Origin: Minutocellus sp. GHC0000111 | Taxonomy: Eukaryota | DNA length: 64,000 nt | Assembly: GCA_977018835.1 (NCBI GenBank) | Contig: OZ361257.1 | Coordinates: 2,356,001-2,420,000, forward strand | Direction of reading: 5' to 3' | In this document: positions 1-64,000 of the stretch, piece by piece | Numbering within the stretch: the first letter of the stretch is position 1 | Layout: every line of letters begins with the position of its first letter | The notes under the pieces: model-generated | The model's input: only the letters and a program-made list of their open reading frames with translations | Told to the model about the DNA's origin: nothing | Database searches by the model: none | Program-made: the position numbers and the translations under genes

Positions 1-1594
1 GTGGTCAACTCCTGGCATGTTGGTGTCGTCCATAGCCCCAGAGGAAGCAACGGAGCCAGTGGACTCGCTAATGAGGGACCGAGAGCTCTTGTCGTAGGTG
101 ATGACGAGGCCGGCCTGCTGGTGCGAAATACCTTCGAGCTTCTGAACGGTACCTGGACCGCCAACCGCAGAGAAGGTGCTAACAGCCTCCTCGAGGATGT
201 CGTCAACCTTGTCATCATTGGCCTCAACCTTGCTCTCGACGGCGGCACTGCCATCAATGGAGGGCTGTTCCATCTCGGTACTATCGTCGTCATCATCATC
301 GGCAACTTCTTCCTCGTCTCCCTTCTCAGAGACCCCATCAATGGAGAGATTCAATGACGCACTCTCATCGAGATCAGCAGGACCATTCGATGCAAGCGAG
401 ATCTCGACAGAACTATCCTCCAGCTCAGACTCGCTGCCAGATTCTGTGCTCGACTCCTCCTCCTCGGGCTGCTCGGCGGCGGCAGCCTCCTCCATCTTCT
501 TCATGACACTCGACGCTCCCTCCTCCTCTGCAGTATCTTCCTCATCGGCACTGGCGGTGCGGCTCATCTTCTTGTTGGGATGTTTGACGGAATGCTTCTC
601 AATCCGTTCGCGATTCTTCCGCTCAAACTCCAACAACATATTCTGGGCCTCCGACACATGCATGAGGGGCAGCTCGTCGCACACGGCCTGATCGGAGATG
701 TGACGGAGGTACGACCGGGCGGTCTTGACGGCCTCCTCCCTCGTCATGCGCTTGGACAGCTCGTTGATGAGCTTGCGTTCGGCACGTTCGCGCTCGGCGG
801 CCGCGGCGGCGGCCAGAGTACGATTCTTCTTGTCGGTGCCGGGAGCCGACTTCATCAGCCACTGCTTCAGCTCTGACACTGGCTCGATGGGACGTTCGTC
901 GGCCTCGGCCTGCTTGGAAATGATGCGTGTGTACTGCGATGAGGCCAGGGACGACGTGGAACACGAGGCTGCCGAGGGTGAGGCAGGGACTTCAGCTTCA
1001 GCTGCAGGTGCAGCAACAGCGGGAGCGACCGCTGAGGTCTGCTTCTTCTCCGTGGTAATCAAGGAGGCTGCAAAATTCAGTAGCAGGGCGGGGAGAGGAG
1101 AGAGTGAAAGTTAGACACAAAAGGCCCAGTGTCGTATCAAGATCGTCAGGAACACAATATGTGGACCTTTTCAACTTACCAACGTCATCCAGAGCCGATT
1201 CCTCGTCGTCATCATCATCTTCTTTTTCTTCCTCTTCCTCATCGACAACATCTTCTTCTACGTCCTGCTCCTCCTGCTTCTTCGTCTCGACAACCTCCTC
1301 CACGACTGGCTCCTCCTCCACCTTCTCTTCCTCGACAGCTGGGTCCTCCATCTTCTCCACTTTCTGCTCCTGTTGCTGCACCTTCTTGACCTCCCACGGG
1401 CGAGGTCCTATCGCCGCCTTCTTCTTCGGCTGATACACGTGCCGCTGGGCCTCCTCCTTGTTCTTCCGCTCAAAGTCCATCAGAAATCGCTGCATGTCCT
1501 TGACGCGGCCCAGAGGCTTCTCGTCCGTCTCGGCCTGGGCCGAGATCTTGCGGACGTATCCGCCGCCGTTGCTGTCGTTGTTGGTGCCGGCCAT
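1..1594 (-). CDS. Low-complexity acidic protein with repeated V-x-[DE]-x-x-x-[WF]-L helical motifs; two exons, 3' end outside window
   Basis: ATG at 1594 (ORF 998..1594). GT donor at 1179 and AG acceptor at 1068 (intron 1068..1179) join to an open frame (ASLITTEKK...VSELKQWLMKS...VSEAQNMLLEFERKN) that runs to position 1. Confidence 0.6.
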
Positions 1595-2083
1595 ACTATT
1601 GGCTGTAGTTAGAGCAGAGGTAGGTAGGTGGATGGGTTATCGTTAGCGATCAATCGAGCCATGCATCGTGTCACACCGGATTCTTCGAATTCAACCATTT
1701 TAGCAAAAATGACACAAGATGCGTCACGAAAAGAAACCCAAACGTATAACTGCCACCACACTCACCGTTCTCTTCGCTCATTGCTGCTCTCCTTGGTAGG
1801 AATATGCAATCGTATTGTTTGGCTTGATTGTAGTAGGGTTGGTATCGTCTCTCTTTGGGAGATTTGACTTTGGTTTTGTGCGTGTTTGGGTTTGGCGGGT
1901 TCCGCCAACTCGCCGAATGTCGTTGCATTGTCGAGTCGAACGAGTCGAGTCCCGCTGAGAAACTGAAAATGGCGGCGATTGTTCTTTACGTACCTAGGTA
2001 GCGATTGAGTTGGATGGAACCAAGCCGAAAGCACATCGTCCTCTCCTTACTTACGGCACTTGCCCTTAGCCGTCGCAGCCACA

Positions 2084-2578
2084 ATGGGCCTTATTGGAAG
2101 AAATAGTTCGTCCTCCGACGATTCCAACGCAGCCGAGGAAGGCGAGGTGTCCGGCGCTGCCGTGGCAGGTGGCATTGCCGCCGCCGCTGTGGCCGGTCCG
2201 GTAGTAGGCGTGGCCGCCGCGGGTGTTGCGGCATGTGCCGCCCAAACGAACGACGGGGAGATCGGCGACGTGGCCCGAGCGGCCGGTGCCGTCGTGGCGC
2301 ATGCCGGCCAGGAGGCCAAGGAACTGAACCAACGGCATCACTTCACCGATCGGGCCAGGGTGGCCGCCTCGGCGGCGCTCGAGACGGCGCGGGATGCCGA
2401 CGAACGGCATCGCATCGTGGAGCGGGCCAAGACCGCCGGTGCTCAGGCCTACCGGCAGGTGGTCAAGTTCGAGAGCGACCATCACGTGCTGCAGACGTTG
2501 CGGCAGCGAACGGTCGATGGGATGAAAATCATTGGCAGCAAGTTGGTCGAATGCAGCAAGAGGGATACGACTGTGTGA
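2084..2578 (+). CDS. Hypothetical protein with Gly/Ala-rich hydrophobic hairpin (GGIAAAAVAGPVVGVAAAG...GDVARAAG)
   Basis: ORF 2060..2578, first ATG at 2084; coding-like GC bias. Confidence 0.55.
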   Translation: MGLIGRNSSSSDDSNAAEEGEVSGAAVAGGIAAAAVAGPVVGVAAAGVAACAAQTNDGEIGDVARAAGAVVAHAGQEAKELNQRHHFTDRARVAASAALETARDADERHRIVERAKTAGAQAYRQVVKFESDHHVLQTLRQRTVDGMKIIGSKLVECSKRDTTV

Positions 2579-3300
2579 TGATGAGTTTTGTGTAGTTGAG
2601 CCGCATCACCAGCGCAACAATGGGTCTTTTGCGCTCTCGGCATATGCTAGTCCACATACATGTGCATTGCAATTCATTTGCAAATGTTTTCGGGGACCCG
2701 TACGTACTTACTTGTATGTATCGAACATGTATGTAGAATGAAGACTCATCGAGTGAGCGAACTTCAGCTTCAGTAAAAGCTAATCTTAACGCCATGACCA
2801 ATGTTTCTTTATGAGTAGATCTAGCCACGTATCATACACTGATATGCATTTCATTGCTTTGAGAAGAGTACACGCGTGCAAAAGTGCAATCGTAGTTGTT
2901 ACTGATTAATTGCTTAAAGGTAAAAAATTTTCCAAAGAGGGAAACGGCAAGTGGAAAGAATTGAATGAATAGATCTAGATCTAGATCTAGTCTAGCTACG
3001 TAGTAGTACACACATGGATAAATATAATTACAAATCAGCAAAGAATGTCACTATCTAGTAGGCGAGTAACAATTTTCTACAGAGACGTTTACAGGATCGA
3101 CATAACAAGGCGAAGGAAATAGTAGAACAAGCAAAGCCTGTCGTAAATAATTACTCACAGCACCGTTCAGGTCCACTTCTAAAACCTCTTCAATGCTCGT
3201 AGTAACCATGTCCTCGACTCGAATGACGAGCCGAGAATCCGTCACTGTCATGTACATACACGATAAATGTCTCCGTAGATTTTGTTTTATTTATGCACAT

Positions 3301-4049
3301 GTTAGTCCCAAAATGCGCACTGTCCCAGTTCGCGAACTGGGATCCCAGTTTGCGAACTGAGATTCATTTATCTCCCAGTTTGCGCACTGGGCCCCAGTTC
3401 CCAAACTAGGATCTCAGTTTGCGCACTGATACTACCAGAATGGAAACTGAGATAAACACGCCAATCCGAATTTGGGAACCAGACGAGTTCGCGAACTGGA
3501 ACAAAAATGAATACCAGTTTGGAAACTGGCATTCTCGGCAAGTGTCAGAATGGTAACTGCCGGTGTTGGCTCATGCACAATGATTATGTACTGGTAGATC
3601 TATCTACAATACAAGTTGCACTGTGCATCATATCTTGAATTTGCAAGCTACATGTACTGGTACAGTAGCAACATGATGCCGGCATAGCACAGATGCATGT
3701 ACAGTTCATGACTTATATTTGCCAGAAGCAGCTAGCTAGATATTATTATTTATTCACTATGTGTATTTAGTATCAGCTAATGCAAATTATTGAGTATCAG
3801 CTCCGGCACTAATGTCGTCTGGACGTCTGGACCAGGTTTGGGCTGTGTTGCTTCACTATGAAAAAATGAAGCGAGGAGAAGCAAAGGCGATATCATCCAT
3901 GCTAAATTTTCATTATTTCTCGATTGATCCCAGTTTGCAAACTGAGATTGTGCCTGTGATCCCAGTTTCCAAACTGGGATAAATAAATCCTAGTTCGCAA
4001 ACTGGGATCCCAGTTCGCGAACTGGGACAGTGCGCATTTTGGGACTAAC
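3301..4049. mobile_element. Non-autonomous DNA transposon (MITE), copy 1
   Basis: ~58-bp TIRs GTTAGTCCCAAAATGCGCACTGTCCCAGTTCGCGAACTGGGATCCCAG...; subterminal CCCAGTT/AACTGGG palindromic repeats; ACAT on both sides (3297-3300, 4050-4053); no coding capacity; second copy at 13439..14185. Confidence 0.9.
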
Positions 4050-4243
4050 ACATACACATTGTCCCTATCTCTTCAAGATAACAACTCGATAAACCTTTAC
4101 GTAGATTCTTTTTATATATATTTATATCAAATATTCCAATTGTTGTTCGCACGACAGGAGACTGGGAGCGGAGCCATGAGCTCATTTTTTTAAGTAAAAA
4201 GGTATCGATGGATCTGGCATCACAGTACTGCTCTGTTACCATA

Positions 4244-5080
4244 CTAGCTAGTATCAGTGCATTCGGAAGAACGACGGCGAGAGGGACCTTTCGTGGCACC
4301 TCTCGTTCCACCGAGCGTCAGGCTGTCGTGGTGATTGAGCCAAGAGCCCAGCGAATAATTTGGTGCATCTTGATCGTCTTCCTGTTGCTGCTGCAGAGGA
4401 TTGACTGCGCTGGGGGCGTGAATGCCACCGGCGCCTCTTGAGGGTGTTGGCCTTGCTGATCCTTCCTCGATTGTTGTAGCAGTGTTGTCAGCAGCAGTGT
4501 GTGCTTGGCTTGTGTCCAAGTCGATGGCGATCGATTTCTTTAGAAGTTCAAGGTACTGCTGCTTGGTAAGAGTGTCAGTGGTAGTGGTAGTGGTTGATAT
4601 TCTATCGGCAAGCACAAAGGCCTCGTCGGAGGCGGCACGCGCGAGGGCGTCCTGCCTGGCCTGCCTGGCGTGGACCATGTAGACCTTGGCAATGGCCCGG
4701 CCGTCGATGGCCCTTCCCAACGTGGCCTGGCGCTCCTGCTCCCGGAAGACGGCCTCGATGGCGCCATCCTTGAGGTGGACCAGCTGCTGGAGAACCTCTC
4801 GGCTCTGGAGATGCTCGATGCCGCGGAGGGTCGTTTCGTCCTCGTTCAGAGACGGCGGTGGGATGTTGCCGCCATCCCCGTTGATGAGGATGGCACAAGC
4901 GCGAGCTTTCCGAACGTCCTTTTTGATGCCCCGGCGAATTCGATTGTAGTCCTCGTCGGTCAGCCAGAAATTGCTGCTGCTGCCGTTAGCGGTGCTCTCG
5001 CCGTCGACGACGGCGCCATCGCGATGATGGGGGCGCCCAATGGCAGAGTTGGATGGATCGAATCGAACTTGTTTCGCCAT
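4244..5080 (-). CDS. Diatom-type hypothetical protein (motifs WLTDEDY, RGIEH, AVFREQERQ, IAKVY, ALARAASDE)
   Basis: 278-aa ORF with a motif set typical of a large diatom hypothetical family. Confidence 0.7.
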   Translation of the reverse strand: MAKQVRFDPSNSAIGRPHHRDGAVVDGESTANGSSSNFWLTDEDYNRIRRGIKKDVRKARACAILINGDGGNIPPPSLNEDETTLRGIEHLQSREVLQQLVHLKDGAIEAVFREQERQATLGRAIDGRAIAKVYMVHARQARQDALARAASDEAFVLADRISTTTTTTDTLTKQQYLELLKKSIAIDLDTSQAHTAADNTATTIEEGSARPTPSRGAGGIHAPSAVNPLQQQQEDDQDAPNYSLGSWLNHHDSLTLGGTRGATKGPSRRRSSECTDTS

Positions 5081-5754
5081 GGTTCTGGATGGGATTACTA
5101 CTATGCGATTGTATTATTTATGAGGGTTATGATCAAGCAAGAGAGAACTGATATGATCACTGCTCACACCCTACCCGAGCACCCGCAACGCCATTTTCGT
5201 TTTTGGAAAGCCTCAATATGAAGGCTTATGTGTTCGATGTCGTTGTTGGAAGTTATAGATGCAAGTCATCTAAAAAGCGGCAATTTTTAAGAGGGCGCTG
5301 TCCATAACTTTTAGGAAGCCCCCAAAAAGCGTGTTTTGTGCCGTTTTTTCTTCGCACCATCGCCAAAGTTAGCACTCCAACGTGACAATGGGCTCCTCAT
5401 CGAAGGCCGCCGCTCTCCACAGTGGCGAAGAGTCATCGACGTTCCTTTCAGCATCAAGTCGGAAATCCCTCCAGGAACACTTGGTTCAGAGGAACTTCGA
5501 TGAATCAACTCTCCCTCAGAAACATGACAGTCGACGTGCACATCATCGTCGGATCGACCGAAATTAGTCTCGGCCGACGCATAACCAGCATTGGTGGTGC
5601 TGGTGGGAAGATATCTTGAAGTTTTGCTGTTGGGAGGTAAGGGGATATTTGTTTGGGGTGTTTTTGCACGTCTCCCTCATTTGGGGTTCTTTTTGTAAGG
5701 TTCTCATCGAAAAGCGCATCTTGCGCCAGAGCCGACACAAAGCAAAAAACAACC

Positions 5755-8283
5755 ATGGAAACATCACGTGCTAACGCCAAGGAGGCAATCCTCTCACTCT
5801 TGCTCTCATTCCCAGACGACGTCAGATGTACTTACTACACTATTGATGAGCTTGTCCGTATCTTGGTGCGCGGTGGCGTGTCGCCGAGCTTAGAGATCTC
5901 TCTTGTTCGATCATCTCTTCAACACGTCCCAACACGACACGAGGTCAATGTCCAACGACGACGTCCAGAGAAAATATCAGGCCTTGACGTTGCAAAGCCC
6001 TTCTACCGCTTCTCCAGAACAGCCGACAACGCCAGCCCACGCTCTCAACGCAATGGCAAGCGATCACTGCCGACCACACCTGAAAATTACTTCCAGGACG
6101 ATGAAAAGCATGGGCCCCATCTCAACGCGACACTGAAATATTATTCCGACAAGAATTCTTCGGGCGGTCGGTCATCTACTCCCACCGCCAACGCTACCGA
6201 TCGTCCCAACATCACCGGCGTGCAGCTCAACGGCAAAAGAATTGTGGTTGAGATGAAGCAGCTGTGTGACTTCGTGCAGAGTCTCCACCGATCGTGCGGC
6301 AATCTGTGTCTCTCGGCCGAGCCAGTTCGGCGTGGATTCGGCGTTACATTTGAATGGCGATGCGACAGATGCAACCAACCTTTTTCTTTTTGCACTTGGA
6401 TCGGCCAGAGGTCAGAAGTTGTGTGCCCCGGCAGAAAGCATTCTAGAAGTCAGGCTGGAATGAACTTGGAGCTGATGGAGGCAGCGGAAGATGAGGCCAT
6501 GCACGCAAGTCGCTTCATGAATTTCTGCACGAAGGCCGACATCGTCCATCCGACCGAAAAGAATGCCCGACAGGTGGAAAAGAAATGCAGAGCAGCGGCT
6601 ATTGAAGCAGCTGATGAAATCATTGACGAGAACAGGGCAAAAGCATGTGCCGCTAGCAGCAAGACTGTTGAGTTTGAACAAGGCGGCGAGATGCACACGG
6701 CGGCGGTGGTTGCGGTGGCCCAAGACGGCAGCGCCCTCAAACGCGACTACGGCCATTGCTACACTGGCTCTGCTGCAGCGGTGTTTGCCGTAGACAAGGA
6801 AACTGGCCTTGTTGTTGACAAGGGAATCTCTCAGGCAAGCTGCCACTGTTGCGTGAGAGCCTGCAATGCAAGATTGAGGGAGAGGCGGGAAGCCGGCAAT
6901 CCAATAACGCCGAGTGAGCTCAAAAACATGAGCAAGGATGAGATACTGGCCCTGTACGACCATGATGGCTTCTGCTATCGCAACTCTTCCTACTCCCCCG
7001 GTGTGGCAGAGGAGCATCTGGCCGAGAATGTTGGACGGAATCTTCTGGTCGACGATGAAGGAAGCGTGCAGGCGTGTCCTCTTTTCGTTGAGAAGCACGT
7101 TGCCGATGGCGATAGCAAAGGCATTACTAGGGCAGCAGCCGCTCAGGAAGACATAGTAGGTGATGAGTTGGCTTCTGGTGTTGAGCTTTGCCGTGACTTT
7201 AATCATCTGAGCAATTCAATTGACTCAGGCTTTCGAAAAGTTTGCAAAGGAGTTGAAAATTTTAATGCCATCCCCCGACCACGCATCAATCGGATGAAAC
7301 AGGACATTTCGAAGATTACTGATCGGTACAAGCACAGCGTTCTCGATCAGCCCGATGGTGCTGTGTCCGAGGAGGAAAAACAAAGTCATCTGGCCCTCCT
7401 TCAGAAAGAACTCCAGTCCGTCGTTCGTCACCAATGTGGCATTCACACTTTTTGCACCACCAACACGTGTGATTGGATTCGCCTCAGCATTGCTCATCCT
7501 GATTGGAGTGATGGCAAGCTCGATGAGGAATGGAGCTCGGGGAATCAATTCGATGGCGACATATTGGAGATTAGTGACGACACGATTCGCAAGATGACGC
7601 TTGAAATAACCAAGAGAATCAACAAGAATACTGCCGACTCCAACTGCAAGAAGGAATCTACCACCGGCGTCGAACAGCTCAACGGGATGGTGACGAAGTT
7701 CACGATGGGGAAAAGGCCGAATTTGACTGCTTCAGACGCCTACCCAAATGCAACAAGTAGAGCCGCTGGCCACAAGTCACTGGGTACGGAATTCAATGAG
7801 CGAGTTCTTGGAAAGTTGGGATCGAGGGATTCTCCTACCCGAAAAGATGGATTCGATGCAATTGACCGGAAGCTCGAGGGCGACCTTGCGCGTAAGCGCA
7901 CCGATGAGTACAAAAAGAGCAAGAGCGACAGCAAGCGCCTTCGAGCAGCCTTGCGAAACAGAAGCGAGAAAGACGACAAGGACTATGCGTACAAGAAGAA
8001 CAGGGCCCTAGCTGCTGGTAAGGCGAAACCAGCAAAGCCTGGCCGCAAGAAGAAGATTGACCAGCAGTGTCAGAAATGCAAGCAGCTTGGCCACACTCGG
8101 GCTGAATGTCAATGCGACGATGCTGACGACGTTGTCGTTTACGCCGGAAAGAAGCGCAGAAGCCCAGGCAGCAACAAGAAATCTGCAAGAAATAATAAGA
8201 AAGCTAAGACAAACTTCGGTGTATCGGCAAATGATGTTAGCTCTTGGATGCCGGCGATACTGAGAGAAAATGGCAGCTTGTAA
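5755..8283 (+). CDS. Kolobok-type DDE transposase with N-terminal Cys cluster and C-terminal CCHC zinc knuckle
   Basis: Motifs AQDGSALKR (D1), VADGDSKG (D2), CRDFNH, TTGVEQLNG (E); RRGFG..CDRC; CQKCKQLGHTRAEC; Lys-rich NLS-like tail; ATG at 5755. Confidence 0.85.
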   Translation: METSRANAKEAILSLLLSFPDDVRCTYYTIDELVRILVRGGVSPSLEISLVRSSLQHVPTRHEVNVQRRRPEKISGLDVAKPFYRFSRTADNASPRSQRNGKRSLPTTPENYFQDDEKHGPHLNATLKYYSDKNSSGGRSSTPTANATDRPNITGVQLNGKRIVVEMKQLCDFVQSLHRSCGNLCLSAEPVRRGFGVTFEWRCDRCNQPFSFCTWIGQRSEVVCPGRKHSRSQAGMNLELMEAAEDEAMHASRFMNFCTKADIVHPTEKNARQVEKKCRAAAIEAADEIIDENRAKACAASSKTVEFEQGGEMHTAAVVAVAQDGSALKRDYGHCYTGSAAAVFAVDKETGLVVDKGISQASCHCCVRACNARLRERREAGNPITPSELKNMSKDEILALYDHDGFCYRNSSYSPGVAEEHLAENVGRNLLVDDEGSVQACPLFVEKHVADGDSKGITRAAAAQEDIVGDELASGVELCRDFNHLSNSIDSGFRKVCKGVENFNAIPRPRINRMKQDISKITDRYKHSVLDQPDGAVSEEEKQSHLALLQKELQSVVRHQCGIHTFCTTNTCDWIRLSIAHPDWSDGKLDEEWSSGNQFDGDILEISDDTIRKMTLEITKRINKNTADSNCKKESTTGVEQLNGMVTKFTMGKRPNLTASDAYPNATSRAAGHKSLGTEFNERVLGKLGSRDSPTRKDGFDAIDRKLEGDLARKRTDEYKKSKSDSKRLRAALRNRSEKDDKDYAYKKNRALAAGKAKPAKPGRKKKIDQQCQKCKQLGHTRAECQCDDADDVVVYAGKKRRSPGSNKKSARNNKKAKTNFGVSANDVSSWMPAILRENGSL

Positions 8284-8387
8284 ACACGTGTAAAATATTT
8301 TATCACTGTAAATAAAAATGGATTTATTGTGTGCTGTTACTCACGTGCTACGCACATTCTTGTTATCTACATGTGTTGAGGTAATGA

Positions 8388-9617
8388 TTATGCATTTTCC
8401 TCTTCTTCTTCCTCTTCATCTTGATGACCAGGGATGAATCCAACATATCGTTCACCTTTATCATTTGGATAAATGAACCTAATGCAAAAGACTAGACAGG
8501 TTGGCAAGGGCTTCCGATCAAGCCAACCTCTCACATGATACACCTCAGTTGCATAGTACCAATACAGCATGTTCCTCTTCAAATTATTTGCCATGGCTTC
8601 GACTGGCATGGTGGTTGCGTAGTATTTGTCAGCGATATCCTCCAGGTCCTCCTCCGTCGGCACCAGCATTTCTTCGCAGACGCATTTCTGAAAGAAGAGT
8701 GTGCCGTACATTGAGCAGCTTCGGTTGGCGGCAGTGCAGCAAGCAGGGGGTATTGGCGGCCTCTCTCTGGTCTCGTCCCAATTACCGAATGTGTCTGCCT
8801 CCGGCGCTGCCGTCGGATCATCGTCGGCTTCCTCACAAACGGCCGCAACAAGAGCATCCGTGTCCGATCTGATCGCTGCTGATGGCCCACCATCTACCTG
8901 CAGAAGTTGGCCCATTCCAACAATATCAAAATCAACTAGTCCAATCCCAGCAGTAGAGTGTATGTCATCATATGGAGCCACATGCCATCGGTGGAACTTT
9001 GTCAATTTGATCACATGGCCCTGTTGTAGACTTCGGGCCTTTTCGGTAATTGTCAGGGCAACACGAGCGACGATAAGCTTTCCGCTTCCATCAAGCAAAG
9101 TAAGCGATGTGGTGTTGAAAGGTCGGCCGTGCGCAGCAAGAGCCGATCCAATATCGATCCGTTTCCCATGAAGTTGAAATATAGGGAAGAATTCAGGTCC
9201 GGCGTCAAACATGGGATCTTGCAATTGATCGACGATGCCGACCGTCAGCCTCAACTTCACATCAGCCACGGACAGGTTGGTAACTACGAGGCCGGGCCGC
9301 TCAGCAGCGACATCAATATCATCCCGAACATGATACTTATCAGCGCGAGCCTCGACTGCTTTGACAAGATGTTGAAGTGCATGGCCGACGCCGGGATTGT
9401 TCCATAATTCTCGTCCTTGTCCGTTCGGGTCGTTCTCCAACGTGACGGCGAGGCCCTCCAGTATCTCGGTAACAGCGTCTTTCGCTTTGTCCTCCGCCTT
9501 CTCTTTCTTCTTGTCAACAGGCAAAATCGGGCGACCGGAGTTATCTGTCTTGAGTTTCCGCAACCGCGTATCTGCGTTGTGGGCCGGGCCGGCACTATTA
9601 TCAGCGCTGCGCTTCAT
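8388..9617 (-). CDS. KolX-like accessory protein (C-terminal P2X7 ballast-like domain; central RPA70N-like OB fold)
   Basis: C-terminal NNLKRNMLYWYY..RKPLPTCLVFCIRFIYP..GERYVGF matches the KolX/P2X7-ballast pattern and is preceded by CC/CxC; lies inside the TIRs convergent to the transposase. Confidence 0.75.
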   Translation of the reverse strand: MKRSADNSAGPAHNADTRLRKLKTDNSGRPILPVDKKKEKAEDKAKDAVTEILEGLAVTLENDPNGQGRELWNNPGVGHALQHLVKAVEARADKYHVRDDIDVAAERPGLVVTNLSVADVKLRLTVGIVDQLQDPMFDAGPEFFPIFQLHGKRIDIGSALAAHGRPFNTTSLTLLDGSGKLIVARVALTITEKARSLQQGHVIKLTKFHRWHVAPYDDIHSTAGIGLVDFDIVGMGQLLQVDGGPSAAIRSDTDALVAAVCEEADDDPTAAPEADTFGNWDETRERPPIPPACCTAANRSCSMYGTLFFQKCVCEEMLVPTEEDLEDIADKYYATTMPVEAMANNLKRNMLYWYYATEVYHVRGWLDRKPLPTCLVFCIRFIYPNDKGERYVGFIPGHQDEEEEEEENA

Positions 9618-10266
9618 CGTAATGAAGAGGGGGCAGAGCGGCGATTCTCATGGTGGGGTCGAGTTTTTGTCATGCTTCGCTCGTCATAAGAAATAAGAAT
9701 AAGGGGGATTAAAACGGGGAAAATTATGGACAGCGCCCTCTTAACACAAATGACGAAGATCGTCAACTTTAACAAAGAGGCCAGGCGTATAACTCAACAA
9801 ATAACAATGAACTCAGCATCACTAGCATAGTTCCATCTTAGGATACGTATTTAGCTAGCGGAATTCTTCGAGCAGTAGCTGTTAGTAAAATGCCTTGACT
9901 ATTTATTTCTAGACGCTGCTACTATCCACGAACACGTGGGTGCCGGCGGTGGCGCATCATCGCAAACATTGTAGACGAACATTCCTAATGGGCTTCATTG
10001 AGGGGCCAAGTGTGCACAACCAATCAAGCACCTGGCAATATTTAGCTAGCACTTCCATAAGCGAATATTTGGAAATAATTGGTTGCCTTCGACATTATAT
10101 GCAATAATGATTATTTTACAGATAACTTTCTCCGACTCCCACGTGCCGGGCGTTAATACAATACTAACAATACATTAGAACATGGCAATTCAAATGAAAA
10201 CTTCCATACTAGCTGTAACTAGAAAGGCGGTGCACCAGTGAAACGGTACAAAGAAAGATGGGGAGC

Positions 10267-11812
10267 TCAGGGCCAACCAGGCATCTTATCAAAAAGAGCG
10301 GCGAAAGTGCCATCCCCGAGGCTAGAGGGCAGGAAATTTAGGACCATGAGAGTCACAAAGAGACCAAGAAATAGTTTCTTTTCGCTATCTGCGGCATTTA
10401 ACACCACCGATGGATAGTAAGCCTCTGCCAGCCTCATAGAGTGAATGGAATTGTCGTCTTTGAAATTAGAGAACATCTCAAAAAGATTCGAATAGGGCGT
10501 GCTGGTGTCGGCATCAGAAATGGATGAAAGTGGCATCGACTTGAGCGCACTTTCATTTTGCTCAAGGAAGGCATCATACGTGTGAAAGGCGTGGCTTTCA
10601 ATCATTTGGGCAAAACGATAGGCAAGGCTTGGCGAAAGAAACCACAGGTGAACGATTGTGAGATGGGCAAACAATGCAGCATGTTCTGCAATGAATCTAG
10701 CCGTCCAGGTCTGACCTCCACCGAGTTGTTCGATCATCCTCTGTCTTCTGAATTTGGATAGCTCCTGGTGGGCATGGGCCACCCTCAAATCTTCAGAAGG
10801 GCGCCAAAGGCCAAATGATTCATAAAGATTCAACATAGAAAGAAAGGAGAGATATGGTGCCCGACCAATCTTCTCCATTATGCATAGGCGTTGAATGGCG
10901 CTTCCCGAGTTCAACTTATCGTCAGGCTGCTTATAGACAAGGTCGATGAGAGGACAAAGCAAGTGGTAAGGTGATCGAAGAACGAGAGGCTCTTTTATCA
11001 CACCGAGCGATGCTTTCAAGATCCCAAGATGGAAGTTTCAGCGAGTTCAACTTGGCTCTGAGATCTACTGTCTCGTCGCCCTTGCTTGTCGTTGCCTTGT
11101 TCCTTCCCAACATGGAATCGAGATTGCGAACAAATTGATTTGTCGCAAGAGCGAAGAAATTGGGCGGAGGAGTGTAGTACGGAGCAGGATATTCTTCATC
11201 CCTGGCAAACCAAAGAAACAGCAAAAACAGAATGATATGGATCTCTTGAGATGAGGATGGAGAGATTTCGAGGAAAAATAATGCAAAAGCACACAGCTCT
11301 CGCGGAACCAAAAACAAAACTTCCAGCTGTGCTGCGGTCAACTGACGATCGCCAGTGGTCACATACCCATAGCTTCCTCTAGCATTTGGATCAGTACTCG
11401 TTATGGCGGGGGTTTCTGTTTCGTCGTCCTTGCTTCCGTCGTCTACTTTGCTCTTCACCTTGTTATCGATTCCTCCCGCCGACGAGCCCGAAAACTCTTT
11501 GTACTCCTCATACTGAGCCTTCAGATCATCCATCTTCTGGTCCAGATCGGCCTCAAAGCCATGGAGAAAGACACCTGATTCAGCAATCCCATCTGAACTT
11601 GCTTCTTCTCCTTCGATATTAGCCTGACCGCCCTGCTTCTCGTTCTGAGGAGCAAGTGCCGTCAAGATCGAGAAGCGAATCTTTCCATCACTGTGCTGGT
11701 CAGACCGCCAGCAGGCTTTGCCGTTGCTGGCGGAAGTGGCCGCAGGTACGAGGAATGCAGCCGACGGCGACGATAAATAGAGAAGGCAGACCGACCTAAT
11801 ACCAAGATGCAT
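10267..11812 (-). pseudogene. Inverted copy of the PTOX/alternative-oxidase-like gene (frameshifted, degenerate diiron site)
   Basis: Mirror of 19237..20782 with the same intron and frameshift. Confidence 0.65.
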
Positions 11813-12217
11813 GGTTGGTTGCTGGTGGGGCGGCAGGTATCTCATTTTGCCATGCAGAAGATCTGAGATTGAAAGATCTTCACCTTTTTCTTCCTTTCTT
11901 CCTTTTTTCCCCTTTTGGTAGCTCCATCGATCGGCGAACAGGCAGGAATCAATGCGCTTAGTTGTTTGTAAAGCTCTACCGGTACCAGTCCTATGCGCTT
12001 CGGGTAGACCGAGCTATTTAACCGCTAGCTGGGTCAACAAATACGCAAGCGGCGTTATGAGTAAATACTTCCGGCTTTCTTTGCTTGATCTACTTTCTTC
12101 ACTTCCCATCGCCTCATGTCAATCTGATAGAAACGTCTTTGTAGAAAATTGTCATGCATACGTAGATCTACTATAGATTAGTAAGCGCTAATGCGATCCT
12201 TTTACAATTTGATCAAA

Positions 12218-12516
12218 TTACAGCAAAAGCCCTTTATTCACATCCTCCAAATTTCGTAGCAACGCTTCCTGTCTCTTCAGCCGTTTGTCCAATGCGGCCT
12301 TGGTGTGTTCCACAACTTCATTTGGCGCCTTCTCTAGGAAGTCGGATGTTTCTAGTTTGCAAGAGAGGATGTTGATACTCTTTCGGTTTCTTTCCATCTG
12401 CTTCTCGATCAAGTCCCGCCTTTCCTTGAGCTTCTGTGTCTTCGACTTGGGAGTGGTGGAAGAAGAACGTCGGACCTTGTTCGACTTCTCTTCGAATCCC
12501 TTGACATTGATCAACG
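12218..12516 (-). pseudogene. 3' fragment of rtcB (coiled-coil tail only), truncated at a rearrangement junction
   Basis: Reverse complement of 18533..18831 (LINVKGFEEK...NKGLLL). Confidence 0.85.
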
Positions 12517-14185
12517 CAGCAGCAATTTCTGGCTGACCGACGAGGACTACAATCGAATTCGCCGGGGCATCAAAAAGGACGTTCGGAAAGCTCGCGCTTG
12601 TGCCATCCTCATCAACGGGGATGGCGGCAACATCCCACCGCCGTCTCTGAACGAGGACGAAACGACCCTCCGCGGCATCGAGCATCTCCAGAGCCGAGAG
12701 GTTCTCCAGCAGCTGGTCCACCTCAAGGATGGCGCCATCGAGGCCGTCTTCCGGGAGCAGGAGCGCCAGGCCACGTTGGGAAGGGCCATCGACGGCCGGG
12801 CCATTGCCAAGGTCTACATGGTCCACGCCAGGCAGGACGCCCTCGCGCGTGCCGCCTCCGACGAGGCCTTTGTGCTTGCCGATAGAATTTCAACCACTAC
12901 CACTACCACTGACACTCTTACCAAGCAGCAGTACCTTGAACTTCTAAAGAAATCGATCGCCATCGACTTGGACACAAGCCAAGCACACACTGCTGCTGAC
13001 AACACTGCTACAACAATCGAGGAAGGATCAGCAAGGCCAACACCCTCAAGAGGCGCCGGTGGCATTCACGCCCCCAGCGCAGTCAATCCTCTGCAGCAGC
13101 AACAGGAAGACGATCAAGATGCACCAAATTATTCGCTGGGCTCTTGGCTCAATCACCACGACAGCCTGACGCTCGGTGGAACGAGAGGTGCCACGAAAGG
13201 TCCCCATCGCCGTCGTTCTTCCGAATGCACTGATACTAGCTAGTATGGTAACAGAGCAGTACTGTGATGCCAGATCCATCGATACCTTTTTACTTAAAAA
13301 AAATGAGCTCATGGCTCCGCTCCCAGTCTCCTGTCGTGCGAACAACAATTGGAATATTTGATATAAATATATATAAAAAGAATCTACGTAAAGGTTTATC
13401 GAGTTGTTATCTTGAAGAGATAGGGACAATATATGTGTGTTAGTCCCAAAATGCGCACTGTCCCAGTTCGCGAACTGGGATCCCAGTTTGCGAACTAGGA
13501 TTTATTTATCCCAGTTTGGAAACTGGGATCATAGGCACAATCTCAGTTTGCAAACTTGGATCAATCGAGAAATAATGAAAATTTAGCATGGATGATATCG
13601 CCTTTGCTTCTCCTCGCTTCATTTTTTCATAGTGAAGCAACACAGCCCAAACCTGGTCCAGACGTCCAGACGACATTAGTGCCGGAGCTGATACTCAATA
13701 AATTGGCATTAGCTGATACAAAATACATATAGTGAAAAATAATAATATCTAGCTAGCTGCTTCTGGCAAATATAAGTCATGAACTGTACATGCATCTGTG
13801 CTATGCCGGCATCATGTTGCTACTGTACCAGTACATGTAGCTTGCAAATTCAAGATATGATGCACAGTGCAACTTGTGTTGTAGATAGATCTACCAGTAC
13901 ATAATCATTGTGCATGAGCCAACACCGGCAGTTACCATTCTGACACTTGCCGAGAATGCCAGTTTCCAAACTGGTATTCATTTTTGTTCCAGTTCGCGAA
14001 CTCGTCTGGTTCCCAAATTCGGATTGGCGTGTTTATCTCAGTTTCCATTCTGGTAGTATCAGTGCGCAAACTGAGATCCTAGTTTGGGAACTGGGGCCCA
14101 GTGCGCAAACTGGGATAAATGAATCTCAGTTCGCAAACTGGGATCCCAGTTCGCGAACTGGGACAGTGCGCATTTTGGGACTAAC
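12516..14185. repeat. Inverted duplication of 3301..4980 (5'-truncated copy of the 4244..5080 gene plus MITE)
   Basis: Reverse-complement identity with a few SNPs and a 9-bp deletion (HARQARQD to HARQD); homology stops exactly at the MITE terminus 14185. Confidence 0.92.
13439..14185. mobile_element. MITE copy 2 (opposite orientation to copy 1)
   Basis: Same TIRs GTTAGTCCC...GGGACTAAC; TA/TG-rich flanks. Confidence 0.9.
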
Positions 14186-14219
14186 ATATATTTATTTCCT
14201 CCAATCCACCACCACCAAG

Positions 14220-15112
14220 ATGGTCTTCGTCAAGGTTCAAAAGTCCAAGGCGTACTTCAGCCGGTACCAGGTCAAGTTCCGCCGCCGCCGCGAGGGCCGC
14301 ACGGACTACCGCCAGCGCAAGCGCCTCGTCTGCCAGGCCAAGAACAAGTACCAGAGCCCCAAGTACCGCCTCATCGTCCGCTTCACCAACACCCAGGTCA
14401 TCTGCCAGATCGCCTACTCCCTCATCGACGGCGACCGCATCCTGTGCCAGGCCAACTCCAAGGAGCTCCCCCGCTACGGCCTCAAGGTCGGCCTCAAGAA
14501 CTACGCCGCCGCCTCCTCCAGAAGGTCGGCCTCGACGACGTCTACGAGGGCAACACCGAGATCGACGGCGAGGTCGTCTCCTGCGAGGAGGGAAAGAAGA
14601 CCTACTACGTCGACGAGGTCGACGAGGACAAGCGCCCCTTCCGCGCCCTCCTCGACGTCGGCTGCAAGGCCACCACCACCGGATGCCGCATCTTCGGCGC
14701 CCTCAAGGGGGCCGCCGACGGAGGCCTCGACATCCCCCACTCCGAGAAGCGCTTCCCCGGCTACGACCGCGACGCCAAGGAGTACGACGCCGACATGCAC
14801 CGCGAGCGCATCTTCGGCGGCCACGTCGGCGAGTACATGGAGTACCTCGAGGAGGAGGACAACCAGAAGTACCAGGAGTGCTTCGCCTCCTACATCGCCA
14901 ACGACGCCGACGCCGACGGCCTCGAGGAGCTCTACGAGTCGGTCCACGAGGCCATCCGGGAGGATCCCAGCCCCAGCGCCAAGAAGGACTTCAGCCCCGA
15001 CAAGTCCTACAAGCGCAAGGCCAAGCTCACCCTCGAGGAGCGCAAGGCTCGCGTCCAGGCCAAGAAGGACGCGAAAATTGCGGAATTGGAGGCCGTCTCC
15101 GATGACGAGTAA
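14220..15112 (+). pseudogene. RPL5: 60S ribosomal protein L5 (uL18), frameshifted
   Basis: [30 protein letters not shown]...GLKNYAAA, then frame change to LLQKVGL...[23 protein letters not shown]...; the conserved YxTGLLxARR segment is missing near 14514. Confidence 0.9.
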
Positions 15113-15213
15113 ATTATTACTACAGTAGTAAAAATAAATTTGCTTATCCAACGTCAACCTCGATACTATCTTGAGCAGTATGTTATAATTTCCTCCACTA
15201 GTATTATAGTAGC

Positions 15214-16680
15214 TTAGTTCTGCTTCGCATTGCCAAAGTCAATGCTCCCATTCCTAGCCTTACCATGTGCCATGCCCTCTTCGACGTCCTTTTCAGTGGT
15301 ACTGGCAGCAGCAGCACCATCATCAACACCATCGATATCTGCATTCATCAATTCAGCGACATCCCTCAATGAATTGCAGCCTCTGGACATTAGAATGAGC
15401 ATATCCAATACCTTTGGGCTCATGGCAGATAGCTCTTTTAAGCTCAACAGAACAATCAGGATCGAGGTGAGACTCCCACCACCAAAGGCAGAGGCGGTGA
15501 GCAGCCCATATGCCGCCAGAGCACCCAGAAAGTGGGAGAGGATCAAAAAGTTCGTCGTCCACGCCAAACGATGAAAGAAGCTCCGGAAAGTCGTCCGTCC
15601 AAATATCCAAAAGGATTTGCGACCATTCTTTGCCGTTGACTCCGATCCCCGTGAGACGGCGTCCGCCGAACAACTCATGTAGATCATCTGCCCCTCACGT
15701 ATCATGGTTTCGCATTCTTGTACCTTCCCATACAGCATGTTGAACCATAGAAATGGAGCTCCCATTGTGATCAAGCCAAACCCCACAAATACTGCCACAT
15801 ATGTGCCATAGTCGGACCCTTGCAGTTGTTGCATGTTCGAATTTGTCGAAATTGCGAGATTGCCAAAGCATAGAATCAACAGATATATAATCGAAACGAG
15901 ATCATCAAATATGGAAAGACAGGATTTCCATACGTTGTTTACGACATCATCGACGTCCTTCAATAGTCCTGTAAAGCGCCCGGCCGGCCACTTGATGGCA
16001 AGTGGATGATCGTCTGGAAGTGATGTTCGCTTCGACAACAAAACACTTCTCATCTGAACCCGCTGGCTATTTAATGGTACCCACATTTCGTACCACCAAT
16101 ACAAGGTCTTGGATATCATTTCCAGGAAGGTCGACGTCAAGTAAAGCCAGATAGGGACCGTGGTTGGATTCGATTCAATCTGTTGAGCTACATACGACAC
16201 AATGGCCGTCTGAAGCGGTCTCGTCACGCTCATGAGTAGGATCATGGCAACTGTCTTGTACGGTTTGGTGTGCCTCCACATGAATCGAAAGAAGTCGTAT
16301 ATCTGCCCATAGATGGATAAATCCTTCAAGTTGCGACCACTGGGCCATATCAGCACGGAATCCGCTGCGGGCTTTTCTGTCTTGCCCCCTCCTGCACTGA
16401 TCTGGCCATGCATGTACTCCTCCACCGTCCCCTCATACACGGCAGGATACGGACCAGGTTCCTTCCTCCACAGCTTGTTGCGGCTCATTCGATTCCAATC
16501 GACCTGAAAGCTTCGTTCACGTTCCATCCCAGACTCAATGTCGGCGGTATCGCGTTCGACGCCTTTGTGAAAGAGCGCGTCGAGTTGCCGATATCTTCGT
16601 GCCAATACGGCGTCCGAATCATCCTTGCAGCTCCATGGACCAGCGTCGCTGGATCCATTGGGGTCTGGTGGTGGCGACAT
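15214..16680 (-). CDS. Multi-pass membrane protein resembling an ABC-transporter type-1 transmembrane domain, no NBD
   Basis: About 6 hydrophobic helices; RVQMRSVLL..LP....AGRFTGLLKDVDDV resembles the ABC TM coupling region; no Walker motifs; probable ATG 16680 (upstream 16782 possible). Confidence 0.55.
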   Translation of the reverse strand: MSPPPDPNGSSDAGPWSCKDDSDAVLARRYRQLDALFHKGVERDTADIESGMERERSFQVDWNRMSRNKLWRKEPGPYPAVYEGTVEEYMHGQISAGGGKTEKPAADSVLIWPSGRNLKDLSIYGQIYDFFRFMWRHTKPYKTVAMILLMSVTRPLQTAIVSYVAQQIESNPTTVPIWLYLTSTFLEMISKTLYWWYEMWVPLNSQRVQMRSVLLSKRTSLPDDHPLAIKWPAGRFTGLLKDVDDVVNNVWKSCLSIFDDLVSIIYLLILCFGNLAISTNSNMQQLQGSDYGTYVAVFVGFGLITMGAPFLWFNMLYGKVQECETMIREGQMIYMSCSADAVSRGSESTAKNGRKSFWIFGRTTFRSFFHRLAWTTNFLILSHFLGALAAYGLLTASAFGGGSLTSILIVLLSLKELSAMSPKVLDMLILMSRGCNSLRDVAELMNADIDGVDDGAAAASTTEKDVEEGMAHGKARNGSIDFGNAKQN

Positions 16681-17196
16681 GTTGCTTCGTTGATGCTTTA
16701 ATGCTTGATTTTTTTCTATGTTGGCGTCGTGCGAGGCTCGGACGAGGCTGTGCATGTGGACTGTGTACATGCGCTGGTCCATAAGAGGTACTAGCTAGTA
16801 TGTTAGTTCTCGTTGCGCCGTCGGTGGCTCTGCCTGCGGTCTGCTCTGCGTCTGCGTATCTTTTGACAGTCGAGTGAGTCCAGAAAGATACGAGGGTGTT
16901 CAGGACAGCAATCAGTGAACCAAGCAGGAATTAGCTGCTTGCTGGTTTGAATGGTTGATGAAAGGCATTCATATCGCATGATTCATTGCTGTGCCTCTCG
17001 TTGGTGCTAAATATTAGCGCAGTAGAGCCTGTACTGGCTAGAGCTTAGGTGGCGGAGGCGATCTTTTCTTGACACGCCTCCACGGAGAGGATGGTAACCA
17101 GATATCTGATCTCCCCAGTGACAACATGTGACCGAGGCGATGAATGCACTTCCACGATTTTGCACTTCACTTCTCCAACAACAACTAATTAGGAAT

Positions 17197-18831
17197 ATGA
17201 AGTTGTCGAATGCTCGTGCATCAATCCTGCCGGCCTTGCTAACCATCGCTGTCGGCACTACAGGCGCTGATGCCTTTGTCCTCTCTCGCGAAACGCCAAG
17301 GCACTTCAGTTCGCAGATTCGCAGCAGCAGCGCGGGAGGAGACGAAGATTCGCCTACTAGCGAGTTTCCAAGGATTATAGAGACAAAGGGCGTGCCAATC
17401 TATTTGTACACGGATGACATTGAGTTCGAAGCCATCGAGCAGCTCAGGGTGCTTGCCGAGAGTCCCGTCCCAGTTGATTACGTATCGGCAATGCCAGGTG
17501 CTCATCTCGGAAAAGGAGTTACCATAGGCTCGGTATTTGCTTCAGAGAAGTACGTATGTCCGAATGCCGTGGGCGTGGATATTGGATGCGGAATGGCGGC
17601 TGTGCCCATCGATGGGCTGTACAAGAACCAACTGACAAACGATCAAATGAACGAGATCCAACGGCTCATCAAGGAACAAATCCCAACTGGATTTGAGCAG
17701 CATCGCAAGACGCTGGAGGGGACCCGCGAGGTGTTGACGCAGATCACCGATGAGGTGGAACCAACTCAGTACCTCAAGGACCAACTTTTGGAGCCTCGTG
17801 TCGCCGATCAGCTGGGCACCCTTGGAGGTGGCAATCACTTTCTCGAGGTGGTGTACGAGGAAGGTACCGAGCAGGTTTGGATCATGTTGCATTCAGGAAG
17901 TCGCAACATTGGCAATCGTGTCGCAACGCGGTACGACCAGGTGGCCAAAAGTTTGCTTTTGAGTCAGGGCGTGGACACCCAACCTCTTCGAGGTATTCAC
18001 TACATGCCTATCGACTCGCAAGAGGGACAGAATTATCTACGCGACATGGAGTGGTGTCAGCGCTACGCCTTTCATAATCGCCAGGCGATGCAAAATATCA
18101 TTGAGACGATTGTGGAAAGGGTCACCGGCAAACAGGCCAACGTTGCGAAAGGGACCAACATCCATCACAACTATTGTGCCTGCGAAGATTGCGGTGATGG
18201 CAGGCGACTGTGGATAACCCGCAAGGGCGCGACGTCCGCAAAGGCAGGAGAGTACGGTATTATTCCCGGATCGATGGGTACTGGCAGCTACATCACCCGG
18301 GGCCGAGGAAATCTCTTGAGCTGGAATTCATCATCCCACGGTGCAGGCCGGAGAATGTCGCGAACGAAGGCAAAGGCAGAGATCGCTCAGAGTGATTTTG
18401 AAAACGTCATGAAAGGGATTGTTTGCGACACCACGCCGGCCGTCAAAGACGAAGCTCCGCAAGCATACAAGGATCTCAATGTCGTTATGAAGAATCAAGA
18501 GTCTCTCACTGATGTCGTTCACCACCTTCTCCCGTTGATCAATGTCAAGGGATTCGAAGAGAAGTCGAACAAGGTCCGACGTTCTTCTTCCACCACTCCC
18601 AAGTCGAAGACACAGAAGCTCAAGGAAAGGCGGGACTTGATCGAGAAGCAGATGGAAAGAAACCGAAAGAGTATCAACATCCTCTCTTGCAAACTAGAAA
18701 CATCCGACTTCCTAGAGAAGGCGCCAAATGAAGTTGTGGAACACACCAAGGCCGCATTGGACAAACGGCTGAAGAGACAGGAAGCGTTGCTACGAAATTT
18801 GGAGGATGTGAATAAAGGGCTTTTGCTGTAA
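17197..18831 (+). CDS. rtcB: Bacterial-type RNA ligase RtcB, plastid-targeted, with C-terminal ValRS-like coiled-coil arm
   Basis: VGVDIGCGM, GTLGGGNHF, HSGSR, HHNY, PGSMG, SHGAGR, DEAPQAYK; signal peptide ending ADA-F; tail KLETSDFLEKAPNEVVE. Confidence 0.92.
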   Translation: MKLSNARASILPALLTIAVGTTGADAFVLSRETPRHFSSQIRSSSAGGDEDSPTSEFPRIIETKGVPIYLYTDDIEFEAIEQLRVLAESPVPVDYVSAMPGAHLGKGVTIGSVFASEKYVCPNAVGVDIGCGMAAVPIDGLYKNQLTNDQMNEIQRLIKEQIPTGFEQHRKTLEGTREVLTQITDEVEPTQYLKDQLLEPRVADQLGTLGGGNHFLEVVYEEGTEQVWIMLHSGSRNIGNRVATRYDQVAKSLLLSQGVDTQPLRGIHYMPIDSQEGQNYLRDMEWCQRYAFHNRQAMQNIIETIVERVTGKQANVAKGTNIHHNYCACEDCGDGRRLWITRKGATSAKAGEYGIIPGSMGTGSYITRGRGNLLSWNSSSHGAGRRMSRTKAKAEIAQSDFENVMKGIVCDTTPAVKDEAPQAYKDLNVVMKNQESLTDVVHHLLPLINVKGFEEKSNKVRRSSSTTPKSKTQKLKERRDLIEKQMERNRKSINILSCKLETSDFLEKAPNEVVEHTKAALDKRLKRQEALLRNLEDVNKGLLL

Positions 18832-19236
18832 TTTGATCAAATTGTAAAAGGATCGCATTAGCGCTTACTAATCTATAGTAGATCTACGTATGCATGACAA
18901 TTTTCTACAAAGACGTTTCTATCAGATTGACATGAGGCGATGGGAAGTGAAGAAAGTAGATCAAGCAAAGAAAGCCGGAAGTATTTACTCATAACGCCGC
19001 TTGCGTATTTGTTGACCCAGCTAGCGGTTAAATAGCTCGGTCTACCCGAAGCGCATAGGACTGGTACCGGTAGAGCTTTACAAACAACTAAGCGCATTGA
19101 TTCCTGCCTGTTCGCCGATCGATGGAGCTACCAAAAGGGGAAAAAAGGAAGAAAGGAAGAAAAAGGTGAAGATCTTTCAATCTCAGATCTTCTGCATGGC
19201 AAAATGAGATACCTGCCGCCCCACCAGCAACCAACC

Positions 19237-20782
19237 ATGCATCTTGGTATTAGGTCGGTCTGCCTTCTCTATTTATCGTCGCCGTCGGCTGCATTCCTCG
19301 TACCTGCGGCCACTTCCGCCAGCAACGGCAAAGCCTGCTGGCGGTCTGACCAGCACAGTGATGGAAAGATTCGCTTCTCGATCTTGACGGCACTTGCTCC
19401 TCAGAACGAGAAGCAGGGCGGTCAGGCTAATATCGAAGGAGAAGAAGCAAGTTCAGATGGGATTGCTGAATCAGGTGTCTTTCTCCATGGCTTTGAGGCC
19501 GATCTGGACCAGAAGATGGATGATCTGAAGGCTCAGTATGAGGAGTACAAAGAGTTTTCGGGCTCGTCGGCGGGAGGAATCGATAACAAGGTGAAGAGCA
19601 AAGTAGACGACGGAAGCAAGGACGACGAAACAGAAACCCCCGCCATAACGAGTACTGATCCAAATGCTAGAGGAAGCTATGGGTATGTGACCACTGGCGA
19701 TCGTCAGTTGACCGCAGCACAGCTGGAAGTTTTGTTTTTGGTTCCGCGAGAGCTGTGTGCTTTTGCATTATTTTTCCTCGAAATCTCTCCATCCTCATCT
19801 CAAGAGATCCATATCATTCTGTTTTTGCTGTTTCTTTGGTTTGCCAGGGATGAAGAATATCCTGCTCCGTACTACACTCCTCCGCCCAATTTCTTCGCTC
19901 TTGCGACAAATCAATTTGTTCGCAATCTCGATTCCATGTTGGGAAGGAACAAGGCAACGACAAGCAAGGGCGACGAGACAGTAGATCTCAGAGCCAAGTT
20001 GAACTCGCTGAAACTTCCATCTTGGGATCTTGAAAGCATCGCTCGGTGTGATAAAAGAGCCTCTCGTTCTTCGATCACCTTACCACTTGCTTTGTCCTCT
20101 CATCGACCTTGTCTATAAGCAGCCTGACGATAAGTTGAACTCGGGAAGCGCCATTCAACGCCTATGCATAATGGAGAAGATTGGTCGGGCACCATATCTC
20201 TCCTTTCTTTCTATGTTGAATCTTTATGAATCATTTGGCCTTTGGCGCCCTTCTGAAGATTTGAGGGTGGCCCATGCCCACCAGGAGCTATCCAAATTCA
20301 GAAGACAGAGGATGATCGAACAACTCGGTGGAGGTCAGACCTGGACGGCTAGATTCATTGCAGAACATGCTGCATTGTTTGCCCATCTCACAATCGTTCA
20401 CCTGTGGTTTCTTTCGCCAAGCCTTGCCTATCGTTTTGCCCAAATGATTGAAAGCCACGCCTTTCACACGTATGATGCCTTCCTTGAGCAAAATGAAAGT
20501 GCGCTCAAGTCGATGCCACTTTCATCCATTTCTGATGCCGACACCAGCACGCCCTATTCGAATCTTTTTGAGATGTTCTCTAATTTCAAAGACGACAATT
20601 CCATTCACTCTATGAGGCTGGCAGAGGCTTACTATCCATCGGTGGTGTTAAATGCCGCAGATAGCGAAAAGAAACTATTTCTTGGTCTCTTTGTGACTCT
20701 CATGGTCCTAAATTTCCTGCCCTCTAGCCTCGGGGATGGCACTTTCGCCGCTCTTTTTGATAAGATGCCTGGTTGGCCCTGA
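19237..20782 (+). pseudogene. Plastid-targeted PTOX/alternative-oxidase-like protein; intron 19683..19847; frameshift near 20045; degenerate diiron ligands
   Basis: Presequence SAA-FLVP; EKIGRAPYLSFLSMLNLYESFGLWR, SPSLAYRFAQMIESHAFHTY; gtatgt..ccag intron joins GSYG/DEEY. Confidence 0.7.
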
Positions 20783-21431
20783 GCTCCCCATCTTTCTTTG
20801 TACCGTTTCACTGGTGCACCGCCTTTCTAGTTACAGCTAGTATGGAAGTTTTCATTTGAATTGCCATGTTCTAATGTATTGTTAGTATTGTATTAACGCC
20901 CGGCACGTGGGAGTCGGAGAAAGTTATCTGTAAAATAATCATTATTGCATATAATGTCGAAGGCAACCAATTATTTCCAAATATTCGCTTATGGAAGTGC
21001 TAGCTAAATATTGCCAGGTGCTTGATTGGTTGTGCACACTTGGCCCCTCAATGAAGCCCATTAGGAATGTTCGTCTACAATGTTTGCGATGATGCGCCAC
21101 CGCCGGCACCCACGTGTTCGTGGATAGTAGCAGCGTCTAGAAATAAATAGTCAAGGCATTTTACTAACAGCTACTGCTCGAAGAATTCCGCTAGCTAAAT
21201 ACGTATCCTAAGATGGAACTATGCTAGTGATGCTGAGTTCATTGTTATTTGTTGAGTTATACGCCTGGCCTCTTTGTTAAAGTCGACGATCTTCGTCATT
21301 TGTGTTAAGAGGGCGCTGTCCATAATTTTCCCCGTTTTAATCCCCCTTATTCTTATTTCTTATGACGAGCGAAGCATGACAAAAACTCGACCCCACCATG
21401 AGAATCGCCGCTCTGCCCCCTCTTCATTACG

Positions 21432-22661
21432 ATGAAGCGCAGCGCTGATAATAGTGCCGGCCCGGCCCACAACGCAGATACGCGGTTGCGGAAACTCAAG
21501 ACAGATAACTCCGGTCGCCCGATTTTGCCTGTTGACAAGAAGAAAGAGAAGGCGGAGGACAAAGCGAAAGACGCCGTTACCGAGATACTGGAGGGCCTCG
21601 CCGTCACGTTGGAGAACGACCCGAACGGACAAGGACGAGAATTATGGAACAATCCCGGCGTCGGCCATGCACTTCAACATCTTGTCAAAGCAGTCGAGGC
21701 TCGCGCTGATAAGTATCATGTTCGGGATGATATTGATGTCGCTGCTGAGCGGCCCGGCCTCGTAGTTACCAACCTGTCCGTGGCTGATGTGAAGTTGAGG
21801 CTGACGGTCGGCATCGTCGATCAATTGCAAGATCCCATGTTTGACGCCGGACCTGAATTCTTCCCTATATTTCAACTTCATGGGAAACGGATCGATATTG
21901 GATCGGCTCTTGCTGCGCACGGCCGACCTTTCAACACCACATCGCTTACTTTGCTTGATGGAAGCGGAAAGCTTATCGTCGCTCGTGTTGCCCTGACAAT
22001 TACCGAAAAGGCCCGAAGTCTACAACAGGGCCATGTGATCAAATTGACAAAGTTCCACCGATGGCATGTGGCTCCATATGATGACATACACTCTACTGCT
22101 GGGATTGGACTAGTTGATTTTGATATTGTTGGAATGGGCCAACTTCTGCAGGTAGATGGTGGGCCATCAGCAGCGATCAGATCGGACACGGATGCTCTTG
22201 TTGCGGCCGTTTGTGAGGAAGCCGACGATGATCCGACGGCAGCGCCGGAGGCAGACACATTCGGTAATTGGGACGAGACCAGAGAGAGGCCGCCAATACC
22301 CCCTGCTTGCTGCACTGCCGCCAACCGAAGCTGCTCAATGTACGGCACACTCTTCTTTCAGAAATGCGTCTGCGAAGAAATGCTGGTGCCGACGGAGGAG
22401 GACCTGGAGGATATCGCTGACAAATACTACGCAACCACCATGCCAGTCGAAGCCATGGCAAATAATTTGAAGAGGAACATGCTGTATTGGTACTATGCAA
22501 CTGAGGTGTATCATGTGAGAGGTTGGCTTGATCGGAAGCCCTTGCCAACCTGTCTAGTCTTTTGCATTAGGTTCATTTATCCAAATGATAAAGGTGAACG
22601 ATATGTTGGATTCATCCCTGGTCATCAAGATGAAGAGGAAGAAGAAGAGGAAAATGCATAA
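21432..22661 (+). CDS. KolX-like protein, copy 2
   Basis: Same 409-aa translation as 8388..9617. Confidence 0.75.
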   Translation: MKRSADNSAGPAHNADTRLRKLKTDNSGRPILPVDKKKEKAEDKAKDAVTEILEGLAVTLENDPNGQGRELWNNPGVGHALQHLVKAVEARADKYHVRDDIDVAAERPGLVVTNLSVADVKLRLTVGIVDQLQDPMFDAGPEFFPIFQLHGKRIDIGSALAAHGRPFNTTSLTLLDGSGKLIVARVALTITEKARSLQQGHVIKLTKFHRWHVAPYDDIHSTAGIGLVDFDIVGMGQLLQVDGGPSAAIRSDTDALVAAVCEEADDDPTAAPEADTFGNWDETRERPPIPPACCTAANRSCSMYGTLFFQKCVCEEMLVPTEEDLEDIADKYYATTMPVEAMANNLKRNMLYWYYATEVYHVRGWLDRKPLPTCLVFCIRFIYPNDKGERYVGFIPGHQDEEEEEEENA

Positions 22662-22765
22662 TCATTACCTCAACACATGTAGATAACAAGAATGTGCGTA
22701 GCACGTGAGTAACAGCACACAATAAATCCATTTTTATTTACAGTGATAAAATATTTTACACGTGT

Positions 22766-25292
22766 TTACAAGCTGCCATTTTCTCTCAGTATCGCCGGCA
22801 TCCAAGAGCTAACATCATTTGCCGATACACCGAAGTTTGTCTTAGCTTTCTTATTATTTCTTGCAGATTTCTTGTTGCTGCCTGGGCTTCTGCGCTTCTT
22901 TCCGGCGTAAACGACAACGTCGTCAGCATCGTCGCATTGACATTCAGCCCGAGTGTGGCCAAGCTGCTTGCATTTCTGACACTGCTGGTCAATCTTCTTC
23001 TTGCGGCCAGGCTTTGCTGGTTTCGCCTTACCAGCAGCTAGGGCCCTGTTCTTCTTGTACACATAGTCCTTGTCGTCTTTCTCGCTTCTGTTTCGCAAGG
23101 CTGCTCGAAGGCGCTTGCTGTCGCTCTTGCTCTTTTTGTACTCATCGGTGCGCTTACGCGCAAGGTCGCCCTCGAGCTTCCGGTCAATTGCATCGAATCC
23201 ATCTTTTCGGGTAGGAGAATCCCTCGATCCCAACTTTCCAAGAACTCGCTCATTGAATTCCGTACCCAGTGACTTGTGGCCAGCGGCTCTACTTGTTGCA
23301 TTTGGGTAGGCGTCTGAAGCAGTCAAATTCGGCCTTTTCCCCATCGTGAACTTCGTCACCATCCCGTTGAGCTGTTCGACGCCGGTGGTAGATTCCTTCT
23401 TGCAGTTGGAGTCGGCAGTATTCTTGTTGATTCTCTTGGTTATTTCAAGCGTCATCTTGCGAATCGTGTCGTCACTAATCTCCAATATGTCGCCATCGAA
23501 TTGATTCCCCGAGCTCCATTCCTCATCGAGCTTGCCATCACTCCAATCAGGATGAGCAATGCTGAGGCGAATCCAATCACACGTGTTGGTGGTGCAAAAA
23601 GTGTGAATGCCACATTGGTGACGAACGACGGACTGGAGTTCTTTCTGAAGGAGGGCCAGATGACTTTGTTTTTCCTCCTCGGACACAGCACCATCGGGCT
23701 GATCGAGAACGCTGTGCTTGTACCGATCAGTAATCTTCGAAATGTCCTGTTTCATCCGATTGATGCGTGGTCGGGGGATGGCATTAAAATTTTCAACTCC
23801 TTTGCAAACTTTTCGAAAGCCTGAGTCAATTGAATTGCTCAGATGATTAAAGTCACGGCAAAGCTCAACACCAGAAGCCAACTCATCACCTACTATGTCT
23901 TCCTGAGCGGCTGCTGCCCTAGTAATGCCTTTGCTATCGCCATCGGCAACGTGCTTCTCAACGAAAAGAGGACACGCCTGCACGCTTCCTTCATCGTCGA
24001 CCAGAAGATTCCGTCCAACATTCTCGGCCAGATGCTCCTCTGCCACACCGGGGGAGTAGGAAGAGTTGCGATAGCAGAAGCCATCATGGTCGTACAGGGC
24101 CAGTATCTCATCCTTGCTCATGTTTTTGAGCTCACTCGGCGTTATTGGATTGCCGGCTTCCCGCCTCTCCCTCAATCTTGCATTGCAGGCTCTCACGCAA
24201 CAGTGGCAGCTTGCCTGAGAGATTCCCTTGTCAACAACAAGGCCAGTTTCCTTGTCTACGGCAAACACCGCTGCAGCAGAGCCAGTGTAGCAATGGCCGT
24301 AGTCGCGTTTGAGGGCGCTGCCGTCTTGGGCCACCGCAACCACCGCCGCCGTGTGCATCTCGCCGCCTTGTTCAAACTCAACAGTCTTGCTGCTAGCGGC
24401 ACATGCTTTTGCCCTGTTCTCGTCAATGATTTCATCAGCTGCTTCAATAGCCGCTGCTCTGCATTTCTTTTCCACCTGTCGGGCATTCTTTTCGGTCGGA
24501 TGGACGATGTCGGCCTTCGTGCAGAAATTCATGAAGCGACTTGCGTGCATGGCCTCATCTTCCGCTGCCTCCATCAGCTCCAAGTTCATTCCAGCCTGAC
24601 TTCTAGAATGCTTTCTGCCGGGGCACACAACTTCTGACCTCTGGCCGATCCAAGTGCAAAAAGAAAAAGGTTGGTTGCATCTGTCGCATCGCCATTCAAA
24701 TGTAACGCCGAATCCACGCCGAACTGGCTCGGCCGAGAGACACAGATTGCCGCACGATCGGTGGAGACTCTGCACGAAGTCACACAGCTGCTTCATCTCA
24801 ACCACAATTCTTTTGCCGTTGAGCTGCACGCCGGTGATGTTGGGACGATCGGTAGCGTTGGCGGTGGGAGTAGATGACCGACCGCCCGAAGAATTCTTGT
24901 CGGAATAATATTTCAGTGTCGCGTTGAGATGGGGCCCATGCTTTTCATCGTCCTGGAAGTAATTTCAGGTGTGGTCGGCAGTGATAGCTTGCCATTGCGT
25001 TGAGAGCGTGGGCTGGCGTTGTCGGCTGTTCTGGAGAAGCGGTAGAAGGGCTTTGCAACGTCAAGGCCTGATATTTTCTCTGGACGTCGTCGTTGGACAT
25101 TGACCTCGTGTCGTGTTGGGACGTGTGAAGAGATGATCGAACAAGAGAGATCTCTAAGCTCGGCGACACGCCACCGCGCACCAAGATACGGACAAGCTCA
25201 TCAATAGTGTAGTAAGTACATCTGACGTCGTCTGGGAATGAGAGCAAGAGTGAGAGGATTGCCTCCTTGGCGTTAGCACGTGATGTTTCCAT
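22766..25292 (-). pseudogene. Kolobok transposase, copy 2, with two 1-bp deletions near the 5' end
   Basis: Mirror of 5755..8283; single-base deletions at ~25126 and ~24963 (possibly read errors). Confidence 0.75.
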
Positions 25293-27336
25293 GGTTGTTT
25301 TTTGCTTTGTGTCGGCTCTGGCGCAAGATGCGCTTTTCGATGAGAACCTTACAAAAAGAACCCCAAATGAGGGAGACGTTCGGCGTGGATTCGGCGTTAC
25401 ATTTGAATGGCGATGCGATAGATGCAACCAACCATTTTCTTTTTGCACTTGGATCGGCCAGAGGTCAGAAGTTGTGTGCCCCGGCAGAAAGCATTCTAGA
25501 AGTCAGGCTGGAATGAACTTGGAGCTGATGGAGGCAGCGGAAGATGAGGCCATGCACGCAAGTCGCTTCATGAATTTCTGCACGAAGGCCGACATCGTCC
25601 ATCCGACCGAAAAGAATGCCCGACAGGTGGAAAAGAAATGCAGAGCAGCGGCTATTGAAGCAGCTGATGAAATCATTGACGAGAATAGGGCAAGAGCACA
25701 TGCAGCTAGCAGCAAGACTGTTGAGTTTGAACAAGGCGGCGAGATGCACACGGCGGCGGTGGTTGCGGTGGCCCAAGACGGCAGCGCCCTCAAACGCGAC
25801 TACGGCCATTGCTACACTGGCTCTGCTGCAGCGGTGTTTGCCGTAGACAAGGAAACTGGCCTTGTTGTTGACAAGGGAATCTCTCAGGCAAGCTGCCACT
25901 GTTGCGTGAGAGCCTGCAATGCAAGATTGAGGGAGAGGCGGGAAGCCGGCAATCCAATAACGCCGAGTGAGCTCAAAAACATGAGCAAGGATGAGATACT
26001 GGCCCTGTACGACCATGATGGCTTCTGCTATCGCAACTCTTCCTACTCCCCCGGTGTGGCAGAGGAGCATCTGGCCGAGAATGTTGGACGGAATCTTCTG
26101 GTCGACGATGAAGGAAGCGTGCAGGCGTGTCCTCTTTTCGTTGAGAAGCACGTTGCCGATGGCGATAGCAAAGGCATTACTAGGGCAGCAGCCGCTCAGG
26201 AAGACATAGTAGGTGATGAGTTGGCTTCTGGTGTTGAGCTTTGCCGTGACTTTAATCATCTGAGCAATTCAATTGACTCAGGCTTTCGAAAAGTATGCAA
26301 AGGAGTTGAAAATTTTAATGCCATCCCCCGACCACGCATCAATCGGATGAAACAGGACATTTCGAAGATTACTGATCGGTACAAGCACAGCGTTCTCGAT
26401 CAGCCCGATGGTGCTGTGTCCGAGGAGGAAAAACAAAGTCATCTGGCCCTCCTTCAGAAAGAACTCCAGTCCGTCGTTCGTCACCAATGTGGCATTCACA
26501 CTTTTTGCACCACCAACACGTGTGATTGGATTCGCCTCAGCATTGCTCATCCTGATTGGAGTGATGGCAAGCTCGATGAGGAATGGAGCTCGGGGAATCA
26601 ATTCGATGGCGACATATTGGAGATTAGTGACGACACGATTCGCAAGATGACGCTTGAAATAACCAAGAGAATCAACAAGAATACTGCCGACTCCAACTGC
26701 AAGAAGGAATCTACCACCGGCGTCGAACAGCTCAACGGGATGGTGACGAAGTTCACGATGGGGAAAAGGCCGAATTTGACTGCTTCAGACGCCTACCCAA
26801 ATGCAACAAGTAGAGCCGCTGGCCACAAGTCACTGGGTACGGAATTCAATGAGCGAGTTCTTGGAAAGTTGGGATCGAGGGATTCTCCTACCCGAAAAGA
26901 TGGATTCGATGCAATTGACCGGAAGCTCGAGGGCGACCTTGCGCGTAAGCGCACCGATGAGTACAAAAAGAGCAAGAGCGACAGCAAGCGCCTTCGAGCA
27001 GCCTTGCGAAACAGAAGCGAGAAAGACGACAAGGACTATGTGTACAAGAAGAACAGGGCCCTAGCTGCTGGTAAGGCGAAACCAGCAAAGCCTGGCCGCA
27101 AGAAGAAGATTGACCAGCAGTGTCAGAAATGCAAGCAGCTTGGCCACACTCGGGCTGAATGTCAATGCGACGATGCTGACGACGTTGTCGTTTACGCCGG
27201 AAAGAAGCGCAGAAGCCCAGGCAGCAACAAGAAATCTGCAAGAAATAATAAGAAAGCTAAGACAAACTTCGGTGTATCGGCAAATGATGTTAGCTCTTGG
27301 ATGCCGGCGATACTGAGAGAAAATGGCAGCTTGTAA
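25291..27336 (+). CDS. Chimeric N-truncated Kolobok transposase created by the fold-back junction
   Basis: Antisense-derived MVVFCF...EGDV fused in frame to RRGFGVTFEW...; full DDE core and CCHC retained; expression unknown. Confidence 0.5.
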   Translation: MVVFCFVSALAQDALFDENLTKRTPNEGDVRRGFGVTFEWRCDRCNQPFSFCTWIGQRSEVVCPGRKHSRSQAGMNLELMEAAEDEAMHASRFMNFCTKADIVHPTEKNARQVEKKCRAAAIEAADEIIDENRARAHAASSKTVEFEQGGEMHTAAVVAVAQDGSALKRDYGHCYTGSAAAVFAVDKETGLVVDKGISQASCHCCVRACNARLRERREAGNPITPSELKNMSKDEILALYDHDGFCYRNSSYSPGVAEEHLAENVGRNLLVDDEGSVQACPLFVEKHVADGDSKGITRAAAAQEDIVGDELASGVELCRDFNHLSNSIDSGFRKVCKGVENFNAIPRPRINRMKQDISKITDRYKHSVLDQPDGAVSEEEKQSHLALLQKELQSVVRHQCGIHTFCTTNTCDWIRLSIAHPDWSDGKLDEEWSSGNQFDGDILEISDDTIRKMTLEITKRINKNTADSNCKKESTTGVEQLNGMVTKFTMGKRPNLTASDAYPNATSRAAGHKSLGTEFNERVLGKLGSRDSPTRKDGFDAIDRKLEGDLARKRTDEYKKSKSDSKRLRAALRNRSEKDDKDYVYKKNRALAAGKAKPAKPGRKKKIDQQCQKCKQLGHTRAECQCDDADDVVVYAGKKRRSPGSNKKSARNNKKAKTNFGVSANDVSSWMPAILRENGSL

Positions 27337-27440
27337 ACACGTGTAAAATATTTTATCACTGTAAATAAAAATGGATTTATTGTGTGCTGTTACTCACGTG
27401 CTACGCACATTCTTGTTATCTACATGTGTTGAGGTAATGA

Positions 27441-28670
27441 TTATGCATTTTCCTCTTCTTCTTCCTCTTCATCTTGATGACCAGGGATGAATCCAACATA
27501 TCGTTCACCTTTATCATTTGGATAAATGAACCTAATGCAAAAGACTAGACAGGTTGGCAAGGGCTTCCGATCAAGCCAACCTCTCACATGATACACCTCA
27601 GTTGCATAGTACCAATACAGCATGTTCCTCTTCAAATTATTTGCCATGGCTTCGACTGGCATGGTGGTTGCGTAGTATTTGTCAGCGATATCCTCCAGGT
27701 CCTCCTCCGTCGGCACCAGCATTTCTTCGCAGACGCATTTCTGAAAGAAGAGTGTGCCGTACATTGAGCAGCTTCGGTTGGCGGCAGTGCAGCAAGCAGG
27801 GGGTATTGGCGGCCTCTCTCTGGTCTCGTCCCAATTACCGAATGTGTCTGCCTCCGGCGCTGCCGTCGGATCATCGTCGGCTTCCTCACAAACGGCCGCA
27901 ACAAGAGCATCCGTGTCCGATCTGATCGCTGCTGATGGCCCACCATCTACCTGCAGAAGTTGGCCCATTCCAACAATATCAAAATCAACTAGTCCAATCC
28001 CAGCAGTAGAGTGTATGTCATCATATGGAGCCACATGCCATCGGTGGAACTTTGTCAATTTGATCACATGGCCCTGTTGTAGACTTCGGGCCTTTTCGGT
28101 AATTGTCAGGGCAACACGAGCGACGATAAGCTTTCCGCTTCCATCAAGCAAAGTAAGCGATGTGGTGTTGAAAGGTCGGCCGTGCGCAGCAAGAGCCGAT
28201 CCAATATCGATCCGTTTCCCATGAAGTTGAAATATAGGGAAGAATTCAGGTCCGGCGTCAAACATGGGATCTTGCAATTGATCGACGATGCCGACCGTCA
28301 GCCTCAACTTCACATCAGCCACGGACAGGTTGGTAACTACGAGGCCGGGCCGCCCAGCAGCGACATCAATATCATCCCGAACATGATACTTATCAGCGCG
28401 AGCCTCGACTGCTTTGACAAGATGTTGAAGTGCATGGCCGACGCCGGGATTGTTCCATAATTCTCGTCCTTGTCCGTTCGGGTCGTTCTCCAACGTGACG
28501 GCGAGGCCCTCCAGTATCTCGGTAACGGCGTCTTTCGCTTTGTCCTCCGCCTTCTCTTTCTTCTTGTCAACAGGCAAAATCGGGCGACCGGAGTTATCTG
28601 TCTTGAGTTTCCGCAACCGCGTATCTGCGTTGTGGGCCGGGCCGGCACTATTATCAGCGCTGCGCTTCAT
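27441..28670 (-). CDS. KolX-like protein, copy 3
   Basis: 409 aa; one E->G change (AAGRP) versus the other copies. Confidence 0.75.
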   Translation of the reverse strand: MKRSADNSAGPAHNADTRLRKLKTDNSGRPILPVDKKKEKAEDKAKDAVTEILEGLAVTLENDPNGQGRELWNNPGVGHALQHLVKAVEARADKYHVRDDIDVAAGRPGLVVTNLSVADVKLRLTVGIVDQLQDPMFDAGPEFFPIFQLHGKRIDIGSALAAHGRPFNTTSLTLLDGSGKLIVARVALTITEKARSLQQGHVIKLTKFHRWHVAPYDDIHSTAGIGLVDFDIVGMGQLLQVDGGPSAAIRSDTDALVAAVCEEADDDPTAAPEADTFGNWDETRERPPIPPACCTAANRSCSMYGTLFFQKCVCEEMLVPTEEDLEDIADKYYATTMPVEAMANNLKRNMLYWYYATEVYHVRGWLDRKPLPTCLVFCIRFIYPNDKGERYVGFIPGHQDEEEEEEENA

Positions 28671-28811
28671 CGTAGTGAAGAGGGGGCAGAGCGGCGATTC
28701 TCATGGTGGGGTCGAGTTTTTGTCATGCTTCGCTCGTCATAAGAAATAAGAATAAGGGGGATTAAAAACGGGGAAAATTATGGACAGCGCCCTCTTAACT
28801 CATTCCAAGGC

Positions 28812-31708
28812 ATGTCCAGCCCCTTCGAGTACCGATCCCTCGGTCGTCTGGCCATTCGCTCCCGGCAGCGACAGCTCGTTGCCACATACGACGACGTCGA
28901 GCGTGAGTGGAAGGCCGAGCTGGCCATCTACGAACGGGGCGGGAGCAACGGGGATGCCAGAGATGATCGCAACTACGCCAACAATGAGCGCAGGGTGGTG
29001 CACAAGAACTTGTTTCCGTACCACGACGCATTCTATCCTCTGCTGGATGTGTACTATCATCTAGAGGAAGATAATTTGCATCCGTTGGGACCCAGCGGTG
29101 GTGACGTTCGACCGGAGAACTACCCATCTCCGTTGCACGATGTGGCGTCCCGACGGGAGCTGGAGGTTGGCGAGGTGGCCATTCCAGGACACATGAACAA
29201 TTCGGCGCACGCGGTATGCATGGCGCTGCTTCCGAGATATCGGTGCAGAGATGACGTATGGTCGCGGCACGATGAGGCAACCAACTTATTTGATCCCACG
29301 GTAGATCTCCCCTCGGTCCTTTCCTCTTGGGAGGATAAACATTGGCAAGATGATCCGTTGGAAGCTGCCATGGACTCCTACGCCAGTTTTTCTTTGACGC
29401 GAAGCAACGTTTCTTTGTTCGGTCCGGAAAATCTTTTCTTCTCCACGGGCAGAGCAGAAGTGGGCATTCTACTGACCAGGGTCCTAAAGCATGCGTTGTC
29501 CGACTTGCAGAAGGATCATGTGCTTGGTCGAGCTGTGATGAATCTCATGATGGAATTTCGAATATTTGACCGCGACATTGACGAGGATAGCGATGATGGC
29601 GGGGTCAATAGACTCGCCCGGGTTTTGGCGGTCTTTGCATCGGAATATGTGACCGGGTGCGATTGGTATTGCCACAATAGATATCTTGATGCAGTTCAAG
29701 CTGCTGGGGAGCAAGGAGACGACGATGATGCACCACAGCCGCCGAGTCACTACTGCTCAGATTGGAAACACATAATTACGACGCTGTCAGACATCATCCC
29801 TTACGGCATGACATTTGTATCGGAAGGCCATGCTGAGATTATCGCCGCTTTCGTTTTGAATGAATATGACAGTGTGTCTGAAGCAGCTGCGAAAATTGAC
29901 GCCCAGTATTTCGAGTGCGGTGTCCCTCAAGATAAATCGGAAAATCCCGACGAATCAAGCAAGCTCAATGCCACTGCCGTCTTGAAACAGAATTTATTTT
30001 ATCACAATAATACATCGGGATTCGCGGGAGCGGCAGCCTTGCAGCATACCGCAAACGACGACGGTCCTCATGACGTTCCAGAACAATTTAGGGTGTCGAT
30101 GATCAAGGCAATAGTCGAAGGATTATTTAATCATGCTTTGAAAGACCGGTTCGAATTGAAATGGCTTGCGGATGAGGAGAAGCTTTGTGCGAGCTGTGGC
30201 AAGTCGAACTCTTCTCTCAAGCGATGCACGGGATGTAAGAGTGTGTGGTACTGCGATATCACCTGTCAGAAGGCTCACAGGAAAGAACACAAGTCATTCT
30301 GCAGAAAGATTGATGCCGTTGGAGATGCACGCGTTGATAATGCAAAATACGACTTGCTTCGAAAAGTCGCCGAGTCCTATCAAAACTGCATCCGAGCACT
30401 GGTTGCAATTGGAGAGCATACGATCCGCAGATTGCCGCCCAATACTCGAACAGCAGAGATTGGTGGGACCATCGTTAGAGCCATTGTTCTGGGAACTATC
30501 GATGGTAACCCTCAAAAGGCCGAAGAAAATGCTTATGTTGGCAAAGGTATTATTGGATATGAAGAAAAGGATTTGATTTGCCCCACCAGACTTGCCGATG
30601 CCGTATCAAATGCCGATAAAGTTCTTCGTGGACCTTTAAAAGCTCCCACACCATCCGATTCTATTGAAACAATCGCCAGATCTGTCCTCGACGCAGCTCT
30701 GCCGCAAGACGCACAAGATGTTGTCAGAGGTCTGTTCATTCGAGATTTAGTTGATCTCAACATCGCGGGATTTGGTTATAGCGACTTTTTGGTGTGGTGT
30801 GGTCTACCAATCACCCCAATGGACCCCTTACTCTACGACCATAACATCCAGTACCCTGAGGAAGATGACTTGCCTTGGGTTAGCGATGAGGAGGGAAAAG
30901 AGCTCAGTGGGTATGAGATTGCGTCTCGGATTGATTTTTCTATTCTCATGCTTCAGAGGGCCTGGAATGCTCCCTGGACGCCGAAATCTCACCAAAGCTT
31001 CTCTACGCATCACAAGGCTGCTATGAAAACTTGTTGCAATGATCGCTTGGAAATGTGGTATGCCAAACGAAATTTCATTGAGAGTCAACGCTTTTCTTCC
31101 TCGGTCTTGGTGGCCCGACGATCGAAAGCAATGCTGGTGTCATGACTGCCAGTTGCTCAGTCTCTCCACCTCTCTCAGAGATAAAGTTACCACGCGCGAG
31201 GCCTCATCTTCGCATCCACCATCTCTGCCGCAGGATTTACCACAGCAGCTTCCCGCGACAATGCACAATACCTCTCTCATGCGATCACTGCCGCCCGCCA
31301 AGCCGAGCGACTCTACCCGCCTGACCCAGTGCCATTCACCTGTGTATTACTGCAGCAAGGAGCATCGAAAGTATCTGATGCAAGACGGACATAAGCGAGT
31401 GTGTGGCATGCCCCCATTTCGAGCTCATGGTATCGAGGAAGAATTACTTGTTCGTGAGGTATTTGGTAAACCGGACGCCGGCGCAAATAAGTGACGATGA
31501 CATGGATGAGGACAGCGAAGATGATGCGGAATTTTGCGGCAGCGATGACGAGAGTTGCTGGGAGAGTGTCGGCAGCGACGAAGAGGACGATGAGTATGCC
31601 ACGCCGATCCAGAGGACTCGTACCGAAATCATCTACAAGTTCTTCAACAGCAAAAGCTACAAGAGGTACGAGGTTGAGCGAGATGGTTTACCCACTGGTG
31701 GGCTCTAG
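28812..31708 (+). CDS. MYND zinc-finger protein (apparent frameshifts near 31040 and 31480)
   Basis: CASCGK...RCTGCKSVWYCDITCQKAHRKEHKSFC; continues in ORFs 31039..31494 (second Cys/His finger) and 31403..31708. Confidence 0.7.
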
Positions 31709-31900
31709 CTACGTAGACACTAAAAGTCACAAAAGTCATTGCTATGTATTTCCTAAATATTCATGTTTTCATCTATTGTACAGAAATCTTCCGACGCATT
31801 ACTCAGTTGCACTGACAACTTCATCAGGCGTCGCATCAGCCTTCTTCTTGAGCGAGGCAACTCCGGTAACATATGGCCGGACGCTGCCGTCGTCTCCCCA

Positions 31901-33706
31901 TCAGCACTCGGTGCCATCGCACTCTCCATACTCCTTCATAGGAAGTCCGGCCTCCTCATATGTGGCCAGGACGGACTCGACAGTCTCGCCCTCCTGGGCT
32001 TGGTAGGAATCAACGATCTTGCCAACATGCTGCACGAACAGATCATCGTAAAGCTCCCGAATGTACTCGTCGGAACCCAACCGAAGGGCCAGCTCGGTAC
32101 CCGCCTTGGCGATGGCCTGAGCCTCGTTGGGATGAGATTCGGCCCAGTCAAACTTCTCCTTGAGGTCCGAAAGGTCCTGCTTGACCGGAACGTAATGCAC
32201 GTAGGGTTTCATCTCGTCGTAGAAAAAGTCCTTGGTCAGAGTTTCGTGATGAAAGAGCAGACCAGGCATGAGGAGCTTGGACAAGGTTCCGGTCCAACTG
32301 GTACCACCTCCCCCACCGATATCAATCTGATACCGATGCTGGGCATGGATGGCATCATCGGAAAACGTTGTGGTAACGACGTTGGCGTGAGCGTGGAGGA
32401 AGGGCCGGTAGACGGCGGCCGATTCTCCCCCATCCTGCTTGACGGTGAATCTGGCATCGATCCAGGGGAGGGGTTCCTCATCGCCTTCGGCGGTCTGGTC
32501 GTCCTCTTGTTGGTTCTTCTTCTTCTCGGCATCGACCTCGGCCTGAGCCTCGATGGCCATGGTAACGGCCCTCCAGCGGGGAGTGAGGACGTCCCAATAC
32601 TTGTTCAGGGCGTCCACGACATCCTGGACCGATTCAAAGTGTTCGGTGGCGCTGCCCATGACATCAATACCACGAGCCAGTTGGAGGTTGAAGGCCGAAA
32701 GGAACCCAGCCCAATCGGTACCACGCCAGTAGATCTGGTTTTTGAGATCCTCCCACTTGGGAGCGGTGTTGTAGTCGATCTGATCGAGGCTGGAGGGGAT
32801 GGAACACTTGCCCAAACCGTTGCGCTGGAATCGATAACCGGCGACGCACGGCAGGTACGTGGTAAGGGGCATGGGTTGGATGGCATGGCCCAGCAGAGAG
32901 GCGTCCTTGGGGACGGAGCCAAAGTTGAGCTGAGGTGCCAGGTTGTCCACACCAGCACACCCATCGTTGCCATTCTCAGAAAGGCATCGAGTGGTGGGAT
33001 AATCGTCCGTGTTGAGCAGGATCTGAAGGTTGGGCTGACCCTTGACAAATCGCTCCGGCTGGTGGGCACGGAGGGCATCGACGAGAAGGTACACGGGACG
33101 ACGGTTGCGAATGCCGGAGTACTGGCCGGACTGGCCGTCGACGTAGATCTGGAACGTACCGGTCTGGCCATTGAAGAAGAGGATGGAATTGCGTCTGCCG
33201 GGGATGTAGTACTGCTGGGTGTGAACGATGGTGGGGATGGAGTAGGCGTTGATGACGGGCGAGTTGCCTGGCGTAGAAGAGGGCTTGTTGACGGTAGCAA
33301 CGGCGACGCTCGAATCCTTGTTGTGGTAAATGTCATCTTCGGTCTCGACGGTGTCAATTTCTTCGATAAAGGAGGCAGCGGTCTCCTGAATGGTCTCTGC
33401 CGAATCGGCAATGGCCTGAAGCATCCTCCGACGGAGATGACTGGCCGGCATGTTCTTGTTGCTGTGCCTGTGCACCTGGACATGGAAGGATACGTTGGTA
33501 TCTCTCAGAGCCAGGACGGCCAAAAGGGCGCATGACACCAGAAATACGGCCGTGGTAGGATGATATCCGCACCACGATGCCGACGAGGTGGGAGCCGTGC
33601 ATTGGTCGAGGAGGTTGTCAATGTCGCTGAGCTCGGATTCGGAAGACGAACCATCGAAGTCGTTGGCCGTCGCCCGTCGGCGCTTGAGGCTGAGCTTGCG
33701 GGGCAT
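31901..33706 (-). CDS. Glycosyltransferase family 90 (CAP10 domain) type II membrane protein
   Basis: IYWRG, YQIDIGGGGGTSWTG, KPYVHYVPVKQDLSDL, WAESHPNEAQAIA; N-terminal TM anchor; probable ATG 33706. Confidence 0.85.
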   Translation of the reverse strand: MPRKLSLKRRRATANDFDGSSSESELSDIDNLLDQCTAPTSSASWCGYHPTTAVFLVSCALLAVLALRDTNVSFHVQVHRHSNKNMPASHLRRRMLQAIADSAETIQETAASFIEEIDTVETEDDIYHNKDSSVAVATVNKPSSTPGNSPVINAYSIPTIVHTQQYYIPGRRNSILFFNGQTGTFQIYVDGQSGQYSGIRNRRPVYLLVDALRAHQPERFVKGQPNLQILLNTDDYPTTRCLSENGNDGCAGVDNLAPQLNFGSVPKDASLLGHAIQPMPLTTYLPCVAGYRFQRNGLGKCSIPSSLDQIDYNTAPKWEDLKNQIYWRGTDWAGFLSAFNLQLARGIDVMGSATEHFESVQDVVDALNKYWDVLTPRWRAVTMAIEAQAEVDAEKKKNQQEDDQTAEGDEEPLPWIDARFTVKQDGGESAAVYRPFLHAHANVVTTTFSDDAIHAQHRYQIDIGGGGGTSWTGTLSKLLMPGLLFHHETLTKDFFYDEMKPYVHYVPVKQDLSDLKEKFDWAESHPNEAQAIAKAGTELALRLGSDEYIRELYDDLFVQHVGKIVDSYQAQEGETVESVLATYEEAGLPMKEYGECDGTEC

Positions 33707-34093
33707 TTGGGGATGTGTTGGAATTGTGAAGAGTGGGGTGGGGCTGGGGTCTTTGCCTGGCGCAACTGGTGAGAAGAATGAGATCGTTGCATTGCCCCCT
33801 GCCCAATGGTTCTCGACAGAAAACCGGTTTGTAATGGCCGACTTGTGCTGCTTCGGTATTAGGTGTGTTAAAAACGTTGGTTTCCTCAAAACCAAATAAT
33901 TTATAGTGAAAACAATATTTTCATCCATTCATTTCAGTAATATAAGACAGAGGTTCCATAGACCTATGTCCTCACCCGCATGCGAAGACATGCTTTTGGA
34001 GTCACTCGTCCTCGCCTCTCTCTCTGTGTCAGCCCGGTAGGCAAAGCCCACTATTCAACACAAAACGGAAGGCAAAACGCAACTAATCATCGT

Positions 34094-34639
34094 ATGATGG
34101 ACAGCCCCTCAGTATCATCCGGACGCCGAAGGGTGCGCTGTCGGAATTCCAGCACAACATGTGTGGCGCCCGGCAGAACAGAGAACAGCAGACGACGACA
34201 GACGCCTCGGCCGGCTCGTCCAATGGCCCTCCTTGCCCTTGCCTCTTGCATATTCTTGATGGCGGTGGAGATGCCGGCACCGGTATCAGCACGGCTCCAC
34301 GAACAAAATCAGCAGGATATTATTCAAGATGAACGTGGTCCAGTGATGGATGCGGTAAATTTCATAGATTACGATGTGGATATCGGCGGTGGCCAAGCAC
34401 AACAAGAAGCGATACAGGCACAACCACAGCAACAGCAAGACCACCGCCGACTGCAGGAGATGAAGAGCGAGTGGCCGGAGTGCATAGGGATGCAGGCCGA
34501 GGACTGTGTGGCGTTGATCGAATCGGAGGCACCGGATGCCTATACTCTAATTGTGCGGCCGGCGGATTACGACTTTCATCGTGTGATCATCCGGGTCGAC
34601 AGCGATAGTTTGGTCACCAAGACTCCCTCGAGGGGTTGA
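34094..34639 (+). CDS. Secreted potato inhibitor I (I13) family protease-inhibitor-like protein
   Basis: KSEWPECIG...IESEAP...DFHRVIIRVD....VTKTPSRG; signal/anchor LLALASCIFLMAV; start codon uncertain. Confidence 0.7.
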   Translation: MMDSPSVSSGRRRVRCRNSSTTCVAPGRTENSRRRQTPRPARPMALLALASCIFLMAVEMPAPVSARLHEQNQQDIIQDERGPVMDAVNFIDYDVDIGGGQAQQEAIQAQPQQQQDHRRLQEMKSEWPECIGMQAEDCVALIESEAPDAYTLIVRPADYDFHRVIIRVDSDSLVTKTPSRG

Positions 34640-34783
34640 TGAGATTAGTTAAGAATACTTTCTGTAGAAGACGATTGTTTAGTGATATTTTGAGCGATAG
34701 TTGCCATTGCCTCTTGTTTATGATATCAGATTACTTGGTGCCGATGGATTCCTACTTCTACTACCTTCCGACATTGAAGTGAG

Positions 34784-35807
34784 CTAAAGAATTCCAAAAT
34801 GATTCTTTTGATCACCCCAAAAGTTCAGTTCGATAGCTAAATCTCCCTCGAACATGTTTTCGTTCACGATGGCAATGGCTGTTCTGACAATATGGGGAGT
34901 GTCCTCTGCAATGGAATGGGAATCCATGTGGACGTTGCGCAGGACTGTACCCCTGCCAAACGCCACAGCTCCAATATTATCGGAATCATGGTTGGTGAAA
35001 TCGGTGGCAGCGCCAAGGAAATGCGCGTGACAGGTTTTTTCTCGATGGCTATGGCAATTATTGAGAGCTGCGAGGTGGCGATGGCTTAAATTTTGCCCAT
35101 TGCACATCCTTGATATCCTCTCCAAGCCACCACGCAGTATCTTTCACCGACATAAAATCCGCCATTTCGTTCCATTTTGAGCCTAGTAGAGCTAGAGTGA
35201 AGTCGCCCCAAAAAATATACAATATAAGATTTCCATTTTTTGACTATTTCTCCACTGCGCCATTCATCGACATAAAGCCCTGAAACTTGAGGTCGTCCCT
35301 ACCCATTTCGTAGCAGCAGAGGAAGAACTCATGCCCAGAGCCATCGGTGTAAAAGATTTGGTTGTCAATGTTTTGGGGAAATGACGATGAGTCGCATCCA
35401 CGGCATTTTGCTTCCAAGGTAGTACCATGGTTTGAATGTCTGGGCAGATGATCGCCCAAACCGTTCTTCGCTTGGTCAGCCATTTGTTTTGCTGCAAGGT
35501 ATCGGAGTAGCTTGGTCCGACTCCCCTTGCCCTCAGACAGTTGATCGCATTTCTTGTTCATATCATCCACAAGGTGATTGAGGATCGGAGCAGCAAACAT
35601 GCGCAAAGACTTGCATGTCATCTCCGATTGACACAGCTCCTTTGCAGCGAGGAACTTCACGGCGTGGGATATGCCATCTTCTCCGATGGCGAGGAGGGAG
35701 TTGGGGGCAGGTTGGAACTCGGAGTTCTTGTCATTAGGTGACTTGAGACGGGGTTTCTTTCTCTCACCCATGGTACCAACACCACTGCCCTGCCTGGTGT
35801 TGTTCAT
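34784..35807 (-). CDS. Hypothetical protein, apparently split by a frameshift or intron
   Basis: Two adjacent same-strand ORFs 35244..35807 and 34784..35125 with protein-like composition. Confidence 0.4.
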
Positions 35808-36288
35808 CGCGGTGGAATAAGTCGCCGAGTAGCCTTTTGAGGAGCAGTGTGCAGCACATCCAGTCAGACCAGAACCTGAAGCTGATGCAGAGCAAATTCT
35901 GGCCGCGAGCGGTCTATTTTTATGTGAACTTGCAAAGGTGCGGAGGCGTCATGTACCGTACTTCTTTTTTCGGAAGTATGTCGACGTCCTCTCTCTCTAG
36001 CTAAAGTATAGTATAGCCGCGTAGTTTGTTGAGTGCCCACTTTTGCTTTCACACCGAAACATATATCTCTATCTATTATTGACTGGTTTGTATGATAAGT
36101 CATACTAGTACTAGTAGGGAATGAGCAGCAGTCGATGTATGCATTCTCTCTCGTCTGTTCGTTCGTTTCTCATATCTCTCTTCTTTGACCTGGCTTTTCT
36201 TTCTCTTTGTTTGGAGACAAGTGATTATCTTCTCTTTCTCATTGCGCACATACCTAGATACATTCTCATTTTTCTTCTCACTTCCTTG

Positions 36289-37445
36289 CTACCCAGCTCG
36301 ACATCTCGAAAGCTCCACCGATTCCTGGGCTTTGCTATCGAGGAATTGCACAACCACCTTCCCATCCGAATCTCCCTTGATAAAATATGCCTTCTTGTCG
36401 TCGACCAGAACGATATCGCCAACTCCAAAGGGTAGAGGCTCCTCTTCTTTCTCCTCTTTCGGACCCCATATCTTGTTCGCTCTATCCCGAACCAAATCAT
36501 GTCCAGGATCGTCAGTTCCGGTGTATTCGTCGTCGGCCTCCTTCTTCTTGAATGCACTTTCCAACCATTTCTTGCGGTCTGACGCCAGATCGGATCCAGG
36601 ATTGGCAGTACCAGTCGCCACGGGTTCGCTTTCTTCTTTCTTTTGCGATTGTTCTGCGAGCCACTTGGCCCGATCCTTGACCAAATTGGATCCTGGATTG
36701 GCAGTGCCGCTGGCAGCTGGCTCAGCGTTGGCTTCCTCTTCCTTCTTCCCCCATATCGCCTTCATCCTATCCTTTACAAGATCGGAACCCGGTGCCTGAC
36801 TACCCGAATAGTTGGTCTCTGCTTCCTCTTCCTGCTTCTTCTTGAATGCATTCTCGAGCCATTTCTTCCGATCCGATGCCAAGACAGAGCCGGGATTGGA
36901 CGAACCAGATGCCACCGATTCGCTATCCTCCTTCTTTTGCGATTGCTCGGCCAACCACTTGGCACGGTCCTTGACCAGATTTGATCCTGGATTCTCCGTG
37001 CCGCTAGCCACTGGCTCCTTCTTGGCTTCCTCTTCCTTCTTGCCCCAAATGGCATTCATCCGATCCTTGACGAGGGCTGATCCAGGTGCCTGACTTCCAG
37101 TGCACTTGGAATCATCGTCGTCGGCGTCCTTCTTCTTGAATGCACTTTCCAACCATGCCTTTCTATCAGATGCCAGCGCACCACCCGGCGCCTGATGTGC
37201 GCCCGAAAAGGTGTGCTCCTCGTCCTCCTTCTTTTTAGCCTGCTCGGCGAGCCACTTTTGTCGGTCGCCGAACCACTTGGCATGGCTTCGTCGTCGCTGC
37301 TGTCCTTCTTCTTGAATGTCTCCTCCAGCCACTTCTTCTTGTCTGATACTTCCAGATTGCTCATTTTCTGTGCAGCTTCATCGGCAGTATCCTCCCCCAT
37401 TAGCTTGGCGTTCGCCAGCCTCGTACGTTCGGCCGCATTGGACAT
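36289..37445 (-). CDS. Tandem-repeat protein (~29-aa units, DRKKWLESAFKKK type) with C-terminal SH3/Tudor-like barrel; frameshift near 37260
   Basis: ORFs 37056..37445 and 36289..37332 overlap in different frames; about 10 repeats; tail FGVGDIVLVDDKKAYFIKG..GKVVVQF. Confidence 0.7.
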
Positions 37446-37922
37446 GGTTTATTCTTGACTGTTGGACAACAACAAAAAAACGAATTTCGGCGATGGCACG
37501 ATGATGTGCTGATTCTGATTGTCTATTGGACCGATGGAAACGCGACGAAAAGAGTTGTGCTGATCGATCACGGATAGCGAGAGATCTCTTCGCCTTATGT
37601 GGAGATACTCACGACAGCAAAGCGCCGTGGCTTCTCTTGCCGGTACAACCCTTTGTGGGCTCAGCAGATCGTGGAAGATACGTCGCTTTTTTTTCTGTTC
37701 CGCTTGCCGAGTCGTCGAGGCGACGGACGGACCGAATTTTCAGCAACGTGATGTACGTAATTTCGCGTAGGATTCCTACGGCTTCCGCCTGCAGCACTGC
37801 AGAGCAGCAGCAATTATTCATTTATCTTGGCTTGAGTGAGTCGAGGAGTCGAGTCGCCGAATCGCTGGCGCTGGCCGAGTTGCCTGGTTGCCCTAATTCC
37901 CTCTCGCAATATCGTCCTTGAC

Positions 37923-38991
37923 ATGTCATCGAACGCTCTAGTCGGTGGTGGTGAGGTCGCCGGCGAGCCTCGGACCAAGAAACAGCGGACCGGCGAGACC
38001 GGAAAGAATGAGTTCCAACCCGACGGTCCAGTTGAGGATGAGGCCACGGCACGAGAGAAGATGGAGGAGGTTGGGCTGGACCCCAATGATGTAAAGAAGC
38101 AGTGCCGATTGACTGAAGAAGCTGCTGAAGATATGGGGTTGTTCGGTGAAAGAAAAATGTCCCCCATGTCATATTTTGGCCGCCTTGGTGACTTGAAGAT
38201 GTGCCGATATTTGCTTTCCAAAGGTGCATCAACCTCAGAAGCATCCGAGCACCAGTTTAATGGCACACGTTGCTGGTGGTTCCCAATGTACGCGGCATCC
38301 AATGGAGGGCAATTGGAAGTGTGCAAGTGGCTCTATAACAACGGGGCAGAGGGTGACATCAAAAAGACAAATGGTGGTGTCGTAACCACTCCATAGTTCG
38401 TTTGAGACTTGGTGTAAGCGGCAACATGATGGTGCTGTTTGTCGATGGTTCATCTTGAAGGGGGCTCTTTCTGATGACATTGGCAGGGTGGACTCGGCGA
38501 TCTTGCACCGCGATCTTCAGTCTCATTATGACCCTGATTATGATGTTGATGGTTGGATCGACGAACGCTCTAACGTCTTGCACTGGGCGCAGGAGGCTGT
38601 CCAGGCCCACGCCGGGTTCATGGTGTTCCTCATGGGAACCATGCCAACGCCTGCATTCAGCCAAGAAGAGTTGCATAAATTGTTGCTGAATTGCAATCAT
38701 TCTAGAGAGGCAGTTAAAATATTGATGAGCAACACTCCCGAGGAACAGTACGAATTACTCTATAAAAAAATTACGGAAAGCAAAACCCCGCTAAGTTGCC
38801 TTGCAGGAAAGATTGGACTCCTGAAACACATTGCAGGTTATGCCGGTGTCGTTCAGGGAGAGGATTTGCGCACCCTACGTACTTTGATTGCGCCATTGTC
38901 TGAATACCTTGCGATAGTTCCAGCAAGAGTATCGGTAGAAAGATTACCTTCATCGTCAGATGAAGAGGGGGGGGGCGATGTTGAGGATTAG
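37923..38991 (+). CDS. Ankyrin-repeat protein (frameshift near 38395)
   Basis: SPMSYFGRLGDLKMCRYLLSKGA; FPMYAASNGGQLEVCKWLYNNGA; continues in ORF 38455..38991. Confidence 0.7.
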
Positions 38992-39079
38992 GATTAGGGA
39001 AGAGAAAGTGAATAATTTATGTCTAGTAGTAGGCGGGTTTTCTTTTTCTAGCTAATGCATGGTCAGCGTATGGACAAAA

Positions 39080-40633
39080 TCACGGCAAATCGGAGAGCTT
39101 CTTCGCGGGAGTGCATAGTCGGTCATCCTCGGGCACATACGTCTTGCTGTACGATTGCGAGTTGCCCGATCCTCCGACCTCCCAATGCGCTCTTACCGCA
39201 CCCACAGGTCGTCTTCCAGCACCACCGTTCTGCTCGGCATGCGCTCGCGATTCCTCCTCCCTCTTTTCCAATGCCGCCCTCCTACTCTGTACCGAAGCCT
39301 TTAGATCTTCTTCATCATCATCATGCTGCTGCTGATTAACGCCTCGGGCGCCATTCTTCTCTGTTCGGCTCTCCAGCATCTGTTTGCCAATGCTGAAGCT
39401 ACTGCAGGTCGATGAGGATACCACGGAATCACCTCCTCTACCATTGTTCATGTTGTTGTTCGTTTCATTCTTTGTCTCAGTTGTTGTTGCAGTATCGCCA
39501 CATCGACCAGACGAAGTGAGCTCCTCCTCCGGTCCGACCTCGGCATACGCCACGTTGGCATGTCCGTCGTCATCGCGTCGTACCTTGTGACCACCACCAT
39601 TGTCGTCCTTCTTAGCAAACGCCCCCTGCAACCACTTGGCCCTGTCGGCCACCGACATGCCATCTCCGTTGCCCGCCTTCTTGCTGTCGTCGTCCTTCTT
39701 GAAGGCCGATTCCAACCACTGCTTCCGCTCCGATACGCCGTTGCGACGAAACTCGACCGTGCGGGTGGCATCGTTCTGGGGCAGCGGCTCGAACTTGCGG
39801 GATTTGAGCGACACGTTCCGGCCGCGGCGGTGGGCCAACGGCATGCCCTTCTTCTTGCTGGTGGGGTCGTCCTCGAGCCAGGCGGACAGCTTGGACACGG
39901 AGGCGTACCCGTCGTTGGTTGCCTTGACGCTGCCACTGCTGGTGGTGGAAGGAGTGCCAGTGCGCGGCTTGGTACCACCGAACAGTTTTCGACCTGGAGT
40001 AGCGGTACTCTTGACGCTGCTATTGGTGCTCGTTGTGCTACTGTTGATGGAAGTGCTCCTGGCCTTGACCACATCCGTGTGGGGAAGTGCTCTGGCTATC
40101 GCCGCTGCCGTATTCTGGGCTGGAGTGGGTAAAGGAGTCGGTGTCGTGGTGCTTCTCTTCGATGGGGTGGCCGATGATGATGTTGCGGCTACATTTGGGT
40201 TTGGATTGTGACTGTTGTTGTGGCTGTGATGAGGAATACGCTCGTAGTGCTCCTTCTGCTTCCTCTCAAAGTCGGACAGCCATCCCTTGAGCTTCTTGAC
40301 AGAGGAAGGGGCGGGTACTTCCTTGATGGTAGAATTGGTTGAGGTTGCACCTGGACTGACAGTGTCGTCATTGGATTCGCCTTCTTTGTCGTCTCCGTCG
40401 TCGTCGTCGTCAACGTCGAGGAATTGGCCAATGACGGGTCCTCCCTCTCCTTTCGTCAGTTTCATTCGCTTGCTGCTGCTACTGCTGCTGCTGCCATTAC
40501 TGGTGATACTACTTTCCACACCACTTGCCGCCATTGCGTTGGTTGCCGGGTCTGCTCCTCCGCTGTTGTTGGCATTCGCACTCGTGCTCTGCTTGTCGAT
40601 GTCGTCATCAGGGGTCGAAAATGACGCCGACAT
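39080..40633 (-). CDS. Disordered Ser/Thr-rich protein with V-x-x-[RL]-x-x-WL motifs
   Basis: 517-aa ORF; SVKKLKGWLSDFERK, SVSKLSAWL, VSERKQWLESAFKK, VADRAKWLQGAF. Confidence 0.7.
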   Translation of the reverse strand: MSASFSTPDDDIDKQSTSANANNSGGADPATNAMAASGVESSITSNGSSSSSSSKRMKLTKGEGGPVIGQFLDVDDDDDGDDKEGESNDDTVSPGATSTNSTIKEVPAPSSVKKLKGWLSDFERKQKEHYERIPHHSHNNSHNPNPNVAATSSSATPSKRSTTTPTPLPTPAQNTAAAIARALPHTDVVKARSTSINSSTTSTNSSVKSTATPGRKLFGGTKPRTGTPSTTSSGSVKATNDGYASVSKLSAWLEDDPTSKKKGMPLAHRRGRNVSLKSRKFEPLPQNDATRTVEFRRNGVSERKQWLESAFKKDDDSKKAGNGDGMSVADRAKWLQGAFAKKDDNGGGHKVRRDDDGHANVAYAEVGPEEELTSSGRCGDTATTTETKNETNNNMNNGRGGDSVVSSSTCSSFSIGKQMLESRTEKNGARGVNQQQHDDDEEDLKASVQSRRAALEKREEESRAHAEQNGGAGRRPVGAVRAHWEVGGSGNSQSYSKTYVPEDDRLCTPAKKLSDLP

Positions 40634-41344
40634 GGACGATCGTTTTTTCGCGGCCGATGACGACTTGCCGTCAGCAAATAGGAGGAGGTTTGCGTCTCCC
40701 CCGCGAGGCTGGCCAGGGGAGAGCGCATGGGAGATGCTGCTAGCGTTGGTGGGGAGAAGAATATAGTTAGAGCAAAGTAGCGAGCGATGTGGCCGTTAGA
40801 TTTCATTCTCGCAAGTCGGAAATAATGAAATCGGCAACACAAAAACAAAAGAGGGACGAACTGAAAGCTGCCGATTGACAAGAGAGAGGCGGAGATTATT
40901 TAGAGCAAAGATCGGGTACAGTCGCTTACCATCGGGGGAGGGCATGGTGGTCAAGGGATGGATACGCGTTTTGCAGTTTGTTTTTGGATTTCTTTGCGTT
41001 CTTTGCCGATTTCGTTTGGATTTTTGCCGTACGTAGCATACGTGCCGTTTTTGTCGAGCAAGCTGAGACGACGGCCAGACCCACTGCTCAAAACTCGAAA
41101 CGTCTCAAGTCTCAAGCAAAAATTGTGTGCGGCGTGGCGAAAGATGGGTTATGAGGCGGAGGAGGCGATGTTGCACAATGAACGCATCGCGTCTGTTGAT
41201 CAAGCTAGGCCTACGTAAAATGTCGAGCAGTCCAAAACGGGCATACCGGTACCGTAAAGAGGGGGGCATTTTCTATCTACTAGCTGGATTTACCTACAAT
41301 GCAGGCAGTTTTCCTTCCCTGTGGTATTATTTAGATCCCATTCT

Positions 41345-42864
41345 TCATGCCGCCGCTCCTGCATCTGCAACACCTCCAAGGCCAAAGAACTTGAGCAAAA
41401 GATAGACAAAGGGAGCGGTAACTATTTGGCAGTCAAATCGATCAACAACTCCACCATGGCCAGGGATGAGCGTACCAAAGTCCTTGGCACCATGTGCTCT
41501 CTTCACAGCGCTGGCGAGGAATCCACCAAAGGGCGATACGAGCGAAATGAACACACCCAACGTCAATGCCAGTCGAACGTACAGCTTCTCCTCACCCTCG
41601 GCAATGGACTTGCCAAGAACCAAACGGAGGAGCGGAACCGAGACGCCGACAGTCGAAACCAGAGCACCGGCAAATCCCTCCACGGTCTTTTTGGGTGACA
41701 AACGGGGCAGGAGCTTGTTCCGGCCCATGGTCAAACCGAACACGTACGCCATGGTATCATTGACGATCACCAAAAGAGCGGGATAGAGCACCCAGGGCAA
41801 ACCGTAATCCAAGACCGTCTTGATCCAGAAGGATGACTGGCCAACGAGGAAGACCTGCCAATATCAAAATGATGGATCCAAGCGAGAAAAAATGATTAGT
41901 AACACGAGATAGGTATTGCGAGGAACCAAATCAACAAATAAAAAATCCAAACGTAGCCTGCTGACCACACAATATACAAATTCCACAAACAAGCACTCAC
42001 CAGAACAAAGTTGCAGGCCGCAACGCCACCAAGGTAGTCACGGAACATCTCGGGTCCACTGTGAGAGTGCATCTCCATCCCAACGACGGCACCGACGAGG
42101 CCAACGGCGACCATGCCATAACAGATCAGGTTCAAGGCCTCGGTCGACACACCCCCAGCAGAGGATGCAGCAGCACCCAGCAGATTCCTTCCGCTGGTCC
42201 CGACGAGGACGGTGGCGAACCACCACCACTTCTCCACGGCATCCAACCAGTTCAGCTTCTTGAGGTCGGCCGATCCAGGATCGGACCGCTGGTGGAACGC
42301 CTCGATGATGGAGGTCGTTTCGTGGTACATGCCCACCTGGAGGGCCAGGACCAGCGCGATCAGGCCCTTGGTACCGGTGAACTTGAGCAGGGCCGTGGCG
42401 GCGCCCAGCATCAACACGGCGGGGACGGTCCGCTCCCATGCGTTGCTGAGCTTGGCCGAGAGGTTGCGGGTGTGGTCCTTCGTTGGTGGTGGGGCCTGGG
42501 CTGCCTCGACTGCTGACGCTGACGACGCGGCAGCGGCGGCTTGTTGAGCAGCAGCGGCAGCCTTCTCCTCGGCGGCCCGAATGGCGGCCACCCGGGCAGC
42601 CTCGGCGGCGGCCGTCTCGTCAATGGGCGGAGGATTCGGGGGGAGGGAATGGGCGGTACCGCCCCGGGGGATGCGCAGGGCACTGCTGCTGGCGGATGGT
42701 GACACGTGCAGCAAGTGCTCACCAGCACCGGCACCGGCAAGATACCGCCGATTGAGCATGAGTTGTGTCGGCGGCCTCCGTGCATCGGCGCCAATGCCGG
42801 TCGAGGCCAGAGCCAGGACTGCCGCCACAGCCATGAAGGCGTATTGTCCACTGGAATCTCTCAT
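41345..42864 (-). CDS. Phosphatidate cytidylyltransferase (CDP-diacylglycerol synthase); intron 41855..42000
   Basis: SPKKTVEGF, KRAHGAKDFGTLIPGHGGVVDRFDCQ; splice joins FVL/VFLVGQSSFW; N-terminal signal-like segment. Confidence 0.9.
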
Positions 42865-42942
42865 GGTTGAGGGGCGTTTGTGCTGATATGCCGATCGAGG
42901 CCGGCGGCGAACGATAGCTTCAACAGTCAAAAATTTGGCCAT

Positions 42943-43176
42943 TGTGGGTACCGCACGGTGGGGATGAGCTGGCGACGGTGGTTAGCAGCAGGCACTAAAA
43001 CTGCATTCCTGTTAGGGCCCAGTTTTTCTGCTGACCACCACCTTCGCCTCCTCTCGTCTCAACTGACCAAGCCACAACCATCTGCGATTGCTGCCGTTGC
43101 AATTGCTAAGTCAGCTTACAGTACCGGCTCCCAGAGCCTGTCTCTCTCTCTCTCTCTCAGTAGTTAGTTAGTTTTA
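42943..43176 (+). repeat. Split direct repeat A1
   Basis: Near-identical to 50975..51210. Confidence 0.9.
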
Positions 43177-43357
43177 GCATTAGGTTGGTGCTACTCTACG
43201 AGTTCGTAATTTTTGGCCGACACACCACCACTGCTGACTGCTCTGCTGTTAGTCCAGAGAGAGACCGCAGTCGACTCCGGAGTCAAACGGCCACGGCTCA
43301 GCTCCGTTGATAGTGCACGTAGATCCGATACCAGTCTCTACGACGGCAGAACAGTGC

Positions 43358-44761
43358 ATGGCCGAACCAGATCGACCGGAACTGGATCACGTGTTGTTCG
43401 GAGTGGCAAGAGACCTCATCGTCCGAGAGGAGACTGACTCTCCTGACCTTCCACGAGGCTGGGACAGAGACTCAGACGTCAGATTCGGCCCGGGCGCAGA
43501 AGTTTCTTCACAGCCAGGGCGTCGTCCGAGAGACTGACCACAGACGCACTGGATTGGTGGAAAAGTTTTGCCGAGGGCAGAATCGACGTTACCGAGTGCC
43601 TCACCGATCTCGTCGAGCGCGCCACAGGCCACCTCCCATCGAGAGCCACGGGGTGCCAGCCATCCCCCCAGCAGCAGCCGTTTCACACCTTACTCCAGTA
43701 GCGCACGGTCTGGTCACCGAGCACCTCGAGCAACAAGCCTTCTTGGTGTCACCGGACTGGCCCACGTGCCTCGTCAACGTCTGGCTGACATGGCCACGCG
43801 CCTTGCCGAGCCTGAGATCCGCCGGGCACACGAGACGGCAACTAACTGAGTTGGACCTGAGCAGTGCACTGTGCACCGACTACCACGGGCAGACGGAGGC
43901 GTCGTGGTTCAACAGCATCGGGGGCGAAGGTGTCCGGAGGCATCGGCAGCAGCAGCGCGGCAACACCATTGCATCTGGCCCCAGCTCTGCCGGCTCACGC
44001 AGTGCATCCTCCACTGCCAGGCCGACCGAAAAGAAAGACGGCGCATCGCGGCCAGAGAGGGCAGACCTCTAGAGCCGACACCGCACGCTTGCATAGGTTC
44101 ACGGGGGAGCGAGCTTCCACCAACGCTGCCGCTCACTTATTTCGAGTGGGAGGCAAGGCCACTCTTCTACCCACGTGACGCACACGACCGAACCGAGCGG
44201 GCTGGCGTCAGTGTGGCATTGGAGCGAGGAGATCTCATCGGCCCTTTCGCCCCGATCATCACCCAGTTCCCGCTGGATTCGCCGCACCCGTTCCAGAGAC
44301 GGCAGCACCTACGACCGGACCAACTCACTGAAGCTGTTATCAACTAACTGTGGGACAGTGGATTCGAGAGCCTCACCAGCGCTCGACTCCGACACACTCG
44401 GCCTGACAGCAATCCTCTTGGACACCGAGTGGAGGTCAACCCGCACGAATGCTGGGGAAGGCTGGCATGCCTAACGGCGTCCCCCTCACACCGCTGGGCA
44501 GGCACCTACCATCGAGTCTGTCCGAGGTGGCTAGACGACACGGCCGATCCAAATCGCTGGGAGGGCACCCACTGCCGCGTCTGGCCAAGAGCATCAATTC
44601 ACCGGCGCCCCGACGATCTCGAGGCACCTGTCCGCCTGCGAGACATCACCGCCGATGTTTTGGTGTCAGAGCCACCGCGTCAGGCATTCAACATCCTTCT
44701 ATCCGCCTTTGGAGAGCCCGACATCGCCGACCGCATCCTCTCACCCTCACGGCCGATCTGA
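43358..44761 (+). pseudogene. Degraded extra ORF at the 5' end of the YR element, unknown function
   Basis: Chain of same-strand protein-like ORF pieces 43307..43537, 43554..44072, 43871..44347, 44429..44761. Confidence 0.4.
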
Positions 44762-44827
44762 ACCACATCCAGCGCCGAGAGGACCGACGCCGAAGGCGAC
44801 AGGCAAGGTGATCGAGCATTGATCACC

Positions 44828-46883
44828 ATGGCTTCATCTTTCAACACCTGGAAGTCAGTCCTACTGGCACAAGAGACACCGGCCGGGGCCGACGCCGCCG
44901 TAGCTCGAGATTTCCAGAGATTCCTCGCCGACAACGTCTGTGAAACCGACCCCACGGCCGCTGTGGTCCAGAGCCATGCCCGAGCGATCCAGCAGCAAAT
45001 CCGCGACGCCGAGGGTTTGTCCATGCTGGCCCACCATCCAGAAGGGAAAGTCGTGGTGATTCACCATGCCGTGGCTCAGGGAGGCACCACCATGCAGCCC
45101 GACCTCAGGTTGGGTGGGCTCCTCGGGATCGACGATGTAGCCCCGGCAATGTCGTTGGCCCAACCTAGCCTCTTGCGGTGCAAGGTGGTCCTAGCCCCAT
45201 CGGTGGAAGCCATGCTGGGGGCACCGTCAGAAGCCGCCCTAAAACCAGTCTCACCCAGGAAGGCTCCAACACCCGCCACCGGAGTGCCTCCACGAAGTTT
45301 AAGTCCCTTGTGCTGCTGCCACCTTCGACTCTGCAGAATGTTCTGGAAGAGCACGAGGCATCGCCTTGGGCCATCCTGTCCGCCATCAAACGTCGGCTGG
45401 ATGAGGACGCCGGCAGCGACGACGCATCAGACAGCGGTGACGACGAGGGTCATGGCGCAGCAGGTCTTCGCTCCAATGAGGCTGTTCAACACGTCGTCAA
45501 GTGGCTGTGGTTCGTCGCCACGTCCGAGCAAGGTGACATCCCGGCCGTCAGCTTGCACCCAACGACGGACCCGGCTCTCAAGACATGCGCCCGTGAGATG
45601 CACGCTCGGAACATCACTGGCGCCAGTGGCGACGGACCACCAGCCGGTGGCGCCCCGACCGACTCTGCAGTTGCTGCCGCGGCCAACGCCATGACTAGGG
45701 CCGCGTCCGAAGCATCCTCCCTCACCGGCGCAGTCATGGCCTACACTGACAAGGTCGACAAGAAGCACTCGATGAATGGCGCCATCCTCAAGGCCTGTGC
45801 CGCTTTCTGCCGGGTCTCGACCGAGCATGACGATGACGTAGCAGCGATCGACTCGAATCTTCCCGAAGGATTGAAGCACTGCTGGAAGAGTCAAACCTCA
45901 CGCAAGCAGCCGTCGGCCTCGAGCTGCATGTAAAGGGCAAGACCGGAGTCAGGACATCTCTCCAGGGCCTCACTTACGTCCGCCTCTTTGGCTTCGGGAA
46001 GAGCGACAAGAAAATCTACGATGGCTTCTCTGTCTTCGCCTTTAGCCCGGCAAACTCCAGCAGCAGCAATGCGCCCCTGCACCTCGCCGCCTCTCAAAAG
46101 AAAGGATGTGCCTCGACTCAGGTGAAGGCTCTTCTGAAGCAGAACTACCGGTCCCCAACCGAGTGCGACGGTGCCAAACGTCACATCTCGGCCTTCGGCG
46201 CTGGCATTTCCTTCCTTGCCGGAGAGGACTCCGAGCCCGCTCGCTGCGTCACCAGGGTCCTCAGTCACATGAAGACACACGAGGACCAGTGCCGCGACAT
46301 CGCCGAGAGCCATGGCGAGAAGTTCTGGCTGGCGATGTTCCACAATGTCGACGCCTCCATCCATGCATTCTGGAAAGCTTGTCTCCGTTCCCCCGACGAC
46401 GCCGGCAACGACCTCTCTTGCTTCTCAATGGCCGACGAGTCCAAAAAGACAATGAAGACTCAGAATCCTTTCGTCTACCCCAGCCACATCAAGCTCGTCC
46501 AATCGGCCGACGCTCCCACCCCTTCCTCGGACTCCGACTCCGACAAATCATCAGAGCCAAGAACCAGTCCGAAAAAGAAGCAAAAGACGGGCGGCGCCAG
46601 CGGCAGAGCCCACCAGCACGAACACTTCGTCACGTTCGATGTCAACCCCGGCAACTTTGCAAAACGGCTTGGCAAGAAATCCGAGCCCTGTGAGGACAGA
46701 CCTGAAATTAATGGCTGTAAATTCTGCCCTCCATTCATCCTGATAGGTGTCTGCGGCGCCGGATCGTGCAAGCTCAAGAAGTCGCGCATGTCAAGAGGCC
46801 TCTTAAGGCAGGCATCGGAGAGAGGACCCGTCGAGCAGCACGTCGAGAAATGCGATCGGAAGCACGAGGAGGCGGAGGAATGA
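44828..46883 (+). pseudogene. Gag-like ORF1 of the YR element, frameshifted; degenerate C-terminal CCCH finger
   Basis: Fragments 44819.., 45178.., 46122..46883; FCPPFILIGVCGAGSC..KSR. Confidence 0.55.
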
Positions 46884-47396
46884 CGGATCGGGTGGGCACG
46901 GAGGCGTGGCCCACCCTCGGAGGATGCTGGAGAAACATCTCGGCCAGCCGGCCGAGCTCGTCCCTCCAAGCGCCGTCGAGTGCAGCCAGACACGTCGGCG
47001 TCGATCCGCCCCGGTGGCTCCAGCCGCCCAAGGTTGTCCGGCACCCCAAAATCCGGCGTGTGCGGTCGCAACGACATCAGCAACCAATCCAGGCTCTCCG
47101 GTGCCCCTAACACCGGAGCAGAAGGCCGAGGCGTTAGCAGTGACCTTCGGTCGGGTCCTGGTCCCCCTAACACCAGCGGTGATGCCTGCGCCGACAACAG
47201 CATCTCAGGCTCTGGCTCCAGCACCACTGACGCTGGCGGTGCGGAAGCCACCGACAACCTCTTCGACCGGCTAGGCCAGCGAGAGAAGGATCTCCTAGGC
47301 AAGCAGCCCCAACCCGAAGCACAGTCTCCCCCTGGTTCCCCTACGCACAGCAAGGAAGCAGAACCGACACGCCAAAATGGTGAGTGAGACCAACAG

Positions 47397-49697
47397 GTGA
47401 AGAAACACCTACAACAAACGGGGCAGCCCAGCGCCCACAGTGGGCCCACCACGGTCGGACAGACCCGCATGCTCGTGAACGTGCAGCATGCACATGTCTC
47501 ACCTTTTTCTCGCCTCATGCATTTCCACGTGGGAACTAGAGCCCATCTTCGATGTTTCCACCTTGGTGCTGCTCGTCGGGCCCCGTCGGCCACACCGAAG
47601 CCCACGGAGTTCAGATTTGAGCTCTTGACGGAGGCCGCCGCTCACAATTGGTCGGTCCTCAAGAAATGCGATCGTTCTCTGAGCAGGGCACTCGAGGCGC
47701 AGGGCGGGTCGCCACTCCAACCGGGATCGGAGTTCAGAGACCTGAGTCTTCTGGAGCCGATTCTTGGCCGGCACCCGCTGTGGCCCCGCTTCCGCTCCAT
47801 TCTCGACAGTGGATCCGACTGGGCCCTCGATCCGGTGAGCGACGAAAGCAGACTGGACAGCGTGACAAAGAACATCGGCCGAGGCAACCACAAATCGGCC
47901 AGGGATAGGCCGGAGGTGCTCAAGGACCAAGTTCTCGACGACGTGACCCGCGGTTTCGCCCTCCCTCTGCCAGCAAAGGTCGCGCCCCTCACTCCTGGAG
48001 CGGAGGTGGCTCCGATGGGTTTGGCAGCACAGAACACGATCAGCGAGGCTGGCGAGATCATGCCCAAGGACCGCCTGACTCACGACCAATCCTTCGAGAT
48101 CGGTGCCGCACGGTCCGTCAACAACAGAGTGCGCATGGAGGACCACCAGCCAGTGGTGTTCGGCCATGCCCTCCGGCGAGTGATCCACTGCATCGCAGAC
48201 GCCCGTCACAAGCATCCCCGTGCTCCCATCCTCCTGCAGAAGGTCGATTTCAAGGCTGCGTGTCGCCGGGCCCACTTGGCTCCCAGCACGGCCGTCAAAA
48301 CGATCACCACCCTGGATGGCATTGCCCTCATGTCCCTCCGGCTGACTTTCGGCGGCCGCCCTTGCCCGAGCGAATGGTGCAACATGTCCGAATCGGCGGC
48401 CGACCTGGCCAGGGCCCTCCTGCAGTGCTCGGACTGGGACCCGTCAGAGCTCCACAGCCCCCAGCAGAAGCACTTGGGTCGCCCCAAGGTGGAGGGCGAC
48501 GATGTGCCGTTCGCGCCGGCCCTGGACATGATCATCGTAACCCTTCCCGACAACAAGGATGGCATCGTCGAGCCGCACATCGATGACCTCATCGCCGCAG
48601 CCCCTGATCTGGGCGACAACAAGGATCGGACATCCGCTGCCACCCTCCTCGCCATCCACGCGCTTGGCCGACCGGCATCCGACAGCGAGCCACTGCCCAG
48701 AGATGACCTTGCCTCCATCAAGAAGCTGCTCGCCGAGGGGACGCCTTCCGAAGCACTGTGTCTCTTGGGGTGGGATGCTGACACCCGGCGGCTCCTGCTG
48801 AGGCTCCCTTGGAGCAAGCACCTGGCCTGGCGCGATGACATGCTTCGGCTCCTCAGAGCCCGCGGCGCCACCAGATCAGAGCTGGACACCTTGGTCGGAA
48901 GGCTAAACCACGTCGGATGCATCATTCCAGCCGCACGACACTTCCTCAGCCGCCTTCGGGATCGGCTCTGGAAGGCCCGCCGCCACGGCCGCCAACGGTT
49001 CGACTCTGAGGATGCAGAAGACCTCAACCTGTGGCTCCGCTTCCTCCGAAGGGCCGCCGATGGCATGAGCATGAACCTCCTCACGCACCGTTGCCCCACC
49101 CACGAGCACATGAGTGACGCCTGCGAGCACGGCATCGGCGGATGGTCCTCATCCGGCAGAGCGTGGAGATTTGCCCTCCCCGAGGAGCCATGGGGCCGGT
49201 TCACCCTCAATTACCTGGAACTCCTCGCCGCCGTCATCGGCCCATGGATCGACCACATCGAGGGCAACCTGCCAACCCTCTCCTGCGTGCTGTCGGGGAC
49301 CGACAGCACCACGGCCGAGGGATGGCTCAGGAAGTCGAACTTCGTGTCTCACGGCGAGAAGGATGCCGACGTAGCGGTCAAGCTGGCCACGGCGCGGCGG
49401 AAACTAGCCGACATGCTCATCGAGAGACCAACACCATGCTGTGCTCACAGTGGTTCCAGGGGAAGCGCAATCCGGAGGCCGATTCTCTTTCTTGTGATGC
49501 CGATCTCTCTGATGCTGACCTCACGAAATTGCTTCTGTCATCTCCCGAATGTCAGCTTCCCTCAAATTTCAGGATTGCACCACTGCCCAACGAGATCACT
49601 TCCTGGATTGTCTCGCAGGCGCGGACGCTGCCCGTCAGGAAGCAGTTACAACGGCCACTGCCGAGAAGCACGCTCTCGCGTGGAGCCGCTGGACTGA
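47397..49697 (+). pseudogene. Reverse transcriptase / RNase H of the YR element (YIDD mutated to HIDD)
   Basis: KDRLTHDQS, KVDFKAACRR, RLTFGGRPCP, PHIDD, LGW, SDACEHGIGG, NYLELLA, TDSTTA. Confidence 0.88.
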
Positions 49698-50778
49698 GTT
49701 CCTGCAGCTCATCGGGACCGGGGACGACGTCTTCCTCGACAAGGTGTCACCCCGAGACCGAACAGTCATTCTCGGCGCCTTTGCCCACCACGCCGTCCGA
49801 CAGGCCAGCTTTTCGGGGCCAAAGTTTTCGCGACTGGCTGCGTCGACAGTCCGAGATGCCGTCTCACATGCATGCTCGTCCTTCCGGCACAACCAGCGCA
49901 GGGACCCAGGGAAAGACGACATCGGCCAGCCTTCATTCCTTCTACAGCGGCAGTTCCGAGGACACAGCCAGTCCGACCCGGCCGAGCGGCCGGAGAGAAG
50001 GCGATCACCTGCCGGCTCCTCAGAGAGATCGCCTCCGTCAGGGAAACGGAAGAGGACAGTGCAGTCGGGCAACTAGGCAGGACCAAGCTGCTCCGCCTCC
50101 GCAACATCCAGTTCTACCGCGGCCGACGGCGCATGTGTCACAACGACCGGTCCCTCCTCTCAGCAGACTCTGTCTCCGTCACCTTCGAGTTCCAGAAGAA
50201 CGACGAGCGTGACGTCACGATTACGCAACACTGCACCCACGACGCCACCCTCTGCCCAGTTCGAGCTTGGGCTGCCCTGGTGAAACGAGTCCTAGGGCAC
50301 CCTAGTGCCAACAGCGACACGCCGGTAAATGCCTTCGTGGTCAACGGCGTATTAAAATACATTCCTGCCACCCGAATGGTTGACAAGATCCGAGCGTCGG
50401 CCACAGTGATGATTGGAGAGAGGACGTCCTGGGCTGCCGCCATGTCCCTCTGAATTCGGATCACACTCCATTCGCAGCGGAGCAGCAATGGCAATGTATC
50501 TAAATGATGTTCCCACGTACACAATCATGCTGGTAGGGCAGTGGTCCAGTGACGCCTTCCTCAAGCACATCCGTCGCCAGGTCCAAGAATTTACATCCGG
50601 AGTCTCCACACGCATGATCCAACGAGGTTCCTTCTTCAACGTGCCCCACGCACACTCGACGAGCCATCGCGAAGACCCAAGGACCCCAAATTGCCGCCAA
50701 TCCTTCGCCGGCATCAACAGCATTGGCCGAAATGCCGGCTTCGGGACTCCAATGCCCCCCTTCGCCCTGTTCACCTAA
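49549..50778 (+). pseudogene. Tyrosine recombinase of the YR element (frameshifted; catalytic Tyr mutated to His)
   Basis: FEFQKND, LCPVRAWA, GSHSIRSGAAMAM, IMLVGQWSSDAFLKHIRRQV. Confidence 0.88.
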
Positions 50779-50837
50779 GCACGACACACATTATTGGCCG
50801 ATCTGTGCTGCTACGGAAAGGAGGAGGGGGAGAGGGA

Positions 50838-51393
50838 CCTCACCCTCTAAGAAGTTTCATTTACCGCCAATGCCAGCTCCAGTTCACGTAGTTAAACTGC
50901 ATTTCATGTTCTACTAAGTTGCATAGAGTTGGGAGAATCAGCGGAGGGAGGTGCTGTGTTCGATGTATCATCGTTGTGGGCACCGCACGGTGGGGGGATG
51001 AGCTGGCGACGGTGGTTAGCAGCAGGCACTAAAACACTGCATTCCTGTAGTGCCCAGTTTTTCTGCTGACCACCACCTTCGCCTCCTCTCGTCTCAACTG
51101 ACCAAGCCACAACCATCTGCGATTGCTGCCGTTGCAATTGCTAAGTCAGCTTACAGTACCGGCTCCCAGAGCCTGTCTCTCTCTCTCCCTCAGTAGCAGT
51201 TAGTTAGTTTATTTTAAATTCCCTCAAACCCGTCTAAGAAGTTTCATTTACCGCCTCCTCACCCTCTAAGAAGTTTCATTTACCGCCAATGCCAGCTCCA
51301 GTTCACGTAGTTAAACTGCATTTCATGTTCTACTAAGTTGCATAGAGTTGGGAGAATCAGCGGAGGGAGGTGCTGTGTTCGATGTGTCATCGT
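50838..51393 (+). repeat. 3' terminal B1-A2-B2 repeat block of the YR element
   Basis: B1 50838..50974 matches B2 51257..51393; A2 matches A1; extra 23-bp partial B at 51233..51255. Confidence 0.9.
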
Positions 51394-51641
51394 GGTTGCA
51401 TACGTGTCATGATGTCAACATCTCTACAAATAAGTAGTAGCTACGTACGTAGAGAAATGAAATTCCCCTTGAAATTTGACCAAATATTCCGGGAAGCACC
51501 CCCGTGATTTATCTTCCCTAACAAAAAGGTCCTTTTCCCGTCTCGCTGTCTAAGTCGAATAAAGGGAGATCCCCGGAAAGAATTCCTTTTTCATTCATTT
51601 ATTTGCTTCATTTCATCACCGGCCTGCGACGAAGGCAAAGC

Positions 51642-52625
51642 ATGCTGCAATCGTTGGGAATACTAGTGCTGGCGGCTGTGGCACAATCCTTCCCCTTGGA
51701 GCCATCATGTGCGCGGAAGAGCCTTCGCTCTGCTGCTGCCAAAGTCCATGATGCTGAGGCATACGCATGTGTCGACGATGATGGGCGGCGAGACTTGATC
51801 CGCTCCTCGGCCTCAGCGGCTCTGACAGCAGGGCTTGCCTCACTCATGCCAATATCCGCACTTGCTGCATCGAGTGATCTCCGTCTCATCGCCGATCCCA
51901 ACACGTATTCGGCTCTGGCTTACTCTCCGCCGATCCCAGCTGCCGCTGACACTCAGCAGCAGAAGAAGCCACCTCCTCTCCTCCTTGTTCTGCCAGGCGC
52001 GGCCCAGAACAAGGGGACGGCATGGGATTTAGCTGACGTAAATGGAGAGCACCGTGGCTTACCTTCTTCCCTGCTGGCGGCTGACCTAGCTCCTGACAGC
52101 TTGGCGCAAAACTTTGCAGTAGTGACACCATATCCAGGCCGTAATGTGCTTTCATTTTATGACGAACCAAGGCGAAAGATGCTGGAGTTCGTCCAATGGC
52201 TGTGCGAAAAAAGAGGTGAGAATGGCGTGCCCAAATTTGATCCGGATCGCATATTTTTGTTGGGATTCAGTGATGGGGCCACCCTTTCCATCGAGCTGTT
52301 GACCACGGGAAGATTTCGTGGGGGAATTGTAGCTGCTTATGGATTCACTGGTACGTTGCCACAGCTGGCGTTGGATCGATTAAAGGGCAGGCCGATATGG
52401 GTCTTTCATTCGGCAGATGATGTGATTTTTCCTGTTGCCTGCAGTGACCGTTTGGTGGAGTCATTGAGGAAGGTCAACGATGAAACTGAAGGCAGCAATT
52501 TGATTAGATATTCAAGATTTGGCTCAGATCAGGAGGGATTCACTGGTCGAGTGAGAGGTCATAGTACTGGCATTACGGCGTCGAAACAACCTGAAATTTA
52601 TGACTGGATCATGTCCTATGTGTGA
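51642..52625 (+). CDS. Alpha/beta hydrolase (phospholipase/carboxylesterase-like), probably plastid/thylakoid-lumen targeted
   Basis: DRIFLLGFSDGA nucleophile elbow, PIWVFHSADDV, GH; presequence AQS-F, twin-Arg RRDLI, hydrophobic stretch, ALA. Confidence 0.8.
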   Translation: MLQSLGILVLAAVAQSFPLEPSCARKSLRSAAAKVHDAEAYACVDDDGRRDLIRSSASAALTAGLASLMPISALAASSDLRLIADPNTYSALAYSPPIPAAADTQQQKKPPPLLLVLPGAAQNKGTAWDLADVNGEHRGLPSSLLAADLAPDSLAQNFAVVTPYPGRNVLSFYDEPRRKMLEFVQWLCEKRGENGVPKFDPDRIFLLGFSDGATLSIELLTTGRFRGGIVAAYGFTGTLPQLALDRLKGRPIWVFHSADDVIFPVACSDRLVESLRKVNDETEGSNLIRYSRFGSDQEGFTGRVRGHSTGITASKQPEIYDWIMSYV

Positions 52626-53605
52626 GTGAAGGAAATGAAATGATTGGCGCCGACGCGATGGCTGCTTCATCGCGTCGGCATCATGTGCAGATAGCACCCT
52701 TGCAGATAGAGCAAGAGGATATCATGGCTACTTATTACTATATCTGAAAGAAAAGCACCCGAGCGATGAAATCGTGGAAAGTATTATTTATGCTTCTCCC
52801 TTGCTTCGATGAATTCACATAGCGGAAAAGAACAAATAAATAGCATAGGGATCCAGATTTATTGGTCAAATGGCGATGGACAGCAACAGCAGCCTACACC
52901 CGAAGTATGAAGTATCAGTATCTTTGTCGACAGCAGTTTCGATAGGGATCTTCTTGGCGAGATCTTTCACGCTGGTACAAGCGTGGGTGTGGCGGTGAAT
53001 CACCGAAACGTACAAAACTGCCCAGGAGGACATAGTTGAAAGAAAGAGGGATGCAGAATAGAGTTTCAATTGAATTAGCAGTAAAGTTGGCTTTTGTATG
53101 AACTATCAACGAGAATATAGATCTCAATATGCGATCATACTCGTCGGCTGAATCCGTTCAAACGAGAAGGGATTACTGTTCCTCTGGTATATAAACCCAA
53201 CCGAAATTGGGCTCCAACCCTTTAGGGCTCTCGACTTACAAGACAGCATCCAGCACCGCTTCAGACTTTCGGAAGACAGTATCAAGATCTTTAATCCAAG
53301 TAGGAGTCATGCAAAATACTGTAGAACAAAACAACTCACCCACATGTCAACTGAATTGATCGTGCCAGCTCAGTTCCAGGAAAATGAAGCAGAGTTTGGT
53401 TGGTTGGCGGTCAGAGACCTGCTGTGGCTTGATGCCCATTGTGTGAAGTCTTCCACGATAAGATCTGTTCGTCGACCAGAAATGAATTCCACGTTCGACT
53501 GAATTCGATTCGTTCGATTCGATTCATTCCATCTTTCATGCCGCACACATATTTATATATGTGACTAAGGAATTGAATTGTTATATACATTCTATTAGGC
53601 GGAGA

Positions 53606-54922
53606 TTACTGAACTTTTTGCTTGTTTTCGTCCCCTTTACTGTTATCTTCGCTGTTGTGGGCCTCCATTTCTGCGTGTGCCTTCTTCCATCGTTCCAGGG
53701 CATCATTTCTGAGGGACCTTGGAAATATTACTTCAAGAAAGTTCTCTCTAATGCCCCGATCGTAGATGTTGGTTGGAAAGGGCCCAGGATTGGTCACAGC
53801 ATCATCACAATCAACACCATTGTTAGTATCTTTCTTGCTCGTATCATCTTCCTTGTCTTTGCTCTGTCCAACAGTATCGCTGTCTCCCGTCGGTCCTGTG
53901 CAGCCAACGTCTCCGTCGGTACCATCGACAACTTGTATCTTGGTCTCGGCCGTCTCGACAGCCCTCCCCTCCTTCACGGCAGCGTCATACTCCTTCTTTG
54001 CGTGACAGTGCCATCTTTTCACCTGGCGCCATTTGTACCATTCATTGGTGGTCATCCCCTTCGCAGTAATGTACAAATGAAACGAAAGGAATGCCGCAAG
54101 GACCAACCCCATGACACTCATCAAAAGCAATGCCCCCGCCAATCCAAAGTGCCGCACCATTAGGAACTGGAAAACCACAATCTTGCTCGCTTTGACCTCC
54201 TCGCCCGTTCCAGCTAAATAAAATGTCGCATTGAGCAAGTCTGATTCGACAATTTCGTCATAGAAGCATCGTAATACAATGATTGTGCCGTAGGTACACA
54301 TTCCGACGTGAACTGCAAGGAACAGAAGGAAGTATCGATAATTCTCCTCCCCAACGGTATTGCCGATCCATCCACAATAATGATCGAACCTTGGAACATG
54401 CCGCCCACTCGCTCTATCAAACTTGCTCCGAGCAAGCTTTCGAATGCCGACCGTCCGACACACCTTGTTCTCCGCAAAAAGTATGTTGTCGTATGGAAAA
54501 TGATCGTACTTGGCAATCGTCCGTGCCGTAATCCAACCCGGCCGAGTCGACATGGCCTTTCTCCAACTCATCATGCACGCCACAAAGACGACATACCCGA
54601 CGTACTTGTGATAGCTGGGCACGGAATGAGACGTGTCGATGAGTTCATATCCATGCGTCAGGACGATGCTCCAGCAGCCCAAGACAACAATGAGGTAAAT
54701 GACGACGAGGGCATAATCACCAACGGTGTGCAATGCCGACATGACCCTGGGGCCAAGGGCGTTGGTCAACTTGGTACTGGCATAGTCGGGTAGCTGCTGC
54801 GTAAAAAACCGTGCGCTGCTGGACGTATCGGGATCTGCCAGGATGCAGCTGTAGGCAAAGAATGCGAAGCCGAGCAGATACAGCGTCATCCCAATGATGA
54901 AGCCATAATCAGTGGTGGCCAT
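53606..54922 (-). CDS. DHHC-family palmitoyltransferase (DHYC variant)
   Basis: RFDHYCGWIGNTVGEENYRYF, GMTTNE, NIYDRG..ENF; multiple TM helices. Confidence 0.9.
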   Translation of the reverse strand: MATTDYGFIIGMTLYLLGFAFFAYSCILADPDTSSSARFFTQQLPDYASTKLTNALGPRVMSALHTVGDYALVVIYLIVVLGCWSIVLTHGYELIDTSHSVPSYHKYVGYVVFVACMMSWRKAMSTRPGWITARTIAKYDHFPYDNILFAENKVCRTVGIRKLARSKFDRASGRHVPRFDHYCGWIGNTVGEENYRYFLLFLAVHVGMCTYGTIIVLRCFYDEIVESDLLNATFYLAGTGEEVKASKIVVFQFLMVRHFGLAGALLLMSVMGLVLAAFLSFHLYITAKGMTTNEWYKWRQVKRWHCHAKKEYDAAVKEGRAVETAETKIQVVDGTDGDVGCTGPTGDSDTVGQSKDKEDDTSKKDTNNGVDCDDAVTNPGPFPTNIYDRGIRENFLEVIFPRSLRNDALERWKKAHAEMEAHNSEDNSKGDENKQKVQ

Positions 54923-55322
54923 GATGCTGAACGGATGAGATCAACAGCGAGTGCAGATGCCGGCGAAACTGGGGCCGTGGCTTTGGTCGAATGACTGAAT
55001 GGTCGCGGACACAACCGGTACTTAGCACACGTGCTTGCTGGCGCAATCCAAAGCAAGTCAGGCTCAGTGAGCAAGCTCTACTGCCTGCTGCCCTCTCGGC
55101 TCGGTGCGGTCGCCAGTCGCCAGGTGGCCAATGCAGGTGGCCATTGTTGCTACTGACAATTTGAAAAAGAAAAGGAAAAGAGGAAAGGAGTGCACTTGCA
55201 CCATCGTGCACCGACCGATGGAAGTCGCCTCTCCGGTCTAGTAGATCTACAGAGACATGCAGCTAGACCTAATATATTCTACCGATAGTTCATAGCGTAT
55301 CTAGAAGGTGTTCACTGGTGCA

Positions 55323-58139
55323 CTACATTGCCCTCCACCCGATCAAATTGTTTCTCTTGGTGGTGGAAGCTGCAGATGATGATGAGCCCACAACAAACTG
55401 CGGAGATGCATTCTCTGCGCCGTTCGTCTTACTTGGGGCGACACTTGTACGGATGCGCAAATGCCGTGAGTTTGCCTTCGCTTCAACGAGCATATCCAAA
55501 TCCACCCAATGTTCCAGCTTTGTCTCCACTGCCTGACGAATCTTTGCTACATCGAGATCATGCTCAAGAGCCAACGGATCGCCAGACGAAACATGAGCAA
55601 GGAGAGCCCTTCCAAGCGCAGTAACATACATAACCTCAACCCGCTTTTCAATCACTTCGACCTCGGCAGACTTTTTACTTCGACGTTTCTTCCGTTTGTT
55701 CCTTCTTCCTTTCTTCTTCCTGCCATCCGCCTTGGGCCTCGTGCACGTTATCGTGTGCAAATCTCGTCCAAGCCATCCCTCTCTTGCGAGAAGCCGGCAC
55801 AAACCTCTGATCCATTTCCAGCTGGTTGAGATTTCACCTTCTTCGGCCGCTTTCACGAAAAATGGTTTGACTGCGTGTACCCCAACTGACCGGTCCGTGG
55901 CACCCATGCGGACAAACATTCTCAATACAGCGAGAGAAGCTTCCAGCAACGGCTCGGGCCTTGTCGGAAGATGAGAGACGCTGAATCTATCGTGACGATA
56001 GTCTAAGCGAGGTTGATGGCGCACATTACCTAGCGACTGCTGTATCATCTTTAGATCACACAAATCACAACATCGTCCCCTGTCGCTTGCATTCTCGCAG
56101 TATTCCTCGCCGAAATAATTCAAAACATGGCGTCGACGGCATCCAATGCTTGTCGAAACGCCATACTCATTCATCTTCCACAGCATCTTCTTCAATATAT
56201 CGGACATTTGCCTCGATCGGCCAGGAGAGGGAAGCAACATAGGCACCGTGGTTGTAGGCACCAGTAGAACACTCCTCGACGGACTTCCATCCCTTCCTGC
56301 TCTTCCCGATTCTTGTTGAAATGCCTCCAACGATTGAGGCCATCCCACATGGACAACAAGACGCACCGAGGCTCGATCGACTCCCATGCCAAATGCGACG
56401 GTAGCACAAACAAGGATAGTATCCCCGCACGTCCATCTCCTTTGAACATCATTTCGACGTTCCGCCGGAAGACCAGCATGATATGGTTCCGCCATTCGAA
56501 TTTTCGGCCGCCATCCGTTGTTTCGTGCCGACTGAAGCAGTGAAGCATTCAGTCGCTTGGCCATGTCCTCGCAGTCATTTCTCGTCGGACAATAAACGAT
56601 TGCGCTGGGCCCTTCGTTGCCAATAGAGAATCGCCGATCATCTAAAATCGGACACATTAGCTTTGCGACCTCAACAGTGGCGTCTTCGTTGTTTTCGCAA
56701 TGAGCCGCGCTGTAGTGGATGCTGGGTCGATTGAAGCTTTCCATCGCAACATGTGCCGACGGACCGAGAGCAAGAGATTGTATCATGTCGTCTCGTACGC
56801 GTGGAGTTGCGGTAGCGGTCAGGGCTATGCAAGGACAACGCGACAGGAATCGGAGTCGAAATGGTCCGATTGCTCGGTAATCCGGCCGGAAGTCATTTCC
56901 CCAGCTGCTCACGCAATGGGCCTCGTCTATTGCGAGAATCATGGGAGGCGTATTCCCTGCTCCTCGGTGCTGAAAAAACAACCGATCATGGAGCCTACAC
57001 AGTGCCCTTCCCACCCTCTGCAAACTTTCGGGACAAACAAACACAATTGACACCTCCCCACTCAACGCGCGCCGCTCTGCCGTGGCATCTTCTTGGCCCG
57101 ACCCAACAAACTCGGCGCGTATCCCCTTGCGCCGAAGTGACTGTACCTGATCGCGCATGAGCGAGATGAGGGGACTGATGACAATGGCAACTGCATCGCG
57201 CGATAGGAGCGGCGGGAGCTGGTAGCACACGCTTTTGCCGGAACCAGTGCCGCTGATGATGAGGGCATCGCGATTGTCGCACAGGGCTTGGATGGCATTG
57301 AGCTGGAACGGTCGGAGCTGATAATTTTGTCCCCAGTATCGTTTGAGAGTGGCATTGGCGTGAGATTCCAGACTGTTGTTGCTGTTCGGTGCTGATAGTG
57401 CTGAAGGTGCTGCTGCTGCCGCTGCCGCTGATGATAATGATTTGGCGTATGGGTTCCGAATCATGCTGATGCTGGAGGAGGATGAGGAAGAAGTATGAAG
57501 GCCAGAAGGCGGAGGTAGCGCATCATCGTCGTCGTCACCAACACCATAATCAACATCACCTTGACAAGGCGACTCGACTGATTGTTCCGATACCAGCTGG
57601 ACGCTCTCATCGTCGTCGTCCAGAATCTCAATCTCTTCTCCTGATGCACATGAATCACTTTCCCCCTCGTCATCACTATCGCTGTCGCTACCGCTACTAT
57701 CGTCGAGACAAATAACGGCGGATCGCTTCCCACCGTTGAGCCTGGGGGCAGGTCCCGAAACCGACTTTGCATGAAAATCCTCGTCATCATTGGTATCGTT
57801 GACAATGCTGGCACAAGATGTGCCGATTTTGTCCATGTGAGAAGATACGGCAAGAGAAGCCGACGGTTTGCGTGCATCCAAATCATCGGACGTGACACCA
57901 CCACCCGCGTATCCTTCGCAGGTGTCGCCATAAGTAGCATCATCGCAAACGGAACTATCGTCATCCACCAAGTCTTGCTGATCTGGCACAGCGGTATCGG
58001 TGCCGGCCCTCGCACAAGCGGCGGCGGCTGCCGGAGACGGAGACGAAGAAAATACCCGCTCCGTCTGGCACAGCTCACAGGCCAAACCCGACGGGTTGGT
58101 GTTTACCAGGGTGCAGGCGGTGCAGATCCATACCGCCAT
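55323..58139 (-). CDS. RecQ-family DNA helicase with N-terminal RanBP2-type zinc finger
   Basis: GTGSGKSVCYQLP, IDEAHCVSSWGNDFRP, ALTATAT, ATVAFGMGVD, QESGRAGRDG, CRR..CCDLC; WICTACTLVN...CELC; start 58139 or 58235. Confidence 0.93.
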   Translation of the reverse strand: MAVWICTACTLVNTNPSGLACELCQTERVFSSSPSPAAAAACARAGTDTAVPDQQDLVDDDSSVCDDATYGDTCEGYAGGGVTSDDLDARKPSASLAVSSHMDKIGTSCASIVNDTNDDEDFHAKSVSGPAPRLNGGKRSAVICLDDSSGSDSDSDDEGESDSCASGEEIEILDDDDESVQLVSEQSVESPCQGDVDYGVGDDDDDALPPPSGLHTSSSSSSSISMIRNPYAKSLSSAAAAAAAPSALSAPNSNNSLESHANATLKRYWGQNYQLRPFQLNAIQALCDNRDALIISGTGSGKSVCYQLPPLLSRDAVAIVISPLISLMRDQVQSLRRKGIRAEFVGSGQEDATAERRALSGEVSIVFVCPESLQRVGRALCRLHDRLFFQHRGAGNTPPMILAIDEAHCVSSWGNDFRPDYRAIGPFRLRFLSRCPCIALTATATPRVRDDMIQSLALGPSAHVAMESFNRPSIHYSAAHCENNEDATVEVAKLMCPILDDRRFSIGNEGPSAIVYCPTRNDCEDMAKRLNASLLQSARNNGWRPKIRMAEPYHAGLPAERRNDVQRRWTCGDTILVCATVAFGMGVDRASVRLVVHVGWPQSLEAFQQESGRAGRDGSPSRSVLLVPTTTVPMLLPSPGRSRQMSDILKKMLWKMNEYGVSTSIGCRRRHVLNYFGEEYCENASDRGRCCDLCDLKMIQQSLGNVRHQPRLDYRHDRFSVSHLPTRPEPLLEASLAVLRMFVRMGATDRSVGVHAVKPFFVKAAEEGEISTSWKWIRGLCRLLAREGWLGRDLHTITCTRPKADGRKKKGRRNKRKKRRSKKSAEVEVIEKRVEVMYVTALGRALLAHVSSGDPLALEHDLDVAKIRQAVETKLEHWVDLDMLVEAKANSRHLRIRTSVAPSKTNGAENASPQFVVGSSSSAASTTKRNNLIGWRAM

Positions 58140-58540
58140 GGCTTCGTTCAAACGGTCATGGTGTGTGGAAGTCAAATGGCTGAGCCACGAGATCACTCCG
58201 GGTTCTACTTCAGGGGCTCCCCCCGCCCCCGTCATGATATTACATATGCCCCCAGCCCCTCTCGAAACCGCGCAGACATCTCACATCTCACACGGATCGA
58301 TGACAGCATTTTCGCTAACCAAGTACCGATACCACGATATCGCTGCACCTCCTCTGACTCCAAATTCCTTCTTCGTAGCCCCAGCTGAGGGTTTGTTTCC
58401 CGCTCTGCTTGCTGCTGCTGCCATCTCTCGCTCCTACAGCATCTTCCGAATCTTCAAGTCAGTGTCTTCTCATCTTCGACATCGACTAAAACCACGAATA
58501 CATTTCAATTCACCGCCGCAAATACACGTGATAAATAAAT

Positions 58541-59962
58541 ATGCCACCCCCGTGGGCACCACCGACGAATCTCCGGGGAGAGAATGGCAGTTCCGATTTC
58601 CTCCCGCCCAACCTGAGTCACTTTGCAGATCCAGTCAACAATTTCTCCTCCTCTCCCTTGTCCGCCGCCGCAAACGACCTGTCGCTCTCCCCACACGATC
58701 CCGAACTCTCTGATCACTTCTCCGGAGGCTCGTGGGATGCCACCCAAAATCCCGACCTGGCACCCAACGACCCCCGCCGTGCTCGGATTGACAGTCTGCA
58801 GAGCCTGGCGGAAGAGGATTTTTACAAGGAAGTGCAGGCAGCCTACGGCCGAGGCAATTCGTGCTGCAATCGACGGCGCATGGTCCTCGTGGGAATGTCG
58901 CTCATGTTTGTTGGTGCCGCCATTTTGGCCGTGGTGGCAACGGCCGGCCGAGGTTGGCACTGGATCAACCCCTTTGCCGTATCGCCGCTTCCCGGTGCTG
59001 TTGGCAGTGGTAGCAACAAAAACAACACTTCTGCTACCGGCAGCGACGCTGCGTCGTCGTCACCCGAAATGTCCAATCCCACCCTAGACCATCCACTGTC
59101 GCAAGCTTGCCGTCCAACGAGGGAACATGCGGAACGGCGGCAGTCCTGCACGGACGAGTGCGCCAAGTACGAATGCTGCTCGGCCCCCGCCGACAGCTGC
59201 GTGGCGACGCAGAAGGAGGACTGCGTCATCTACCGGGACATGTGCGATTCGGAACTTATGAAGCAGCAACAGCCCAATAATAATGACAATGCTGGCGATG
59301 CAAGTAGTATCGAAAACGATGAGGAAGATCCAAAGGACGCAGATACCACTGACGATAATGTTGCACCCGCCGTGGCCATCCGACCAGCCGATCTCGATGC
59401 CCTCTGTACCAAAACATCGCTGGAAACGTCCGAGGGTCGAACGCTCTGTGAAACCGCCTGCCGTGATCACCTGTGCTGTTTTTCTTTATCAGCCTTGGAG
59501 GGAGATGGCAGCACTTGCTCGGATGATCCCGATCAGCAATGCGATGCGTACCAGCCCTGTGCCAACTTAATTGTTGAGGAGGCGGAGGACATACTAGAGA
59601 GTGTTGAGGAGCAAGAGGCAGACGAGACTGGTGGAGATGCTGACACACCACCAAAGGAAGATAATGGTGGCATTATTTTGGAGGCGCAAGTGGAAGAAGA
59701 AGACGAAGTTGAAGAAGCACCAATCGATGACATTGAAATGGAGGAAATCGAGAACGAAATGGAAGAGGCGGAATTGGACATTCAGGAAGCTGAGAAAGTA
59801 ATGGAGGAGGTGGAGGAAGAAGAACAGAATGAGGGCTTAGATGAGGGATATCAAGAGATTGGACGAAATGAGGATTTGCCATCCCACGAGAAGGGTGGGA
59901 GGGATGAGGGTCGACTGAGGAGTTTGCGGGTGAGGAACTTGCGAGCGAGTGCATATATGTAA
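58541..59962 (+). CDS. Single-pass membrane protein with two Cys-rich repeats and an acidic tail
   Basis: TM MVLVGMSLMFVGAAILAVVA; two C..C...C....CC...C...C..Y..C units. Confidence 0.7.
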   Translation: MPPPWAPPTNLRGENGSSDFLPPNLSHFADPVNNFSSSPLSAAANDLSLSPHDPELSDHFSGGSWDATQNPDLAPNDPRRARIDSLQSLAEEDFYKEVQAAYGRGNSCCNRRRMVLVGMSLMFVGAAILAVVATAGRGWHWINPFAVSPLPGAVGSGSNKNNTSATGSDAASSSPEMSNPTLDHPLSQACRPTREHAERRQSCTDECAKYECCSAPADSCVATQKEDCVIYRDMCDSELMKQQQPNNNDNAGDASSIENDEEDPKDADTTDDNVAPAVAIRPADLDALCTKTSLETSEGRTLCETACRDHLCCFSLSALEGDGSTCSDDPDQQCDAYQPCANLIVEEAEDILESVEEQEADETGGDADTPPKEDNGGIILEAQVEEEDEVEEAPIDDIEMEEIENEMEEAELDIQEAEKVMEEVEEEEQNEGLDEGYQEIGRNEDLPSHEKGGRDEGRLRSLRVRNLRASAYM

Positions 59963-60308
59963 AATCTGCTAACGAAATAACATCCAACTAGAGTAGTTAC
60001 TCTAGATCTATTACCGGTACCGGTATTTGCGTTGGCGGATGGACAGCTGTTGTTGATGGTTGATCTGCGGACAGGGTGCGAAGCTACCGGCGCAGCCATG
60101 TCATGTGCTTCCGAGTAGGGGCATAAATGATTTGACTTGGCAGGTTGATTCACCGCGCACCACCGCGCGCCCCAGAGCCAGGCAGCAACTTCAGTTCGCC
60201 CAAGCATAAACCTTGTCAATTGCTAATTCCATCTATTCTGGAATTTTGGAGTTCAATCCAGTGCGGCAAGAATTGAGCTCCGTCAACGCATCTAACCGGT
60301 ACGATGCG

Positions 60309-62906
60309 ATGACCTCCGCCGCTACAATGAGGTACCTCGAGGATTGCAGTGGACTTGGGTGCGAGGATCTATCTGGGCTGTCTATGCTGGAGATCCTTCG
60401 ATCTACTTTGCGCTTTTATGGGGCAATTTTTGCAGTCTCGTTCATTTCATTCCTCATCGGGCGGAAAACATTGCCCAAAGTTTACTTCGTCCTGGCTGAT
60501 AGCAAAGATGAAGCCACGGGCATTAGCCGAAAAACATTTGGACCAATCGATTGGATATGGAAGATCTTCACCCGTGTTTCCAATGAAGATATTTATGAAC
60601 AATGTGGGCTTGATTCCATTTCCTTCATAAGAATGCTCGTGTTCGGAATAAAGGTGTCGCTGCTAGCGATTTTCAACGGTGTCTATTTGTTTCCCGTCTA
60701 TGCTAAATCAGGAGGTACTTTTGCTGAGCTTGAGGCTGTAACTCTTGGCAACGTACCGGAGGGAAGTCCAAAGCTAATTGCGGCAACAATTGCATGCTAT
60801 TTTGTCTACGGCCTTGCTTTGATTCTGCTTTATCGGGAACTGGCGTGGTATGCCGACATACGACACAAGTACCTTTCACAGCTCCGCGTCGAAAATTATT
60901 CTATTTATTTGAAACATATTCCAGGCGATATGAGAACCAACAAAGACTTGGAGGCATTCTTTCGTAATATAATAGGTCGAGAGGATGAGATGGTGGAGGC
61001 CAAAATAGTCCTCCGGCTCCCAACCTTGGATAAACTGAATGCTGAGCGAGAAATACTGTGCGGAACAGATGAGAAGGTTGGTTCGTTCGAGCATGCGATC
61101 AATGTATTGCACACCAATAAAAAAGGGAAACGGCCCCGCCATCGCACAGTGGGCTGCTGTGGCGTTGGCTGTGCAAAGCCGGTCGATAGTATCGAAAGAT
61201 ATTCTCGTAATCTTGATGAGCTAAATCAACAAATTGCCGAGATCCTTGACCAGATGAATTCTTCATCATCGGGTAATCCGAGGGGCGACAAAAAGGAATT
61301 ACTACGAAATGAAGATGATTTTGGTGCATCAACTCGCGAGGGAAGTGTTCCAGACAGACCAATGCAGTTGAGACGAATTTTGCTCGATCTGGAAGAAGGG
61401 GGGCAAGGGCGGGCCACTGGGGCGATCCTTGAAAGTGATAATGAGAGCTTGCACAGCGAGCTCTCGGGATCCTCAATGCGTTTTGGCGTTGAGGCGATTA
61501 GGGCAAGACAAGTGAAAGGGGGCATGCAGCAGCTGGAGCATTGCAAAGGATACGAGTCGAGGGAATTAGGCATGGGATCTTCGACTCGATTTGGCACGAC
61601 GGAGCAGGTGATCAACGAATATCGTGAGGTTGCAGTTCTAGATGAATCCATCGAATACCAAGAGGTTGGCCAAAGTTCTGCCATCCCTCGAGACGCTGCT
61701 TTTGTGATGTTCTCATCACTGGCATCGAAGCTTGCTGCCGAAAATATGGCATATCATCCTACCCCATACATATTGCAGGTAGAGAGTGCCCCTCGACCTG
61801 AACATGTGATCTGGCAAAATGTGGGAATCAGTCATGTTCGCCAACAAATAGGGGAATGGACCTCAGTGGCCCTGACCACAACCTTATGCCTTGCTTGGAC
61901 TCTGATCGTGACATTTGTAGCATCTCTCGGGGAAGTCGAGAGCCTTGTGGAAATGATCCCCTTCCTCAAGGGTGCGCTTGAGGCTGCGCCTTGGCTCAGC
62001 ATGCTATTGAGTCAGATCAAGCCCCTATTGTTGGCTATTCTTGTGAGCTTCCTTGTTCCAATATTGACCTCGTTCTCCAGGAAAGAAGGCCATATTGGTA
62101 CAACAACCCTCGCTGCGTCTGTCTACAAGAAATTGGCGGTCATCCAAATGTTCTTCGTCAACATGCTCGCTGGTACTGTGCTGTCTTCTCTGCAAGAAAT
62201 TGCGGAAGATCCCGCAAGCATCATCACACTTTTGGCAGAGGCAATACCGGAACAGGCTGTGAGCTTTGCTCAATATCTCATAGTCCAGACAGCGCTTGAC
62301 GTCGGTGGTGAGCTCATGCGGGCTGGAGACATAGCCAAGAGCCTCACACATGGTATTCTGATTCGCGTGAGGCCGTGGATTGATCTTGAAAGGAGATCAT
62401 TGCCTCCCGAAATGAATTTTCCCGAAGTGGAAGGCAAACTCATGCTCTACTTTATGATCCTGTTCGCTTATAGCGTCATGGCGCCGGTAGTCAGTGTGAT
62501 CGCTGGAATATGTTTGTTTCTCGTCTTGCTGTGCTACCGCCACCAATTCATCTACGTCTACAGCAAAAGAAATGACACGGGTGGCCTGCTATTTGCCAAG
62601 TTTGTCCCCTTGGCCATTGGATGCATTCTGGTCTCTGAAATTACACTTCTTGGGGTTCTCATGTTGAAGCAGAGCATAGCTGCCGTGGTTTTATTGATTC
62701 CTCTAATTGTGGGAACAGTTATGTTTCAGGCGTACGTTGGGCAGCAGCACTACCGCGTAGCCATGCAGTTGCCAATGGTGGCTGCAATCGAGAAAGATGA
62801 AATGATCAAGGAAGAGATGGAAGCGGTTTTGTTTTCAAGGGATGAATACATGCAACCATCAAGGAGGGAGCGCAATAAGGAACCAAGGAATATGAATCTA
62901 TTCTAA
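60309..62906 (+). CDS. OSCA/TMEM63 (CSC1/RSN1-like) mechanosensitive cation channel
   Basis: CGLDSISFIR, TLGNV, AAFVMF, APRPEHVIWQN, IPEQAVSFAQY, YRHQFIYVY...DTGG; about 10-11 TM helices. Confidence 0.9.
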   Translation: MTSAATMRYLEDCSGLGCEDLSGLSMLEILRSTLRFYGAIFAVSFISFLIGRKTLPKVYFVLADSKDEATGISRKTFGPIDWIWKIFTRVSNEDIYEQCGLDSISFIRMLVFGIKVSLLAIFNGVYLFPVYAKSGGTFAELEAVTLGNVPEGSPKLIAATIACYFVYGLALILLYRELAWYADIRHKYLSQLRVENYSIYLKHIPGDMRTNKDLEAFFRNIIGREDEMVEAKIVLRLPTLDKLNAEREILCGTDEKVGSFEHAINVLHTNKKGKRPRHRTVGCCGVGCAKPVDSIERYSRNLDELNQQIAEILDQMNSSSSGNPRGDKKELLRNEDDFGASTREGSVPDRPMQLRRILLDLEEGGQGRATGAILESDNESLHSELSGSSMRFGVEAIRARQVKGGMQQLEHCKGYESRELGMGSSTRFGTTEQVINEYREVAVLDESIEYQEVGQSSAIPRDAAFVMFSSLASKLAAENMAYHPTPYILQVESAPRPEHVIWQNVGISHVRQQIGEWTSVALTTTLCLAWTLIVTFVASLGEVESLVEMIPFLKGALEAAPWLSMLLSQIKPLLLAILVSFLVPILTSFSRKEGHIGTTTLAASVYKKLAVIQMFFVNMLAGTVLSSLQEIAEDPASIITLLAEAIPEQAVSFAQYLIVQTALDVGGELMRAGDIAKSLTHGILIRVRPWIDLERRSLPPEMNFPEVEGKLMLYFMILFAYSVMAPVVSVIAGICLFLVLLCYRHQFIYVYSKRNDTGGLLFAKFVPLAIGCILVSEITLLGVLMLKQSIAAVVLLIPLIVGTVMFQAYVGQQHYRVAMQLPMVAAIEKDEMIKEEMEAVLFSRDEYMQPSRRERNKEPRNMNLF

Positions 62907-64000
62907 TGGAATTTGTTGAAGATAGCGAGAGAATAAATGCCCTAATATATGGATGTACAATACAAAATTTTCTTCTCCGCCTACGCCGCGCCTCGTCGCA
63001 TCTTCAATAGTTAGGTAGATTTAGCGTCACATAAAGGTGCAGCAGTAGCAGTCGATATCTCGGTCTTCGTCAACAGATATGTAAATGGTAGGATTGGCGG
63101 GACTGTGAAGATGTCGGCTGCACCTGCTGCACGGCTTGCGGCGCGCAGACCCATGACGAGTAACGATTTTGACGATGACGTGTATTTGTATATCTGAAAA
63201 AGCAAACGAAAGACGATTACGATGAAATAATTTCTGCAAACAAAAGACAAGGGAAGAGCGCTGGATCGGATATGCGTTGCTACAGATCATGATATACTGG
63301 CCTTTTCTCTGGTGGTGGTGGTGGTGGTGTCGTCCCGCTAAGTATAGCTTAAATCTATCTATCATAATGAAAAGTTAGAACCAAATCCAATTGGATAGGT
63401 AGCTGCCTTTTCTCGGTTTTGGTCTTTCTCGTCAGTATTTCATGTTGCTGTAGCATGAGCATATTTGCCTAGTCCTCACACACCACAAAACGAAAGGCTA
63501 CCAAAAATTTCTGATTGAATTGAAGGCGCATCTTTGCCACAAAGGGAGGGAGAAAGAATTTATGCAATAGGCTACGGTGCATAATGATTCATCAATGGTT
63601 GTATGCGAGGCATAGATTTTGGAAGATAGGCATACATGTAGTATCAGCCGCCGGTGTTCATAGGGCGGTGGGGTACTATTTCCATTTTCTATCGCTGGCT
63701 TTTATTCATTGCATACCCCACGGGAACTAACTAACTAACTTCAAGGCAAGATGTGGAGGCAATTTGTTGGTAACATGGTAGTTTGGTTATAAAATTATAA
63801 TTATTGACACTACGACGTAGTACTAGTACTACCATGAGGCCGGGCTGCGCGCTTGTTCGGGCATACATGGATGGTCAAACGAACGATCTCTTGAAATAAA
63901 TAGTGTGAAGATGGATGATTAGAGAGAAAGCTAGGTGAAGATAGGAGGGACAGTGCGTCAGCGCTCTTCACAGTGTCTCACAATACTCACTTCCTTCTCG

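Follow-up and report, generated by a model that had tools for sequence, protein, structure and literature searches.

TpA transitions at TAY on both strands of a young Kolobok-type DNA transposon from a likely diatom are concentrated towards its 5' end

The 64,000-nucleotide stretch of DNA analysed here (the window) carries a full-length Kolobok-type DNA transposon of 4450 bp on the plus strand (copy 1, 5291..9740), bounded by 17-bp terminal inverted repeats (5291-5307 and 9724-9740) whose GA..TC ends agree with the 5'-RR, YY-3' pattern, and by a TTAA target-site duplication (5287-5290 and 9741-9744). The corresponding empty site, in which 5286 is joined to 9741 with 4 shared letters, was found in runs X8 and X7, and other insertions of the element, seen in short-read contigs, diverge just beyond the TTAA. 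The plus-strand gene at 5755..8283, open in copy 1, encodes a DDE transposase of 842 aa (PF20700, E=1.6e-20). Among 154 relatives the catalytic residues were kept in most of the sequences aligned at each position: D324 in 69/73, D451 and D453 in 87/87, D481 in 70/80, H484 in 81/82 and E640 in 67/73. D481-x-x-H484 forms the C/DxxH signature of Kolobok DDE transposases, and the relatives also keep two zinc fingers, a CCHC finger after the first D (C363, C366, H403, C407) and a second between C/DxxH and the catalytic E (H559, H564, C567, C572).

Tail-to-tail with the transposase lies ORF2 (8388..9617, minus strand, 409 aa), which has a relative at 64% identity, labelled Minutocellus polymorphus by its source, and gave no match in Pfam, PDB sequences or the atlas. 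A weak P2RX7_C match, below the cut-off, was obtained for 4 of 9 aligned ORF2 relatives (best E=0.052), and on sequence grounds ORF2 is possibly KolX-like. The Kol0 group of the Kolobok superfamily, known from diatoms, is described as having a TTAA duplication, RR..YY ends, a DDE transposase with C/DxxH, two zinc fingers and a second ORF, KolX, which resembles the P2X7 cytoplasmic ballast (PMC9587614). The element described here agrees with Kol0 in its duplication, ends, transposase and zinc fingers and in having a second ORF, whose likeness to KolX is weak. Relatives outside its own clade are 24-34% identical; none of 47 stretches from metagenome contigs and none of 6 viral contigs held a relative of the locus, and in RNA runs the element was present as contigs only. 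The family is young, recently spread, numerous and still polymorphic.

Two further copies lie in the window. Copy 2 (21309..25379, minus strand) is 5'-truncated and has two 1-bp deletions in the 5' part of its transposase gene; it belongs to an inverted segmental duplicate (18533-25379, matching 5668-12516 with the flanking gene included) that differs by 4 substitutions, none of them TpA-type, and those two deletions. Copies 1 and 2 are therefore not independent insertions, and cannot serve as the separate witnesses that an earlier note on this DNA had made of them. Copy 3 (25378..28794, plus strand) lacks the first 1034 bp, meets copy 2 head-to-head with an overlap of 2 bp, and ends in the terminal repeat and a TTAA (28795-28798) with a flank of its own. 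Inside the element (~3.4 kb), 12 substitutions and a single 1-bp indel separate copies 1 and 3, and 4 of the 9 transitions are TpA-type (chance share 0.21, p=0.10), so that in this pair by itself the TpA share is not above chance. Together with other repeat pairs of the window, 12 of 19 transitions were TpA-type in a hand tally from pairwise comparisons (p ~5e-4 at a share of 0.25). Few differences were seen in the flank at 9783-12500, where 1 of 5 listed rows was TA-type.

The differences on which the earlier note had built are real. Codon 298 of the transposase is TGT (Cys) in copies 1 and 2 (6646..6648, plus strand, TG at 6646-6647; 24403-24402 on the minus strand in copy 2) and CAT (His) in copy 3 (25699..25701, plus strand, CA at 25699-25700). 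Two synonymous plus-strand pairs have CA in copies 1 and 2 and TA in copy 3, at 6633-6634 / 25686-25687 and at 6366-6367 / 25419-25420, the alleles of the latter having about equal depth in run X8. Short-read contigs break at 6646-6647 and, in several runs, at 6632/6634, and several alleles are represented in run X9 by four pieces of 48 bases (6616-6663) that carry 0, 1, 2 and 3 differences.

From the window alone, TAT is not the simplest ancestor of codon 298 that it had been taken for: CGT (Arg) followed by CpG decay is equally parsimonious, a 2-bp micro-inversion also fits, and a RIP-like change of CA/TG to TA could account for the neighbouring differences. The CA allele is indeed the reverse complement within gca-TG-tgc, with 3-bp arms, and three differences involving copy 1 are CG against TG/CA (7988, 9474, 9765). 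The family decided the matter: its 13 sequences have Cys in 6, His in 6, Tyr in 1 and Arg in none, and 4 of 5 relatives have Tyr (P0006, P0007, P0023 and P0024; His in P0005), so that an ancestral TAT, proposed from the window, is supported by these alignments. Moreover, over codons 1-500 CpG C>T changes amounted to 2/1124 and CA>TA changes to 1/1258, and the same three-state pattern recurs at many codons that have no hairpin arms; the CGT ancestor, the micro-inversion and the RIP direction were all rejected for the family and we regard them as extremely improbable. An error of assembly or sequencing in the repeat might be suspected because copy 2 is near-identical to copy 1 including the flank, with two 1-bp deletions, and because the variants at 6641 and 6651 were seen in copy 3 only. 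The same TA/CA/TG alleles, however, were present in short-read contigs from six runs (the window itself may derive from one of them) of five studies and again in proteins from numerous long contigs, which leaves error a negligible probability.

The earlier note had named a Cys or His consensus at codon 298, along with SNPs lacking TpA enrichment, as grounds for giving up a TpA process. The Cys/His majority was found, since 12 of 13 family sequences have changed at this almost saturated site, and the enrichment was found as well. Either allele in copies 1 and 3 could be inherited or converted, since both are common in the family. The His of HVADGDS (the second catalytic motif, 7096-7116, plus strand), said to stand in place of a usual Tyr, is common to all close relatives. 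Among 58 DGD motif matches from 57 of the 154 related proteins, the residue three before DGD was Tyr in none and His in 6; a Tyr>His change here was rejected, and by this comparison the His is not evidence for a mutator.

Of the 28 codons that varied recurrently across the transposase, 26 were TA>CA/TG (chance share 0.18), and across ORF2 18 of 28 were TA-type (chance 0.21); these counts are not independent events and their p-values are inflated, because they come from distinct sequences only, for the most part 16 of 171 cluster members for the transposase and 51 of 113 for ORF2, and these may include alleles of one locus from several assemblies. The transposase codons bear out the proposal of TpA-directed change on both strands of a transposon, and reverse transcription is ruled out as its source, as had been argued, because the element has Kolobok ends, a TTAA duplication and DDE motifs. 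At Tyr-centred transposase codons the 236 observations comprised Tyr 144, Cys 60, His 31 and Arg 1, with no Ser, Phe, Asn or Asp. Of 36 aligned TA-type codons, P0006, a relative at 89% identity, keeps TA at 29, is derived at 3 and has another residue at 4; from alignment with such relatives we showed TA to be the starting state of the changes. At the DNA level, 25 of 35 listed element rows from four runs were TA/CA/TG, non-coding and synonymous positions included (40 allele rows were listed of 183), and both derived alleles, CA and TG, were found at 5525-6, 6139-40, 6265-6 and 6944-5. The row at 6503, a lone A>G that conflicts with the Tyr/Cys/His protein pattern, was counted as non-TA. As standing variation, TA half-sites were changed at 0.227 against 0.0022 for other transitions, a ~100-fold excess. 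Among singleton transposase columns, 34 of 52 were not TA-type.

The context of the changes was narrower than TpA. Over codons 1-500, counted without restored sites and leaving out 15 codons where copy 1 itself is derived to avoid ascertainment, A>G occurred at TAY in 71/291 against 5/172 at TAR, with similar rates for TAC (34/171) and TAT (37/120), and in 3/601 at AAY, 1/667 at AAR and 4/2937 at C/G-A-N. Polymerase eta has a WA>WG signature with many AA hits and transversions. Error-prone gap filling by such an enzyme, repairing transposon breaks or acting in silenced chromatin, would suit a cut-and-paste element, which invites gap repair, and a few AA>AG changes do occur, several of them in copy 1 (5731, 5742, 6270, 6281), as does one TA>TT change at 7242. 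We consider this reading improbable, given the scarcity of hits at AAY and AAR beside TAY and the lack of transversion-type residues among 92 changes at transposase Tyr codons (0/92).

The changes were distributed along the element in two tiers. In a 5' zone spanning the promoter side and the first 500 codons (5291..7250), TA>CA/TG was found in every copy examined: all 16 copies covering the gene's 5' 1.5 kb were mutated, 33 of 35 listed element rows fell inside the zone, and the load was 165/726 half-site observations against 8/259 downstream. ORF2 was heavily mutated in only 3 of 52 copies (P0043, P0072, P0080), on both strands, with TAY changed at 43/81 and TAR at 1/30 in the three and 9 T>C plus 16 A>G changes in one of them; the hits were private to single copies, and within the aligned proteins this pattern was shown to be all-or-none. 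Since the non-TA background stays level over the length of the element (0.0053, 0.0045 and 0.0039 per residue), the 5' zone is not older but more targeted, and a reading as an older 5' part was rejected. A coding-strand bias was also seen, with 59 A>G against 35 T>C at ten codons that have TAY on both strands; if borne out in the DNA, it would be consistent with exposure in R-loops.

Rather than being hit copy by copy, the 5' alleles might have been made once in a few hypermutated masters, with transposition and gene conversion later spreading and shuffling them, in which case codon 298 in copies 1 and 3 would not have been hit independently. Both codon-298 alleles are common, copies 1 and 3 share rare alleles (6783 G) and yet differ in a 19-bp cluster (6633-6651) that holds five of copy 3's differences, and relatives such as P0007 look mosaic. 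In the four-gamete test 233 of 457 site pairs failed, slightly below the shuffles (278 +/- 15, minimum 233), and this position at the bottom of the shuffled range implies that some alleles were inherited or converted. Against an origin in masters, half of the site pairs are incompatible with a tree, the ORF2 hits are not shared among copies, and the segmental duplicates at 3299-4980 and 12516-14187 suggest different acquired hits. Old masters should also share ordinary mutations, but codons 1-500 hold one recurrent truly non-TA column (codon 176). Codon 496, also flagged as non-TA, is a TA site in copy 3. We judge the origin in masters rather improbable; it would alter the timing of the mutator, not its existence.

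RIP, known from Neurospora and other ascomycetes, acts on mobile repeats over successive rounds, producing transitions at particular dinucleotides of both strands and making TA from CA/TG. The changes described here are likewise dinucleotide-specific and on both strands of mobile repeats, but are opposite in direction and base. Unlike in RIP, repetition is not sufficient here: no TpA difference separates the two arms of the 6.8-kb near-identical inverted duplicate, and the majority of ORF2 copies have escaped mutation.

We somewhat favour the explanation that the TA-step changes at TAY come from a host TadA/ADAT-type enzyme deaminating adenine in the DNA of inserted copies. Such an enzyme would convert adenine to inosine in DNA over several cell generations, and inosine, read as G, would give A:T to G:C changes, mainly at TAC and TAT, on both strands. 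Near-free assortment of alleles and the singleton background suggest that most hits followed insertion, copy by copy. The enzyme may be recruited to the 5' zone by silencing, or by a transient opening of the strands at the transposase promoter, and copies mutated over ORF2 may lie in larger mutator-exposed domains. A retroelement of the window could represent such a domain (42.9-51.4 kb, with a reverse transcriptase at 47388-49697 that the atlas recognised and Pfam did not match). RTAY made up 0 of 47 TA in 44001-50000, against 158/459 and 161/436 in gene-rich parts.

TA is self-complementary, and A>G at TAY and T>C at RTA are identical in sequence. The same DNA-level process could therefore start from a modified base, T at RTA or A at TAY, that is mispaired or misrepaired, and near-absolute specificity would suit a sequence-specific writer. 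ApT-restricted adenine methylation is a poor fit to TAC and TAT being hit alike. The TAY preference, by comparison, has a published match in TadA-fold enzymes, TadA-based base editors having their highest efficiency at TAY (PMC10879117), and we hold a modified base to be unlikely. The editors share the A>G preference at TAY but are engineered, guided and looser in context, and offer an analogy only; TadA7.10/8e can mutate A in any context (PMC10085711), and the near-absolute TAY specificity found here counts against the deaminase reading.

The deamination process may serve defence. A more tentative and, on balance, doubtful extension is that diatoms run a natural adenine base editor against transposons, a 5'-TAY deaminase of TadA/ADAT fold that would dock at the promoter end of every newly inserted DNA transposon, edit ~2 kb there and later strip the whole element only in copies within silenced domains. 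The open transposase of copy 1, with its catalytic motifs kept, and the large numbers of the family count against a protective effect.

TpA hypermutation is already known from Bigelowiella natans, where integrated NCLDV/virophage DNA is affected at a rate ~1000-fold over background in mutation-accumulation lines, an ADAT-type deaminase, ADAT2/3-like, is proposed for the TpA>TpG/CpA spectrum, and coding sequences poor in TpA show an enrichment of DDE and reverse-transcriptase domains (Mettrop et al., bioRxiv 10.64898/2026.01.13.699255, a 2026 preprint). Both systems show TpA>TpG/CpA on both strands, almost only as transitions; foreign DNA only is hit there and a mobile element here, and both are patchy (11/15 lines there, 3/52 ORF2 copies here). 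Bigelowiella differs in being a rhizarian alga in which the changes were observed de novo, in viral regions of 25-186 kb that are single-copy, whereas the host here is likely a diatom and the target a multicopy 4.4-kb DNA transposon with a 2-kb 5' zone and a preference for TAY over TAR. The words 'diatom', 'flank' and 'trinucleotide' do not occur in the preprint's main text, though its supplements may contain context data. In the literature on diatoms, with subscription journals thinly covered, this was the only relevant report, and the process is in print for one unrelated alga only; what is new here is the event-level TAY specificity and the two-tier targeting.

Seen on a young, polymorphic DNA transposon, the mutator can be measured in direction, context and position from events rather than from survivors, separately from CpG decay, and with a DNA transposon as target neither reverse transcription nor RNA editing can be the explanation. 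TAY provides a sharp substrate for tracing the enzyme, and the family, with dozens of near-identical copies whose 5' zone is hot and whose 3' zone is cold, provides a test bed; a natural DNA adenine deaminase, if true, would interest builders of base editors. The majority consensus of such families is wrong at saturated sites.

All three transposon copies in the window were found to be one 4450-bp element, of which copy 1 (5291-9740, plus strand) is the complete one, flanked at each end by TTAA and terminating in 17-bp inverted repeats (GA..TC). It encodes an 842-aa transposase (5755-8283, plus strand; PF20700, E=1.6e-20); conservation among 154 relatives extends to its DDE triad, the DxxH signature and both zinc fingers. 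Tail-to-tail with this gene lies a second frame, ORF2 (409 aa; 8388-9617, minus strand), which may be KolX: P2RX7_C matched 4 of 9 aligned relatives, below the cut-off (best E=0.052). One ORF2 relative (64% identity) has the source name Minutocellus polymorphus; this name and the flanking alternative-oxidase-family gene make a diatom the likely host. Inverted ends, TTAA, DDE/DxxH and zinc fingers are the features listed for Kolobok in the accessible part of PMC9587614. Copies 2 (21309-25379, minus strand) and 3 (25378-28794, plus strand) are missing 377 and 1034 bp of their 5' ends, respectively. Copy 2 was ruled out as a separate insertion, as it belongs to a 6.8-kb segment that repeats copy 1 and its flank in inverted orientation, with 0 TpA-type differences (TA to TG or CA, on either strand).

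At transposase codon 298, copies 1 and 2 read TGT (6646-6648) and copy 3 reads CAT (25699-25701), for which the earlier note had proposed a TAT ancestor. Comparison of the copies confirmed the bases it quoted (TG versus CA at 6646-7 / 25699-700, CA versus TA at 6633 and 6366), and all four TpA changes cited there are TAT on the A-bearing strand. The window by itself leaves the ancestor undecided, since 4/9 transitions between copies 1 and 3 are TpA-type (p=0.10), CGT is also one step from both TGT and CAT, and reverse-complementing gca-TG-tgc yields the CA allele. Across 13 family sequences (11 database proteins plus copies 1 and 3), codon 298 encodes Cys in 6, His in 6, Tyr in 1 and Arg in 0, with Tyr in 4/5 relatives of 53-89% identity; on these grounds TAT is the ancestral codon. 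Further fragments have Cys in three cases (86-99% identity) and Ala in three (~50%). The codon is near saturation, so that a majority consensus gives the wrong ancestor. The main claim was right, and two of its supporting arguments were wrong. The proposal that Tyr is usual at the start of HVADGDS failed, with Tyr in 0/58 motif matches and His common to all five close relatives.

Among the database proteins sampled (16 of 171 members of the transposase cluster, 51 of 113 of the ORF2 cluster), recurrently variable codons were TA>CA/TG in 26/28 (transposase) and 18/28 (ORF2) cases, where chance would give shares of 0.18 and 0.21; singleton variable codons were mostly ordinary (TA-type in 18/52 and 10/46, respectively). 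P0006, an 89% relative, has the TA state at 29/36 aligned TA-type codons, and Tyr-centred transposase codons gave Tyr 144, Cys 60, His 31 and Arg 1. TA/CA/TG made up 25/35 element rows of DNA contigs among those listed (40 of 183 rows), and 9/13 rows in a second contig comparison. These rows cover non-coding and synonymous places, with four steps showing both derived alleles, and the alleles were found in six runs from five studies, one run being possibly the window's own source.

Sequence context was counted over codons 1-500 on both strands, using copy 1 codons with the starting base only and omitting 15 codons. A>G at TA was seen in 34/171 TAC, 37/120 TAT, 4/64 TAA and 1/108 TAG, and elsewhere in 3/601 AAY and 4/2937 C/G-A-N (Y = C/T), with CpG C>T at 2/1124 and CA>TA at 1/1258. 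Half-sites were changed in 78/106 TAY and 7/49 TAR (R = A/G). From this preference it follows that purine-TA-pyrimidine codons give both derived residues and others Cys only, a prediction borne out in the family sequences.

The TA-type load was 0.227 in codons 1-500, 0.031 in codons 501-842 and 0.023 in ORF2, with 3 to 16 changes per copy in 16/16 copies covering codons 1-500 and zero changes in 45/52 ORF2 sequences. As non-TA changes occur at a flat rate along the element, the 5' zone (5291-7250, promoter side plus codons 1-500) is more targeted rather than older. Three ORF2 sequences were heavily changed (25/56, 14/38 and 5/17), with both strands affected; TAY was changed at 43/81 in these versus 4/1465 in the other 48 database proteins (by subtraction). 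Alleles assort near-freely, with 233/457 pairs tree-incompatible (shuffles 278 +/- 15, minimum 233), and ordinary mutations are almost exclusively singletons, which favours, at family level, changes that would have arisen copy by copy after a burst, part being inherited or converted.

Because one copy carries changes on both strands and the element moves as DNA, reverse transcription and RNA editing are ruled out as the source, and the earlier exclusion of a reverse-transcription artefact holds; we infer more than one round of change. A TadA/ADAT-fold deaminase acting on A is a fitting candidate, given the pure A>G changes and the preference for TAY. TadA-based editors work best at TAY according to the accessible text of PMC10879117, and can act whatever the context according to that of PMC10085711. 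Our best guess for the hot first 2 kb is that such an enzyme would be recruited to the transposase promoter; coding-strand bias is mild (59 vs 35, summed and not independent events). Since TA is self-complementary, the lesion may instead be a modified base. A polymerase-eta-like source, compared through that enzyme's mutation spectrum, fits poorly, as AA>AG and transversions are both scarce. The copy 1 transposase frame is still open, which cautions against claiming a defensive benefit.

The family is young, given an empty insertion site in public sequencing runs X8 and X7, a 2331-base contig spanning 7390-9714 with 2 differences from copy 1, and high contig depth (element ~35x flank in X8, not to be taken as copy number). 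A 215-bp deletion (7034-7248), which loses the DGD catalytic motif, is present in about half of family depth (X8, X7 and X1), and five database proteins stop at its position; this form is a successful non-autonomous subfamily. The element is present in marine and sponge metagenomes and metatranscriptomes from 7 studies. Run X8 contains its flanking genes as well, so the alga rather than the sponge is its likely carrier. Sister subfamilies (database proteins P0005, P0006, P0007 and P0023) look mosaic, P0007 resembling the window family at residues 92-145 and P0005 elsewhere; P0005, on a long contig also bearing the window family, has His/Cys at places where P0023 has Tyr.

Elsewhere in the window, TpA was involved in 6/7 transitions between the duplicates 3299-4980 and 12516-14187, which contain a MITE-like 750-bp element with repeated subterminal motifs (3299-4050 and 13438-14187), duplicated with 930 bp of flank. 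Three of the six TA versus CA/TG changes (4053, 4055, 4057) lie close beyond the edge of the element, in a short alternating tract, and the TA steps retained differ between the two duplicates. The direct repeats of a retroelement at 42942-51393 are split (42942-43174 = 50974-51210; 50838-50974 = 51257-51393), as in Ngaro/PAT-type tyrosine-recombinase elements. Between 44001 and 50000, RTAY made up 0/47 TA steps, versus 158/459 and 161/436 in gene-rich parts, and CpG was not depleted. Its reverse-transcriptase-like frame (47388-49697, 769 aa) has 2 Tyr and matched RVT_1 clusters (atlas score 0.97); a Pfam search of the frame did not recognise reverse transcriptase. We regard the retroelement as a supporting sign, in that it may represent the TpA process at its end state.

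TpA hypermutation itself is already known, and the DNA-transposon case is a variant: the accessible portion of Mettrop et al. (bioRxiv 10.64898/2026.01.13.699255) describes how viruses integrated in Bigelowiella natans undergo hypermutation from TpA to TpG/CpA, suggests that transposons are also affected and proposes ADAT. A literature search for TpA hypermutation in a diatom found no report. Added here are an event-level measurement within a young DNA transposon, no CpG decay and two-tier targeting.

Head-to-head fusion of copies 2 and 3 (21309-28794), which share 2 bp at 25378-25379, has produced a palindrome whose 3.4-kb arms are separated by a 0.65-kb spacer. Nested inverted duplications (3299-25379) converge at 12516, where the 3' end of an RtcB gene (17122-18831) is fused to a piece of the 4244-5113 frame; they reflect either transposon-driven rearrangement or mis-assembly. 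These duplications also double the flanking alternative-oxidase-family gene (PF01786; 10267-11813 and 19236-20782), whose N-terminal signal-like stretch ends in SAAF, akin to the diatom plastid-targeting motif.

Follow-up and report, generated by a model that had tools for sequence, protein, structure and literature searches.

An intact Kolobok transposon of Minutocellus sp. GHC0000111 encodes, in addition to its transposase, an accessory protein (ORF2) that is built of a helical N-terminal unit, an OB fold of the type found at the N-terminus of RPA70 (RPA70N), and a reduced KolX module. We regard the identities of these domains as secure, with very little residual doubt. Regarding the function of the OB domain, we favor a repurposed peptide dock, which would hold a tryptophan motif from the tail of the linked transposase and would not be a faithful mimic of RPA; going by the sequences, we place the probability of this reading at about 0.4. 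The window, that is, the whole stretch of DNA that was analyzed, comprises 64,000 nucleotides (OZ361257.1:2356001-2420000), and positions are counted from its first letter.

A two-gene Kolobok element with close copies in the window

The element spans 4,450 bp (5291-9740), contains two genes, and is intact in the window sequence. Its parts and its further copies in the window are as follows.

5287-5290 (no strand): left TTAA target-site duplication, from an inverted-repeat search
5291-5311 (+): left terminal inverted repeat, which begins with GA (5'-RR) and shares 17 perfect bp with the right end
5755-8283 (+): Kolobok DDD/E transposase, 842 aa, open frame (PF20700, E = 1.6e-20)
8212-8253 (+): acidic-hydrophobic Trp motif at transposase residues 820-833, a candidate ligand of the OB groove by sequence resemblance
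8388-9617 (-): ORF2 accessory protein, 409 aa, tail-to-tail with the transposase, with 104 bp between the stops (ORF call)
9720-9740 (-): right terminal inverted repeat, which ends with TC (YY-3')
9741-9744 (no strand): right TTAA target-site duplication
21309-25379 (-): second copy, left-truncated (element bases 378-4450, 99.88%)
25378-28794 (+): third copy, left-truncated (element bases 1035-4450, 99.62%)

TTAA duplications and RR...YY ends are hallmarks of Kolobok elements according to Kojima and Bao (2022, PMC9587614). The Kolobok hallmarks looked for were all found here: the 4-bp TTAA duplication, with each inverted-repeat arm (5287-5311 and 9720-9744) in contact with a TTAA, the 5'-RR/YY-3' ends, and a DDD/E transposase with the C/DxxH signature, which reads D481-x2-H484. 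The triad of this transposase is likely D324, D451/D453, and E640, as assigned by eye against the Data S5 alignment rows of Kojima and Bao (PMC9587614). Furthermore, a second zinc finger (C363-x2-C366...H403-x3-C407) follows the first Asp, as it does in the transposases of related metagenome loci described below, and a C-terminal CCHC knuckle starts at residue 772. A second CCHC finger in this place has been assigned to the KolobokP, E, D, and 5 groups and to solitary families, and not to Kol0 (PMC9587614), from whose description as lacking this finger the window transposase departs.

The element is multi-copy and looks recently active. ORF2 is intact in the second copy (21432-22661, +) as well as in the third (27441-28670, -). 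The element looks young because the protein cluster of ORF2 holds 71 member sequences, the two other window copies are at least 99.6% identical to it, and its ends are joined to flanks other than those of the window in contigs of four public runs. The second and third copies are fused head-to-head at 25378/25379 (within 18533-28799); one of them lies in a 6,849-bp inverted duplication of 5668-12516, right flank included, and the other stops at a TTAA in a new flank. This arrangement looks like the outcome of alternative (one-ended or sister-chromatid) transposition or like an assembly artifact. A separate 1.68-kb inverted duplication (98.5%; 3299-4980 and 12516-14187) encloses the Kolobok, and each of its arms contains a MITE-like unit of roughly 750 bp with many short internal palindromic repeats.

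Copy variants observed at 5300-7250 in the public runs X1, X2, X7, and X13 consist mainly of C>T/G>A substitutions and of TG/CA changes in pairs, a pattern typical of methylated-CpG decay. They are concentrated in the 5' two thirds of the transposase gene, and the stretch 7249-9745, which includes ORF2, shows only 2 to 4 differences per contig. Three public runs show a deletion of 215 bp (7034-7248), and no difference in CpG depletion was found between the two genes (o/e 0.97 versus 0.99).

Four RNA-labelled public runs cover the whole element with both termini and continue into other flanks. We considered this coverage as a sign of transcription of the window copy and rejected it, as DNA in the libraries could explain the signal: three of the four runs also cover single-copy DNA at low depth, and this low-depth coverage includes stretches without a long ORF in X13. 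The lack of an X7 contig on the control stretch carries no weight either way. Two relatives of ORF2 (in the P0007 cluster and P0028) originate from MMETSP transcriptomes, which is a weak hint at expression.

Other features were noted in the window. An RtcB tRNA-splicing ligase of 563 aa (17140-18831, +; E = 1e-101) is extended at its N-terminus and carries at its C-terminus a coiled arm that matches Val_tRNA-synt_C (E = 1.4e-7), and the 3' end of its gene is duplicated at 12218-12516. A piece of an alternative-oxidase-like gene lies at 10267-10878 (-). The region 44800-51400 is rich in GC (about 0.6), contains long ORFs, and is associated with split repeats at 42942-43174 and 50838-51393; we take these ORFs to belong to a DIRS-type retroelement, given their reverse transcriptase and RNase H motifs. 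A spliced gene at about 14100-15112 (+) presumably encodes a ribosomal protein L5-like product, and the gene at 55323-58235 (-) presumably a RecQ-like helicase whose N-terminus carries a zinc finger.

Domain layout of ORF2

The ORF2 protein was divided into five segments, all encoded on the minus strand.

9336-9512 (-): residues 36-94, conserved three-helix unit with a weak likeness to the Hip N-terminal dimerization domain
8874-9266 (-): residues 118-248, RPA70N-type OB fold (family profile and structure comparison)
8748-8873 (-): residues 249-290, acidic variable linker, of which 281-290 are predicted to be ordered (alignment and AlphaFold)
8622-8741 (-): residues 293-332, cysteine cluster with C294, C301, and C312 (family alignment)
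8436-8594 (-): residues 342-394, KolX/P2X7-ballast-like helical hairpin (profile match)

An AlphaFold2 model of ORF2 computed without templates reached a mean pLDDT of 82.5 and a pTM of 0.72; the pLDDT of an earlier AlphaFold model from 6 sequences was 47. The Hip-like character of residues 36-94 remained below significance, both against PF18253 (3 of 115 family members, best E = 0.033) and in the comparison of PDB 4j8c with ORF2 profiles (E = 0.37 and 0.88). A single OB is present, followed by the zinc/ballast module, and ORF2 does not have the RPA1 layout with OB folds A, B, and C.

The OB fold of ORF2 is of the RPA70N type

The preliminary description had recognized RPA70N-like motifs in ORF2 by eye, and five of them were located at residues 122, 145, 171, 194, and 225 (within 122-234). 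As a single sequence, ORF2 gave no match in Pfam and nothing meaningful among PDB sequences (best E = 0.74). A profile search of 1.84 billion representatives yielded 251 relatives at E ≤ 0.001, the best 150 of which were used; for the resulting 115-sequence alignment (A5), we removed the four longest proteins along with short fragments and copies that were nearly identical to one another. Against 177,635 PDB sequences, the A5 profile gave 22 matches up to E = 10. Twelve of these are distinct RPA70N sequences (E = 7.8e-4 to 1.8e-3, covering RPA70 residues ~5-117), 4 are P2X7 sequences, and 6 are helical proteins at E = 0.39 or worse; no OB fold other than that of RPA70N was matched up to E = 10. 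In Pfam, the OB family with the most member matches was PF04057 (Rep-A_N), found by 7 of the 115 sequences at E ≤ 1 (best E = 6e-4), and a viral fold library returned weak generic OB matches only. An OB profile built without the query lineage scored the query at 56.7 bits, compared with 1.6 bits for the best of 201 controls (200 shuffles and a reversal).

Structure comparison led to the same family. A search of the AlphaFold models with Foldseek could have returned no OB fold at all; RPA70N was instead the top match for both models. VIA-align superposed 115 residues on RPA70N (Z 13.3, rmsd 2.0), followed by TPP1 (Z 10.9) and MCM10 (Z 9.8), and a structure search independent of Foldseek ranked Rfa1-N (Z 12.0) and RPA70N (11.8) above the next fold (9.6), with RPA70AB at 8.6. 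The lists obtained from these searches with ORF2 models were filled by matches to the OB domain, so that the absence of P2X7 from them carries no weight. The OB fold of TPP1, like that of TEBP-beta, is used for protein contacts; although TPP1 was the second-best structural match, it had no sequence-profile match to the ORF2 family. ORF2 thus shares with RPA70N and Rfa1-N (PF04057) the same fold across the domain, a five-stranded OB barrel preceded by an N-terminal helix, and a detectable sequence homology. In part of the ORF2 family, this homology includes the DG turn and the A-T/S-Q-L-N residues that follow strand 3.

With a sequence profile and two structure aligners in agreement across the whole domain, the RPA70N-type OB suggested in the preliminary description is borne out, and we consider it firm that residues 118-248 form an OB of this type and not just any OB. 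That the match reflects a generic OB fold or a modeling artifact without kinship to RPA70N is highly improbable and largely refuted by this agreement, which includes the RPA70N-type N-terminal helix, by the template-free nature of the model, and by the distance to the next-ranked family (2.4 Z units), even though the identity to RPA70N is only 12 to 16%, profiles of 6 and of 44 sequences did not reach RPA70N in the PDB, the best single-member Rep-A_N score (20.2 bits) lies under the gathering cut-off of 26.7 bits that none of the 115 members pass, and the Rep-A_N clusters ranked by Atlas at 0.88 and 0.85 are leads only.

The fusion is a trait of a Kolobok lineage

Among the best 150 of the 251 relatives, 81 match the OB profile as well as the C-terminal one, 60 match only the latter, and 3 only the former; since both profiles were built from the ORF2 family itself, these counts show architecture and not remote homology. 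Of the 55 representatives in which the C-terminal module is preceded by 200 residues or more, 54 have the OB. We also scanned metagenome contigs with the C-terminal motif, without selection for an OB or a transposase, and obtained 25 loci, 22 of which encode the OB. An opposite-strand transposase was found 16 to 173 bp past the ORF2 stop in 22 of the 25 loci, using a profile that included some of them, and the remaining 3 have only 0 to 636 bp of contig left past the stop. Independently, tblastn with the window transposase detected 15 of the 25 loci at E < 1e-3. Two loci (L016 and L017) are whole TTAA-flanked elements with GG ends. Taken together, these sequence comparisons indicate that the fusion is a lineage trait.

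The OB domain is under purifying selection, with dN/dS values of 0.11 to 0.46 (11 pairs with a synonymous divergence of 0.03 to 0.62; the pairs are not independent). Across nine elements, the distances between OB domains correlate with those between transposases (Spearman 0.88, Mantel p = 1e-4; 0.76 for the C-terminal module), but we rejected this correlation as evidence of binding, as shared descent on the same element explains it.

Several members of the family deviate from the common arrangement. Rho_N/SAP-like repeats precede the OB and ballast parts in P0085, and P0158 and P0151 contain the ballast part with no OB detected. In P0023, a host membrane protein (compare 41896-42942, -, in the window) is joined to an OB remnant, which is probably a gene call across an insertion. 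In L017, the whole element (4648-9481) has long terminal inverted repeats of about 108 bp or more, and perfect 40-base matches begin at both 4648 and 4716. The transposase matches of L002, L009, L012, and L015 to L020 break at common places (close to residues 360 and 456 of the window protein), a pattern suggestive of conserved introns that would be absent from the single open frame of the window transposase.

Of 30 clusters of relatives that were looked up, 2 carry a species name: the cluster of P0007, a 63% identical relative, includes a Minutocellus polymorphus member, and P0028 is from Extubocellulus spinifer. We take both species to be diatoms, and the host of the window element is likely a diatom as well. 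Searches with one peptide pattern each found no relatives in viral contigs or in prokaryote genomes.

A reduced KolX module related to the P2X7 ballast

The preliminary description had placed a Cys cluster and a KolX/P2X7-ballast-like C-terminus downstream of the OB, and both were recovered there. ORF2 residues ~342-394 align to P2X7, with an ungapped core, in two profile comparisons (from residue 539/540 to 593; E = 2.4e-4, for P2X7 540-593, and 1.6e-4), and 52 of the 115 members match PF20478 at E ≤ 1 (best 3.9e-6). The motif LPxC-x-IR-x2-[FY]P-x-Y-x-G, with its homology to the P2X7 C-terminus, is present, and R348, C374, and R380 of ORF2 are the equivalents of P2X7 R546, C572, and R578. The reference GDP and zinc residues were taken from Rump et al. 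(2020, PMC7016195) and from Kojima and Bao (2022, PMC9587614).

The GDP site of rat P2X7 consists of R546, H547, R574, R578, and K583, and invertebrate ballast proteins keep only R546 and R578 of it (Rump et al. 2020, PMC7016195). The same two arginines are kept in the ORF2 family, R348 in 107 and R380 in 101 of 112 members, and H547, R574, and K583 are not. Other features shared with the P2X7 ballast/ZCD/nanor group are the third cysteine motif, Y550, F/Y581-P582, and, in the window ORF2, the CC-x6-C spacing (PMC7016195). Rump et al. describe the ZCD in animals only, with N-terminal parts that have no obvious homologues (PMC7016195); the ORF2 module, in contrast, occurs outside animals, on a transposon, and behind an OB fold.

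Four cysteines are near-invariant (C294 in 111, C301 in 109, C312 in 111, and C374 in 112 of 112 members), and others are kept less often (C332 in 79%, with Tyr in the window ORF2; C314 in 42%; C293 in 7%). From their conservation, C294, C301, and C312 together with C374 are likely to form a single zinc site. In KolX, the zinc site comprises seven cysteines and two zincs (PMC9587614); ORF2 does not have such a site, and the first WCxCx2C cluster (WCxCxxC) is absent upstream of its cysteines in the family alignment. The description of ORF2 as KolX-like consequently holds only loosely: it fits the helical hairpin with its LPxC homology and the Kolobok context, and fails for the seven-cysteine zinc site and for a Kol0-type transposase.

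A variable groove and a candidate ligand in the transposase tail

RPA70N is a dock for acidic-hydrophobic peptide motifs with more than 20 partners; its residues R31, R41, R43, and R91 are required for partner binding, its groove is its most conserved surface, and its binding of ssDNA is very weak (Wu et al. 2023, PMC10479964). We mapped the groove positions from the A5-profile alignment, a mapping that may be off by one or two residues at positions 153 and 222. The equivalents of the four arginines in ORF2 are R153, T169, S171, and T222, only one of which is basic. Not one of the 65 members with all four columns has K/R at the four positions: 16 have none, 29 have one, 11 have two, and 9 have three, and the column equivalent to R31 is acidic in 33. 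Individually, K/R was observed at position 169 in 22, at 171 in 26, and at 222 in 24 of 69 members. The hydrophobic floor of RPA70N has become partly basic, with K/R in 31 of 65 members in the I33 column and, for the most part, in the M57 column (45 of 69). The 15 groove-equivalent columns have a mean entropy of 2.99 bits, compared with 2.83 for all columns and 1.64 for hand-chosen core columns, and groove residues differ by clade on the OB tree, the window lineage being distinct from the other clades. As no member keeps the four basic residues and the groove entropy is not below average, the barrel is conserved and its groove is free to vary from clade to clade.

Such a pattern is unlike the one expected of a mimic of an invariant host surface, and it argues, at the level of sequence, against a faithful mimic. 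The preliminary description had proposed that the protein mimics RPA and so recruits or titrates repair factors; of this, the RPA70N-type domain stands, and the groove arginines and groove conservation speak against the mimicry. We consider it unlikely that the groove engages host damage factors of the ATRIP, MRE11, BLM, and DNA2 types and in this way steers repair of the excision break or damps the checkpoint, as the R31 position is acidic in about half of the members, the window ORF2 retains a single basic position, and the groove is no better conserved than the average column, unlike in RPA70N. This reading does have in its favor that the domain is specifically RPA70N-type, that RPA70N binds more than 20 partners of this kind (PMC10479964), that basic groove residues persist in part of the family, nine members keeping three of four, and that other Kolobok accessory proteins are DNA-processing enzymes (PMC9587614).

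A candidate ligand for the repurposed dock is found on the element itself. The acidic-hydrophobic Trp motif of the window type is kept in all three relatives with an intact tail (P0182, P0184, and P0185). Moreover, among the 20 locus transposases in which both knuckle and tail were found, 19 have, beyond the CCHC knuckle, a terminal Trp motif, usually of the hydrophobic-Asp-Trp form and often present twice; the exception, L001, ends in an acidic-hydrophobic stretch without Trp. These tail motifs resemble the class of ligands bound by RPA70N (PMC10479964), a likeness of sequence that makes them candidates for the groove. The motif could also serve another partner or the transposase itself.

The basic residues that replace the hydrophobic floor of RPA70N would suit nucleic acid as well as peptides. 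The OB might thus have returned to nucleic-acid binding and, together with the C-terminal Arg pocket, might hold ssDNA overhangs or, after excision, the ends of the element that begin with a purine, in the manner of POT1-TPP1. The groove is indeed more basic and aromatic than the floor of RPA70N (K/R in 43 to 65% at positions 155, 157, 168, and 185, and an aromatic residue in 55% at 213), the family retains the two GDP-site arginines that all ballast-like proteins have in common, TPP1 ranks second among the structural matches, and Helitrons carry ssDNA-binding RPA homologues (PMC11417382). We nevertheless judge this possibility to be quite unlikely: RPA70N itself is a very weak ssDNA binder (PMC10479964), OB folds that bind ssDNA score lower (Z 8.6 for RPA70AB), the groove has no invariant aromatic residue, the domain has a median net charge of 0 across 63 sequences, and the other three GDP-site residues are lost.

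It is more improbable still that the OB is a structural part of a compact ORF2 body, in which it packs against the zinc module and its groove has no conserved ligand. The small KolX proteins work without any OB (PMC9587614), groove position 185 is K/R in 45 of 69 members, and the retention of the OB in nearly all long members suggests a needed function. A structural role would accommodate the restriction of conserved OB residues to core and turn positions (D176, G177, and G200), the whole-chain pTM, which suggests packed domains, and the lower conservation of the OB compared with the C-terminal module (mean identity 33% versus 48%).

Proposed role and relation to known systems

In the mechanism that we propose, an ancestral element would have captured the N-terminal domain of host RPA1, whose groove would then have diverged from clade to clade and would today accommodate the acidic-hydrophobic Trp motif at the end of the linked transposases. 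The N-terminal helices of ORF2 may dimerize the protein, the C-terminal module would likely bind one zinc, and R348 and R380 would likely contact a phosphate-bearing ligand, either a guanine nucleotide or a DNA end. ORF2 would be a scaffold or regulator of the transpososome and, as such, a cofactor of the transposase. For the broader proposition that a diatom-centered Kolobok lineage captured the RPA1 docking domain as an adaptor, either to the transposase tail or, where the groove is basic, to host checkpoint and repair factors drawn to the transpososome, we see slightly less than an even chance.

ORF2 is comparable to the KolX protein of Kol0 Koloboks in being the second gene of a TTAA element with RR...YY ends and in the homology of its C-terminus, with helical hairpin and LPxC motif, to the P2X7 ballast. 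It differs from KolX in its added RPA70N-type OB and helical N-terminal unit and in its cysteines, four of which are near-invariant, compared with seven conserved ones in KolX (Kojima and Bao 2022, PMC9587614). In contrast to RPA70N, its OB is not attached to ssDNA-binding OB folds. The closest precedent is, as described in the HELIANO paper, that of the RPA homologues borne by Helitron-like elements (PMC11417382), another DNA transposon lineage that stably carries RPA-derived sequence. Those genes are ssDNA-binding homologues on rolling-circle elements, whereas ORF2 has the protein-docking N-domain, fused to KolX, on a cut-and-paste DDE element (PMC11417382). No description of an RPA70N-KolX fusion was found in the searchable literature, a scope outside of which Repbase and subscription journals lie, and the main text of Kojima and Bao (2022, PMC9587614) makes no mention of an OB fold. 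The name Kolobok_1_FraCyl_2p, given in their Data S5 to a Fragilariopsis transposase, may point to an entry with another ORF (PMC9587614).

The ORF2 architecture is a distinct addition to the accessory proteins of Koloboks (DEDDh, PD-D/ExK, HNH, RecQ, and KolX), and it extends the occurrence of RPA70N-type domains beyond RPA1 to a DDE transposon and that of the ballast module beyond animals. KolX has no known role and shares its fold with what became the ballast of the P2X7 receptor; the OB fusion to a well-understood docking domain gives it a functional handle, as the groove is defined, a candidate ligand is encoded by the neighboring gene, and both genes lie on one intact 4.45-kb element. 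An active TTAA transposon of diatoms is also a possible genetic tool. If the broader proposition on a captured RPA1 adaptor is true, this cut-and-paste transposon would bring along an RPA-like recruitment hub of its own, and KolX, and with it the ancestor of the P2X7 ballast, would be a transpososome-associated module that binds nucleotides or DNA ends.

Follow-up and report, generated by a model that had tools for sequence, protein, structure and literature searches.

The window analysed here, a stretch of 64,000 nucleotides from the diatom Minutocellus sp. GHC0000111, carries an intact DNA transposon and an inverted pair of partial copies of it among host genes. The intact copy (K1) occupies 5291-9740 on the plus strand. 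Its left flank (3300-5286) comprises a MITE (3300-4050), for which no target duplication is readable, and segments B1 and C, and holds the first allele of a block that is duplicated at 12517-14186. To the right of K1, self-BLAST delimits the first copy of segment F (9745-12516, minus strand), with one or more AOX-like genes and the cut-off 3' end of an RtcB gene. At junction J1 (12516-12517) the sequence switches strand from F to B', with a 1-bp microhomology and a near 5-bp match adjacent, and enters an inverted block (B2'-MITE-G, 12517-18532) made up of the second allele of B, the MITE, RPL5, a 526-aa ORF and the 5' part of RtcB. A second, inverted copy of F (F', 18533-21304, plus strand) completes RtcB (17122-18831) and holds AOX-like ORFs (19036-20782) reading towards the partial transposon copies.

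These copies form a long inverted repeat, in which self-BLAST of the window aligned 21301-24724 with 25378-28802 at 99.65% identity; in five of five base-shuffled windows the longest inverted self-match was 0-56 bp. The left arm (K2, 21309-24724, minus strand, 3,416 bp) corresponds to the right-hand 3.4 kb of K1 and has its rare alleles, while the right arm (K3, 25378-28794, plus strand, 3,417 bp) is cut at K1 position 6325 and retains at least the last 607 residues of the transposase in an open frame. The arms differ at 11 positions, share a longest perfect run of 2,058 bp and terminate outwardly in the right end of the element, with a 17-bp terminal inverted repeat (TIR) at 21309 (plus) and 28794 (minus) followed by TTAA at 21305-21308 and 28795-28798. 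Between them lies a 653-bp spacer (D', 24725-25377, minus strand), a reversed copy of K1 5668-6324 that includes the transposase start codon without the left end and is frameshifted by two 1-bp deletions. It meets the right arm at junction J2 (25378-25379), which joins K1-derived DNA to K3 and shares only GT with both parent sequences. An earlier sequence-only reading had described arms of ~3.4 kb inverted around a ~650-bp spacer, a right end with TTAA at either terminus and GT-only microhomology at 25378-25379, and this geometry holds on comparison with both parents. The inverted duplication also extends 2.8 kb beyond the transposon into host genes (5668-12516 versus 18533-25379, 99.9%). Directly after K3's TTAA follows H (28812-31145, plus strand), a MYND-finger host gene with two frameshifts relative to proteins P0291 and P0292; W, the natural DNA upstream of H, is absent from the window.

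A Kolobok element with a convergent accessory gene

Judged by its sequence features, the 4,450-bp element is a Kolobok transposon and not MuDR: TTAA flanks K1 on both sides (5287-5290 and 9741-9744) and occurs singly at the empty sites C|F and W|H, the ends are of the 5'-RR..YY-3' type (GA..TC) with perfect 17-bp TIRs, and a transposase is paired with a convergent KolX-like ORF2. The transposase (P0001, 5755-8283, plus strand, 842 aa, open frame) contains D324, a CCHC-type finger (363-407), D451/D453, DxxH (481-484), a further finger (559-572) and E640, showing a DDE triad and the C/DxxH signature, with a zinc finger ahead of the final E; catalytic roles are assigned by motif. These motifs, matched by eye to the Kolobok alignment in the supplement of PMC9587614, are preserved in P0005 and P0007, both full-length relatives.

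ORF2 (8388-9617, minus strand, 409 aa) is open in all three copies and combines an RPA70N-like OB fold (about 116-250) with a KolX/P2RX7_C-like C-terminal domain. The latter is recognized through relatives: of 94, 22 match Pfam P2RX7_C with E-values of 0.01 or below, the best being 2.7e-5, and a profile of these relatives matches the P2X7 C-terminus (E 4.8e-4). ORF2 itself has no P2RX7_C match, single-sequence and six-sequence searches of PDB and Pfam returned nothing, the protein atlas gave only leads below 0.9, and a fold search with the whole predicted ORF2 model matched the OB domain only. The relatives thus hint, weakly, at an accessory gene of the KolX/P2X7-ballast kind. The 104-bp gap between the convergent ORFs (8284-8387; copies at 22662-22765 and 27337-27440) has one AATAAA per strand and is likely the shared 3' end region of both genes. 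With a depth of about 10,000x, intact ORFs, polymorphic sites and protein clusters of 170 and 71 members, the family looks recently active.

Membership of the Mutator family has to be rejected. MuDR/Mutator elements produce target duplications of about 9 bp, in place of the 4-bp TTAA here. Nor do the 17-bp TIRs resemble the long TIRs of MuDR, put at about 215 bp for maize Mu (PMC3440606). The transposase does match the Pfam family PF20700 'Mutator' (E 1.6e-20), but this label cannot separate the families because the C/DxxH signature is common to MuDR and Kolobok (PMC9587614). The Kolobok superfamily as characterized in that source, diatom members included, shares with the present element TTAA targets, RR..YY ends, short TIRs, DDE residues, DxxH and a finger preceding the final E, together with an opposite-strand accessory gene bearing a KolX/P2X7-ballast-like domain. 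ORF2 here adds an RPA70N-like OB fold, to which its main text makes no reference, and the KolX-like gene co-occurs with a CCHC-type finger after the first D, a feature listed there for KolobokP, E, D, 5 and a few solitary families but not for Kol0. The assignment is to the superfamily and draws on motifs, termini, target duplication and accessory gene; a diatom accessory protein that couples an OB fold with a KolX-like domain may interest transposon classifiers.

Two insertions probably joined by two strand switches

Contigs from five of 23 sequencing runs were compared with the locus; they are unstranded, and run X6 is a second run of the sample of X1. Since Logan contigs hold distinct 31-mers (PMC12424806), contig breaks mark branches. 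On the alleles so recovered and those of the window, K1 is the insertion copied in the left arm and in the spacer, along with 2.8 kb of its flank, and the right arm is a separate insertion. Over 6,849 positions, K1 and K2 with their F segments show six differences; K3 is distinguished from both at 11 of about 3,416, these 11 variants being real differences private to the right arm. Both K1 and K2 lack an extra A at 9710 that the family carries in 10,100 of 10,466 units of depth in X1, their T and G at the sites 25699-25700 are absent from X1, X4 and X7 contigs among the matches listed, and they agree at all eight of the listed spacer sites that were checked. The empty site of K1 (C|F) appears as a loose end in two of four runs; that of K3 (W|H) is found in one of four and in protein P0291, which reads through the site.

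This picture displaces the self-contained fold-back derivative of the sequence-only reading, in that the two TTAA flanks represent two insertion sites with separate empty alleles. Private SNPs in the second arm had been taken to argue against a simple single-read chimera, an argument that falls away because the right arm is simply another genomic copy. That one element folded back and inserted as a single 7.5-kb unit with two right ends is barely credible: a right TIR with TTAA at both ends is what such a unit would display, but its flanks are not halves of one target, as F pairs with C and H with W, and the left arm has K1's rare alleles as well as 2.8 kb of K1's flank. A self-contained fold-back mis-joined within the left arm is rejected too, because K1's alleles run through spacer and arm up to J2.

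We favour, at a probability of roughly 0.55, a real template-switch rearrangement that joined two Kolobok insertions in one clonal diatom lineage. Starting from the putative order X-MITE-B-C-K1-F-G'-MITE-B...W-K3-H, synthesis would have proceeded to the end of F, jumped to the opposite strand some 6 kb further on (J1), then run back 12.9 kb into K1 and switched a second time, into K3 (J2). The change of orientation at J1 requires a second switch, which J2 would supply; direction would thereby be restored, leaving a 6.85-kb inverted duplication and a 6-kb inversion, with W and the left end of K3 lost. The tandem B-C-F-G parental unit in this scheme is assumed, on the basis of a contig depth two to three times that of H, which is not a copy number. 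An inverted duplication that is combined with a deletion and lies close to existing repeats is what is described for break-induced replication mediated by microhomology (MMBIR; PMC2621351), and clonal diatom cultures have been reported to acquire 30-kb duplications and deletions within weeks (10.1101/2020.11.08.373134). Relative to the 2-5 bp of microhomology given for MMBIR, J2 has 2 bp and J1 1 bp exact, although matches of 1-2 bp are also expected by chance. With MMBIR and with the DUP-TRP/INV-DUP rearrangements described in PMC11293582 the locus has in common two switches, a segment in inverted orientation, duplication alongside deletion and breakpoints near repeats, its junction microhomology being likewise short; neither switch falls within a long homologous inverted repeat, as is the case in DUP-TRP/INV-DUP rearrangements, and no triplication is shown here.

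Support from the runs centres on J1. In X1, the F-G' and B-C contigs both break exactly at 12516, F exceeds G in depth by 90x, and the depth bin leaves 12,886 units unexplained, against -12 to 6 in the other three runs, so that a junction piece of about 63-125x is needed. The branch signature (about 90x) is confined to X1 among four runs and is missing from X6, its same-sample sister; moreover, this best holder may be the source run of the assembly, and its evidence may therefore lack independence. The joins broken by J1 and J2 are continuous in other data: F-G' in four of four runs, B-C in three of four as a loose end, and D-E, D' being the spacer, in three of four as a joint. A 26-mer across J2 had no match in JGI metagenomes, where the H-gene control gave only a chance match to an unrelated, bacterial-looking contig, and an exact look-up of J1- and J2-spanning frames found none, as it did for the K1 transposase and four other controls (three of ten found), so that neither blank is informative.

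A good deal less probable than template switching, yet the most serious competitor to it, is that the K1 and K3 loci were brought together artificially, by one or two inverted amplification chimeras or by mis-assembly across the high-copy element. The restriction of the J1 signature to a possible source run would fit, as would J2, which is unbridged in four runs among the matches listed, a test made weak by the family depth. Strand-displacement amplification routinely makes inverted chimeras (PMC9484634), which is relevant if the library was amplified, and the private variants are error-like, with three of six in the 653-bp spacer. The two homopolymer 1-bp deletions of the spacer are lacking in all four runs among the matches listed, and A at 9765 is in none of the four among the contigs listed, both of which speak against template switching, as do the two frameshifts in the neighbouring MYND-finger gene; the six differences between the duplicated copies suggest sparse read support, although they would also be expected from error-prone repair. 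Against an artefact, J1 at roughly 63-125x in X1 is near single-copy H (133x) and far above one read, J2 is not a homologous join and hence would not be produced by ordinary repeat collapse, and elsewhere in the window long reading frames, the three ORF2 copies among them, are uninterrupted. Very improbable, by comparison, is a start by the transposase through alternative transposition and aborted re-replication, as for the Ac killers. Ac composite insertions likewise fuse inverted copies of one end at internal breaks (10.1101/2020.01.07.897926), and an intact transposase gene is at hand in K1; however, a duplication of a single target flanks such insertions, while F and H come from different empty sites. 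In addition, two copies contributed the arms, and J1 is 2.8 kb away from any element end.

Likeness to killer loci and a potential hairpin RNA

Comparison with Mu killer, made in the sequence-only reading, survives in part: here, too, a partial element is duplicated in inverted orientation with one end present twice, and a long RNA stem is predicted; the locus is neither a self-contained derivative nor of the Mutator family. As portrayed in PMC3440606, Mu killer resembles the present locus further in having host genes on both sides and a parent element with two convergent genes. It differs in superfamily, in that the arms here stem from two insertions, and in what is kept, namely the transposase promoter end in Mu killer versus the accessory-gene end with the 3' three quarters of the transposase here. 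The Ac killers p1-ww-id1 and id4 (10.1101/2020.01.07.897926) also place internally fused inverted ends beside an inverted host duplication, and are set apart in that no single target duplication flanks the present structure and neither of its junctions lies at an element end. Double-stranded RNA and siRNA have been shown for p1-ww-id1 and id4, whereas for the present locus a hairpin transcript is a prediction.

It is a separate matter whether a real junction would act likewise, with transcripts of the AOX-like gene or from an inward-facing ORF2 promoter reading through into a 3.4-kb hairpin whose cleavage by Dicer would yield small RNAs silencing Kolobok in trans; we consider it very unlikely. 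Both arms have lost the transposase upstream region and both ORF2 genes (plus strand in the left arm, minus in the right) point inward; perfect pairing between the arms extends to 3,189 of the 3,389 28-mers possible, and the RNA of the junction region is predicted to fold as a long stem. Inverted-repeat constructs silence genes in Phaeodactylum (PMC2724275), and diatom RNAs of 25-30 nt, which map to transposons under silencing (PMC4247016), require Dicer (PMC11910954, citing Grypioti 2024). Long double-stranded RNA would form, however, only if transcription crossed the fold-back; on its way to J2 the RNA must extend through the 104-bp gap, where each strand has an AATAAA, and continue for another 2,717 bases. 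The apparent recent activity of the family also counts against silencing. Since convergent genes exist already in intact copies, small RNA from the family would not point to this locus in particular, and the long-hairpin model was disputed even in the case of Mu killer (PMC3440606). One contig of RNA run X2, 2,501 letters long and covering 26302-28799, has a depth of 264, against 3-9 on H, but this ratio resembles that of the DNA runs and the contig is unstranded, so it says nothing on transcription. It is an improbable reading that a wild diatom here has a natural 'Kolobok killer' whose inward ORF2 promoters drive a hairpin that Dicer turns into family shutdown in the carrier clone, and on present DNA data the locus remains an ordinary rearrangement or an artefact.

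A limited literature search, covering titles and abstract openings of the results listed, turned up no diatom or Kolobok example of a naturally occurring killer allele. Should the junction prove real, the locus would be a snapshot of a high-copy DNA transposon family supplying the raw material of a hairpin locus in a diatom, one that arises by a repair slip between two insertions and not by the fold-back of one. The arm-specific alleles would act as tags making small RNAs traceable and, together with the apparently polymorphic junction, would render the locus a clean test of how new silencing starts in diatoms.

The inverted arms and their transposon family

Self-comparison of the window revealed an inverted repeat of 99.65% identity (21301-24724 against 25378-28802), far above chance when compared with the longest inverted self-match of 0-56 bp in five shuffled sequences. 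Its transposon arms, 3,416 and 3,417 bp long with 11 differences, surround a 653-bp spacer; an identical 17-bp terminal repeat with TTAA beyond it closes each outer end, and at the inner junction (J2, 25378-25379) only GT is common to the junction and both parents, all of which confirms the layout described in the sequence-only reading. The same comparison detected a second inverted pair, 5668-12516 against 18533-25379 (99.9%), and an inverted repetition of 3299-4980 at 12516-14187 (98.5%).

The element is not a MuDR. An intact insertion, K1 (5291-9740), has TTAA on each side and encodes an open 842-aa transposase matching Pfam PF20700, together with a convergent 409-aa ORF2 (copies at 8388-9617 on the minus strand, 21432-22661, and 27441-28670). 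Kolobok elements are defined by TTAA duplication and RR..YY ends (PMC9587614). The element is a Kolobok because it combines TTAA and RR..YY ends with a KolX-like ORF2 and transposase motifs (DxxH, a finger ahead of the last E, and, downstream of the first D, a finger of CCHC type) that were matched by eye to the Kolobok alignment of that paper. The ORF2 sequence alone gave no match; its relatives number 252 in the representative library, 22 of the 94 aligned match Pfam P2RX7_C, and their profile matches the P2X7 C-terminus (E 4.8e-4), a domain to which KolX is also related (PMC9587614), and RPA70N (E 3.1e-4). The predicted ORF2 model (pLDDT 81.8) likewise matches RPA70N (Z 11.6, rmsd 2.4, 112 aligned; Foldseek E 3.1e-4). 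ORF2 therefore appears, from its model and profile, to join an RPA70N-like OB fold and a KolX/P2RX7_C-like domain in one protein; the main text of the Kolobok paper does not mention this OB fold (PMC9587614).

In sequencing run X1, element contigs reach a depth of about 11,000, compared with 133 for the neighbouring gene, and in X4 about 8,000 compared with 113; depth is not equal to copy number, but clusters of 170 and of 71 proteins are consistent with many copies. A 215-bp deletion inside the transposase gene (26086-26302), whose joint occurs at high depth in all four runs, represents a non-autonomous form that is common in the family. At 25960, one contig from RNA run X2 exits the element into two telomere-type hexamer repeats.

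Two insertions and two new joins

What had been taken for a single fold-back derivative is composed of two separate insertions, since the empty sites differ and K1 shares alleles with the left arm; the two TTAA flanks are their right-hand duplications. K1 with its right flank F (9745-12516) differs from the left arm (21309-24724) and its flank at 6 of 6,849 positions, whereas the right arm, K3 (25378-28794), differs from both K1 and the left arm at 11 sites. Alleles rare in the family are common to K1 and the left arm at site 9710 and at the pair 25699-25700, and the spacer letters also occur in K1 at 8/8 listed sites checked. The K1 empty site, with left flank C joined to F, was present in two of four runs. 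That of K3, with the MYND-finger gene H joined to its natural upstream DNA, which is absent from the window, was present in one of four, and P0291, a protein from another contig, reads through it. The H contig begins exactly at 28794 in X1 and X7, as would be expected with both alleles present. Because the right arm is a separate insertion, the private SNPs once cited against a chimera mark only a second copy.

The window runs X, MITE, B, C, K1, F; after a junction at 12516 (J1), B' (a second allele of B), MITE', G, F' (inverted F, 18533-21304), and the left-arm copy with its spacer (K2'); and after J2, K3 and H. Strand is reversed at J1 and J2, which are new joins, because RtcB reads unbroken from G into F' and the parental joins occur in contigs: F-G' in 4/4 runs, B-C in 3/4 as a loose end, and D-E, the intact K1 join at the J2 position, in 3/4. 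The simplest parent would be B-C-F-G in tandem repeat via the MITE, which depths of 2-3x H fit, and two template switches within it would yield the window arrangement. This pattern is consistent with MMBIR (PMC2621351), and rearrangements of such kind appear quickly in clonal diatoms (10.1101/2020.11.08.373134).

Reality and silencing potential of the structure

A real rearrangement of some kind is likely, and an inert template-switch product is favoured at a probability of roughly 0.55; initiation by the transposase is highly improbable. A library or assembly chimera is the less likely but serious competitor, inverted chimeras being frequent after strand-displacement amplification (PMC9484634). 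The spacer carries two 1-bp deletions that none of the four runs has; these and the K1-side A at 9765, which the contigs among the matches listed lack, are error-like and add doubt. The J1 signature occurs in one run of four, X1, which may be the source run, and X6, from the same sample, lacks it. Against an artefact, both parental contigs in X1 stop exactly at 12516, which marks a graph branch because Logan contigs hold each 31-mer once (PMC12424806). F depth there exceeds that of G by 90 (397.8 against 307.3), and bin 12355-12649 holds 12,886 units beyond listed records (6, -12, and 3 in X4, X6, and X7); this excess needs an unlisted J1 piece of about 63-125x. No bridging contig for J2 was found among the matches listed in the four runs. 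A single-copy branch at J2, where the element stands at about 10,000x, could be removed by graph cleaning. The reality of J2 is uncertain.

Of the proposed Mu-killer-like derivative, the inverted arms stand; the origin from a single element does not, and the family is not Mutator. A working silencer, with hairpin RNA transcribed from the arms, is improbable. The arms could pair along nearly their whole length (3,189 of 3,389 28-mers perfectly), inverted repeats can silence diatom genes (PMC2724275), 25-30-nt RNAs lie on silenced diatom transposons (PMC4247016), and diatom Dicer makes such small RNAs (PMC11910954). However, neither arm retains the DNA upstream of the transposase. The inward promoters are those of ORF2, and RNA from ORF2 would need to traverse a 104-bp gap, where each strand carries AATAAA, and then 2,717 further bases. 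Between the end of an AOX-like gene and the left arm lie 527 bp.

Host genes and a putatively amplified block

The sequencing runs in which this stretch occurs come mostly from metagenomes of sponges or marine samples, and the RPL5 fragment is 86-87% identical to named diatom proteins, those of Seminavis robusta and two further diatoms. The MYND protein is recorded from a single contig of 3.03 Mb. The C-terminal coil of RtcB (17122-18831) resembles the tRNA-binding arm of valyl-tRNA synthetase (E 1.4e-7). K3 lies 13 bp before the MYND start codon; that gene (28812-31705) carries two frameshifts, near 31030 and 31470, relative to its 972-1017-aa relatives P0291 and P0292, reflecting either decay after the insertion or consensus errors. 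Unrelated to the fold-back are short direct repeats of 95-99% (42942-43174/50974-51210 and 50838-50977/51257-51396) and a degenerate tandem array at 36527-37176.

The MITE (3300-4050 and 13438-14186) is 750 bp long with terminal inverted repeats of about 92 bp starting TGT, and contigs cover it very deeply in every run, with a depth of about 17,000 in X1; one copy stops 33 bp short of the RPL5 start, and no target duplication could be read at the window copies. RPL5 (14220-15112) lacks 31 nt near 14505-14524, a frameshift relative to the intact, 99%-identical P0020. This broken form seems widespread within the amplified unit, since X1, X4, and X6 contigs align there without gaps and P0019 is the frameshifted product. 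Contig depth over B, F, and G (4051-5286, 9745-18532) is 1.4-3x that of H in X1, X4, and X7, which suggests tandem amplification of the RPL5-RtcB-AOX-like block via the MITE in several samples.

Follow-up and report, generated by a model that had tools for sequence, protein, structure and literature searches.

Introduction

The closest described system is that of the rhizarian Bigelowiella natans, for which the available text of a 2026 preprint by Mettrop et al. (10.64898/2026.01.13.699255) reports TpA hypermutation of integrated viral DNA. According to that text, about 6e-7 mutations per site per generation were recorded in two integrated viral regions, and 230 of the 231 mutations were A>G or T>C, all at TpA; they affect both strands of foreign DNA, run opposite to the usual AT bias, and arose de novo in NCLDV and virophage regions that are single-copy and in which much TpA remains. 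The process runs during vegetative growth and is switched on in some lines only. TpA-poor genes of B. natans are described there as enriched for RT and transposase domains, and an ADAT2 homologue is proposed as the candidate enzyme. As far as the available text extends, it mentions neither diatoms nor stramenopiles, and describes no flanking context, edge effect or linked duplications. In the literature that we searched, in which subscription journals were thinly covered, no diatom report of TpA A:T>G:C hypermutation was found.

Another point of reference is ascomycete RIP, which depends on repeats and on the sexual cycle, its trigger being repeat homology before meiosis, and which likewise inactivates transposon copies independently by dense, dinucleotide-specific and two-stranded transitions. 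Its change is C>T, typically CpA>TpA (PMC2621366), and is thus the reverse of that described herein, in which TpA is lost, not gained.

The DNA analyzed in this study is a stretch of 64,000 nucleotides from Minutocellus sp. GHC0000111 (hereafter referred to as the window), the host of which is likely a diatom. An initial annotation had pointed out a RIP-like conversion of TpA to CpA/TpG in a retrotransposon, and had named no characterized pathway for it in diatoms; that the process is undescribed is not supported, since the same dinucleotide signature has been measured in B. natans (10.64898/2026.01.13.699255). Within this one window, the element shares with the B. natans system the nearly exclusive A:T>G:C transitions, the restriction to TpA, the action on both strands and the confinement to foreign DNA. 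It differs in that a multicopy retrotransposon has been driven to saturation, in a weak A>G change outside TpA, and in the flanking context, edge effect and linked duplications, all of which are present here; what is added beyond the preprint is the RTAY rule and the linked duplications. The observations described below strongly support that this TA-erasing hypermutation is a real phenomenon.

Structure and Identity of the Affected Element

The hypermutated unit is a whole retrotransposon copy of 8,451 bp on the forward strand (42942..51392), delimited by split direct repeats and by an empty-site joint. The span given in the initial annotation (47397-50778) indeed lies inside this element, but covers only its 3' 40%. 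Self-comparison revealed the arrangement A1-[ORFs]-B1A2B2, in which repeat A1 (42942..43174) is 95% identical to A2 (50974..51210), and B1 (50838..50973) is 98.6% identical to B2 (51257..51392). Between the repeats lie, all on the forward strand, an ORF1 region in three frames (44762..46880), which is Gag-like by position only, shows a TpA observed/expected ratio (o/e) of 0.24 and gave no Pfam match, followed by an RT-RNase H frame (47388..49694) and a frameshifted tyrosine recombinase gene (49549..50778). The same repeat layout and ORF order (ORF1, then RT/RNase H, then tyrosine recombinase) have been described for the Ngaro elements of Cafeteria burkhardae (order DIRS), which measure about 6 kb in the available account, as compared with 8.5 kb here (PMC8547959). 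Judging from the split repeats, the RT fold of a relative and the tyrosine recombinase, the element is on sequence grounds Ngaro-type.

Unlike in known Ngaro elements, the RT clade of this element is missed by Pfam RVT_1 even when intact, and the window copy is dead. Pfam matched no RT in the window, the intact relatives or any of 34 members that were aligned, and comparison of the RT with PDB sequences gave 0 matches; the RT was recognized by fold search only, in which a model of an intact relative (P0007, pLDDT 82) matched the RTs of MMLV, foamy virus, CaMV and Ty3, the best E against retroviral, CaMV and Ty3 RTs being 3.6e-9. The RNase H label derives only from the source name of two members of a related cluster. 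As for the recombinase, an HSIR motif fits H-x-x-R, and PF00589 was found on 2 of 120 matches.

In contigs of two sequencing runs (X1 and X6), the empty-site joint 42941>51393 was present at flank depth (81 and 125); the site is thus empty there, and the insertion varies between close strains, although precise excision may be an alternative source of the empty site. Over about 208 bases of flank, 3 differences separate these contigs from the window, and each is a transversion. Contigs of another run (X12) showed loose ends at 42942, 50973 and 51392. Element contigs in X1 and X6 reached a depth of about 2,700 and 4,200, corresponding to roughly 33 copies or more, where depth serves as a rough copy number only and not as an allele frequency (a single majority path seems to be retained in the assemblies). 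RNA-run contigs also cover the element, although contigs cannot show transcription. The neighboring RtcB gene has its best named relatives in Entomoneis, Amphora, Cyclotella and Thalassiosira, at 63-70% identity (one gene).

Loss of TpA and Composition Controls

The initial annotation had counted only 2 TA dinucleotides in 47581-48900, and this count was found to be exact (47906 and 48538); 25 TA occur in 47397-50778. The 766-codon RT frame (GTG at 47397 to 49694), noted there as nearly devoid of Tyr, contains 2 Tyr, and when read from stop to stop it encodes 769 aa with 37 His, 19 Cys and the same 2 Tyr at a GC content of 0.63. In 48001-49000 the TpA o/e fell to 0.06, whereas 1-kb bins lying outside 46001-50000 gave 0.28-0.93.

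GC content alone had been judged an insufficient explanation, and both controls agreed with this judgment. The RPL5 frame (14123-15109), which has an equal GC content of 0.63, keeps 12 Tyr in 329 codons with a TpA o/e of 0.69, so that, within this one window, the depletion is not shared by a gene of matched GC. For a control with related elements, a metagenome scan yielded 39 loci, the window making 40; the window RT (TpA o/e 0.09 over 47604-49400) was the lowest of the 40, while 4 intact relatives with a GC content of 0.58-0.62 showed TpA o/e values of 0.44-0.46 and kept their Tyr residues. Since these GC-matched intact relatives keep both TpA and Tyr, neither GC content nor the native make-up of the family explains the loss. 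A further case was seen in one of the metagenome loci (L017), which, with a TpA o/e of 0.24, carried Cys or His at 3 of the 7 Tyr positions of a 67%-identical relative, including that of the RT motif.

In this one window, the change is confined to the transposon, and host DNA is spared. The host DNA on both sides of the element is normal, and the o/e of the tetranucleotide RTAY is 0.0 in 44001-50000 and 0.56-1.28 in the bins outside the element, apart from two bins holding Mutator-like transposons that depart from this range (0.26 and 0.32).

Replacement of Conserved Tyr Residues

Three replacements of conserved Tyr residues proposed by the initial annotation were verified against homologues. 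The His of HIDD (CAC, 48576..48578) stands at the Tyr of the RT motif YIDD, where 104 distant homologues have Y (77), F (26) or S (1) and never H; the Cys of AACRR (TGT, 48261..48263) stands at the Tyr of DFKxAYRR, where the 104 homologues have Y (87), F (16) or C (1); and the His of AFLKH (CAC at 50566) occupies the position of the recombinase catalytic Tyr, which is Y in 116 of 120 recombinase matches. The proposal for HVGC (TGC at 48918) held in part, Tyr being present in 4 of the 5 closest intact relatives but in only 12 of the 104 distant ones. The possibility that active members natively carry HIDD or lack Tyr, raised at the same time, is contradicted by intact family members, which keep Tyr: the intact recombinases P0435 and P0436 do so, and six columns that read His in the window read Tyr in P0435. 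The window copy is broken by frameshifts as well, and its Ile, Val and Leu codons are also altered.

The sister copies comprised 54 proteins with about 89-97% identity, nearly all encoded on long contigs, from which 5 near-duplicate rows were dropped to leave 49; these data are mostly protein-level, and the contigs may include two haplotypes. The YIDD Tyr column in these copies read H 30, C 7 and Y 1 (n=38), and that of DFKxAYRR read C 31 and H 4. At nine RT columns with His or Cys, the 49 copies had only H, C or Y, with Tyr in 25 cells and Arg in none, and no copy covering at least four of these columns retained two Tyr. Given that intact members keep Tyr and that these columns never show Arg, the direction of change is from TA to CA/TG, i.e., A:T>G:C as initially proposed, and not CpG decay.

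Spectrum of Changes Among Sister Copies

The variable columns were His/Cys/Tyr, Thr/Met/Ile, Ala/Val, Pro/Leu, and Thr/Ala or Ser/Gly after T; these match exactly the products of TAY, ATA, GTA, CTA and codon-boundary TA. Among the variant states present in at least three copies each, 36 of 40 fit TA>CA/TG, as compared with 21% of the possible non-synonymous transitions. The copy-to-copy spectrum is thus TpA-specific, and its lack of TpA enrichment, named in advance as grounds for abandoning the idea, was not observed. At the DNA level, among the matches listed, 35 of 37 letter differences inside the element were transitions, 24 of these 35 letters (18 places) were TA/CA/TG exchanges, and 8 of the other 11 were G/C in the window and A/T in the majority path.

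When all 54 rows and the window were considered, 9 of 236 site pairs were linked at p<0.05, where about 12 were expected; the sites are thus unlinked, and each copy is its own mosaic. The variance of distances was slightly above that of shuffles (7 of 300) before the near-duplicate rows were dropped. Since the sites are unlinked and both strands are altered (see below), the copies were likely mutated independently as DNA.

No Tyr>His/Cys mosaic was seen in members of 12 other family clusters (P0069 included), and 8 close pairs of metagenome loci showed no excess of 5'-T transitions; these absences weigh little because the data are mostly short-read assemblies in which copies are collapsed. Scans for sister-copy DNA found no relative among JGI metagenomes that carry a family protein (0 of 27 candidates), nor in IMG/VR (0 of 348).

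Target Motif, Rate and Edges

The saturated interior of the element (43442..49941, 6.5 kb) contains 0 RTAY, 30 mixed and 21 YTAR sites, where about 45, 75 and 17, respectively, were expected from the 4 GC-matched intact relatives; YTAR has been left untouched. Of the cells scored in the sister copies, 3 of 246 still have TA at RTAY, as compared with 36 of 87 at mixed sites, and at three clear mixed sites the strand reading T-A-Y was altered 40 times as against 11. The target is accordingly R-T-A-Y, with the ranking RT[A]Y > YT[A]Y > RT[A]R >> YT[A]R.

RTAY was 99% converted, as compared with about 0.5% for other adenines. Overall, each TA had received about 2 hits (13% kept), as against 0.8% other amino-acid differences per residue, and other transitions ran at 2.6-4.7 per 1,000; the excess of TA over other changes is estimated at a few hundred-fold, which is a lower bound where sites are saturated. 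Rare variants included A>G in 62 of 13,164 chances and G>A in 44 of 17,270, transversions amounting to about 0.5 per 1,000, with neither A>C (6/13,305) nor A>T (5/11,892) raised. The restriction to TpA is not absolute, as weak GA-A-Y and C-A contexts were also found: with 5' neighbors other than T, rare A>G reached 10.2 per 1,000 after A, 7.4 after C and 1.1 after G, was absent before A (0/2,262), and several recurrent changes sit in GA-A-Y.

At the ends of the element, the loss is incomplete: of 24 cells covering three RTAY Tyr codons in the recombinase tail, 10 still hold Tyr (counted by eye, with one frameshifted row omitted), and in 43768-44084 three RTAY sites have TA in the majority path.

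Strand Symmetry and Substrate

Both strands are altered, in line with the double-stranded action initially suggested. Twelve separable sites in the sister copies read CA 169, TG 138 and TA kept 46 (p 0.09 against equality), and a palindromic site, CGGA-xx-TCCG (48627..48636), which provides an internal control of strand symmetry, read TG 18, CA 19 and TA 1 at 48631.

The terminal repeats within the window copy differ in the same manner. A1 has TA at 42949 where A2 has CA, A2 also carrying an AC duplication relative to A1, and B1 has TA at 50967 where B2 has TG. Two copies of a Mutator-like DNA transposon showed 3 TA/CA/TG sites among 11 substituted places; these young copies are weakly affected (TpA o/e 0.38-0.57). 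In a 1.7-kb inverted duplication, 6 of 7 transitions lie at TA/CA/TG, where three of the six sit inside one CA/TA tract and may represent one slippage event. These numbers are small, and point to chromosomal DNA after insertion as the likely substrate, rather than RNA or cDNA.

Linked Tandem Duplications

All 12 indels among those listed for the window copy consist of extra letters that form 1-4-nt tandem duplications, mostly of 2-4 nt and many of them from one unit to two, not homopolymer slips. The sister RTs, leaving aside the window's own two insertions, contained 14 one-codon insertions in 17,698 residues, as against 1 one-codon and 5 three-codon deletions, and the sister recombinases contained 5 one-codon insertions in 3,349 residues; most of these inserted codons repeat a neighboring residue. 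No one-codon insertion was found in 84,828 residues of eleven other clusters, which are mostly live, collapsed sequences and hence not a like-for-like comparison. Assembly error is made less likely as the source of the duplications by the Mutator copies, between which 6.8 kb of sequence shows just 2 single-base indels.

Proposed Mechanism and Alternative Explanations

Taken as a whole, the data are best explained, with a probability that we put at roughly 55%, by a host process acting after insertion, likely a TadA/ADAT-type deaminase recruited to silenced foreign DNA. The deaminase step itself, in which a putative TadA/ADAT-like enzyme would deaminate adenine in DNA, we hold to be about an even call. 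In such a scheme, the enzyme would be drawn by silent chromatin, and adenine would be converted to inosine, which the next round of replication would read as G. A single hit would turn TA into TG or CA and thereby remove the site on both strands, so that the process would run to saturation; Tyr (TAY) and Ile (ATA) codons, those of the RT YIDD motif and of the recombinase nucleophile among them, would thus be removed, and repair of inosine may leave the short tandem duplications, for which a deaminase acting alone does not account.

It counts against this scheme that TadA-type enzymes require a single-stranded DNA substrate. A deaminase is favored, with B. natans and its ADAT2 candidate as a precedent, because the pure A>G change, the strong T at -1 and the pyrimidine at +1 resemble TadA-derived editors: the TadA/ADAT2 family, including ABE3.1 and ABE8e-YA, likewise makes A>G only and prefers 5' and 3' pyrimidines (YAC; YAY > YAR for an engineered TadA editor), as given in the available text (PMC12528748). 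Those are engineered or tRNA enzymes, however, and the element departs from them in strongly favoring T over C at -1 and in a purine preference at -2, which comes on top of the YAY hierarchy.

Among the alternatives, the one that retains the most weight, although we consider it unlikely, is that error-prone repair by a Pol eta-like translesion polymerase rewrites silenced, probably methylated, transposon patches over and over, placing G for A at WA on either strand and leaving slippage duplications. The preference of Pol eta for TA over AA is modest, and here TA changed about once or more per adenine as against about 0.01 for AA, a gap of at least hundred-fold. This far sharper specificity for TA, together with the fact that A>C and A>T are not raised, separates the window element from the WA hotspots of somatic hypermutation, which are otherwise similar in that TA is a hotspot on both strands and AA the second context (PMC7884765, available text); A is the second-best 5' neighbor here as well, changes recur in GA-A-Y, and the window and sister copies have gained letters by tandem duplication, all of which accord with Pol eta.

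A less probable alternative is that the TpA adenine in transposons is first methylated (6mA) or otherwise modified, and then deaminated or miscoded. The palindromic four-base RTAY is what a DNA methyltransferase might be expected to recognize, and symmetry of both strands on double-stranded DNA would follow. Against this, TAC is altered as well as TAT, A after G is spared, and the available descriptions of AMT1, the well-known 6mA enzyme of eukaryotes, have it acting at ApT and marking genes that are transcribed.

Two further explanations appear highly improbable. If mismatch repair were excluded from transposon heterochromatin, replication errors (A:T>G:C and slippage) would pile up; loss of repair can give short duplications and an A:T>G:C bias together, and there is an indel excess in the window and sister copies. 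However, G>A stays at 2.6 per 1,000 while RTAY is 99% gone, and the indels described above are mostly 2-4-nt duplications, not homopolymer slips. Alternatively, the changes might be introduced in the course of retrotransposition, the transcript undergoing RNA editing and the single-stranded cDNA, through which DIRS-order elements pass in linear form according to the available text (PMC7192593), undergoing editing or RT errors. Each copy being its own mosaic would be consistent with this, but two separate steps would need equal strand rates (18:19), the terminal repeats of one copy differ, a DNA transposon shows the same changes, and the available B. natans text places the process in the chromosomal DNA of clonal lines.

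Derivation of the CA/TG flips from ancestral CpG decay, or from a family natively without TpA and Tyr, can practically be dismissed, given that Tyr, and in no cell Arg, accompanies His and Cys at the nine columns described above, that intact members carry Tyr with TpA retained at matched GC, and that the element has a CpG o/e of 0.90. Since CG can likewise give rise to CA or TG, 31 of the 40 common variant states are formally compatible with a CG>TG/CA model (null 39%), and ten or so related metagenome loci do show such decay (CpG o/e 0.03-0.21).

ADAR or RT editing during retrotransposition is marked by a one-strand bias and a 3' G preference, and the changes found here differ in being strand-balanced and in favoring a 3' pyrimidine 40 to 11. 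Two other candidates were rejected: GC-biased gene conversion, given that A>G outside TpA is only 1.8 times G>A, and selection for low TpA, given that catalytic residues are lost.

Biological Implications

Beyond the deaminase reading, we tentatively suggest, at slightly less than even odds, a dedicated adenine-mutating defence of diatoms, a mirror of RIP shared with rhizarians, in which an RTAY enzyme would saturate silenced foreign DNA within the divergence time of conspecific strains and the duplications would be repair scars. If true, the finding carries a process so far described in a single 2026 preprint into a second SAR lineage, and beyond integrated viruses to transposons, and suggests a widespread A-to-G counterpart of RIP. 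Since diatoms have genetic tools, the enzyme and its targeting signal become testable, and a natural eukaryotic DNA adenine editor, if such it is, would be of interest to base-editor developers. The ratio of RTAY to YTAR offers a simple genome-wide index, and the RTAY rule predicts a pattern in the B. natans data. For diatom transposons themselves, consensus sequences and age estimates would be misleading, because majority calls give His or Cys at the catalytic Tyr.

Insertion and short duplications of the hypermutated retrotransposon

An empty-site allele of the Ngaro-type hypermutated element was found in two sequencing runs at window 42941/51393, where the insertion is not flanked by a target-site duplication, consistent with the expected outcome of integration by a recombinase. 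Tandem duplications of 1-4 nt were in excess within the element, accounting for all 12 of the indels listed (12 places, window 43428-51034), and one-codon insertions (n = 19) were present in the proteins of its sister copies. These duplications are possibly repair scars or products of polymerase slippage linked to the TA hypermutation.

Other repeats and the RtcB gene

A 6.85-kb Mutator-like element occurs in three copies, one of them partial (window 5668-12516, 18533-25379 and 25378-28802), that share 99.6-99.9% identity. It carries an alternative-oxidase-like frame (window 10270-11037, PF01786), and two further frames had no match in Pfam. Its transposase was depleted in RTAY, the preferred hypermutation target (observed/expected ~0.3), and erosion of these sites is apparently in progress. 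The 1.7-kb inverted duplication (98.5%; window 3299-4980 and 12516-14187) has short, internally repeated ends recurring at 13428-13527 and 3926-4054, and may represent either nested MITEs or a foldback-like element with long terminal inverted repeats. At its C terminus, the RtcB tRNA-splicing ligase (window 17122-18828, + strand) has a coiled coil resembling Val_tRNA-synt_C (PF10458); among 120 matches listed, only the closest two also have it.

Related elements and the RT-RNase H clade

TpA loss and Tyr to Cys/His changes were also observed in L017:1025-2536, a different family of the same clade from another host. Related loci L023, L024, L025, L027, L030, L031, L034, L036, L037 and L038 were strongly CpG-depleted (observed/expected 0.03-0.21) and contained stop codons: in other hosts, CpG decay erodes this clade. 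The RT-RNase H proteins resembling that of window 47388-49694 (+; relatives P0007-P0120) form a large clade (351 matches) to which Pfam and PDB sequence searches were both blind, intact members included; elements carrying it are probably under-annotated in algal genomes.
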